The notes under the pieces are model-generated. The model worked only from the letters and a program-made list of their open reading frames with translations, did not search any database and had not been told where the DNA came from. From positions 600,001 through 632,000 of the forward strand of contig CP076101.2 of assembly GCA_015256915.3 (NCBI GenBank): a DNA stretch of 32,000 nucleotides, read 5' to 3'. The stretch's first letter is position 1; each line of letters begins with the position of its first letter. Source of the DNA: Candidatus Saccharimonas sp. GTDB taxonomy: Bacteria > Patescibacteriota > Saccharimonadia > Saccharimonadales > Saccharimonadaceae. This document shows positions 1 through 32,000 of the stretch, piece by piece. Made by a program: the position numbers and the translations under genes.

Positions 1-855
1 ATCATGAATGACCATTTGCGGATATGGCAAAATAATATCGTTTTCATCAAAAGCTTTCTTGATTTCCCGCCGAAAAATTCCGGCAACATTCCATTGTTTT
101 CCAGCTTTTACCCTTCCTAAACACTTAATTTCCATCGAGGAATCCAAGAATTTATTAACTCTTACAAATACAATTGGCTCAATAATATCTTTTTTCAATT
201 CCGGATCTTCAAGCATTTTTAGCCCAACATTATTTATCACTTCTTCCAAAACATCAATATCCGTATCATAAGATACGCCAAACATTAAATTAACATTAGC
301 ATATTTAAAAGAAAGATTTGTCACCGCCTCGCTTGCACCATTTCGAATTGTGTGAACTTTTCCATCACCATCACGAACCTGAGTAATTCGTAAAGAAATA
401 TTCTCAACTTTCCCCGAAATTAGCCTTCCAGCAACCATAATTTCAATCGTATCTCCAACTCGATATTGGTTCTCACCTACAATGAAAAATCCCGCTAAAA
501 TATCACGAGTTGTTGTTTGAGCACCAAGACCAACCACGACACCAACTAAACCAGCACCTGTCATTAAAGATGCTACATTAACACCAATTGAACTAAGAAA
601 ATTTATAGCTGCAGTCATCCAAATAACGATATCAATTGTAGTTTTTGCAATTTTCGAAATTGTTTCATTTCTTTTTAAACGTTCTTCGGAGCGCTTTATT
701 TTTTTAGTTTTCTTACGAACACTGAAAGCGAAATCAATAATTTTGCGTGATAAAAAACTCGCAAAAACTGCAATAAGAATAATCGTGATTGGTTCGAACC
801 AGTCGTAATCTAAAAATCCTGTTATAAATTTTTCGAAACTCTTAAAAATATCCAT
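1..855 (-). CDS. mscS: MscS-family small-conductance mechanosensitive channel (3' end of the gene runs off the window start)
   Basis: Absent from the ORF track because there is no in-window stop. My minus-strand translation from the ATG at 855-853 reads MDIFKSFEKFITGFLDYDWFEPITIILIAVFASFL...MTGAGLVGVVVGLGAQTTTRDILAGFFIVGENQYRVGDTIEIMVAGRLISGKVENISLRITQVRDGDGKVHTIRNG... N-terminal TM helices are followed by the canonical MscS pore-helix/beta-domain signature. The frame is open for all 285 codons down to position 1. Confidence 0.85.
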   Translation of the reverse strand, partial: MDIFKSFEKFITGFLDYDWFEPITIILIAVFASFLSRKIIDFAFSVRKKTKKIKRSEERLKRNETISKIAKTTIDIVIWMTAAINFLSSIGVNVASLMTGAGLVGVVVGLGAQTTTRDILAGFFIVGENQYRVGDTIEIMVAGRLISGKVENISLRITQVRDGDGKVHTIRNGASEAVTNLSFKYANVNLMFGVSYDTDIDVLEEVINNVGLKMLEDPELKKDIIEPIVFVRVNKFLDSSMEIKCLGRVKAGKQWNVAGIFRREIKKAFDENDIILPYPQMVIHD

Positions 856-899
856 TACTAGTTATAATTAAAACATAAACACTTTATTTTTTCAATATT

Positions 900-1250
900 C
901 TAATACCACAAAGTTAGAATTGCATCATCAATTTTTCTTGCTTGTTCAATTTGATTATTTTCAGCATAGGAGTCTCGCTTCTTAACTAAAAAATCATGAA
1001 TATTTTTTTCATCGCCAGAAAGTTCCGATATCTGTTTCTTAATAGAAATCGAACGAGCTTCACCACCATCAGATTTAGTTATTTTTCCCATTAAAACCAA
1101 ATTATCTATATGCTTCGCTACCGTTGCAACAGATTTATAGCCCATGCCACGAGCAATTTCGCGATATGTTGGGCTATAACCAGATTCTTCAATAAAAACT
1201 TCTATAAAATTCAAAAGTTCAACTTGTTTTTTAGTCAAATTAATTGCCAT
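900..1250 (-). CDS. LexA N-terminal winged-HTH domain protein lacking the S24 peptidase/autocleavage domain
   Basis: MAINLTKKQVELLNFIEVFIEESGYSPTYREIARGMGYKSVATVAKHIDNLVLMGKI aligns with the LexA DNA-binding domain. The remaining ~50 aa are charged/helical, with no Ala-Gly site and no Ser/Lys dyad. I prefer the ATG at 1250 (SD-like AGGTGA 5 nt upstream) over the GTG at 1259 used by the ORF track. It overlaps the LCP gene stop by 11 nt. Confidence 0.75.
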   Translation of the reverse strand: MAINLTKKQVELLNFIEVFIEESGYSPTYREIARGMGYKSVATVAKHIDNLVLMGKITKSDGGEARSISIKKQISELSGDEKNIHDFLVKKRDSYAENNQIEQARKIDDAILTLWY

Positions 1251-2943
1251 TATCTTCACCTAACAAAATAATTATATCTGAATCTTCTCCTATTTTTGAT
1301 AATTCTGATGGTAATTTTTCAGCTTTGGTTGAATATTTAGATTCAAGATTTTTAATTGTTGCGGTTTTCGAATCTTCTTTTACATAATAAATTTTAGTTT
1401 TAGCATAGTCTCGCTTTGGTGCAGAATCAATATCTTGAATATTAAAGCCTTCTTTCTCAAGCTTTTTCTGTTCTTGAGCAGCTAATCCTGAATAATTCGT
1501 ACCATTTAAAATTTTAATTTTAGCGTTTTCTTTAATAACCTCACTACCAATTGTATTTTTTGAAATATAAGCTTGAATTTGGCTATAATTATAAGTTCCA
1601 GCTTTTGGTAAAACTGCACTAACCGAATTAATTAGCCCAGTTGTGAAATAATTTGCAGACTGATCATTTTCATTAACAAGTGGTAAAGAAGTTATAGATC
1701 CACCGTTAAAGTCTTGAGCAATTTCAGCCGCAGTCTTTAGTTCATCTCCGCTAAATGAGTGATGGATATTTTCACCCAAAGATGAAGCGAGCGAAAGTAA
1801 AGTTATTGGGTTAGTTTTTTGTTCATTTATCTTAGAAAACGCCGCTTTTAAAATCTTCTGCTGATTTCGTTCACGGTCAAAATTGCTTCCACTCAAACCA
1901 ACTCCGCCCGCTGAACCTCGAGCGCGCGAAAACGCCAATGCCGTTTCACCATCCATATGATAAGTTTCACCGCTCTTATAGTTAATTTTCGTAGCTACAT
2001 CATAAACTCTGTTAGAGCCATCATAAGCTTCGACTTTCACATCAATTCCGCCGACAGAATTAATAGCATCAATTAGGACTTTCCAATTGCCATGAACAAC
2101 ATACTGAATATCTAAACCTAAAATTTCTTTTGCTTTTTTAGCTAAAGAATCTTGACCAGCCTTCTCTGATTCTTCTTCACTTGAGCCACTATTTTTAGCA
2201 TCATAATAACTACAACCATAGGTTTCATTAAGTTTTCCGGCGGTTGTTCCAAGCCAGCTACGACAAGTATGTTTAACCCAAAGGTCTCGCGGTAACGAGA
2301 TAGTATAAATTTTCTTAGTTTCTTGATTGACAGACACGACCATTACAGAATCGGTCAAGTTCTCACCGTCCCAACCTTTTGGCGAAGTTCCAAAAAGTAA
2401 AATATTTGTACGACCATTAGAATCGGCCTTTAACTTCTTTTTCTCTCCAAAAACGGCGCCAATAACATTACCATTCGTTATTTTATACAAATCTTTGTAT
2501 GCTTTATATACAAAATATCCACCAACAATAATTAAAATCGATAAAATAATAGCAAAAATTCGCCCCGAAATTCGACGTCGCTTAAATTGCTCTAAAGAAA
2601 GAGCTTCTTTACCTTTTTTCTCGCGCTTCAAATTCTTTTTTTCGAGTTTTCGAAGAAGTTTTCGTTGTTTTTTCGAAGCTATTCGTTCTTTCCGTTCATT
2701 TTCCTGAACTTCTTCAATTTCTAAATTTTGTAAAGCAGACTCAATATCTTCATTTAAATTCTCTTCTCGATTTTTAGCTTTTTTCGAATGCTCATTTTCC
2801 GTTATTCTTGGTTGAACCTGAGTATTCGAAACTGGTTTTTTAGCTATTTTCTCATAACTGTTATCACGACTTAAAGAATCGACCCGCCGCCTTGGTGTGA
2901 ACCCATCTATTGATTGCTGATTTTTTTTCATAAGCTCTTTCAA
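1240..2943 (-). CDS. LytR-CpsA-Psr (LCP) family cell-wall glycopolymer ligase with C-terminal LytR_C-like domain
   Basis: Basic low-complexity N-terminal tail and one TM helix (IFAIILSILIIVGGYFVY). LCP core motifs: NILLFGTS...DSVMVVSVNQETKKIYTISLPRDLWV...ALAFSRAR. The C-terminal segment IKILNGTNYSGLAAQEQKKLEKEGFNI is typical of LytR_C. Confidence 0.9.
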   Translation of the reverse strand: MKELMKKNQQSIDGFTPRRRVDSLSRDNSYEKIAKKPVSNTQVQPRITENEHSKKAKNREENLNEDIESALQNLEIEEVQENERKERIASKKQRKLLRKLEKKNLKREKKGKEALSLEQFKRRRISGRIFAIILSILIIVGGYFVYKAYKDLYKITNGNVIGAVFGEKKKLKADSNGRTNILLFGTSPKGWDGENLTDSVMVVSVNQETKKIYTISLPRDLWVKHTCRSWLGTTAGKLNETYGCSYYDAKNSGSSEEESEKAGQDSLAKKAKEILGLDIQYVVHGNWKVLIDAINSVGGIDVKVEAYDGSNRVYDVATKINYKSGETYHMDGETALAFSRARGSAGGVGLSGSNFDRERNQQKILKAAFSKINEQKTNPITLLSLASSLGENIHHSFSGDELKTAAEIAQDFNGGSITSLPLVNENDQSANYFTTGLINSVSAVLPKAGTYNYSQIQAYISKNTIGSEVIKENAKIKILNGTNYSGLAAQEQKKLEKEGFNIQDIDSAPKRDYAKTKIYYVKEDSKTATIKNLESKYSTKAEKLPSELSKIGEDSDIIILLGEDNGN

Positions 2944-4330
2944 TTATAACAAATGATACTGCTAAAATCAAATAAATATGTAGTGCATTTGGTAGTCCTG
3001 AAAAGAAAAACCATTGAACCAAAAACGCAGTTAAAATTGCCCAAATACACCTCTCTTCTCTAGATTTTAGAAAAATTCTGAATATTATTAACCCCCAAAT
3101 AATTAAACCAAAAATACCCAATTCTAATAAAATCGATAAAAATTCATTCTGAACAATTTCTGAACTGTTAGCTATCTGGTGCGTGGAATTTAAAATCGCC
3201 GTTCCAGAAGCCCCAGAACCAACTCCAAAGAATACAACAAAAGGGTTCGAAAGCCAAGTTTCTATTGCTAAATCCGACATTTTTGTGCGTTCATTGGTTG
3301 ATTTTTCAACATAACCATCAAACATTGCCTTTTTAGGTTTTTTTACAGTTTTTTCTGTTGGATCTTTCGAATTTAAACTACTACTCTCAATTTCTGGCTC
3401 TTTAATTTCTTGATTAATCTCTTTTTCAATTTTCGGCAATTTAATTTTTCCCAAACTTATTTGGTTTACACTTTTCGAAATTGAATCATAAAAACCATCA
3501 CTCACTCGTGGGTTTAACTCGGTAAAAATTGCATGAAAAATCATTCCACCCAAAAAACTTGAAACAATAAACCAGCCAGAAATTAAAAAATTTCGTAAAA
3601 TTACTTTTTTCGAAAATTTTTGGTTTACGAAAATCAAAACCAAAACTGCCAATAAAAGTGCAAAAATTGCCCCACGCGAAAGTGTTAAATATAAAGCAAA
3701 AAGCATAATCCAAACTGCTATTTTTTCTTTTTTTGTGGATTTTTTATTAAAAATTCTACTTATTAAAATTAAAATTGGCGCAAGAAGCATGCTTGCAAAA
3801 AATTGTGGTTCAATTGCAAAAACGCTTGGGCGCACAAATCCAAAACCTCGTGCACTGCACCCAGCGCAAAGACCCCAATCCGACCAAGTTCCATAAACAA
3901 CCTGAATTATTGCAAAGATTGACATTAAAAAAGCACTAAAAATAAAGTTTTTTATAATGCTTTCAAATAATTTTTTATTTTTCGAAAAACTCAAAATCGC
4001 CAAAAAATCAAGCCACAAAACTAACCAAACGCCAGAAACTAAAAAACTTCTCAATTGATTTTGCGAACTTAAAATCGTTAAAAAATTCCAAAAAACAAAA
4101 AATCCAGTAACCAAAACTGCGTTGTTCTTTAAAAGAGTTTTGCGGTTTTTAAAAATATTTTTAATACTAAAGAGTGCTAAAATTACAGCATAAATTAGAG
4201 CAATTGAAAATTCTAAATTTGCACCCGCCGCTTTACCAAAATTAAAATTTGGGTAATATGAAAACCAAACCATAAATGGCGCAAAAAATAATATTTTTTC
4301 AGCTAAACTAAGTTTTTTAAAATTTTTCAT
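2864..4330 (-). CDS. O-antigen ligase / Wzy_C family polytopic membrane protein
   Basis: About 10-12 predicted TM helices and a Wzy_C-type motif LTLSRGAIFALLLAVLVL, followed by a large charged extracytoplasmic loop. The ATG at 4330 (MKNFKKLSLAEK) gives a 14-nt overlap with the upstream GT4 stop and is more plausible than 4420. The 3' end overlaps the LCP start by 80 nt. Confidence 0.7.
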   Translation of the reverse strand: MKNFKKLSLAEKILFFAPFMVWFSYYPNFNFGKAAGANLEFSIALIYAVILALFSIKNIFKNRKTLLKNNAVLVTGFFVFWNFLTILSSQNQLRSFLVSGVWLVLWLDFLAILSFSKNKKLFESIIKNFIFSAFLMSIFAIIQVVYGTWSDWGLCAGCSARGFGFVRPSVFAIEPQFFASMLLAPILILISRIFNKKSTKKEKIAVWIMLFALYLTLSRGAIFALLLAVLVLIFVNQKFSKKVILRNFLISGWFIVSSFLGGMIFHAIFTELNPRVSDGFYDSISKSVNQISLGKIKLPKIEKEINQEIKEPEIESSSLNSKDPTEKTVKKPKKAMFDGYVEKSTNERTKMSDLAIETWLSNPFVVFFGVGSGASGTAILNSTHQIANSSEIVQNEFLSILLELGIFGLIIWGLIIFRIFLKSREERCIWAILTAFLVQWFFFSGLPNALHIYLILAVSFVIIERAYEKKSAINRWVHTKAAGRFFKS

Positions 4331-5456
4331 TAAATCCTTTCCTGATTTCTCTTTCGAAATTTTTCTTAAAATTATCTTTCGAAAAACTTTTAGCACTTTC
4401 TGAAACTTTTTTAGCATCAAAATTTAATTTTTCGAATTTTTTAATAGCGCTTAAGATTGACTCAACTGATTGCTCATCAAAAAATACACCATTTTTACCC
4501 TCTTGAATATAATCTTGTGAACCACCTTTATTGAATGCTAAAATTGGCGTTCCAGTAGCAAGAGCTTCGATCGGCGCAATTCCAAAAGGCTCCAAACTCG
4601 GAAAAATAAAACCTTTTGCTTCACCCACAATTTTCGAAAGCTCTTTTGGACTATTAACTCTTTGAATAAACTCAATATTTTGTGAGTTTTTTGCAAGATT
4701 TTTCAACTTTTGATGCTCAGCTCCGCCACCAACCAAAATCAACCTTTTACCATTTTTAGCAAAAGCTTTAACTGCTAAATCAAGTTTCTTCCAATTAACT
4801 TGGCGAGAAGTTGTAATATAATAATTTTTCTTTTTATCTTGAAACTTAAATTCTCTAATTTCTACTGGTGGAAAAACCACAGTTGATTCTCTTTTATAAT
4901 ACTTTGAAATCTCGTTTTTAGAATAATTTGAATTTGCGATCAAAAAATCTGGTTTTTGAGCAAGTTTAAAATCATTTTTTCGAAGTGGATTAACTAATAA
5001 TTTAAATAAAAATCGCACCAAAAAATTCAACCTACCAAAACCAGGATTTTCAATATAATCATTATACATTCCCCAATAATATTGAATTGGAGGGCCTTGT
5101 AAATAACTGATATGGAGCTGATTATTTGAAAGGTTCAAACCTTTACTTTCAGCGCAACAAATTGAAATAATAACATCAAAATCTTTTAGTTTTTTGCCTA
5201 AATTTCGAAAATATAGTATTCGCCCAACTGGTAATATTTTGCGCAATTTTGCCGGGAAAATATTCAACCAGCCCACCCGAACATCATTTTTCGAAAACCA
5301 ATCAACTTCTTTTTCTGAATATTGCGATGTAAAAATTGGTGCTTCAGGGAAAATCTCTGAAACCGTAGCAACAACCTTTTCAGCACCGCCATAAGTGGTG
5401 AGCCAGTCTGTCACAATCGCAACTTTCCTGCCATTTAACCATTTTGGATTTTGCAT
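4317..5456 (-). CDS. GT-B fold glycosyltransferase, family 4 (GT4)
   Basis: C-terminal GT4/GT1 signature FIFPSLEPFGIAPIEALATGTPILAFNKGGSQDYIQEGKNGVFF (E-x7-E). The ATG overlaps the stop of the upstream gene (TAATG at 5454-5458). Confidence 0.85.
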   Translation of the reverse strand: MQNPKWLNGRKVAIVTDWLTTYGGAEKVVATVSEIFPEAPIFTSQYSEKEVDWFSKNDVRVGWLNIFPAKLRKILPVGRILYFRNLGKKLKDFDVIISICCAESKGLNLSNNQLHISYLQGPPIQYYWGMYNDYIENPGFGRLNFLVRFLFKLLVNPLRKNDFKLAQKPDFLIANSNYSKNEISKYYKRESTVVFPPVEIREFKFQDKKKNYYITTSRQVNWKKLDLAVKAFAKNGKRLILVGGGAEHQKLKNLAKNSQNIEFIQRVNSPKELSKIVGEAKGFIFPSLEPFGIAPIEALATGTPILAFNKGGSQDYIQEGKNGVFFDEQSVESILSAIKKFEKLNFDAKKVSESAKSFSKDNFKKNFEREIRKGFNEKF

Positions 5457-6883
5457 TATTTTGCCCCTCTTCGAAAAATTACACTTGCAACAGTTTTAAA
5501 TAAAATTTGAATATCAAAAATAATTGACCAGTTTTGAACATAATAAACATCCAGTCTGCGGCGTTCTTCAAAAGAAATGTCACGCCTGCCTGAAACCTGA
5601 GCTAATCCGGTAACACCAGCTTTTACCGCCAAAATAATATTTTTTCTATTTGATTTGTTAATCTCTTGTGGAATTAAAGCCCGAGGACCAACAAGTGAAA
5701 TATCGCCACGAACAACATTAAAAAGCTGTGGCAATTCATCAATAGAAGTTGCACGGATAAATTTTCCAATTTTTGTAATTCTTGGGTCGTTATCAAGCTG
5801 ATCCCCATTTTTACGATATTCTTTGGAAAGTTCAGGTTTTCCCATTTTTTCGAAAGCCTGTTCGGGAGTTAAGCCATCAAATTCAGCCTTTTGTGAGCGA
5901 AATTTATAGATATAAAACTCCCGATTGAAGCGTGTTAGGCGAACTTGTCTAAAGAAAATTGAATCTTTAGGATTGGTAATCTTCATAATGATCGCCACAA
6001 TTAACATTATTGGTGAAACTAAAATTAAACCAAAGATTGCTAAAATTAGGTCCATTATACGCTTCCATATTCGACCCATACCAAATAATTTTGTAATTTT
6101 TACATCAATGATTGGAGTTCCGCCAATAACTTCAATTGTGTTAATCTGCGAAAGAAGCCTATCTTGTTGTGGTGCAAACATATACTCAAGGTGATTTTCG
6201 ATCGCATAGTTATAAATATCTTCACTCCTAAGTGTATCCGTTTGAATTAAGATATCAGGATTTGTTTTTAAAGCTGCATCTTTAAAACTCACAAAATGTC
6301 GAACAGGTGATTTCGTTGGTAAAAATTGACTTTTCGAAACCATTCCAATTACGTCATAACCAAAATCAATATTGTCATGAAAAAATTGAGCCAATTCTGT
6401 TGAACGAGAGTTTGAACCAATAATTAAAACTTTTTGGCGACCAAAACCACTTCGAATCAAAGCACGGCGAATAAAACGCACTATTTCGCGACCAAGAATC
6501 ATCATTAAGAAATTAATTGGAACAAAGAAGACCGCAATTATTCGAACTGGAAAAACTTCATCACCGGTGAAAAATTCATAAGAAATCATAGCCATAATAC
6601 TAATTATTGAAACAACTAAAGACCTACCATACTCTTTTGGTCGATAAAAAAATACCGAACGGTCATAAAGGCCAAAGAAATAGTTAATGGCCAGCCAAAG
6701 TGGTAGAAGCGAAACTGCCAAAAATACAAAATTCCAGATATTTGGCGCAAAATAATACGCGCGGGAATCAAGATGAGTTCTCGCAAAATATGCTAGCATA
6801 AATGAGCTCACAACCGCTAAGGTATCAGACAATACTAAATTGACTTTAAATATGGTTATTTTATCTTTTTTCATTACGGCCAT
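5456..6883 (-). CDS. Polyprenyl-phosphate glycosyl-1-phosphate transferase (WbaP/EpsB-type bacterial sugar transferase), initiating enzyme
   Basis: N-terminal TM bundle, a central Rossmann-like region (KVLIIGSNSRS) and the C-terminal Bac_transf signature PRITKIGKFIRATSIDELPQLFNVVRGDISLVGPRA...GLAQVSGR. Confidence 0.9.
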   Translation of the reverse strand: MAVMKKDKITIFKVNLVLSDTLAVVSSFMLAYFARTHLDSRAYYFAPNIWNFVFLAVSLLPLWLAINYFFGLYDRSVFFYRPKEYGRSLVVSIISIMAMISYEFFTGDEVFPVRIIAVFFVPINFLMMILGREIVRFIRRALIRSGFGRQKVLIIGSNSRSTELAQFFHDNIDFGYDVIGMVSKSQFLPTKSPVRHFVSFKDAALKTNPDILIQTDTLRSEDIYNYAIENHLEYMFAPQQDRLLSQINTIEVIGGTPIIDVKITKLFGMGRIWKRIMDLILAIFGLILVSPIMLIVAIIMKITNPKDSIFFRQVRLTRFNREFYIYKFRSQKAEFDGLTPEQAFEKMGKPELSKEYRKNGDQLDNDPRITKIGKFIRATSIDELPQLFNVVRGDISLVGPRALIPQEINKSNRKNIILAVKAGVTGLAQVSGRRDISFEERRRLDVYYVQNWSIIFDIQILFKTVASVIFRRGAK

Positions 6884-8402
6884 TATACATCTCCAATATA
6901 AAATTTAAACCAAACGCAGCGCCTACTATAAAAATAGGTAAATATATAAAAATATATCTTGCCCTACTTTCAAATAAAACCTGATATGCAACTACTAAAA
7001 GAGTGAAAAATAGTAAAACTACATGATAGTATTTAAACTTATTAGCTGATTTAAAGATAAAAATTGTAAATAAAGTAAGAATAGTTCCCCACATAATAGA
7101 AATAAAAACACTAAATAGCCGAAATTTATTACCATTCCAAGATAGAAAACGCCTAAATTTATGCACTATATTACCTTCAACTAAAAACTGTATGAAATTA
7201 TTTCTACTAGAACCCTCTCCCCACACTCCAAATGTTCCGTCGTTAAAGAAATTCGAAATCTTTAAAATAGCAAACTTAAGCCATCCAAAAGGAAAATTAT
7301 TCGTCAAACTATCAATAAATATATTTAAACTTACTTTCTCGCGCTCTCTTGCACCTTTAGCGGCAGTATCATCAGCGTATCTTGGGCAATATGATCCAGT
7401 ATTACATTCATTATAAGGTGGAAGCCCTCGCATGGATCCCATACCTAAATAATGTAAAAATCCAGTTCTTTTTTCACGTATTTGACTACTGGAATATTTC
7501 GCAAAACCGTTAGAAGATGTAATTAAAGTATTTAATACAAAAAAGGAAGAAATAACTCCGATTATAAATAAACCAAAATATTTTGCGATTATTTTTATAT
7601 TTCGACATCTATTTATAAAAAATAACGAAGATAGAAATATTGATATCATTAATATTAAAGTAGTAGGCTTTATAGCATACCCTAAGTAAGCAAAAATTCC
7701 TAATAATATAGTTAAGATTTTTAGTATGTAGCCATTGCCTTTTTTTGCATATAATTCAATAAGTAAAAGAATAAATAATTGAGAAGCAACAAAGAACAGA
7801 CCGACAGTATCCGTATAAAATACCGTAGAATATGGAGAAAAATTTATTATAGCGATAATAAATGTTGATATAATAGAAAATACAGATTTATTAAATTTAA
7901 CATAGATAATAGCCATTATAAATAATGAAGAAACAAGAATTAATATATTATTTATAAAAATTAGAAGTATATCTTTATCAATACCTACAAAATTAGCTAT
8001 ACGATATATTATTACTACAAAATAAGTTATAGTTATATTATTATCATATCTCAATAAATAATTATATTCCCAAGCTTTATCATCTGGATCGGTGTTACCA
8101 GTTTTTATATAATTATTAGCTATGGTTTGTATAGCGCCAGCATCCCAAGAGTGTTGTATTGAGGCGGTAGAAAAACCAGTTATCATTTGAGAGATTGAAG
8201 CAATAAAAATAAAGAATATAAGCAGAGTTTTCTTACTAAATTTTTTAGATAATAAAAAAACCGCCACAACAAACAAAATCAATACTATTGCTATAATCAA
8301 TACTTTATAAGGATCATATACACTAAATATATTTTTCGAAAGACCAAATATGCCAAATATTAAGCTGATAAGAGAAAATAATCTTAATGCCTTAATTACC
8401 AT
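6861..8402 (-). CDS. Large polytopic membrane protein, putative GT-C-type extracytoplasmic glycosyltransferase
   Basis: 513 aa with 12 or more hydrophobic helices, an acidic first-loop motif (HSWDAGAI...DPDD) and a large soluble loop (GMGSMRGLPPYNECNTGSYCPRYADD). Located in the glycan locus. The family assignment comes from architecture only. Very AT-rich codon usage. Confidence 0.45.
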   Translation of the reverse strand: MVIKALRLFSLISLIFGIFGLSKNIFSVYDPYKVLIIAIVLILFVVAVFLLSKKFSKKTLLIFFIFIASISQMITGFSTASIQHSWDAGAIQTIANNYIKTGNTDPDDKAWEYNYLLRYDNNITITYFVVIIYRIANFVGIDKDILLIFINNILILVSSLFIMAIIYVKFNKSVFSIISTFIIAIINFSPYSTVFYTDTVGLFFVASQLFILLLIELYAKKGNGYILKILTILLGIFAYLGYAIKPTTLILMISIFLSSLFFINRCRNIKIIAKYFGLFIIGVISSFFVLNTLITSSNGFAKYSSSQIREKRTGFLHYLGMGSMRGLPPYNECNTGSYCPRYADDTAAKGAREREKVSLNIFIDSLTNNFPFGWLKFAILKISNFFNDGTFGVWGEGSSRNNFIQFLVEGNIVHKFRRFLSWNGNKFRLFSVFISIMWGTILTLFTIFIFKSANKFKYYHVVLLFFTLLVVAYQVLFESRARYIFIYLPIFIVGAAFGLNFILEMYNGRNEKR

Positions 8403-8408
8403 GTCATC

Positions 8409-8417
8409 ATTATAACA
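8409..8417 (-). promoter_or_regulatory. Extended -10 promoter element TGTTATAAT, 6 nt upstream of ATG 8402 (leaderless transcript predicted)
   Basis: The minus strand reads ...ctgTGtTATAATgatgacATG. It heads the eight-gene minus-strand glycan/LCP/lexA-like operon. Confidence 0.5.
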
Positions 8418-8452
8418 CAGACTAATCCAATATTCAATTTCAACACGCTATA

Positions 8453-8461
8453 TGCTATAAT
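8453..8461 (+). promoter_or_regulatory. Extended -10 promoter element TGCTATAAT, 7 nt upstream of ATG 8469 (leaderless transcript predicted)
   Basis: taTGcTATAATaatatatATG, with no SD. Divergent partner of the 8409-8417 element. Confidence 0.5.
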
Positions 8462-8468
8462 AATATAT

Positions 8469-10610
8469 ATGAAAAATATAGAAGAGACTAAATTATCTAT
8501 AGTAGTAACAGCCCATAACGAAGGATTGTATCTATATAAAACAATATTATCTATAGAAAAATCTATAGAACTATTACCTGAAATAAGCTATGAAATAATT
8601 ATAAGTCTAGATAATCCAGATGATGAAACTATAAGAGTTGCTAAATTTTTAAGTAAGAAAAAACAAATCAAAATATTCGAATCATCTTTTGGAAACCCTG
8701 CAGATAATAGAAATTTCGCAATTTCGAAAGCAAAAGGATCAATATGCGCACTTATAGATGGCGATGATCTAGTATCTAAGAATTGGTTTAAAAATGGATT
8801 AGCAAAATTAAAAGAAAACGAAAATTCAATTATTAGGCCTCAAATACATGCGATGTTTGGCACACGCATGAATTCTCTATCAATATGGCAAATGCGAAAT
8901 TCTACAGAAAAAAATATAGACTCTATACAGATGTCATATTGGAATCCATGGACATTAACTTTAATAGCTAAAACAGAATTACTAAAAGATACGCCATTCA
9001 AACCCCAAAAAGGAGGTTTTGGATTCGAGGATTATCTATTTAACTGTGATATTATTTCTAAAAATATACCCATACTTATTGCGCCCGAAACTACTTTCTT
9101 CTATCGCCAGCGGCCTAACGTCTCGGTATCAACCCAACACAAAAATACAATTCTAGACTATTCAGACCTGTTCGATATAGAATATATTAAGTCAATCGAA
9201 ATGCCAATACCTCAAAAAAAGACAAGCTCTAGGATTAATATTAAAAAATATTATCGAGCACTGTATGATATTGCAAAAAAATCAGAGAATATAAGAAGAG
9301 CTATGTCACCAGTGGCATCAAGAATCCTAAGTAAAAAAAATATGAAAAAGCTCCCCACCTTCTTTATTGAAGACTGGAGAGAAATTAATGCCATAGAAAA
9401 TCAACTCTACCCCACAAAAGAAAAAATATCACAAGTAGAATTTCATCCACTAACTTTTAACCCATTAGACAATGAGTATGGAATCGTATATAAAAAGCTA
9501 TGCGAACAGATATCTGGAAATAATATAGATTATTTGTTCTTAGCACCTGCTATGAGCGGAAGGGGCGGAACAGAAAAGTTAATTTCTAACTATATCAGAG
9601 CTTTAAAAGAGATTCACCCTAAATGGAATATAGGAATATTATCAACACAGCCATTCAATAAGCCAACTATCGATTTTTTCAGTAATTTAGGAGTAGATCT
9701 AATAGATTTCGGAAGATTGACGAAAAAAATGGGAGATTACGAAAAAAATATAATATGGTCGCGTCTCCTAATTCAAGCAAAAATTAAAAATCTACACTTA
9801 ATAAATGATGAATACTGGTATAGATGGCTATCAGAACATAAGTCAGTAATTAAAGAAAAAAATATTAAATTAAACATATCTTTGTTCATGCGTGAATTTA
9901 CTAGCCAAAAAGATAGAATACTTTCATTCGCAGATCCTCAATTAGTAGAAGTATGGGATATAGTTAATTTAGTTTTCACAGATAACCAGGCGGTAATAGA
10001 TCAGGCCTTAGAAAATAATTTATTCGAAAAGTCTAAGTTTAGAGTTCACTATCAACCACAAACTATAGAAGAAGATAACAATTCGAATAATATAGAATAT
10101 GGTCAAAAAATTAAAATTCTATGGGCCAGCAGAATAGCACTCCAAAAAAGACCAGATATCCTTAAAAAAATATCTAAAGAGCTCTCGAAAGATTTCGAAA
10201 TAGATGCATACGGGGTCATTGAAAAGAAACAATATAGTAAAAATTACTTCAAGGACTCTCGAGTTAACTATATGGGAGGATTTAAAGGTATAAATTCTAT
10301 AGAAACAAGTAACTACGATATATATTTATATACCTCTCAAACAGATGGAGTTCCAAATATATTGTTAGAAGTAGCATCCAAAGGAATACCAATAGTATCC
10401 AGCAACATTGGCGGAATCAGCGAGTTTATAACCGATAAAGAGAGTGGATTATTAGTAGATATGGAAGATATAGATGGATATGTAAAAGCTATAGAATTCC
10501 TGAAAAACAATCCGACATATGCAGAAAAATTTACAGCAAATTTGCGAAAAAAGCTAAAAACGCAGCATTCGTGGGAAAGCTTTATAGATAAGATTTCTAA
10601 GGATATATAA
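8469..10610 (+). CDS. Bifunctional glycosyltransferase: N-terminal GT2 (GT-A) domain fused to C-terminal GT4 (GT-B) domain
   Basis: N-terminal LSIVVTAHNEG...SLDNPDDET...ALIDGDDLV (GT2 DxD). C-terminal YLYTSQTDGVPNILLEVASKGIPIVSSNIGGISEFITDKESGLLV (GT4 E-x7-E-like). Confidence 0.8.
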   Translation: MKNIEETKLSIVVTAHNEGLYLYKTILSIEKSIELLPEISYEIIISLDNPDDETIRVAKFLSKKKQIKIFESSFGNPADNRNFAISKAKGSICALIDGDDLVSKNWFKNGLAKLKENENSIIRPQIHAMFGTRMNSLSIWQMRNSTEKNIDSIQMSYWNPWTLTLIAKTELLKDTPFKPQKGGFGFEDYLFNCDIISKNIPILIAPETTFFYRQRPNVSVSTQHKNTILDYSDLFDIEYIKSIEMPIPQKKTSSRINIKKYYRALYDIAKKSENIRRAMSPVASRILSKKNMKKLPTFFIEDWREINAIENQLYPTKEKISQVEFHPLTFNPLDNEYGIVYKKLCEQISGNNIDYLFLAPAMSGRGGTEKLISNYIRALKEIHPKWNIGILSTQPFNKPTIDFFSNLGVDLIDFGRLTKKMGDYEKNIIWSRLLIQAKIKNLHLINDEYWYRWLSEHKSVIKEKNIKLNISLFMREFTSQKDRILSFADPQLVEVWDIVNLVFTDNQAVIDQALENNLFEKSKFRVHYQPQTIEEDNNSNNIEYGQKIKILWASRIALQKRPDILKKISKELSKDFEIDAYGVIEKKQYSKNYFKDSRVNYMGGFKGINSIETSNYDIYLYTSQTDGVPNILLEVASKGIPIVSSNIGGISEFITDKESGLLVDMEDIDGYVKAIEFLKNNPTYAEKFTANLRKKLKTQHSWESFIDKISKDI

Positions 10611-10618
10611 TTAAATAT

Positions 10619-11734
10619 ATGAGCAATAATTCGAAATATTTAATAAGTTTTATAGTACCCGTATTTAATACGGGTACTAATATAGAAAACATTGTTAATT
10701 CAATACTTAAAGTAAGTAACACAATGGATAATATATTAGAAATTATAGTTGTTGATGATGGATCAGATGATCAAGAAACGCTAGATTCTCTAAAAAATAT
10801 ATCTAAGCTTAATGATGTATCAGTAATAAGACAAAAAAATTCTGGCCCTAGCGCATCTAGAAATATTGGAATATCTAAGGCATCTGGAGAATGGATTGGA
10901 TTTTGCGATTCAGACGACATTATAGATTCCGAACATCTTTTAAACACCGTAAAAACAATAAGAATGAATAATTATAAAAATTCAGATATGCTTGTTTTTG
11001 GGTGGAGTATAAGGCATAACCAAGATAATAAAAGTACTTATAGGCACATTAATTTAGAAAAACAATCTATAACAGGTGAAAATGATATAGCACAAAAAAC
11101 ATTAAAATCTCTAAGTTTAGATGGACGAATGTATAATCTGTGGAATAGGCTTTATAGAAAAAATATAATCCGTGATAATAATATTAAATTAGATGAAAAC
11201 CTTAGATTTGGAGAGGATCTAATATTCAACCTGAATTTCTTATTAAAATCAAGCAGGATTGACATACTAGATGTAGCGCCTTATTACACATATATTTCCA
11301 ATAGTGAAACGAGTATAGTAAAAACTACAAAGCTCAACACTGAATATAGAATAAAAAATGCAAGAGAGCTAGATAAATTTTCGAAAATAGCAAATCAGCA
11401 AGATAATCCCTATGTTCAACTTATTAAAGCTAGGTGGCTAATATCTTTCATGATGTCATCTATTCAATATTCAACCAAGCAAGAAGGATCTAAAAAATCT
11501 TTAAATAATATAAAGCATATTATTGACAATAGGATACTGGCACCAAAATTTATTAAAAAAACGCCAGAGATAGGGATAATAGAATATATATTTCTACTTA
11601 TAGCAACCTTAATACTAAAAAATGCTCTATTAGCATTTATTTTGGCTAATATATTGTTGTTTATTAAAAATATTAAATCTCAAAAAAATATAAAATTAGA
11701 TGAAAAATATTACACACTGAAAAAAATAATCTAA
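10619..11734 (+). CDS. GT2 family glycosyltransferase with C-terminal membrane anchor
   Basis: ISFIVPVFNTGTNIENIV...IIVVDDGSDD...QKNSGPSASRNIGISKASGEWIGFCDSDD. C-terminal hydrophobic helices (IIEYIFLLIATLILKNALLAFILANILLFI). Confidence 0.85.
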   Translation: MSNNSKYLISFIVPVFNTGTNIENIVNSILKVSNTMDNILEIIVVDDGSDDQETLDSLKNISKLNDVSVIRQKNSGPSASRNIGISKASGEWIGFCDSDDIIDSEHLLNTVKTIRMNNYKNSDMLVFGWSIRHNQDNKSTYRHINLEKQSITGENDIAQKTLKSLSLDGRMYNLWNRLYRKNIIRDNNIKLDENLRFGEDLIFNLNFLLKSSRIDILDVAPYYTYISNSETSIVKTTKLNTEYRIKNARELDKFSKIANQQDNPYVQLIKARWLISFMMSSIQYSTKQEGSKKSLNNIKHIIDNRILAPKFIKKTPEIGIIEYIFLLIATLILKNALLAFILANILLFIKNIKSQKNIKLDEKYYTLKKII

Positions 11735-11755
11735 AAAATTAATATTTTTTATTTT

Positions 11756-11787
11756 AATACCACTGTTTAAACTCAAGTAGTGGTATT
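11756..11787. terminator. Bidirectional hairpin terminator between convergent genes (GT2 / ABC ATPase)
   Basis: AATACCACT (11756-11764) pairs with AGTGGTATT (11779-11787) around a 14-nt loop, flanked by A/T-rich runs on both sides. Confidence 0.5.
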
Positions 11788-11807
11788 ATTTAAAAAACTA
11801 TCTATTC

Positions 11808-12971
11808 CTATTCAATAATATTCTTTTTTACTAAACCATAGTCGTTATCGGTTTTAGTAGTTAAATATTTAAATCTAAAATCACCGCCATCAAAAGTATT
11901 AGCAATAGCCTTAGAATGATCTTTATTTTTTTCATATAGAACTGCAACAACTCTAAAGTCGGTAGAATTAAAATTATCTAAAGAAATCCTAATATTAAAT
12001 ACTGAATTATCTGTAGAAACCTTTACATGACCGCTGTCATACACTCTACCGCCTCTACCTTCATCTTGAAGAGTATAAGCAATATATAACTCAGCATCAC
12101 CGTTATACGAATATTCTATATCAGCCTCAAAATATTCACCATGATGAATAATTGGTTTATTCCCAACAATTTTAATTGAGGAAGAATTATCATCAGTATT
12201 AGAATTATAAATATTGCGAGAATTAAGCGTGTCTAGGTTGGAAGCTATATATTTCTCAGCAACTTTATCAACATCACCAGATTCACTTATCATACCATCT
12301 GCAATAAAAATAGCATTATTACAATATTTTTTAACATCCGCCATTGAATGTGTAACCAAGATAACAGTTTTAGTTTTATCTTTCTTAATATTTTCGAAAA
12401 AATCATTACATTTACGTTGAAAGGCTTCATCACCAACTGCTAAAACTTCATCCAACACTAAAATATCACCTTGAGCTTTAATAGCGATCGAAAAAGCCAA
12501 ACGAACTTGCATTCCGCTAGAATAATTCTTTAATTTCTGGTCCATAAATTCTTCAAGCTCAGCAAATTCAACAATTTCATTATACATTGCAGAAATTTCC
12601 TCTTTCGAAAAACCTAAAAGGGCACCATTTAAATAAATGTTTTCACGGCCAGTAAGTTCTGGATTAAACCCAACACCAAGCTCAATAAATGGAACCAAAG
12701 TTCCGTCAACTTTTACTGTACCACTCTCTGGCGTATAAATTTGCGAAATAATTTTAAGTAATGTAGATTTTCCTGAACCATTTCGACCAACAATACCATA
12801 AAAATCACCTTTTTTAACCTTGAATGAAATATCCTTAAGAACTTTTTGTTCTTTATAGCCTTTAATTCCCTTCGTCCAGTTTACAAAAGCCTGTTTAATA
12901 CCACTCGCCTGCTCTGTTGGTAAACGAAAACTTTTCGAAACATTTTTTACTTCTAAAGCGTATTTTCCCAT
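11808..12971 (-). CDS. Polysaccharide/teichoic-acid ABC exporter ATP-binding protein (Wzt/TagH type) with extra C-terminal ~140-aa beta-rich domain
   Basis: Walker A GRNGSGKST, signature YSSGMQVRLAFS, Walker B ILVLDEVLAVGD. C-terminal extension (IKIVGNKPIIHHGEYFEADIEYSYNGDAELYIAYTL...FRVVAVLYEK) in the position of the Wzt glycan-terminus-binding domain. Confidence 0.9.
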   Translation of the reverse strand: MGKYALEVKNVSKSFRLPTEQASGIKQAFVNWTKGIKGYKEQKVLKDISFKVKKGDFYGIVGRNGSGKSTLLKIISQIYTPESGTVKVDGTLVPFIELGVGFNPELTGRENIYLNGALLGFSKEEISAMYNEIVEFAELEEFMDQKLKNYSSGMQVRLAFSIAIKAQGDILVLDEVLAVGDEAFQRKCNDFFENIKKDKTKTVILVTHSMADVKKYCNNAIFIADGMISESGDVDKVAEKYIASNLDTLNSRNIYNSNTDDNSSSIKIVGNKPIIHHGEYFEADIEYSYNGDAELYIAYTLQDEGRGGRVYDSGHVKVSTDNSVFNIRISLDNFNSTDFRVVAVLYEKNKDHSKAIANTFDGGDFRFKYLTTKTDNDYGLVKKNIIE

Positions 12972-13795
12972 TACATAATCTCCGCAAATTTTTTCGAATT
13001 TTTATTAAAATACCATAGACCAAAAGCTACTAATAAAGTTGTGACCAAAATTGGAATTAACACAAACCAGTAATTTTCGAAAAGTGTCCAGAAAGTTGGT
13101 GTTTCATGAGCGATCAAATTGTGGCGAATATCTTGAATCGCAAGCGCAATTGGGTTAAGCATCATAATTTTCGCAATCGAAAATCCAAAAATTGAAACTT
13201 TTGTAACCATTGAAATTGGATACATAATTGGCATTGAATAGACTAAAATCTGCATAAATACTTCCCAGATATGCGAAATATCACGGAATTTAACATAAAG
13301 AGTTGATAAAATTAACGCTAAACCAAAAGCTGTAGCAAAAAGAAGTATAATGTTAAATGGCAAAATTAAAACAGACCATTGGAATTTTACACCAGCAAAA
13401 ATTGCAAAAGCTAAAACAACCAAAAGATTAATTGAAAGTGAAATTAAAGCACTCACCATTGAAGAAATAATCACGATATATTTTGGAAAATTAATTTTTC
13501 GCATCAAATCACCACGAGCAACAATTGAATTCATCCCCAAAGTAACTGCTTCGGTAAAAAATCCCCAAAGAGAGAGACCAAGGAGTAGAGTTATTGCATA
13601 GTTTGGAATTGAAGAATCAGTAATTCGCAAGAATTTTACAAATATAAAATACATCACCACAAAAATCATAAGTGGCTTAAGAACTGACCATAAAATTCCC
13701 AAAGCTGAGCCTTGATACCTTAACTTAAAATCTGTTTTAACGAGTTCTGCAAGCAGAACCCGATTCCTCTTTTCAAAAAATCCTATTTTAATCAT
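12971..13795 (-). CDS. Polysaccharide/teichoic-acid ABC exporter permease (ABC-2 type; Wzm/TagG type)
   Basis: 274 aa, six TM helices, ABC-2 permease N-terminus (LLAELVKTDFKLRYQGSALGILWSVLKPL). Its stop overlaps the ATG of the ATPase gene by 1 nt. Confidence 0.85.
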   Translation of the reverse strand: MIKIGFFEKRNRVLLAELVKTDFKLRYQGSALGILWSVLKPLMIFVVMYFIFVKFLRITDSSIPNYAITLLLGLSLWGFFTEAVTLGMNSIVARGDLMRKINFPKYIVIISSMVSALISLSINLLVVLAFAIFAGVKFQWSVLILPFNIILLFATAFGLALILSTLYVKFRDISHIWEVFMQILVYSMPIMYPISMVTKVSIFGFSIAKIMMLNPIALAIQDIRHNLIAHETPTFWTLFENYWFVLIPILVTTLLVAFGLWYFNKNSKKFAEIM

Positions 13796-13805
13796 TATGC
13801 TTTTA

Positions 13806-13814
13806 ATTATATCA
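13806..13814 (-). promoter_or_regulatory. Extended -10 element TGATATAAT, 10 nt upstream of ATG 13795 (ABC exporter operon)
   Basis: The minus strand reads ...atatGaTATAATtaaaagcataATG, with TG at -15/-14. A second candidate, TGTTAAAAT, lies about 35 nt further upstream. Confidence 0.4.
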
Positions 13815-13888
13815 TATATCGCCTAACACTCCAACACTAAACTATTTTAACATCTGAAAATAGCTAGCTTTCTAGATTATTTTTAATA

Positions 13889-13918
13889 AGTTAAAACAGC
13901 ATCTCTGCTGTTTTAACT
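13889..13918 (-). terminator. 12-bp stem hairpin immediately after the LGFP-protein gene stop
   Basis: AGTTAAAACAGC atctct GCTGTTTTAACT. It begins 2 nt past the TAG stop (13920-13922). The trailing U-tract is poor, so it may be a terminator or an RNA-stability element. Confidence 0.45.
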
Positions 13919-13919
13919 G

Positions 13920-15647
13920 CTATTTATCTATTTTTAATATATATTTATTACCAACACCCGTAATTAATCCTCTTTCGAAATTCTGAGTCCATTTACCATC
14001 ATTCCATGCTTCATTCTTTAACGGTAAGCCGAGTTTATCTTTTTGCGTATCATTTAATGAATTATAGAATTTAAATACATCACCCTGAATTTCCCAATAT
14101 CCTAAATTATCGTTTCCTATGATATCACCTTTCTCGTAGTGTTGTATCTTATAACCTTTTTCTTCAATAACATCACTAGTAGGAAATCCTAAAGCACCTT
14201 TTTCATTACCAATCTTATTCCAGCGTTCGCGTATTTTACCATAACTTTCATGATATCCAGATTTTGGACTACCTATAATAAAACCATTCTGATATTTCTG
14301 GAACCATCCACCTTGAATAGTTGAAAATTCTTGTGTTATAGGTAATCCCATCTTACCATGTTCATACCCTAATTGAGCATACTTATCTCTAATTAAACCA
14401 ATACTTTCCCAATATCCAGTACTATCACTTCCAATTATGAAACCATTCTGATATTTTTGCGCACGACCATTATTGATAGTGTTAAAATATCCAGATAGTG
14501 GTAATCCCATCTTACCATGTTCATACCCTAGCTCAGAATATCTTTGTCTAATTTTACCATAGTTTTCCCAATATCCAGTACTATCACTTCCAACTATGAA
14601 ACCATTTTTAAACCTTTGGAATATTGATTTATCGGTCTTGAAAAATTCAGAATCTACGTCACCAAGATATCCTTTTTCACCACCTAGCTCAATGTATCTT
14701 TCATATATTCCACTGTGTATTCTTTTACTTTCAAGAGTAGAGCCAAATAGCCGGTTAAAGAACATAAAGAAATTACGATTTCCATAAGCTCCACAATGTG
14801 AAGTTCCCGGATAATTTGCTAGTGCTGAATCATTCGGAACATACGGTGTATAAATATATAAACTTAAAGTTGCAACATTCTCAATATTAACACGTTTTGT
14901 ACCGCAAGCTGGATTTGGTGAATATTGAATATTATTCCATCCAAGCTTTAGCGAATAGCCACCATCTTTATGATGGTCTTTATAATATTTGAGCTGCCAA
15001 GCTGCCAAAGTCATTTGTTTATAAAAACCAGCTTTCGAATCCGCACAAGCAGCAGAAAATCCAGGTCCAGAATCTGGGCAAGCATAGCCCATTGCATATT
15101 TATATTGAGTTTTTACTGGCCAATTATCATCTAGTAAATTGAGAGATTCTTTCTTCAGTAAAACCAACAAAACTTGCGGGTTAATTCCATATTTCTGAGC
15201 CGCATCATAAATAATCTGTGCCGCCGAAATTCCACCTTCGAAAGATCCGCCACCTTTTTCGAAAGAAGTTTCGCCAGTATTTGGGTTTTCGTGATAATTA
15301 TTTATACATACATATGGAGGTTTATGCCAATAATTTGAATTTTGTGCAGCAGCAAATTGAGCAGCGGTTCTACCATCATTTTTCCCAGAAGGTCCAGTAC
15401 CCCAGGTATCACAACTACCAATTTGCTTATTTAAAAAGCTTTGGATTTGCTGCACGTTCATTGCATCTTTATTATAAAAAATACTGTCGTCAATAATTCG
15501 TCCAGGATTGAAATCGGTTGCTTTAACAGCGTTAGAAAGATTTCTAAGTACAGCTAAAGAACTAAAAATAATAACCGCCACAACTGGCGCACCAATTAAA
15601 ATTGATTTTTTAAATTTTCTACTTCTCGATTGTAAAACTTTGAGCAT
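13920..15647 (-). CDS. Secreted or membrane-anchored cell-wall protein: N-terminal conserved Cys-containing domain (possible lysozyme/transglycosylase-like) plus five LGFP-type repeats
   Basis: N-terminal signal-anchor (SILIGAPVVAVIIFSSLAVL). Motif AAQIIYDAAQKYGINPQVLLVLLKKESLNL. C-terminal half has five ~53-aa repeats of the form IRxxYxxLGxExGxxGLPxxxxF...QKYQNGFIIGS (LGFP repeat pattern). SD AGGAAGGT lies 4 nt before the ATG. Confidence 0.7.
   Translation of the reverse strand: MLKVLQSRSRKFKKSILIGAPVVAVIIFSSLAVLRNLSNAVKATDFNPGRIIDDSIFYNKDAMNVQQIQSFLNKQIGSCDTWGTGPSGKNDGRTAAQFAAAQNSNYWHKPPYVCINNYHENPNTGETSFEKGGGSFEGGISAAQIIYDAAQKYGINPQVLLVLLKKESLNLLDDNWPVKTQYKYAMGYACPDSGPGFSAACADSKAGFYKQMTLAAWQLKYYKDHHKDGGYSLKLGWNNIQYSPNPACGTKRVNIENVATLSLYIYTPYVPNDSALANYPGTSHCGAYGNRNFFMFFNRLFGSTLESKRIHSGIYERYIELGGEKGYLGDVDSEFFKTDKSIFQRFKNGFIVGSDSTGYWENYGKIRQRYSELGYEHGKMGLPLSGYFNTINNGRAQKYQNGFIIGSDSTGYWESIGLIRDKYAQLGYEHGKMGLPITQEFSTIQGGWFQKYQNGFIIGSPKSGYHESYGKIRERWNKIGNEKGALGFPTSDVIEEKGYKIQHYEKGDIIGNDNLGYWEIQGDVFKFYNSLNDTQKDKLGLPLKNEAWNDGKWTQNFERGLITGVGNKYILKIDK
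14341..14658 (-). repeat. Intragenic tandem repeat, period 159 bp (two best-conserved LGFP repeat units)
   Basis: ggtaatcccatcttaccatgttcataccct occurs at 14341 and again at 14500. cccaatatccagtactatcacttccaa also recurs one period apart. More diverged units flank these two. Confidence 0.7.
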
Positions 15648-16221
15648 CCGACCTTCCTTCTTGCTTTTGTTTTGAATTTTTATAAGTTGTTATTGCTGTC
15701 CATTTTCCAGTTTTAAATTCACTATCACTAATTTTTTTCGAAACTGCCTTACAATATTTATTATTTGGGCTCTCTAAAATTTCAGTTGAAAGTTCAATTT
15801 TAGTTCCATCAGAATGCGTTAGAGTATATGAACATTTACCATTCCCATCATCATAAAGGAGCCCTGAAATCTGCCCGGCCACACGAACTGTACCATCTTC
15901 AACTTGCACGGTTGTATAAGTTGGAAAATTTGTATAACCCGAGGATTCAACAGTTCCTTCAGCACGATCAGTATTATTATTTTTAGTTTTCGAATTAATG
16001 ATTTCCTTTGCAGCTTCTTGCTTTTTAGTTTCTTCAGGTTTTTTCGAATCTTCTTTTTTCTCTTCAACTTTTGAAGTATTTTCTTCTTTTTTCTCATTAT
16101 TTTTTTGAGAATTTGAATTTACCCACCAGAAAATTCCACCAGCACCAGCGACCAGCAAAATTACAAATGCAGCAAAAATAATAGTTTTAGTTTTTTTAGT
16201 ATTTTGTGTGTTTATTTTCAT
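15619..16221 (-). CDS. Hypothetical membrane-anchored protein: TM helix, K/E-rich linker, ~110-aa C-terminal domain
   Basis: TIIFAAFVILLVAGAGGIFWWV anchor, then a low-complexity KKEENTSKVEEKKEDSKKPEETKKQE linker and a Cys-containing globular C-terminus. Overlaps the start of the LGFP-protein gene by 29 nt (likely coupled translation). I recognise no family. Confidence 0.55.
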   Translation of the reverse strand: MKINTQNTKKTKTIIFAAFVILLVAGAGGIFWWVNSNSQKNNEKKEENTSKVEEKKEDSKKPEETKKQEAAKEIINSKTKNNNTDRAEGTVESSGYTNFPTYTTVQVEDGTVRVAGQISGLLYDDGNGKCSYTLTHSDGTKIELSTEILESPNNKYCKAVSKKISDSEFKTGKWTAITTYKNSKQKQEGRSDAQSFTIEK

Positions 16222-16297
16222 TTTATTTCTCCTAAACCAATTTTAGCATAAGCCAAATAAAATTTCAACATTTTGGTTATATTTTTTGGTGATTTTG

Positions 16298-16306
16298 TGC
16301 TATAAT
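16298..16306 (+). promoter_or_regulatory. Extended -10 element TGCTATAAT, 9 nt upstream of ATG 16316
   Basis: gtTGcTATAATataattactATG, with no SD between box and ATG. Confidence 0.5.
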
Positions 16307-16315
16307 ATAATTACT

Positions 16316-17281
16316 ATGAAGAAACTCATTACAATCATGATTCCAGCTTATAATGAAGAAAAAGCTCTACCAAAACTTTTCGAAAGGCTCAACCTTTTAG
16401 CAAAAAACACTTCAAAATATGATTTTGAATTTCTTTTTATTAATGACGGTTCAAAAGATAAAACAATGGAAATTATTAGGAGTGAAAGCCAAAAAGATTC
16501 ACGAATTTCCTACATTAATTTAAGCCGAAATTTTGGAAAAGAAAATGCAATGCTGGCAGGTTTTGATTATGCAAAAGGAGATGCATTAGTAATTATTGAT
16601 GCAGATCTACAAGATCCACCAGAGTTAATTCCCGCAATGATCAACCTTTGGGAAGAAGGTTTTGATGATGTTTATGCTAAACGTGAATCTCGTGAGGGTG
16701 AAACTTGGCTTAAAAAGCAAACTTCGAAATGGTTCTACAGTATACTTGATAAAATTTCACAAATTGAAATTCAACGCGACACTGGTGATTTTCGACTTCT
16801 CGACCGCCGTGCAGTCGAAGCCCTAAAAACTCTCCGCGAAACTAACCGTTATACCAAAGGAATGTTCTCTTGGGTTGGTTTTCGAAAGAAAGAGATTACT
16901 TATAAACGTGATGCGCGTGTAGCTGGCGAAACAAAATGGAATTATGCAAAACTTTTTAATCTCGCAATTGAAGGAATCACCAGCTTTACTGTTGCGCCAC
17001 TTCGCATTGCTACAATTACAGGATTTTTCATCTCAATTGCTGCATTTTTATGGATTGCTTTTTTGCTAATTCGCCCACTTTTTGGCGTTCCAACTGGTGA
17101 CGGTTATACTTCAATTATGTCAGTAATTCTTTTTCTTGGCGGGATTCAGCTCCTCTCAATTGGAATTTTAGGCGAATATATTGGTCGAATTTTCATCGAA
17201 AGCAAAAATCGCCCCGTTTATCTAGCGCAAGAAATCAAGGAATTCAACCATGAAAAATCTACTAAAAAAGCTAAAAAATAG
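16316..17281 (+). CDS. Polyprenyl-phosphate glycosyltransferase, GT2 (GtrB/CsbB/DPM1-like)
   Basis: MKKLITIMIPAYNEEKALP...FLFINDGSKDKT...NFGKENAMLAGFDYAKGDALVIIDADLQDPPELI, plus two C-terminal TM helices. The ATG at 16316 is preferred over the TTG at 16286 because TGCTATAAT (16298-16306) lies inside the longer ORF. Confidence 0.88.
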   Translation: MKKLITIMIPAYNEEKALPKLFERLNLLAKNTSKYDFEFLFINDGSKDKTMEIIRSESQKDSRISYINLSRNFGKENAMLAGFDYAKGDALVIIDADLQDPPELIPAMINLWEEGFDDVYAKRESREGETWLKKQTSKWFYSILDKISQIEIQRDTGDFRLLDRRAVEALKTLRETNRYTKGMFSWVGFRKKEITYKRDARVAGETKWNYAKLFNLAIEGITSFTVAPLRIATITGFFISIAAFLWIAFLLIRPLFGVPTGDGYTSIMSVILFLGGIQLLSIGILGEYIGRIFIESKNRPVYLAQEIKEFNHEKSTKKAKK

Positions 17282-17681
17282 CCAAGAATTTTGGTTTGCA
17301 GCAATTGGCGGGTTGAATACAATTCTAGATTTTGTAATTCTTTTTGGACTAACTTCTCTTGGAATTAGCTCTTTAACTGCAAACATTTTCTCAACTGGGA
17401 TTACTTTTATAAATAGCTTTAGTTTAAATAAGAAAATCACTTTTAAATCAGTTTCAAAAAGCAAAAAAAAACTTGTTCGAGAAATGGCACTTTTTATTAT
17501 TGTAACACTTTTTGGACTTTGGGTTATTCAAGGTGTGATAATTTTTCTAACTTTACCATTTTTCGAAAGTATTTTAAAAAATCCAAAAATATCGCTTTTA
17601 ATTTCAAAACTTATCGCTACTGTCTTCAGCTTAATCTGGAACTTTATCCTTTACAAAAAAGTTGTCTTCAATAAAGATTAA
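17250..17681 (+). CDS. GtrA-like small membrane protein (putative polyprenyl-P-sugar flippase)
   Basis: 143 aa with four TM helices. The N-terminus FWFAAIGGLNTILDFVILFGL and C-terminus WNFILYKKVVF are typical of the GtrA family. Overlaps the GtrB-like gene by 32 nt. Confidence 0.8.
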   Translation: MKNLLKKLKNSQEFWFAAIGGLNTILDFVILFGLTSLGISSLTANIFSTGITFINSFSLNKKITFKSVSKSKKKLVREMALFIIVTLFGLWVIQGVIIFLTLPFFESILKNPKISLLISKLIATVFSLIWNFILYKKVVFNKD

Positions 17682-17746
17682 ACATAATTATTTACTGAAG
17701 AAATTTATAATTGATTTGTAAGCCATTTTTAAACTAAAAACAAAGT

Positions 17747-17773
17747 AAAATAAGCCTTCAAAAGACTTATTTT
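17747..17773. terminator. Weak AT-rich hairpin between convergent gtrA-like and jag genes
   Basis: AAAATAAG ccttcaaaaga CTTATTTT followed by TTTT. Only two G:C pairs, and it overlaps the jag stop codon. Confidence 0.3.
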
Positions 17774-18240
17774 TTCGAAATAATTAATTGTCGTTCGCGA
17801 CCTTCACCTTCAGAATGTGTTTCGATATCTGAATAATCTTGAGCTAATTTATGGACAGTGAAGCGGTCAGTCGGATTTAAATTTAATCGGTAAGGCTCAC
17901 CAGTTTTTCGAACTTGTTCAATCCATTTTTCAGCTTTTTCAGTAATTTTTTGAGCTCGTTGTTTTTTATAATCTGCAACATCAATATTTACACGGTGAAT
18001 TTCAGCATTTTTAGCCTCAAGCGCTCGTGAAATTAAAAATTGTAATGAACGTAAATTTCCAGAATCACGACCAATAAATAAAGAGTTTAGTTCGCTTGAA
18101 GGAACTGAAAGCTGAATAATTTCATCATCCGCAGTTGAATGAACCGCCAGATTAACTCCAAAAAAGCTCAAAATATCTTCCAAAAACTTTTGTGCAAAAA
18201 CAATTGATTCTTCTCGATTCATATTACCTCCGTTTTCCAT
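17767..18240 (-). CDS. jag: Jag/SpoIIIJ-associated RNA-binding protein (KH + R3H domains)
   Basis: IGRDSGNLRSLQFLISRAL (KH-like) and a C-terminal R3H (DRFTVHKLAQDYSDIETHSEGEGRERQLII). Conserved position downstream of yidC. An alternative start is the ATG at 18222, preceded by GGAGGT. Confidence 0.8.
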   Translation of the reverse strand: MENGGNMNREESIVFAQKFLEDILSFFGVNLAVHSTADDEIIQLSVPSSELNSLFIGRDSGNLRSLQFLISRALEAKNAEIHRVNIDVADYKKQRAQKITEKAEKWIEQVRKTGEPYRLNLNPTDRFTVHKLAQDYSDIETHSEGEGRERQLIISKK

Positions 18241-19186
18241 CTTTCGCTTTAATTCTTCGAATATTCGTTCCGCCTTTCTCTTTCGAATTTTTCTTTATCG
18301 TCTTAGATGGTGTATTTTTTACAATGATTGCTTCTTTAGTATTTTTAATCTTATTTTTTGGAGATTCCTGAGCAATTTTTTCCATCTCTTTTGAATCAAT
18401 TGAGAAAATATATTTTTGCTGAATAATTTGAATAATATTCGAAATTAGGTAATAAAAAATCAAAGCACCATAAAGCCCCATCATAAGAAAGAACAAAATT
18501 ACTGGGAGAATTAAATTCATATTAGAATTTACAGCAGCGTTAAGTTCTGCTTGATTTGGCTCTTTCCCTTCTGCTGCCTCCTTAAAAATATCACGAATCC
18601 GACGATTACCATTTTTTGGCTGAGTCTGCCGAACCATATACCACTGCGAAAGTGTTAGTCCAACTAAAATTATCATCATAAAACCGCTTGAAAGGTCATT
18701 TAAAGGCACAGCCGTATCTGTTAAGTCGATAACTCCAAGGAATTTTGGTTCAAGTTTTTTGCTTGAAATAACATCACTCACGCGACTCATTTGTGCAACT
18801 GGCTGATATACCCATTTCGAAATTTGATCAGGCGTATTCACTACAATTCGCATCACACTAAAGAAAGTTAACAGGATTGGCAGCTGAATAAATAAAGCCA
18901 GCATTGAACGAAATGGCTTGAAATTATGACGGCGATAAAGTTCCATCATCTGTAAAGTTTCAGCTTGCTTATTACCTTTCGAATTTTTGCGAATTTTTTG
19001 CAATTCTGGCTGAAGCTCTCGCATAACTTTTGATTGATGAAGCTGACTCTTTGTAAGTGGCCACATCAAAAATCGCACAATTAAAGTGAAGATAATAATT
19101 GTGAAGCCAAAATCGCCAATAAAGTTATAAATCACCAATAATAGGTTCAAAATTGGCTGAGTAATAAATAATTCAAATAAATTCAT
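18224..19186 (-). CDS. yidC: YidC/Oxa1-family membrane protein insertase (short, Gram-positive type) with basic C-terminal tail
   Basis: FTIIIFTLIVRFLMWPLTKSQLHQSKVMRELQPELQKIRK...ETLQMMELYRRHNFKPF. rnpA-yidC-jag synteny. Confidence 0.9.
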   Translation of the reverse strand: MNLFELFITQPILNLLLVIYNFIGDFGFTIIIFTLIVRFLMWPLTKSQLHQSKVMRELQPELQKIRKNSKGNKQAETLQMMELYRRHNFKPFRSMLALFIQLPILLTFFSVMRIVVNTPDQISKWVYQPVAQMSRVSDVISSKKLEPKFLGVIDLTDTAVPLNDLSSGFMMIILVGLTLSQWYMVRQTQPKNGNRRIRDIFKEAAEGKEPNQAELNAAVNSNMNLILPVILFFLMMGLYGALIFYYLISNIIQIIQQKYIFSIDSKEMEKIAQESPKNKIKNTKEAIIVKNTPSKTIKKNSKEKGGTNIRRIKAKDGKRR

Positions 19187-19209
19187 ATCTATTATTATAC
19201 TACTTTCTA

Positions 19210-19563
19210 CTACTTATTACAATAAAAATCAGCCTCTTTAAAGATATCAATTATAGCTTCTTTAAGTTCTTCATGCGGAATATCTTTTATGCTTTTATGA
19301 AAAATCATCACTACAACATCAAAAGTGCCATCAATTTTTGGTAGTTCATGGCGAATAATTTCATAAACTCGCCGGCGAATTCGATTTCGGCCAACCGCGC
19401 TCTTTAAAACCTTTTTCGAAACCACAACCGCAAAACGTGAATCTTTACGGCGTGGATTTTGTGCAAATTTCACGGTAATTTTTTGTGTACGAACTGAAGT
19501 TCCGTTTGAATAAACATAACGCAAGCTACCATGACCATGAAATCTATTTTTATAAGCTAACAT
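19210..19563 (-). CDS. rnpA: Ribonuclease P protein component
   Basis: 117 aa, basic, with the RNR motif region VVSKKVLKSAVGRNRIRRRVYEIIR. Located upstream of yidC. No rpmH ORF lies in the 78 nt upstream. Confidence 0.85.
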   Translation of the reverse strand: MLAYKNRFHGHGSLRYVYSNGTSVRTQKITVKFAQNPRRKDSRFAVVVSKKVLKSAVGRNRIRRRVYEIIRHELPKIDGTFDVVVMIFHKSIKDIPHEELKEAIIDIFKEADFYCNK

Positions 19564-19573
19564 AACTGTTTAT

Positions 19574-19602
19574 ATTTTAGCATTTTTTAAGTAATTTAGC
19601 AA
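19574..19602 (-). promoter_or_regulatory. Promoter of rnpA-yidC-jag: TTGCTA -17 nt- (TGc)TAAAAT, 10 nt upstream of ATG 19563
   Basis: The minus strand reads TTGCTAaattacttaaaaaaTGcTAAAATataaacagttATG. Confidence 0.5.
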
Positions 19603-19605
19603 ATT

Positions 19606-19632
19606 AAAACGAGCTCACAGTAAGCCCGTTTT
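19606..19632 (-). terminator. Rho-independent terminator after the DUF4352-like gene
   Basis: Minus-strand RNA AAAACGGGC-uuacuguga-GCUCGUUUU followed by AAUUU. One internal mismatch. Confidence 0.5.
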
Positions 19633-19641
19633 AAAAATTTA

Positions 19642-20266
19642 TTATAGATTAACAATAACTTTTTTATTAGACCAAAATGATGGTTGATAATGGAGTTTTA
19701 GTGAAGAACCAGCAGGGACTTCAAAAATTATCGAACCGCTCTTTTTACCACCTTTTACTAAATCACCAGAACCAAGACTATCTGGTAGGCTATAAGTTTG
19801 TCCATCAGCGCTTTCAGCGGCTCCGTTAGAATCTTCAGCCTTAAATTCAAAAAACATTATAGTTCATCTCTGTTTCAGATTTATTTTCAATCTTTACTGA
19901 AACTTTTACATATTCTTTGCCATCTTTTGGTTTTAAATAAGCATTTCCAGAATTCCAGTTTCGCTCAACCTTTTCAACGGTCAATTCTTTTCCATCGAAC
20001 GCAATTATATCACCAACATTGAATTCAGTTTTTTCTTCTTTTTTAGACTCACCTTTTTGAGTTTGAGATGATCCGTTTGATCCAGAATTTTTATTTTCAC
20101 CAACTTTTTCAGGCTGTTTATATTGGCTACCAATAGCAATAATTACAACTATAACAATCCAAAACCAAGCTTTTTTATAGAATGGCTTCTCAGATTTAGT
20201 TTTCGAAGATATTCTATTTAGCTGCTTGCTATCATTAGATTCTACAGTTGATTTTTCTTCTTTCAT
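19642..20266 (-). pseudogene. DUF4352-like membrane-anchored surface protein gene, interrupted by a frameshift in a T6 (A6 on + strand) run
   Basis: ORFs 19847..20266 (TM anchor, S/G/K-rich linker, NVGDIIAFDGKELTVEKVERNW...KEYVKVSVKIENKSETEMNYNVF) and 19642..19857 (FEFKAEDSNG...GDLVKGGKKSGSIIFEVPAGSSLKLHYQP) together form one DUF4352-type beta-sandwich domain. Removing one A from 19849-19854 fuses them in frame (...NYNVFEFKAED...). Confidence 0.75.
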
Positions 20267-20304
20267 TATAACTCCCTTTATAAAATATTAATTATTACAT
20301 AATC

Positions 20305-20335
20305 ATTTTACCCCCCCCCCGATATATTTTGTCAA
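20305..20335 (-). promoter_or_regulatory. Promoter TTGACA -19 nt- TAAAAT whose spacer contains a G10 homopolymer
   Basis: The minus strand reads TTGACAaaatatatcGGGGGGGGGGTAAAATgattatgtaataattaatattttataaAGGGAGttataATG (ATG = 20266). -35 = 20330-20335, -10 = 20305-20310. Confidence 0.6.
20311..20320. repeat. C10/G10 homopolymer tract
   Basis: cccccccccc on the + strand. It is the only long G/C homopolymer I saw in this AT-rich window. Confidence 0.95.
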
Positions 20336-20348
20336 GTATAAAAATAAA

Positions 20349-20374
20349 AAAAGAGGCTTTCAAAAACCTCTTTT
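20349..20374 (-). terminator. Rho-independent terminator of lepA
   Basis: Minus strand AAAAGAGG-tttttgaaag-CCTCTTTT followed by TTTATTTT. The 5' arm overlaps the TAA stop. Confidence 0.65.
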
Positions 20375-21599
20375 AATCTCGTTTTAGCATTACAGTAAAA
20401 GCTTCGCTCGGAATTTCAACATTTCCAAATTTCTTCATTCGCTTTTTACCACGTTTTTGTTTAGCAAGCAGTTTTTTCTTTCGAGAAACATCGCCACCGT
20501 AAAGATAACCAGTCACGTCTTTTCGATAAGCCGAAATATTCTCGCGCGCGATAAACTTTCCGCCAATCGCCGCTTGAATCGCCACCTGGAAATTCTGTCG
20601 CGGAATAACTTCTTTCAATTTTGCAGTAATTTCACGACCCATTCGTACACTTTCCGAACGGTGACACATCACCGAAAGCGCATCAACCATTTCGCCCGCA
20701 ACATAAAAATCCACACGCACCAAATCTTCTACCAAATAATCCCAAAGTTCATAATTAAATGAACCATAACCAGATGTAACGCTTTTCAATTGATCATAAA
20801 AATCGGTCAAAAGGTTAGCGAGTGGTGCTTCGAAAGAGACCAAAACACGCTCATCAATATAGCTTAAATTCTTTTGCAAACCGCGTTTCGAAACAATCAG
20901 CTGGATTACAGCACCAACATAATCTTTTGGTACCACAATTTCACCTTTAATCCACGGCTCACGAATTTCAGAAATTTTTGTTTGATCAGGTAAATCAGCA
21001 GCACTTTTAATATCTAATTCTTCACCTGTTGTCAAAATAACATGATAGTCGGTTGAAGGATTAGTTACCACCAAATCTAAGTCGTATTCACGTTCCAAAC
21101 GCTCGCGAACAATATCCATATGAAGAAGACCAAGAAAGCCAATTCGCACGCCAAAACCTAAAACTGGTGAATTCTCTGGTTCGAATTGAAGTGCAGAATC
21201 ACTTAAACTTAATTTTTCAACCGCATCTTTCAAATCTTGATAATCTTCATTTGAAACCGGGAAAAACCCAGCATAAACGAACGGCTGAACGTTTTGATAA
21301 CCAGGTAGAGGCTCACTAGCAGGATTTTTCGAAAGAGTTACAGTATCACCAACTTTTGCCTCACGGGTAGTTTTTAAGTTAGTCACAATGTATCCAATCT
21401 CGCCCGCACTCATTTTATCGTATGGTGTCATTTTTGGCTGAAGCTTACCAATTTCTAGCGCCAAACCTTTTGAATCTGTCGCCATCATTTTAATTTCTTC
21501 ACCTTTTTTTAGCTCACCCGAAAAAATACGCACGTATAAAATTACGCCACGGTAATCATCATAATAACTATCAAAAATTAAAGCTTTTAGTGGTTTCAT
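20373..21599 (-). CDS. lepA: Elongation factor 4 (LepA), C-terminal 408 aa (domains II-V and LepA C-terminal domain), a separate ORF
   Basis: KPLKALIFDSYYDDYRGVILYVRIFSGELKKGEEI...GFLGLLHMDIVRERLEREYDLDLVVT...LLAKQKRGKKRMK. The ATG overlaps the stop of the G-domain ORF (TAATG), with AAGGAG 5 nt upstream. Confidence 0.93.
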   Translation of the reverse strand: MKPLKALIFDSYYDDYRGVILYVRIFSGELKKGEEIKMMATDSKGLALEIGKLQPKMTPYDKMSAGEIGYIVTNLKTTREAKVGDTVTLSKNPASEPLPGYQNVQPFVYAGFFPVSNEDYQDLKDAVEKLSLSDSALQFEPENSPVLGFGVRIGFLGLLHMDIVRERLEREYDLDLVVTNPSTDYHVILTTGEELDIKSAADLPDQTKISEIREPWIKGEIVVPKDYVGAVIQLIVSKRGLQKNLSYIDERVLVSFEAPLANLLTDFYDQLKSVTSGYGSFNYELWDYLVEDLVRVDFYVAGEMVDALSVMCHRSESVRMGREITAKLKEVIPRQNFQVAIQAAIGGKFIARENISAYRKDVTGYLYGGDVSRKKKLLAKQKRGKKRMKKFGNVEIPSEAFTVMLKRD

Positions 21600-22150
21600 T
21601 AAATCTCCTTTGGTGCAGGAATTTTCTCAATCACCGCATTTAAAACTTCTTCAACACCCATTCCTGTTTTGGCTGAAATATGTAAAATTTCACTTTCATC
21701 ACAACCTAAAAGATTAATAACTTCTTTCGAAACTCGCGGAATATCTGCTGCGGGTAAATCAATTTTATTCAAAACTGGAATAATTTTTAAATCTGCCGCC
21801 ATTGCAAGATAAACATTAGCCAAAGTTTGTGCTTGAATCCCTTGCGAAGCATCAACCACTAAAATTGCACCTTCACAAGCTTGAAGAGAACGCGAAACTT
21901 CATAGGAAAAGTCAACATGTCCAGGAGTGTCAATTAAATTCAATTCTATCCCCTGCCAATTCATTGTTACAGGCGCAAGTTTAATTGTAATTCCTTTTTC
22001 GCGCTCCAAATCCATCGAGTCTAAAAGCTGCGACTTCATATCACGTTTTTGAACAGTACCGGTAATTTCCATCATTCGGTCAGCTAAGGTCGACTTACCG
22101 TGATCAATATGAGCAATAATACAAAAATTTCTAATCTTTTCTAAATTCAT
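21599..22150 (-). CDS. lepA: Elongation factor 4 (LepA), N-terminal 183-aa GTPase domain, a separate ORF
   Basis: [20 protein letters not shown] (G1), DTPGHVDF (G3), NKIDL (G4), ending ...[11 protein letters not shown]. Confidence 0.93.
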
Positions 22151-22161
22151 AAACTTTCTAT

Positions 22162-22190
22162 ATTTTAACAGATTTTTAAAGTTTAGGCAA
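22162..22190 (-). promoter_or_regulatory. lepA promoter: TTGCCT -17 nt- (TGt)TAAAAT, 11 nt upstream of ATG 22150
   Basis: The minus strand reads TTGCCTaaactttaaaaatcTGtTAAAATatagaaagtttATG. Confidence 0.5.
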
Positions 22191-22191
22191 A

Positions 22192-23823
22192 TTATTTAAT
22201 CTTAACTTGCACGAAAATCATCTTTTTAATTTGCGAAATAATCGGCTCAGCTTCTTCAAGTTTTAATAATTTTGCGACCAAGACATAAGTTGTTGAACTA
22301 ACTAATCCGATAAATATAAATTTTGGAAAAGTTGAGAAGAATCGTAAATCAGAGCCAAGCAAAGGCATTCTCGCCACCAATAAATAACAAATTAAACCAG
22401 CTGTAGCACTAGCAATCACCATTCGAAAAATCCCTAAAAGAAATTGTGCGTCAAAAAGCCCATCAATTCTTTTTCGCATCAAAAATAGTAAAATCACAAT
22501 TTCAAGAACTGCGCCAATCGCCTGCGCCCAAGCTAATCCATAAGCACCAAATTTAAAAATTAAGCTGAAAATTATCGCCAAAACAATATTCAAACCAATT
22601 GCAACCAACGAGATATAAAATGGTGTTTTTGTATCTTCCATTGCGTAAAAACTCCTTGCTGCAATATGATAAATTGAACGTGCAAAAATCGAAAGAACAA
22701 GAACACCCAAAAGCCCAGCAATCAAATCATCACCACCGTTTTTAATAAAGCTAACGATATAGCCACGCAAAAAGAAGAACAAAACCGAAACTGGCAAAGC
22801 TAAGAAAATAATCATTCGAAGAGCCGATTGTAGATCTTTTCGAAAGAGATCTTTTCGGCCGATTGCTAATCTTTCAGTTAAATTCGGGAAAAAAGCGGTA
22901 GAAATCGCCACACCAATTAAGTTTACTGGCATCATTTGAAGAGTTAAACTTTGCGAATAAGCACGAACTGTTCCCGAACCCATTCGGCTTGCCATATTTG
23001 TTTCAACAATTGAATTTACGTAGTCTAAACCTTGATCCATTGAGCGTGTTGGTAGCAGCTTCATTACCTGCTGAAATCCTCTATTTTTCCAGAAAATTCG
23101 AAATTGATATTTAAAATCAACACCAATTAAACCAGCTGCTGCAATCAAAAGTTGCAAAACCGATCCAAAAGCAACACCGATTGCTACACCCATAATTCCG
23201 CCTTCAAAAATTTGAATACCAAAAATATTAATTCCATTTGTGAAAAACACTGTTCCGATAATAATTCCAATGTTGTAAATTGCAGGCGCAAGAGCTGAAA
23301 AAGTAAATCTTCCAATTGCTTGCTGAACACTTGTCAAAACTGTTGCAATCGCAAAAAGAAATGGATTAATTGCAATCACACGCATCATTGATATAGCTAA
23401 AGATCGCGAAGATTCACTTAAACCTGGGCCAACAATATATTTAACTAAAGGCTCTGCGAAAATAATAATTAAAACAGATGTTACTAAAGTTAAAAGTGCT
23501 AACAAATTTAAAACACTCGAACTTAATTCCCAAGCAGATTTTTTATTTCGATTTGCCATTCGCTGGTTAAAAACTGGAATAAACGTTACACTTAAAGCTC
23601 CCGAAACCAAAATGAAAAACATAAAATCAGGAATTGTAAAAGCTACCGTGTAAGCATCAATTCCGTCTGGGTAAGAATCTAAATAATACGAATTTAAAAG
23701 CCTGTCTCGCAAAAAGCCTAACAAGCTCGACAAAAGCGTCGAGCTCGCAAGAACGATTGCTGCAAATTTTACTGTTAATCTTGAGTTAGCTTTCGAAACA
23801 ATTGATCTAACTTTTGATTTCAT
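22192..23823 (-). CDS. murJ: Lipid II flippase MurJ (MviN family)
   Basis: 543 aa with about 14 TM helices. N-terminal [27 protein letters not shown] is characteristic of MurJ. Starts 2 nt after the ftsH stop. Confidence 0.85.
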
Positions 23824-23825
23824 AA

Positions 23826-25682
23826 TTAATCGTGAAGTTTTGCTTCCTTAGGCAATTTAGCATTTTTTAAAATTTCAGCAACTTCTTTTTCATCAAGGGT
23901 TTCTTTTTCGAGAAGTGCATCTGTTAATTCTTTGAGCGGTTTTTTATTCGCTTTAAGAATTGTGGCAGCACGCTCAACGGCCTCTTTAATTAATTTAGCA
24001 ATTTCTGCATCAATTTTTTCAGCGGTTTTTTCAGAATATGGTCGCTCGCGAGTCATTTTGTCAAAGAACATTCCAGAATTTTCTTCATGAAAAACTTGAT
24101 CAAGTAAATCTTCACCCATACCAAATTCAATTACCATATTTCGAGCAATATCAGTTGCATTTCGAAGGTCGCTTGATGCTCCGGTTGAAATTCCAGCCTC
24201 GCCATAAATCAACATTTCAGCCTGACGTCCACCCATTGCGCGCGCCAAGATATCTTTATATTCGAAAATATTTGTATAGCTTCGATCTTCTGGCGGTAAA
24301 AACCATGTTACACCACCAGTTCCACCACGCGGAATAATTGTAACCTTATGAACTGGGTCTGAATCTGGTAAAACATGGCCAACAACAGCATGGCCAGCTT
24401 CATGCCAAGCGGTAGTTTCACGTTCTAAATCACTCATAACTTTTGATTTTCGTTCTGGGCCAATCGCCACTTTTTCGAAAGCTTCAGTTAGATCTTCATT
24501 AGTAATTACTTCACGGTTATTTCGTGCTGCTAAAATAGCTGCTTCATTTGCAATGTTTGCAAGGTCAGCACCTGCAGAACCAGCAGTTTTCTTTGCTAAT
24601 GCGTTCAAATCAACAGATTCATCAACTTTTTTATTCTTGAAATGAACCTCTAAAATTGCTAAACGATCTTTTCTTTCAGGAAGAGAAATTTCTACACGGC
24701 GGTCAAATCGGCCAGGTCGAAGAAGGGCTGGGTCGAGTACATCAGCACGGTTAGTTGCAGCCAAAACAATAACACCAGTATCCTTTTCGAAACCATCCAT
24801 TTCAACCAAAATTTGGTTCAAGGTTTGTTCACGTTCATCATGGCCTCCACCCATTCCAGAGCCACGTTTTCTGCCGACCGCATCAATTTCATCAATAAAG
24901 ATGATCGCTGGAGCATTCTTTTTTGCTTTCGAAAACAAATCTCGAACACGTGAAGCACCAACGCCAACAAACATTTCCATAAATTCTGAACCTGAAATCG
25001 AGAAAAATGGAACTTTCGCCTCACCCGCAACAGCACGAGCTAACATTGTTTTACCAGTTCCTGGGTTTCCAACCATCAAAATACCACTTGGGATTTTTGC
25101 ACCCATTTTTTGGTATTTTTTAGGATCTTTCAAAAAATCAACAACTTCATATAAATCTTGTTTAGCGTTTTCATTTCCAGCAATATCTTCAAATTTAATC
25201 TTCTTTTTATCTTCACCGTAAAGTTTTGCTCGAGATTTGCCGAAATTCATTGCTTGCGAATTTTGACCAGTTGCCGAACGCATAATTAGCATAAAGAAAG
25301 CTACAATCGCAATAACTGGCACAATCATAACTGTTAAATTCCAAATTATTTCCGAAGAGTTATCAACTGGCATTACATCAACAGTAGTCTTTCCTTTTTC
25401 AAGCCCTTGTTCATAAATTGTTCCACTTTCTTTAACTGATTTTTCGCTAGCTCTCTTCTCGCCTTTTCTAGTAATCCTTACATCATTTCCCTGAATTTCT
25501 AGTTTCGAAATCTCACCTTTATTAGCGCGCAAGATCACATCCGAAATAGCAACTTCTTTTAATTTATTTGAAAAAATATTTTGGCTCACCCAAATTCCAC
25601 TAAAAATAGCTATAATCACCACCCAAAAAATAACATTCAGAGATAGCTTCTTAAAATTATTGTTTTTCTTATCTTTCATCAT
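23826..25682 (-). CDS. ftsH: ATP-dependent zinc metalloprotease FtsH
   Basis: Two N-terminal TM helices, AAA+ Walker A GNPGTGKT, Walker [13 protein letters not shown], and the zinc motif HEAGHA. Confidence 0.97.
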
Positions 25683-25710
25683 CTTCCTTTCCGGTCATTC
25701 AACTCTTACC

Positions 25711-25739
25711 ATTTTAACAAATTTTTAAAGCGTTTTCAA
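25711..25739 (-). promoter_or_regulatory. ftsH promoter: TTGAAA -17 nt- (TGt)TAAAAT, with a ~28-nt leader carrying SD GGAAAGGAAG
   Basis: The minus strand reads TTGAAAacgctttaaaaattTGtTAAAATggtaagagttgaatgaccGGAAAGGAAGatgATG. Confidence 0.55.
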
Positions 25740-25852
25740 CCAAAAAAAGAAAAACAAATTCTAATGAATCCCTATAAATCACTAACATCTCATTTTAGTT
25801 AGATTTTCATCAATATAAAAATTTTAACTCACTTTTAAACTAGATAAACTAT

Positions 25853-26746
25853 TCATTCACTAACTGTAGTAAGTGTAAAACTCCAGTAATTTCTAGAAAA
25901 TACAACTTCTTGCCCCTCTAAAATTTGTGTTTTTGATCCATTTTTAAAAGTTCGAATCACATGCAAAAAATCCCAAACTTGTTTTGAAAGCGGAATCCTG
26001 CCAGATTGACGAATCATAATCTCACGCAAAACCTCATAACAAACTTCATCTGAATTCTTACGAAAAAACTCTCGTTCAAATTTTTGCCCATCGCCAATTT
26101 CAAACAAAATCTCTTGAGTTATTTTTTCAATTTCACGGCGAAGTTCAATTTGCCTTTGCCAAATTTTAAAAATCGATTCCAGATCTTTTTCGCTAAAATT
26201 CAAAGTTTTTCGAATTCGATTGCGTGTATATTTTTGACTAAAATTAGTTGAATCCTCTCGCCAAATTAAACCTTGTTGCTTTGCCATTTTTAGAATTTCT
26301 AATTTCGAAAATCGCAAAAAAGGACGTTCAATATCTGGAGAATCAAAACATGCCACCGCCCGCCAACCGCCACCACGCACCAAATTTAGCGCAAAAGTCT
26401 CCGCCAAATCATTCTTATGATGCGCCGTAAAAATTATAGCATTTTCACGTTTAGCAATTTTTCGCAAAAAAATATATCGAGCATTTCGAGCTTTTTCTTC
26501 ACTTGAATTTTCTCCTAAATTACCATGCTCAAATTCAAATTTCAATCTATCTTTTTCTGCTAATCTTCGAACAAATTCACAGTCTTCTTGACTTTCTTTT
26601 CCGCGAATCCCATGCTCAAAATGCGCAACAATCAAGTTTTCTTCAAGCCATTTTTGCCCATTTTTATTTCGAAAAAATCGCACTAAAAAATCTAGCAAAA
26701 CAACTGAATCCACGCCACCAGAAACTGCCACGACTATCTTCTTCAT
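25853..26746 (-). CDS. tilS: tRNA(Ile)-lysidine synthetase (short form)
   Basis: PP-loop VAVSGGVDSVVLLDFL, HFEHGIRG and TAHHKNDLAET motifs. Conserved position upstream of ftsH. Confidence 0.85.
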   Translation of the reverse strand: MKKIVVAVSGGVDSVVLLDFLVRFFRNKNGQKWLEENLIVAHFEHGIRGKESQEDCEFVRRLAEKDRLKFEFEHGNLGENSSEEKARNARYIFLRKIAKRENAIIFTAHHKNDLAETFALNLVRGGGWRAVACFDSPDIERPFLRFSKLEILKMAKQQGLIWREDSTNFSQKYTRNRIRKTLNFSEKDLESIFKIWQRQIELRREIEKITQEILFEIGDGQKFEREFFRKNSDEVCYEVLREIMIRQSGRIPLSKQVWDFLHVIRTFKNGSKTQILEGQEVVFSRNYWSFTLTTVSE

Positions 26747-26754
26747 ATAAATTC

Positions 26755-26763
26755 ATTTTACCA
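26755..26763 (-). promoter_or_regulatory. Extended -10 element TGGTAAAAT, 8 nt upstream of tilS ATG 26746
   Basis: The minus strand reads ...aagtgTGgTAAAATgaatttatATG. Confidence 0.45.
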
Positions 26764-26766
26764 CAC

Positions 26767-26795
26767 TTGCGTTTTTAAATCGATTATGTTAAAAT
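26767..26795 (+). promoter_or_regulatory. Promoter TTGCGT -17 nt- (TGt)TAAAAT, 7 nt upstream of ATG 26803 (pilB-like gene)
   Basis: TTGCGTttttaaatcgattaTGtTAAAATttaaacaATG. Back-to-back with the tilS element within a 56-bp intergenic region. Confidence 0.5.
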
Positions 26796-26802
26796 TTAAA
26801 CA

Positions 26803-28077
26803 ATGAAAGAAGGTGGGAAAATTTCGAAAATTAAAGAGATAAAGTTCGAAAATTCAGTTAAATTTGCAGCCGAAAGTATTATTGAAAATGCCCTAAATCT
26901 GCACGCGACTGATGTTCATATTGAACCAAGAGAAGAATCAACTTTGGTCCGTTTTCGAATTAACGGCGTTTTAAAAACCGTTAATGAATTTTCGAAAGAT
27001 TTTTTACCAAAATTAGCTAAATATTTTAAGCATCTTGGCGGTTTAAATTTTAGTGAAAAAACTTTTCCACAATCCGCTACAATTCGACATGGAGAAGCTC
27101 GGATTCGAATTTCTACAACTCCAGTTTTTTTGGGTGAGAAAGTTACTTTAAGGTTAATTCGAGCCCGAAAAAGTGTTAGAAAACTTAATGAAGTTGGGCT
27201 TTGGGGCGAAAACTTACAGCAAATTCAACAAATTTTACGCCAACCGCGTGGAATTGTTTTTACAATTGGTGAAGGAAATAACACAACTAATTTCTCAATT
27301 TTAAATGAGTTAAATTCGAGCGAAAAAAATATTGTTACAATTGAAAAAAATATTGAAAAAACTATTTCAGGAATTAACCAGACTGAAATCAATCCAAGAA
27401 TTGGTTTAGATTATTTTGAAATGACTAAATCAGCTTTGAGTCAAAATCCTGATATTTTATACATTGATAACCTAAAAGATTCGAAAACTGCCGAGCTTAT
27501 TTTTGACGCTTCAATGCGAGGGAAATTCATCATCGCAAGCCTTTCAGTTCAAAAAATAAGTGAAATTATCCCATTTTTAAATTATCTTGGAATTGAACCG
27601 TTCTTAATTAGTGCAAATGTTCTAGGAATGATATCGCAAACCTTAATTCGTACCGTTTCGAAAAAGGCAATTTCAAAAACCAAAATCTCAAAAGAAGAAT
27701 CTTCGCTGATTTTACAGGAATTTAAAACTACGGGAGCAAAAATCCATCAATTAGAAAAAGATTTTCGCGATAAAGTTCACCCAAAAAATAAACTTTCAAC
27801 TTCTTCAAATGCTATTTTAGAATTACCAATTGTTCGAAAAAAAGAAAATTACGAATTAGCTTTCTCTGGAAATACTGCAATTTTTGAAGTTTTAAGTTTA
27901 ATTAACGGCGATATTTCAAAAGAAATTAAAAATTTAATTCAAATTAAGCCAACTTCAGTTGAAATTGAAGAAATTCTTTCAACAAATAATTTTAGAAATA
28001 TGAAATTAGATGGTTTAGCGAAGGTTCTACAAAACGAAACAATTCTACCAGAATTAATGCGGAAAACTGGATTTTAA
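26803..28077 (+). CDS. PilB/GspE-family (T2SSE) protein with all catalytic ATPase motifs degenerate (predicted pseudo-ATPase)
   Basis: Clear T2SSE core: ALNLHATDVHIEPREESTLVRFRINGVL...ARIRISTTPVFLGEKVTLRLI...GIEPFLISANVLGMISQTLIR. However, Walker A is GEGNNTT (no GxGK[ST]), the Asp box is TIEKNIE (normally TIEDPVE), Walker B is YIDNLKD (normally GEIRD), and the His box is RGKFIIASLS (normally TGHLVLSTLH). There is no tetra-Cys zinc motif and no N-terminal MshEN/GSPII_E_N domain. Confidence 0.75.
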   Translation: MKEGGKISKIKEIKFENSVKFAAESIIENALNLHATDVHIEPREESTLVRFRINGVLKTVNEFSKDFLPKLAKYFKHLGGLNFSEKTFPQSATIRHGEARIRISTTPVFLGEKVTLRLIRARKSVRKLNEVGLWGENLQQIQQILRQPRGIVFTIGEGNNTTNFSILNELNSSEKNIVTIEKNIEKTISGINQTEINPRIGLDYFEMTKSALSQNPDILYIDNLKDSKTAELIFDASMRGKFIIASLSVQKISEIIPFLNYLGIEPFLISANVLGMISQTLIRTVSKKAISKTKISKEESSLILQEFKTTGAKIHQLEKDFRDKVHPKNKLSTSSNAILELPIVRKKENYELAFSGNTAIFEVLSLINGDISKEIKNLIQIKPTSVEIEEILSTNNFRNMKLDGLAKVLQNETILPELMRKTGF

Positions 28078-28087
28078 AACAATAATT

Positions 28088-28096
28088 TGTTAAAAT
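28088..28096 (+). promoter_or_regulatory. Extended -10-like element TGTTAAAAT, 11 nt upstream of ATG 28108
   Basis: ttTGtTAAAATtataaataattATG. This may be an internal promoter, or the gene may be co-transcribed with the pilB-like gene. Confidence 0.3.
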
Positions 28097-28107
28097 TATA
28101 AATAATT

Positions 28108-28665
28108 ATGTTAATTTTAGCTTCAAAATTACTAAACACACCAATTATGGGGCTACAAACTGGCTCTCAACTTGCCCTAACCGGCAATGCAATTATTAAT
28201 CCTGAAAATTTACAAATTTTAGCTTACCAATTAAAAGCTAATTCTTTTTCGAACGAAGAAATGTTAATACGAATCGCTGATATTCGTGAACTTTCAAGAA
28301 TTGGATTTATTATCGACTCTGGTGAAGATTTTATTCTCCCAACAGATGTGATTAAAATTAAAGAAATAATTGACCTTGATTTTGACATCTTAAATCTTAA
28401 AGTTGAAGATGAAAAAGGTTCAAAAATTGGTAAAATAATTGACTACACTTTAAGTTTAGCTGATTTTTCAGTTCAACAATTAATCGTAAAACGGCCATTT
28501 TTAAAATCATTAAACGACCCAGCTTTAACAATTCACCGATCTCAAATTGTTGCGATAAGTGACGATACTATCACAATTCGCTGCGAAAAAGAAGAAGCCC
28601 CACAAAAACGAGCAGAAAGAACTGAGAATTTTGTGCCAAATTATATAAATCCCTTTCGAGATTAA
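28108..28665 (+). CDS. Hypothetical protein, probably two PRC-barrel-like domains
   Basis: ASKLLNTPIMGLQTGSQLALTGNAIINPENLQILAYQL and LNLKVEDEKGSKIGKIIDYTLSLADFSVQQLIV resemble the PRC-barrel pattern (L-x-G-x-V...G-x-x-[IL]G-x-[IV]-x-D). Weak, motif-level call only. Confidence 0.4.
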   Translation: MLILASKLLNTPIMGLQTGSQLALTGNAIINPENLQILAYQLKANSFSNEEMLIRIADIRELSRIGFIIDSGEDFILPTDVIKIKEIIDLDFDILNLKVEDEKGSKIGKIIDYTLSLADFSVQQLIVKRPFLKSLNDPALTIHRSQIVAISDDTITIRCEKEEAPQKRAERTENFVPNYINPFRD

Positions 28666-28667
28666 AA

Positions 28668-29402
28668 TTATTCTTTCGAAAGCGCCTTTTTAATTTCATC
28701 AAAAGAAAAACCCTGTCGAGCCAAATAAGCAATTAACTTTTGTTCATCTGTATATTTTTTAGCTTTTTTAGCGATTATTTTTTGAATCTCATCCTCATCA
28801 TTTCGATTTGATTCACTTAAAACCTGTTCAATAATATCTGAAGAGACACCTTTTGAGAATAATTCAGATTTTAGTTTTTTAATTGAGCTACCTTTTCTCT
28901 GATTACGATTTTCAACCCAGAATTTAGCAAACTTTTCATCATCAATATATTTTTTTTCAATCAATCGGTTCAAAACCTGTTCAACTGAAATTTTCGAAAC
29001 TCCTTTTTTTTCATAGAATTCACCTGTTTTACGATTTTTAAGCTTACGATTCAAAGTTTTTTTCCATAAATAATCACTAATTTCCTTTTTAGAATGTGGC
29101 CTCATTAAGCAATAATTTAAAGCTAAAGCATAAAGTTTACCAAATTCACTCTGCTGTTCAAGATTTTCGATTTCAGTTTTTGTAAATTTAGATCCAATTT
29201 TAATATTTAATTGAGTTAATTGAAAAATATCTAGCGAAAAACGATATTTTCCATTCACAAAAATATTTACCCGATTTTGATTTTTAACTGCTTGTTTTAT
29301 ATCTGTGATTATAAAAAAACCATCCTTAAAAGTAGCTTCTTTAGAGCTATTTTTTATCTTTTTATTTTCAAAATCACTATGATCAAAAATCTCTAATGCC
29401 AT
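28668..29402 (-). CDS. recX: RecA regulator RecX (with N-terminal extension)
   Basis: Three-helix RecX repeats: ALNYCLMRPHSKKEISDYL...VEQVLNRLIEKKYIDDEKFAKFWVENRNQRKGSSIKKLKSELFSKGVSSDIIEQVL...LIAYLARQGFSFDEIKKAL. Immediately downstream of recA. The ATG at 29402 is preferred over the TTG at 29417, which lies in the T-tract of the recA hairpin. Confidence 0.82.
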   Translation of the reverse strand: MALEIFDHSDFENKKIKNSSKEATFKDGFFIITDIKQAVKNQNRVNIFVNGKYRFSLDIFQLTQLNIKIGSKFTKTEIENLEQQSEFGKLYALALNYCLMRPHSKKEISDYLWKKTLNRKLKNRKTGEFYEKKGVSKISVEQVLNRLIEKKYIDDEKFAKFWVENRNQRKGSSIKKLKSELFSKGVSSDIIEQVLSESNRNDEDEIQKIIAKKAKKYTDEQKLIAYLARQGFSFDEIKKALSKE

Positions 29403-29417
29403 AAAAATTAAAATCAA

Positions 29418-29442
29418 ATTAGCCCAAATTTATCGGGCTAAT
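29418..29442 (-). terminator. Hairpin with T-tract between recA and recX (attenuator / partial terminator)
   Basis: Minus strand ATTAGCCC-gataaattt-GGGCTAAT followed by TTGATTTTAATTTTT, then the recX ATG (29402). Confidence 0.6.
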
Positions 29443-29446
29443 TATT

Positions 29447-30508
29447 TTATTCTTCAGTTTTTTCTTCGTTTGGAGTTTCTTCAATAAATTCTTCACCACG
29501 AATTTTTGCTCGAACCTTAGCATCAATTTCTGTCATTACATCTGGATTTTCAAGCAAATATCGTTTAGCGTTTTCACGACCTTGACCAATATTCTGATCA
29601 TTATATTTATAGAATGCGCCAGATTTTCCTAAAATTTCATGTTCAACCGCTAAATCTATAATATCTCCAGTTTTCGAAATTCCCTCGTTATACATAATGT
29701 CGAATTCGGCAACTCGGAACGGTGCTGCAATCTTGTTTTTCACAATTTTAACCTTTGTACGGTTTCCAATTACATCATCACCACTTTTAATTTGAGCTGT
29801 TCGGCGAATATCAGCACGAACTGAAGCATAGAATTTAAGCGCGTTACCACCAGTTGTGGTTTCAGGATTTCCAAACATCACACCAATTTTCATTCGAATT
29901 TGGTTGATGAAAATTACCGTAGCTTTTGATTTATTGATAATTCCAGTAAGTTTTCGAAGCGCTTGCGACATTAAACGAGCTTGAAGTCCCATGTGAGCGT
30001 CACCCATATCTCCATCAATTTCAGCCTGCGGAACAAGAGCTGCAACTGAGTCGACTACAATTAAATCAACTGCGTTCGAACGCACCAAAGTTTCAGTAAT
30101 TTCAAGCGCTTGCTCACCATTATCAGGCTGTGCAACAAGCAAGTTTTCAGTATCAACACCAAGTTTGCGTGCATAAGCTGGATCAAGTGCATGCTCAGCA
30201 TCAATAAACGCCGCTGTTCCACCTTGTTTTTGAATTTCAGCAATTGCATGAAGTGTTAAAGTAGTTTTTCCTGAACTTTCTGGTCCATAAATTTCAATAA
30301 TTCGCCCCTTAGGGTATCCACCGCCAAGCGCAATATCTAGACTTAAACATCCTGAAGGTAGAAGCTCAACATCAACTTTATGGTTTTCACCAAGCTTCAT
30401 AATTGAACCATCACCAAATTGTTTCGAAATTTGTGCAATCGCTAAATCTAGCGCTTGTTTTTTGCCATCTTCAGCCATTCCTACATCTGTTTTTTTTGCT
30501 TTAGCCAT
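29447..30508 (-). CDS. recA: Recombinase RecA
   Basis: [10 protein letters not shown], Walker [68 protein letters not shown] lies 8 nt upstream of the ATG. Confidence 0.98.
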
Positions 30509-30536
30509 AAAATTTTCTCCTTAAAATAATATCTTT

Positions 30537-30565
30537 ATTTTAACATTTTTTAGCAAAATGTTCAA
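30537..30565 (-). promoter_or_regulatory. recA promoter: TTGAAC -17 nt- (TGt)TAAAAT, with leader carrying SD AAGGAG
   Basis: The minus strand reads TTGAACattttgctaaaaaaTGtTAAAATaaagatattattttAAGGAGaaaattttATG. Confidence 0.6.
30542..30562. promoter_or_regulatory. Perfect inverted repeat AACATTTT-N5-AAAATGTT filling the recA promoter spacer (candidate repressor operator)
   Basis: + strand AACATTTTttagcAAAATGTT. Arms at 30542-30549 and 30555-30562. It overlaps the -35 hexamer and abuts the -10 hexamer. Confidence 0.4.
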
Positions 30566-30586
30566 GGTTATTTTTAAAAAAAGAAA

Positions 30587-30605
30587 AAGGCTCAAAATGA
30601 ACCTT
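30587..30605 (-). terminator. Rho-independent terminator after the 63-aa ORF
   Basis: Minus-strand RNA AAGGUUCA-uuu-UGAGCCUU (8 bp including one G:U) followed by UUUCUUUUUUU. Confidence 0.5.
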
Positions 30606-30614
30606 AAAAAATAA

Positions 30615-30806
30615 TTAGAAAACTGTTGCATCCTTTTGTTTCGCCAACTTCATGCGATCCTCTTTTATAATTTCAGTTTGAATTACAGCTAATTTTTTAT
30701 TATTAATAGGACTAAATATTTGGTCTAATTCTATAATATTAGAATAAACCTTATTGCTATCAGCATCTACAGCAATTGGAACTTCAATCATTTTCTTCAC
30801 CCCCAT
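30615..30806 (-). CDS. Hypothetical small protein (63 aa)
   Basis: An ORF with its own downstream hairpin and T-tract (30587-30605). I recognise no family. A possible internal start is at M6, preceded by a purine-rich GGGGTGAAGAAA. Confidence 0.35.
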   Translation of the reverse strand: MGVKKMIEVPIAVDADSNKVYSNIIELDQIFSPINNKKLAVIQTEIIKEDRMKLAKQKDATVF

Positions 30807-30900
30807 AATTTTACTTTACTAATTTTATAAACCAGCAATGGACAAATTCTATCATGATTTTTTAGCAAATTCAAACTGATTAGATTAAAAAAATAAATTG

Positions 30901-30909
30901 TGATATAAT
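30901..30909 (+). promoter_or_regulatory. Extended -10 element TGATATAAT, 8 nt upstream of pilin ATG 30918
   Basis: attgTGaTATAATaaaaatatATG, with no SD. Confidence 0.5.
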
Positions 30910-30917
30910 AAAAATAT

Positions 30918-31307
30918 ATGAAGAAAAAATCTGGTTTTACAGTTATTGAAATTTGTGTTGTAATTATATTTTTAATCGTCGTTGGCGTAATTTTTACAAT
31001 ACAAAGATTTGAACTTCTCGCAGTTCAACGCGATCAAATTCGAAAACTTTCGATTAATGAAATTTATTATAATTTGGAAGAAGTTTATTACAAGAAAAAC
31101 GGCTATTACCCTGAAAAAATCAACGAAGATGTTGTTAAAGGCATTGAACCAAATCTCCTAACCGACCCTTCTGGAATTATAATTAATGAAGAAAAAAGTG
31201 AATATCACTACGAACCAACCAACTGTGAAAACGGTAAATGTAAAAAATTCACACTTCGAGCAAAATTAGAAAAAGAAGGTGATTTTATTAAAAAATCTCG
31301 AAATTAA
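30918..31307 (+). CDS. Type IV pilin / pseudopilin-like protein (class III signal peptide)
   Basis: MKKKSG|FTVIEICVVIIFLIVVGVIF has a prepilin peptidase site G/F with Glu at +5 and a hydrophobic alpha1-N helix. A C-terminal Cys pair (CENGKC) is present. Confidence 0.78.
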   Translation: MKKKSGFTVIEICVVIIFLIVVGVIFTIQRFELLAVQRDQIRKLSINEIYYNLEEVYYKKNGYYPEKINEDVVKGIEPNLLTDPSGIIINEEKSEYHYEPTNCENGKCKKFTLRAKLEKEGDFIKKSRN

Positions 31308-31312
31308 ATATT

Positions 31313-31347
31313 AAAAAACGGCTTAAAAGTTTTGAAAGCCGTTTTTT
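31313..31347. terminator. Bidirectional rho-independent terminator between convergent pilin and bPH-protein genes
   Basis: AAAAAACGGCTT-aaaagttttga-AAGCCGTTTTTT. 12-bp arms, with an A-tract on one side and a T-tract on the other. Confidence 0.7.
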
Positions 31348-31350
31348 TCA

Positions 31351-31989
31351 TTATTTTACACTCATTTTTACACCTTCTTCAAAAAGTTTATCAGAGAGCA
31401 TTTGATTTTCACGAGCAGCTTCAACAATGTCGCTTAAAAATTCTGCTTTTTTGTCTGGATTTGGTGAAAATGGAAAAGTATAAGTTGATTCATCGCCAAC
31501 AGTGCTCAATTTAACAGTTCCATAATCAAACAAATGCTGCAAAATCCCCTCTCGAGAATAAGAAATATCTTCGATCGATTCAAGGTTAATTACCTGCTTT
31601 TTTTGGCTCATAATCGTATTCGAAATCCATTGAATTGCGCGTTCGTTCGTAATCACGAATCGATTTGCTCGATATACAACATAATTAACATAAGTTAATA
31701 TAATTAAAAGTAGCGTAATTGAGCCAAAAATCAAAGAAATTTGTGGCTTAAAGTTTGCAGGAATTGGCAGCGGATTAGGCATAAAACAAATAATAATCCA
31801 CGCGCTTATTAGCAAAACACCAATAAATGCGCTAAAAATAATATTTAAAAGATAGCCGAGTGAGTGACGGCGCATCGAAAGAACCACATATTCATCTTCA
31901 TCAACCGTGATATCAGGATAAGTTTTCACGGATTGTTCGTGTCTTGCTTTAATTACGCGCGGATCTCCAGCAGGAACTTCTACTTGCAT
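31351..31989 (-). CDS. Membrane protein with bacterial PH domain (bPH_2 / YdbS-YdbT-like)
   Basis: Two TM helices (LLNIIFSAFIGVLLISAWIIICF, LIFGSITLLLIILTYVNYVVY) followed by FVITNERAIQW...INLESIEDISYSREGILQHLFDYGTVKLST. The true start may lie beyond the window end. Confidence 0.65.
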   Translation of the reverse strand: MQVEVPAGDPRVIKARHEQSVKTYPDITVDEDEYVVLSMRRHSLGYLLNIIFSAFIGVLLISAWIIICFMPNPLPIPANFKPQISLIFGSITLLLIILTYVNYVVYRANRFVITNERAIQWISNTIMSQKKQVINLESIEDISYSREGILQHLFDYGTVKLSTVGDESTYTFPFSPNPDKKAEFLSDIVEAARENQMLSDKLFEEGVKMSVK

Positions 31990-32000
31990 AACTGGCTGAA

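Follow-up and report, generated by a model that had tools for sequence, protein, structure and literature searches.

The hexamer TTCGAA is about nine-fold over-represented in Ca. Nanogingivalis, a human-oral Saccharibacterium of TM7 group G6 (32.5% GC), beyond what base, dinucleotide, codon and dipeptide usage account for. The description of this motif as a Nanogingivalis-specific highly iterated palindrome, the core of T-TTCGAA-A, is close to certain. A window of 32 kb (the whole stretch of DNA that was analysed) was used for exact counts, and its RecA gene was used for finding strains and relatives. About 50 kb of this genome was reached, and ~7% of each genome was covered.

Motif count, sequence context and reading frames

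TTCGAA was counted exactly, yielding 99 copies in the window (~1 per 310 bp), the same number as had been counted by eye in the original prediction, whose four example sites (793, 832, 26823 and 26845) were all real. The mononucleotide expectation was 10.7 (O/E 9.2), as against the ~9-fold excess predicted, and Markov models of orders 1–3 gave 21, 36 and 55 copies. Dinucleotide shuffles contained 20.7 ± 4.7 copies (maximum 34). Synonymous-codon shuffles, which hold every protein sequence and codon usage constant and had been proposed as a way to refute the excess, yielded 31–36 ± 4.5 copies (maximum 51; z = 12.7–15), and the excess survived. When all 256 CpG-centred hexamers (xxCGxx) were ranked, the runner-up had 18 copies. 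Forty-seven of the 99 copies lay in the octamer TTTCGAAA, for which 1.2 were expected from composition and 3.9 ± 1.9 were found in dinucleotide-preserving shuffles. The predicted T-rich 5' and A-rich 3' context was borne out, with T at −1 in 68/99 and A at +1 in 65/99. Conservation reached no further than ±1–2 bases around the motif; the copies thus do not belong to a mobile repeat. Per-gene O/E was 4–19 in 31 of the 32 genes, and extrapolation gives roughly 2,000 copies per 0.65–0.7 Mb genome.

Sites and gene-level features are listed in Table 1. Spacing was more even than random (CV 0.83–0.86 versus ~1.0; P = 0.008–0.018); gaps below 21 bp numbered 1–2 against 6–10 expected, with none in the window. 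The first four sites lie inside an MscS gene that overruns the left end of the window. In FtsH, three of the four Phe-Glu pairs are TTC-GAA, as had been noted. The low-GC glycosyltransferase island was said to be thinner in copies and is so: its exact count agrees with the predicted nine, its O/E compares with 9.5–11.5 in the flanks, and its density is about half that of the remaining window.

Table 1. TTCGAA sites and associated features of the window (a dot marks entries given without strand).
Feature	Position	Strand	Details
TTCGAA starts, part 1	342, 653, 793, 832, 1367, 2649, 2672, 2783, 2825, 3246, 3366, 3474, 3609, 3981, 4353, 4378, 4431, 4633, 4979, 5204, 5290, 5470, 5849, 6333, 6451, 6541, 7252, 8335, 8676, 8723		exact count
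TTCGAA starts, part 2	10023, 10082, 10194, 10630, 11380, 12393, 12604, 12934, 12993, 13076, 13974, 15034, 15237, 15258, 15737, 15989, 16043, 16379, 16723, 16881, 17562, 17774, 17907, 18256, 18282, 18438, 18816, 18978, 19415		exact count
TTCGAA starts, part 3	20202, 20829, 20887, 21180, 21328, 21726, 22422, 22815, 22839, 23097, 23792, 24161, 24261, 24474, 24786, 24928, 25504, 25951, 26209, 26304, 26566, 26668, 26823, 26845, 26954, 26991, 27104, 27480, 27657, 27833, 28248, 28675, 28993, 29673, 29893, 29953, 30075, 30423, 31039, 31619		exact count
TTCGAA pair in MscS gene	793-798 and 832-837	.	both in frame TTC-GAA
Strain-variable glycosyltransferase island	6861..11734	.	GC 28.6%; 9 TTCGAA, 1.85 per kb, O/E 5.9
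FtsH gene	23826..25682	-	6 TTCGAA
PilB/T2SSE ATPase gene	26803..28077	+	densest gene: 8 TTCGAA, O/E 19; includes 26823/26845, 22 bp apart
RecA gene	29447..30508	-	5 TTCGAA, O/E 15
Close TTCGAA pair, example	2649..2677	.	spacing 23 bp
Other TTCGAA pairs at 21-26 bp	4353/4378, 15237/15258, 18256/18282, 22815/22839, 26823/26845	.	exact positions

All 99 copies are coding. The motif is not tied to one codon phase, in line with the original prediction, though the three frames are unequally occupied (21 TTC-GAA, 25 xTT-CGA-A and 53 xxT-TCG-AA). Conditional synonymous log-odds toward the motif base were 1.7–2.6 at each of the six positions, with 2.1 at −1 and 1.1 at +1, and the bias was of similar size in all three frames. 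The Ser codon TCG made up 55% of codons in xxT-Ser-AAx versus 12% elsewhere, and the Arg codon CGA 71% in xTT-Arg-Axx versus 26% elsewhere. In the true intergenic DNA of the species (~3.5 kb), four copies were found versus 1.0 expected, a ~4-fold excess. Motif-compatible amino-acid contexts numbered 109 versus 82 in a motif-less sister lineage (83 versus 53 for frames 1 and 3 combined); the same inflation of signal-compatible peptides was found for USS/DUS by Findlay and Redfield (PMC2817400).

Genus specificity and maintenance of the motif

All strains examined showed the excess, as did two sister species of ~80% nucleotide identity (species A, C and D: O/E 9.2, 8.6 and 7.3; codon-shuffle z 12.7, 7.6 and 6.0). 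It was absent from the nearest sister lineage (O/E 1.3; GC 32–33%; RecA 86–87% identical) and from ~40 other Saccharibacteria loci, and nothing comparable was seen in 22 GTDB Saccharibacteria species and other JGI relatives. The trait is thus genus-specific, being held by three species and missing from an equally AT-rich sister. Motif density is equal in the three species, which share only 52–54% identity at four-fold degenerate sites.

Within the species, variants of the motif were nearly all TTTGAA or TTCAAA, the central-CpG transitions. Synonymous CpG loss polymorphism was 32% and 45% at TTCGAA versus 30–44% at other CpGs, and precursors turned into TTCGAA no more often than CpGs were created elsewhere, so the supply of mutations does not account for the excess. 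Where the encoded amino acids were identical, 73% and 67% of TTCGAA copies were retained between species, versus 25% and 22% for the remaining xxCGxx hexamers (P = 2e-9 and 1e-6). Observed occupancy was 56–68% versus 28–33% predicted from polymorphism-based rates, whereas control codon pairs were at their predicted mutational equilibrium. Ordinary CpG mutation within the species together with three-fold retention between species shows that a weak DNA-level fixation bias keeps TTCGAA at roughly double the mutational equilibrium. Turnover of individual copies is continuous, and new ones keep appearing: 45–55% of sites differ between sister species, and three-species patterns gave 38 lineage-specific presences and 21 absences. 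By majority allele, species A had 35 loss-type and 9 gain-type polymorphisms.

Candidate causes of the fixation bias

These population-genetic patterns do not distinguish among a drive through DNA uptake, biased gene conversion and plain selection on a chromosomal role. The reading tentatively preferred is that the bias may be a transmission advantage of motif-bearing alleles in DNA exchange, with TTCGAA as a self-DNA tag in natural transformation. A sequence-specific DNA transaction would favour motif-bearing alleles when cells exchange DNA, tagged DNA being either taken up preferentially or better able to survive or recombine after uptake. A DNA-binding protein might recognise the tag, or the reading might go through a cognate TTCGAA methyltransferase, in line with current proposals for cyanobacterial HIP1. 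In its half-density strain-variable island, enriched compatible contexts and even spacing, the motif resembles uptake signals and HIP1. Saccharibacteria are naturally transformable, with com genes and type IV pili conserved across the phylum (PMC10187176); competence was demonstrated only in genera other than group G6. The type IV pilus genes predicted for the window came down to one, the PilB-type ATPase, with no other pilus gene there, and no pilin or DNA receptor gene was present in the ~50 kb examined.

The DUS of Neisseriaceae and the USS of Pasteurellaceae occur at ~1 per kb, a density of similar order to or lower than that of TTCGAA (1 per 0.3 kb). Like TTCGAA, they are common to close species, lie inside genes in several frames, are depleted in recently acquired or strain-variable DNA, mildly inflate their encoded peptides in the proteome, have cores extended by AT-rich flanks, and are kept by a transmission-type bias and not by strong per-site selection. 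Their form speaks against an uptake tag here: DUS and USS are asymmetric, 9–12 bases long, over-represented ~100-fold or more and often arranged as inverted pairs in terminators, whereas TTCGAA is a palindrome of 6–8 bases and almost wholly coding. For DUS, biased uptake and the receptor ComP are proven; for TTCGAA, the tie to transformation is one of analogy.

A somewhat less probable explanation, still to be taken seriously, is that TTCGAA is methylated by an orphan or R-M methyltransferase and that associated repair, either Vsr-like T:G correction or methyl-directed mismatch repair, turns near-matches into TTCGAA, acting as biased gene conversion on a motif itself functionless. The shape of the fixation bias and the predominance of central-CpG transitions among variants would fit this, and Type II enzymes are known to recognise TTCGAA (BstBI/AsuII). 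It also shares with the CCWGG excess of Dcm/Vsr in E. coli a methyltransferase-type palindrome, main variants that are C-to-T products, and an excess that can arise by biased correction. The E. coli effect is modest, in contrast to a nine-fold excess. Transitions at the motif's CpG occur no more often than at other CpGs, hence there is no 5-methylcytosine signature, and TTTGAA and TTCAAA, which deamination would yield, show no clear depletion (O/E 1.5–1.65 by composition, 0.7–0.8 under an order-1 model); these two results argue against a simple Dcm/Vsr-type origin but are silent on N6-adenine methylation. Where the amino-acid context matches, TCT or another codon is often used by the motif-less sister, which means that many gains required substitutions other than T-to-C; this too counts against repair. 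No DNA methyltransferase, restriction enzyme or Vsr-type gene (dcm/vsr-like genes included) was encoded in the ~50 kb reached. In favour, TTCGA(m6)A was detected in one metagenomic genome (bioRxiv 10.64898/2026.06.24.734251), and alternative iterated palindromes of cyanobacteria accompany matching methyltransferases (PMC4390886). A repair-based origin of this kind was proposed for HIP1 by Elhai.

It is unlikely that selection maintains TTCGAA as a binding or structural site on the chromosome for a nucleoid-associated, segregation or replication-linked protein needing close, even sites, a role of the kind suggested for HIP1 by Xu et al. (PMC5861425). Retention far above controls, even spacing with very close pairs avoided, and steadiness across three species would suit such a site. 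However, single sites are freely polymorphic within the species and about half differ between sister species, therefore any per-site benefit must be very small; intergenic DNA has a weaker excess rather than a stronger one, and no candidate binding protein was found in the ~50 kb reached.

A neutrally decaying remnant left by some earlier mutational or mobile-element process, or pure context-dependent mutation bias, is disfavoured and highly improbable: the surplus of loss-type polymorphisms in species A agrees with it, but equal density across diverged species, more lineage-specific presences than absences, three-fold better retention than for control CpG hexamers, and gain polymorphism not above other CpG-creating changes do not. 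That favoured dipeptides, codon pairs or codon usage create the excess has almost no probability left, for although every window copy is coding and over half fall in xxT-TCG-AAx, this artefact is ruled out by the codon-shuffle counts, and the equal-sized bias in all frames, the other codons used by sister-lineage proteins at identical amino-acid contexts (3/16 retained) and the intergenic excess go against it as well.

Relation to known iterated palindromes and significance

HIP1 (GCGATCGC) and alternative highly iterated palindromes are known from cyanobacteria (Robinson 1995; Elhai 2015, PMC4390886; Xu, Lawrence and Durand 2018, PMC5861425). The description of TTCGAA as a HIP-like, frame-independent, DNA-level iterated palindrome, made in the original prediction, is supported, and it can be taken further by the motif's genus specificity, its retention between species and its somewhat even spacing. 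In both cases one short palindrome is singularly over-represented and dispersed in coding sequence in all frames; it is a clade trait that related lineages lack, its sites are retained between genomes above controls and placed non-randomly, rather evenly, and the host belongs to a naturally transformable group. TTCGAA differs in occurring in Saccharibacteria/CPR, in a genome of ~0.7 Mb; in being AT-rich, with a 6-base core and T/A flanks, where HIP1 is a GC-rich octamer; in its excess (hexamer nine-fold, octamer ~39-fold, versus 15- to 300-fold); in being without a cognate methyltransferase in the ~50 kb reached; and in spanning a genus and not a phylum. Restriction-site avoidance likewise concerns 6-base Type II palindromes, but in the opposite direction to the strong excess seen here.

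This iterated palindrome appears to be previously unreported. Being evolutionarily kept in one genus and missing in close relatives, TTCGAA would seem to represent an independent second instance of the highly iterated palindromes that in cyanobacteria are still unexplained. If it is a self-DNA tag, an epibiont living on high-GC Actinobacteria would be able to tell its own DNA, with a copy every 0.3 kb, from that of its host, in which ~1 per 13 kb is expected at 68% GC.

Abundance and sequence context of TTCGAA

An exact recount of the window gave 99 copies of TTCGAA, the number in the original prediction, and the four example sites located there were all genuine. Base composition (A 34.8%, T 32.7%, C 18.7%, G 13.9%) predicted 10.7 copies, dinucleotide-preserving shuffles of the window gave 20.7 ± 4.7 (maximum 34), and Markov models of orders 1 to 3 gave 21, 36 and 55. 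The order-4 model reached 85 because TTCGA and TCGAA, themselves products of the motif, are already in the model. The second-ranked of the 256 hexamers of the form xxCGxx had 18 copies. The proposed octamer extension was borne out: TTTCGAAA was present in 47 copies, against 1.2 expected from composition and 3.9 ± 1.9 from dinucleotide shuffles, and the T-rich 5' and A-rich 3' context was found as described (T at −1 in 68 and A at +1 in 65 of the 99 copies). Flank conservation was gone beyond ±2 bases; a REP- or MITE-type dispersed repeat was rejected on this ground and because the copies were coding. A tRNA T-loop element was also rejected, and the resemblance is irrelevant, since no tRNA or Rfam family was found in the window. 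The observed/expected ratio (O/E) per gene was 4–19 in 31 of 32 genes of the window. Sequence covered was ~50 kb of the window's species, Ca. Nanogingivalis of TM7 group G6 (species A), and ~21 kb each of the relatives C, D and N described below; genes outside annotated loci were simple ORF calls. A genome total of ~2,000 copies is an extrapolation from this ~50 kb of ~670 kb (about 7%).

Codon shuffles, in which synonymous positions were permuted with proteins (hence dipeptides) and codon usage unchanged, gave 34.5 ± 4.5 copies within genes, 31.2 ± 4.5 across genes and 35.8 on the ORFs of a second, independent gene caller. This had been named as the decisive check, and the excess survived it (99 observed against 31–36, z = 12.7–15); the null errs on the cautious side, since the motif has already raised the codon usage that it draws on. 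A translation-level artefact as source of the excess is refuted by these shuffles and has a negligible probability.

The motif was used in all frames, as had been claimed, with 21 copies read TTC-GAA, 25 xTT-CGA-A and 53 xxT-TCG-AAx. Four copies at 342–832 were moved in this tally to the truncated MscS gene at the window's left end; that region seems intergenic though coding, because the gene leaves the window and so escapes the ORF list. All 99 copies were thus in coding sequence. True intergenic DNA of species A (~3.5 kb) had 4 copies against 1.0 expected, so the excess is also present outside genes, though weaker and in small number. TCG made up 55% of Ser codons in xxT-Ser-AAx and 12% elsewhere, CGA 71% of Arg codons in xTT-Arg-Axx and 26% elsewhere, and TTC 59% of Phe codons ahead of GAA and 20% elsewhere. 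Synonymous log-odds for the motif base, given a match at the other five positions, were 1.7–2.6 at all six positions, and 2.1 at −1 and 1.1 at +1. The unit is therefore the entire hexamer plus T/A flanks, and the force is alike in size across all reading frames. Amino-acid contexts synonymously able to encode TTCGAA did so in 130 of 294 cases (~44%). Use of TCG, CGA and TTC is thus strongly context-dependent through the motif, which bears on codon-usage and k-mer-based binning of these genomes.

Spacing, measured on a composite sequence of the strain (49.6 kb), was more even than random, with modest significance: the coefficient of variation (CV) was 0.83 against 0.99 for random placement (P = 0.008) and 0.86 against 1.01 for random picks among compatible contexts (P = 0.018). 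Gaps below 21 bp numbered 1–2 against 6–10 expected. An excess of 21–26 bp spacings (7 against 3–4 expected, P = 0.03–0.08) was not significant given multiple looks. The lower density suspected in the low-GC island was confirmed (9 copies, O/E 5.9, against 9.5–11.5 in the flanks).

Some further properties of the window were recorded. CpG was not depleted (O/E 1.16), and arginine was mostly encoded by CGN codons despite the GC of 32.5%. The palindromes TGTACA (0 copies), GTATAC, ACATGT and TACGTA (1 copy each) fell below the 10.7 expected for each from composition; this apparent avoidance was unremarkable against codon shuffles.

Distribution, retention and turnover among species

The genes of the window were a Saccharibacterium set (LCP, Wzy, glycosyltransferases, YidC, RnpA, LepA, MurJ, FtsH, TilS, PilB, RecX, RecA). 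Its exact RecA protein was present in 180 blocks of public assemblies, chiefly of human oral metagenomes, on contigs of up to 690 kb, and close variants carry the NCBI name 'Candidatus Nanogingivalis sp.'. TM7 group G6 is reported to have a lower GC than any other group in the phylum, 32% (PMC7427843); the GC of the window was 32.5%. Strains at 96–98% identity all had an O/E of 7.5–10.8, including in ~17 kb outside the window's two ends.

Relatives were obtained by scanning JGI metagenomes with YidC and were sorted by blastn into A, C, D and N; the RecA-based GTDB matches listed left out species A's own representative and the sister species. Species C (loci L114, L117, L118) had 81% nucleotide identity to A, species D (locus L130) 82% to A and 79% to C, and the nearest sister lineage N (loci L125, L124) ~70%, with RecA proteins 86–87% identical. 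The O/E was 9.2 in A, 8.6 in C and 7.3 in D (codon-shuffle z of 12.7, 7.6 and 6.0), the motif ranked first among 6-, 7- and 8-mers in all three, and the top octamer in each was TTTCGAAA. The signal was absent from lineage N (GC 32–33%, O/E 1.3); low GC is not the cause of the excess, because this lineage has the same GC. The O/E was at most 2 in 22 GTDB Saccharibacteria species among the matches listed (RecA 69–84% identical, GC 34–54%), and likewise in the remaining JGI relatives. The trait is at clade level, carried by three species (~80% ANI) and missing from lineage N and ~40 other Saccharibacteria loci. In IMG/VR, paired TTTCGAAA gave chance matches only, and no viral contig was dense in the motif.

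Deep motif-positive lineages, indicated by YidC identities and a neighbour-joining tree, were rejected, as blastn identified their contigs as frameshift-ridden nanopore assemblies of A, C and D. These contigs, with names beginning BNJ (L109, L120–L123, L128, L129, L132, L156, L159, L160; up to 698 kb), showed 9–47 gaps per kb when aligned by blastn, and the callable coding fraction was 0.10–0.39 in five of them (L129, L132, L156, L159, L160). Their protein identities were artefactually low because of the frameshifts, giving false deep lineages.

At four-fold degenerate sites, species A was 52–54% identical to C or D and 40% identical to N. Retention was scored only where the amino-acid context was identical. 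TTCGAA was kept in species C at 30 of 41 sites (73%), against 40% for all other hexamers (P = 2e-5) and 25% for other xxCGxx (P = 2e-9), and in species D at 20 of 30 (67%), against 42% (P = 0.009) and 22% (P = 1e-6), respectively. In lineage N the motif was found in 3 of 16 contexts of identical amino acids. The A–C comparison had 32 common, 26 A-only and 17 C-only sites, and the A–D comparison 22 common, 27 A-only and 18 D-only. Of sites aligned in A, C and D, 16 were common to all, 15, 9 and 14 were in single species and 11, 6 and 4 in two; lineage-specific presences (38) exceeded lineage-specific absences (21). Contexts able to encode the motif numbered 109 in A against 82 in aligned N orthologues (83 against 53 for frames 1 and 3), which suggests that the motif mildly affects protein sequence.

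Polymorphism within species A was analysed in two blocks of 11 aligned sequences each and sorted by majority allele, an approximate procedure. TTCGAA was present in at least one strain at 146 aligned sites, 89 of them invariant, and the variants were nearly all TTTGAA or TTCAAA. Synonymous motif CpGs were polymorphic for a transition at 32% (frame 3) and 45% (frame 1), compared with 30–44% for other CpGs; the CpG of the motif is thus not hypermutable and has no visible protection. Motif-creating changes were polymorphic at 16–17% of precursor sites and other CpG-creating changes at 13–16%. Neutral occupancy was predicted by taking polymorphism fractions as relative mutation inputs. The motif occupied 68% of T-TCR-AA (33% predicted) and 56% of TTY-GAA (28% predicted), and the control pairs elsewhere gave 31% for TCG/TCA (35% predicted) and 20% for TTC/TTT (18% predicted). 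The outer synonymous positions of the motif had a weak deficit (6 polymorphisms against 12.7 expected). Polarising with C and D as outgroups was unreliable, the branch being long relative to within-species diversity, and the resulting MK table (P = 0.67) was discarded.

Loss mutations are as frequent as at any CpG yet seldom fixed, and gains are still fixing, which is the mark of a weak fixation bias; selection, biased gene conversion and transmission drive are its possible sources. A decaying relic or pure mutation bias has a signature that differs from rarely fixing losses with continuing gains, and is very improbable as the source of the excess.

Other features of the window and its relatives

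Coordinates of further features are listed in the table. The two LepA ORFs overlap in TAATG, with a perfect AAGGAG 5 nt upstream of the second ATG; the split is present in all strains and in C and D, so that it is a conserved arrangement of two genes, an assembly error being excluded. The LexA-type protein was found with identical sequence in 1,284 assembly blocks, against 180 for RecA. The exact sugar-transferase protein beside the low-GC island was found on one other contig only, RecA and the LexA-like protein being on hundreds; the island marks a strain-variable surface-glycan locus. The dnaA/dnaN region includes two AT-rich 500-bp spacers (GC 23–28%), which probably hold the replication origin. 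GC skew was negative across the whole window and the − strand carried most genes, a pattern expected of a single replication arm.

Coordinates of features in the window and in compared loci
Feature	Sequence	Position	Strand	Description
MscS-family channel gene, 5' part	window	1-855	-	truncated at left end
LexA-type protein	window	900-1250	-	116 aa; solely an N-terminal winged-helix DNA-binding domain
Sugar-transferase gene	window	5456-6883		beside the low-GC island
Low-GC island	window	6861-11734		glycosyltransferases; GC 28.6%; two + strand genes amid nearly all - strand genes
LepA (EF4)	window	20373-22150	-	split into 183-aa G-domain ORF and 408-aa remainder ORF
dnaA, dnaN	L081	1-3257		5-8 kb past window's right end
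Insertion between tilS and ftsH, some strains	L083	14644-15519		876 bp; two small ORFs (59, 163 aa); 2 TTCGAA copies
Same insertion	L086	14644-15518

Enriched words were also seen in other Saccharibacteria. A 45%-GC oral group with YidC ~40% identical (L137, L141, L143; also L136, L138, L140, L144, L145, L147, L149; L011) had 19–27 copies of ACCGGT per 21 kb against 8–9 in codon shuffles (z = 3–7), about 3-fold, and milder excesses of TGATCA and GATATC. Lineage-specific enriched palindromes may be recurrent in the phylum. In lineage N (L125, L124, L160) the asymmetric octamer AATCCAGA occurred 8–11 times per 21 kb, on both strands, against ~0.8 expected; it was mostly read AAT-CCA-GAn (Asn-Pro-Glu/Asp), three copies lay within a repeated peptide, and the excess is probably a peptide plus codon effect.

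Relation to known systems and possible roles

The TTCGAA excess operates on DNA, belongs to one genus and is actively maintained. By description, TTCGAA of Nanogingivalis is a highly iterated palindrome (HIP): it shares with that class a singular excess, presence in all frames, a clade-level distribution with a relative that lacks it, and sites kept from one genome to another. It is not HIP1 proper, which is GCGATCGC in cyanobacteria, the unit here being (T)TTCGAA(A) in a Saccharibacterium. A further trait of the class is a cognate, usually orphan, DNA methyltransferase that recognises the motif or its core; none was found in the ~50 kb of species A covered. The window and its flanks (9 kb on the left, 8.5 kb on the right) lacked genes for any DNA methyltransferase, restriction enzyme, Vsr-like protein or pilin; a PilB-type ATPase is encoded in the window. 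Screening all Saccharibacteria loci with regular expressions for N6/N4 and C5 catalytic motifs, and the Pfam lists of flanking genes, gave nothing convincing. A TylF/Methyltransf_24 gene in the left flank was set aside as a member of an O-methyltransferase family. A search of the accessible literature found no earlier report of the motif in Saccharibacteria, and TTCGAA appears to be a new member of the class, in a phylum new to it.

By analogy, the most likely role of TTCGAA, put forward tentatively, may be that of a self-DNA tag in natural transformation. It is favoured because Saccharibacteria have natural competence, along with type IV pili and com genes that are conserved across the phylum; transformation was demonstrated in two genera other than that of G6 (PMC10187176). 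It is favoured also because the motif resembles uptake signals in several ways (PMC2817400): it is common to close species, has AT-rich flanks, is denser in resident than in variable DNA (the island being at half density), and inflates its encoded peptides, a modest effect. TTCGAA is expected once per 13 kb at 68% GC, against once per 0.3 kb in self DNA, and the tag is further favoured because the motif would discriminate well against high-GC host DNA. Against a tag, known uptake signals are longer and asymmetric: the DUS and USS of Neisseriaceae and Pasteurellaceae are 9–12-mers, often in inverted terminator pairs, whereas TTCGAA is a palindromic 6–8-mer in coding sequence. Population genetics cannot separate the tag from its rivals.

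Methylation-linked biased repair would place the source of the excess in DNA repair, and is unlikely. A Vsr/Dcm-type excess entails depletion of the C-to-T products and hypermutability of the methylated C; neither holds for TTCGAA, since TTTGAA had 31 copies (19 expected from composition, 38 from the order-1 model) and TTCAAA 41 (27 and 59, respectively), and the motif CpG was as polymorphic as others. A chromosomal binding or structural site is a distinctly improbable role.

On the tag hypothesis, Nanogingivalis would read (T)TTCGAA(A), possibly methylated, as a kin-recognition tag for natural transformation, and an epibiont amid high-GC host DNA would thereby select the DNA of its own genus. 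This specific form of the tag is possible, if rather doubtful, and other Saccharibacteria clades may have tags of their own, such as ACCGGT. If the tag is real, the Candidate Phyla Radiation would gain in it a first self-DNA signal of the uptake or recombination type.

The highly iterated palindromes of cyanobacteria have been puzzling for 30 years, and the evidence that links them to transformation is recent. TTCGAA would provide a second, independent system in which their cause can be sought by comparative genomics, with the advantages of another phylum, another motif, a 0.7 Mb genome and a sister of the same GC without the motif; strain assemblies in the hundreds and public long reads are available for Nanogingivalis. 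HIP1 raises uptake or recombination in Synechococcus. Saccharibacteria are transformable yet hard to engineer, and G6 is uncultivated; if the motif or its methylation aids uptake or recombination, adding it to constructs could help to open the genetics of G6.

Follow-up and report, generated by a model that had tools for sequence, protein, structure and literature searches.

A length-variable poly-G tract in the promoter spacer of a DUF4352 membrane-protein gene of Saccharibacteria, a probable contingency locus

Introduction

Control of a gene by a repeat of changing length within its promoter is a mechanism of a textbook kind, with porA, opc, hif, vlp and fim as examples. In Bordetella pertussis, fim2 and fim3 have a C stretch upstream of the -10 box, an over-long spacing and a phase-variable surface structure as their product, and the fim promoters combine the C stretch with dependence on an activator. 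In Mycoplasma hyorhinis, the spacer of the vlp promoters reportedly contains poly(A), and the promoter is said to be active only at particular lengths of this run. For porA of Neisseria meningitidis, expression is high with 11G, 2-fold lower with 10G and about 13-fold lower with 9G (PMC3639595). A change of promoter is also behind phage resistance by Mpr of Mycobacterium smegmatis, which has a transmembrane segment at residues 33–50 and a DUF4352 domain at residues 83–211 (10.64898/2026.02.27.708680, PMC12596739). Resistance to phages D29 and L5 requires overexpression of Mpr, a protein toxic in large amounts, and in spontaneous resistant mutants IS6120 supplies a -35 element to mpr (PMC12596739; 10.64898/2026.02.27.708680).

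Here we analyze a stretch of 32,000 nucleotides of a Candidatus Saccharimonas chromosome (referred to below as the window), in which a G tract lies in the promoter spacer of a gene for a membrane-anchored DUF4352 protein. As in N. meningitidis porA and opc, it is a G/C mononucleotide tract of 9–12 between the -35 and -10 boxes and the product is predicted to be located at the surface; the output of porA is graded by single-unit changes. Unlike porA, the host is a monoderm, ultrasmall saccharibacterial epibiont, the product is a transmembrane-anchored DUF4352 protein and not a porin, and the sampled spacers are 18–21 nt, whereas the common state of porA is the optimum of 17 nt. What the locus has in common with vlp is a host-associated bacterium with a reduced genome and a homopolymer that lies between the -35 and -10 boxes of a gene for a surface protein. 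However, the tract is poly(G) and not poly(A), it precedes a single conserved gene rather than a size-variable multigene lipoprotein family, and there is no sign of antigenic diversification (dN/dS 0.17). With fim2 and fim3 the locus shares an over-long spacing and, ahead of the -10 box, a long G/C homopolymer, but fim is BvgA-dependent and lacks a consensus -35, whereas the -35 box is perfect here and no activator is evident.

A first-pass annotation of this DNA had regarded phase-variable surface expression as undescribed for this kind of reduced-genome organism. With regard to Saccharibacteria and other bacteria of the Candidate Phyla Radiation (CPR) this view stands, as the literature searched contained no report of a contingency locus of this kind for them; for reduced genomes in general it does not, vlp of M. 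hyorhinis reportedly being a classical case.

Results

Anatomy of the promoter and rarity of the tract

The features of the locus are as follows (how each was identified is given in parentheses).

20349..20374, minus strand: intrinsic terminator of lepA, a stem-loop with a T run, immediately upstream of the promoter (terminator scan)
20330..20335, minus strand: -35 hexamer TTGACA, perfect consensus (sequence)
20321..20329, minus strand: fixed part of the spacer, 9 nt, AAATATATC (sequence)
20311..20320, minus strand: G10 homopolymer (C10 on the plus strand), the hypermutable part of the spacer (sequence)
20305..20310, minus strand: -10 hexamer TAAAAT (sequence)
20272..20277, minus strand: Shine-Dalgarno sequence AGGGAG, 5 nt before the ATG (sequence)
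20264..20266, minus strand: ATG start of the DUF4352 gene (sequence)
19847..20266, minus strand: 5' part of the DUF4352 gene, an ORF of 139 aa that covers the cytoplasmic tail, the transmembrane segment, the linker and the beginning of the beta-sandwich (ORF call)
19849..19854, minus strand: T6 run where all relatives have T5 (or T4C), which shifts the frame by +1 (alignment)
19642..19857, minus strand: 3' part of the DUF4352 gene, an ORF of 71 aa in a shifted frame (ORF call)

When the sequence was re-read, all promoter elements and the G10 were found where the first-pass annotation had placed them. TTGACA and TAAAAT are separated by 19 nt, 10 of which are G, and TAAAAT lies 38 nt from the ATG, with AGGGAG within this interval and a predicted 5' UTR of about 30 nt. 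Since the tract abuts the -10 box, position -14 is always a G. With 10 uninterrupted residues it exceeds the length of about 8 from which a G/C mononucleotide run can slip.

The claimed rarity of such a tract was also borne out. The window has a GC content of 32.5%, its only other G/C runs of at least 5 nt are two C5 runs, and from base composition one would expect 0.0017 G/C runs of at least 10 nt per 32 kb. Besides the tract, no G/C run of at least 7 nt was present in about 280 kb of related saccharibacterial loci; the census, covering the 32-kb window and these loci, contained one tract. Elsewhere the window consists of core chromosome, including an envelope-polysaccharide cluster, tilS, pilB, recX and recA, and scans of it for Rfam families and tRNAs gave no match.

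Four other gene-proximal promoters of the window, those of ftsH, lepA, rnpA and a gene for a 200-aa protein, have spacers of 17 nt, which suggests that the usual spacing rule holds in this organism. By this rule the 19-nt spacer of G10 would be a low state, as had been proposed.

Tract length differs between strains

We compared the tract among members of the species group, using 46 metagenome assemblies that are independent of one another and each come from a different sample; their promoters were retrieved via RnpA, both LepA parts, Jag and two DUF4352 variants. In the assembled contigs, the length of the tract was G9 in 2, G10 in 19, G11 in 16 and G12 in 9 of them, so that the postulated heterogeneity between strains does exist. 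Differing samples include SAMEA10740187 with G9, SAMEA10740166 with G12 and SAMEA10740474 with G11 (assemblies ERZ28634340, ERZ28634481 and ERZ28634870). Besides, tract length differed in 5 of 7 groups of samples that were identical over 930 nt of flanking sequence (for example, 9, 10, 10, 11 and 11), suggesting that changes in the tract far outpace the accumulation of point mutations. The same spread was seen in two assembly pipelines, and repeated retrieval of one contig always gave the same length. As a control, A/T runs of at least 6 nt across the same loci were invariant in 39 of 40 cases; these runs are 6–7 nt long, the region being without any homopolymer equal to the tract in length. 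The sole varying run was the T7/T6 of the terminator (20346-20352), which had two states linked to haplotype. A pattern scan of JGI metagenomes, unbiased in that any 10–22 nt were allowed at the tract position, added G9 (3), G10 (3), G11, G12 and one G6.

The tract itself is not an assembly artefact, a possibility raised earlier and rejected here: it occupied the same place in long contigs from more than 60 independent assemblies, which came from several studies and two pipelines. A different question is whether its length variation is real. The tract could be a fixed element of a deliberately weak promoter, for example as part of an over-long spacer with a -14 G or as a protein-binding G run, with G9–G12 reflecting sequencing or assembly noise. 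The length distribution is indeed narrow and bell-shaped around G10–11, and poly-G is error-prone, such that Illumina or PCR slippage could account for part of the ±1 variation. Four contigs (L015, L019, L021 and L104) were broken at or near the tract, with ends within about 40 nt of it and, at one of these ends, poly-C junk in place of the tract, and the long-read assemblies with the BNJ prefix, which are riddled with homopolymer indels and were therefore discounted, compressed it to G4–G6. Contig breaks are, on the other hand, what is expected when reads disagree at the tract. In addition, four length classes occurred at substantial frequencies with the same spread in both pipelines, repeated retrievals agreed, and the other homopolymers of these loci were stable. 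Across lineages, tract lengths ranged from 5 to 12 with invariant hexamers, which argues against a constraint on length such as a binding site or a fixed spacer would impose. We therefore consider a fixed element improbable, although it is the best surviving of the alternatives.

Spacing states present in the population

G9–G12 correspond to spacers of 18–21 nt, the modal ones being 19–20 nt, and all exceed the 17-nt optimum. Loss of two G residues had been predicted to create an optimal G8 allele of 17 nt. This allele was never seen: neither G7 nor G8 occurred in about 60 assemblies of the species group. The absence of the G8 optimum is odd for a switch that is used both ways. Short tracts were found in L017 (G5), L078 (G6) and L105 (G6), and their spacers were 15–16 nt, not 17 nt. 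In L017 the G5 is accompanied by two extra A's, giving a spacer of 16 nt, and the gene is intact; in L078 the spacer is 15 nt and the gene is also frameshifted. L017 had at first seemed to form a compensatory pair with L029 (A6 + G5 and A5 + G6, respectively, both 16 nt), but the pair was dropped as L029 is one of the long-read BNJ assemblies, and only L017 is credible.

The idea of a phase switch was thus supported in its length polymorphism but not in a balanced alternation of ON and OFF, as only supra-optimal states were sampled. A dial over the low range, or an ON state that is rarely used, fits these states better, and judged from the spacings the locus would be better described as a graded dial than as one that is cleanly ON or OFF, with G9 as the strongest of the common states. 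States stronger still (G8 or shorter) may be read as rare or transient, costly, or never in the majority. No association was found between tract length and knock-outs of the gene, which occurred at G6, G10, G11 and G12.

Conservation of the promoter module

None of the 15 lineage representatives departed from TTGACA, not even those whose homologue has only 59–70% protein identity and other neighbors. A -10 box was present in all lineages as TAAAAT, TATAAT or TAGAAT, and a purine-rich Shine-Dalgarno sequence was kept at the same place in all of them. The filler between the -35 box and the tract was kept at a length of 8–10 nt while its sequence varied (AAGTATATC, AAATGGTCT, AAAGCGATA, AATTTTTCA and AACTCTAC), and the flanks of the lineage representatives were unrelated to each other. 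In total, TTGACA, 8–10 nt, a G tract and TAnAAT preceded the gene in about 20 species and in five genomic contexts:

between lepA and rnpA
between a Cu-ATPase gene and rnpA
between dnaA-rpmH and aspS (L030, Ca. Nanogingivalis, and L100)
between pilB and rnpA (L101)
between ftsK and rpsF (L102 and L103)

The conserved hexamers uphold the earlier description of the tract as part of the spacer of a predicted sigma-70-type promoter before a membrane-anchored DUF4352 gene. Homologues of 59–70% identity in other contexts had G11, G11 and G11. In L102 and L103, G7 and a filler of 10 nt add up to exactly 17 nt between TTGACA and TATAAT, which makes a full consensus promoter. Homologues of at most 50% identity were without the tract. 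For example, a scan of viral contigs found only a homologue of 50% identity that lies between ruvB and ruvA, on a contig of bacterial appearance, and one of 39% identity among phage-like genes, and the absence of the tract from these two distant homologues marks a limit of the distribution of the module. As dnaA adjoins the module in L030 and L100, a link with oriC was considered and rejected, because the module is also found in unrelated contexts. The window itself has a monotonic GC skew without a turn and contains no dnaA.

This conservation bears on a second alternative, namely that the tract is a neutral mutational hot spot which varies without regulatory use while the gene is transcribed from elsewhere. 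Two candidate elements speak for it. The best-spaced match of the region, TTGAAA-17-TATACT (20363-20335), would place the tract in the 5' UTR, and an extended -10 element, TGTAATAAT, lies 9 nt downstream of TAAAAT. Neither was accepted as a real promoter element: the TTGAAA/TATACT pair, which overlaps the terminator, is missing in seven loci of other lineages (L018, L024, L026, L030, L100, L101 and L102), and the TG of TGTAATAAT is not conserved. In addition, a neutral G10 should decay at 32% GC, yet an uninterrupted tract lies between the same hexamers in about 20 species, down to 59–70% protein identity and in five contexts. A neutral hot spot is therefore slightly less probable than a fixed element.

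Least probable is an activator-dependent long-spacer promoter, of MerR type or similar to Bordetella fim, in which the tract would tune the response to a regulator: the modal 19–20 nt fall in the length class of MerR-type promoters, which have 19–20 bp spacers, but the dyad operator that goes with this length is absent (AAATATATC plus Gn has no dyad symmetry), the filler differs in sequence from lineage to lineage, and none of the five contexts includes a linked regulator gene.

The DUF4352 gene is conserved but repeatedly lost

The presence of T6 in place of T5 splits the gene of the window into ORFs of 139 aa and 71 aa, and by its sequence this frameshift inactivates the gene in this strain, so that the predicted switch drives a broken gene here. 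The broken state of the ORF was missed in the first-pass annotation. As lepA nearby seemed to be frameshifted too, an error-prone assembly of the window was considered and rejected: lepA is split in all relatives, so that its split is real, and the same T6 allele recurs in an independent Logan assembly (L039). Intact relatives, and the window copy once repaired, encode 207 aa.

Outside this strain the gene appeared to be well maintained. The exact RnpA protein encoded downstream was found in 455 blocks of a public assembly collection, and the ten longest contigs bearing it had the gene order ftsH-murJ-lepA-DUF4352-rnpA-yidC-jag. Among GTDB species representatives, about 20 species-level genomes were involved, and the group consisted of uncultured Candidatus Saccharimonas/Saccharibacteria MAGs such as UMGS1907; going by the source studies, we take the human gut to be the source of these relatives. 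When 26 distinct alleles were compared in pairs, dN/dS was 0.17 for the whole gene and 0.10 for the DUF4352 domain, which is nearly invariant across lineages, and these alleles gave no sign of diversifying selection. The gene is thus conserved under purifying selection and functional in the long term. This observation is at odds with the previous view of an inserted accessory antigen, as the gene occurs in about 20 species and five contexts with a dN/dS of 0.17 and without diversifying selection. At the same time, it was knocked out independently several times: by +1 T in the window and L039, by nonsense mutations at codon 57 in L015 and codon 9 in L071, and by a 2-nt deletion in L078. Recurrent knock-outs together with purifying selection fit fluctuating selection and a function that is valuable only sometimes.

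Architecture and relatives of the protein

The reconstructed protein matched PF11611 (DUF4352) with an E-value of 3.7e-24 and 85.8 bits (gathering cut-off 25.9), residues 82–202 covering profile positions 1–121 of 122. A Lys-rich cytoplasmic tail of about 30 residues is followed by a transmembrane segment (residues ~33–48), a low-complexity linker rich in Ser, Lys and Glu, and a beta-sandwich. An AF2 model had a pLDDT of about 90 for residues 76–207, and its fold matched the extracytoplasmic Gram-positive lipoproteins YjhA, YxkC and YcdA, secreted MPT63, and phage DUF4352/DUF5067 lipoproteins in BFVD. We predict from these models an N-in/C-out signal-anchor transmembrane segment with an extracytoplasmic beta-sandwich.

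Further relatives were found in phages. The best PHROGs family was phrog_806 (2.7e-31, function unknown), with weaker matches to superinfection-exclusion families, among them the 'Sie-like' phrog_8545 (2.6e-6), and tblastn detected phage homologues of 29–42% identity. The homologues of phages iLp84 and BL3 are flanked by the repressor and integrase genes, which is the classical sie position. A homologue on a contig with phage-like genes (L109) shares the anchor motif KKPxYKKAWFW. No PADLOC defence model matched the protein. In sequence and fold the protein is similar to the Sie-like DUF4352/DUF5067 membrane proteins and lipoproteins of prophages; unlike their genes, this gene is chromosomal and lies among the core genes lepA and rnpA-yidC-jag.

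Judged from its size and architecture (transmembrane segment ~33–48 and DUF4352 at 82–202), the protein also resembles Mpr (MSMEG_1236), the sole characterised protein built in this way. However, with about 30 residues its cytoplasmic N-terminus is short, and the protein cannot be assumed to share the nuclease or ppGp activity reported for Mpr. Moreover, the promoter change in M. smegmatis is an IS insertion and not a reversible repeat. We regard the likeness to Mpr as a lead and not as a claim of membership.

Discussion

The variation of the tract within otherwise identical haplotypes and its retention between invariant hexamers suggest a functional contingency locus of the porA/opc/vlp type that operates through the promoter spacer, a reading for which we estimate a probability of roughly 70%. 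In such a locus, slipped-strand mispairing would add G residues to the tract or remove them, and each step would alter how far TTGACA and TAAAAT are apart and how they are rotated relative to each other. The result would be a heritable and reversible change in promoter strength. As all spacers of G9–G12 are longer than the optimum, the G10 state should give low expression, and the order of levels would be more for G9, low for G10 and least for G11–12; the -14 G provided by the tract may keep a basal activity.

What would be adjusted stochastically in this way is a costly, dose-dependent function at the cell surface. The Mpr/Sie-like architecture points to phage exclusion as the function that is probably tuned, but phage exclusion as the purpose of the locus is an argument by analogy, which we put forward tentatively and with more doubt than confidence. 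The complete scenario is more doubtful still. It would have the tract act as a reversible poly-G dial for a dose-dependent, costly, Mpr/Sie-like anti-phage protein, with G10–12 as a cheap low state and with loss of G residues giving rise to resistant high expressers under phage attack. What is new here, as the mechanism is a familiar one, is the phylum, the family to which the controlled gene belongs, a unit of tract and promoter that is deeply conserved, and a spacing that stays above the optimum.

For metagenomics, the locus carries a practical warning: assemblies break at such a tract or report a compressed length, as the G4–G6 of long-read assemblies illustrate. The tract is also a strain-resolved marker that is already present in public metagenomes and can be related to phage load, to the bacterial host and to the human host. 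The phage biology of Saccharibacteria has barely been explored, and the architecture that the protein shares with Mpr and the prophage Sie-like proteins makes this locus a testable candidate for expression-tuned phage defence. If that were true, slippage would achieve here what IS-mediated reconstitution of a promoter does in M. smegmatis, and the locus would be the first contingency locus in the CPR and the first phase-variable DUF4352 defence. Saccharibacteria, epibionts of ultrasmall size that are for the most part uncultivated, have few regulators; if the tract is a conserved slippage dial, they would use the contingency-locus strategy of classical host-adapted bacteria.

lepA and the envelope protein genes of the window

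We found that lepA, the neighbor of the DUF4352 gene, is split into two open reading frames, both in the window and in the related loci from public assemblies numbered L001–L010, L025 and L040–L069. These and the other features of the window considered here are as follows.

20373-22150, minus strand, lepA, split into two ORFs
21599-22150, minus strand, lepA part 1, GTPase domain, 183 aa
20373-21599, minus strand, lepA part 2, remainder of the protein, 408 aa
17463-17471, plus strand, A9 run inside a gtrA-like ORF (17250-17681)
13920-16221, minus strand, two more genes for envelope proteins, downstream of jag and gtrA

The two lepA ORFs overlap at TAATG, with the frame change in the window at CCAAAGGAG, and the split was found in all related short-read assemblies. 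In L025, both parts share one frame and are separated by a stop codon. Rather than an error, the interruption represents either a true gene split or a site of recoding. The A9 run, which codes for Lys-Lys-Lys in the gtrA-like ORF, is the longest A/T homopolymer of the window. Of the two envelope proteins, one (200 aa) has an N-terminal anchor and a Lys/Glu-rich linker, the same layout as in the DUF4352 protein, and its gene is preceded by a TTGAAA-17-TAAAAT promoter; the other, a 575-aa LGFP-repeat protein, overlaps this gene by 29 nt. Neither gene contained a repeat tract.

Variable surroundings of the DUF4352 gene

In some strains (L001, L005, L044, L049, L050 and L058), a type I restriction-modification island of ~6 kb, hsdR-hsdM-hsdS, was located between rnpA and yidC, with the insertion point corresponding to ~19190-19210 of the window, which lacks this island. 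The hsdS product was 412–420 aa, its length varying by strain. Also, some strains and species (L024, L026, L057/L067 and L065) carried a ~3 kb insertion with a cupredoxin gene and a copper P-type ATPase between lepA and the G-tract promoter; the DUF4352 gene kept its promoter module. A DUF4352 homologue (39% identity) was present on an IMG/VR viral contig (L109, IMGVR_UViG_3300006149_000738, positions 2974-3549). It had the KKPxYKKAWFW anchor motif in common with the Saccharibacteria protein, lacked a G tract, and lay among putative phage-like genes (RusA-like, late regulator) identified by eye.

The G tract in public assemblies

Contig L021 began with ~70 nt of poly-C/CA junk (positions 1-75) exactly where the G tract was expected, and contigs L019, L015 and L104 ended within ~40 nt of the tract; assemblies are therefore prone to break at this site. 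The BNJ* contigs (L029/L070, L075, L079 and L082), which are apparently long-read, gave the tract as G4–G6, and their DUF4352 gene contained many homopolymer indels. These short tracts are the result of homopolymer compression, and could be misread as “locked” alleles.
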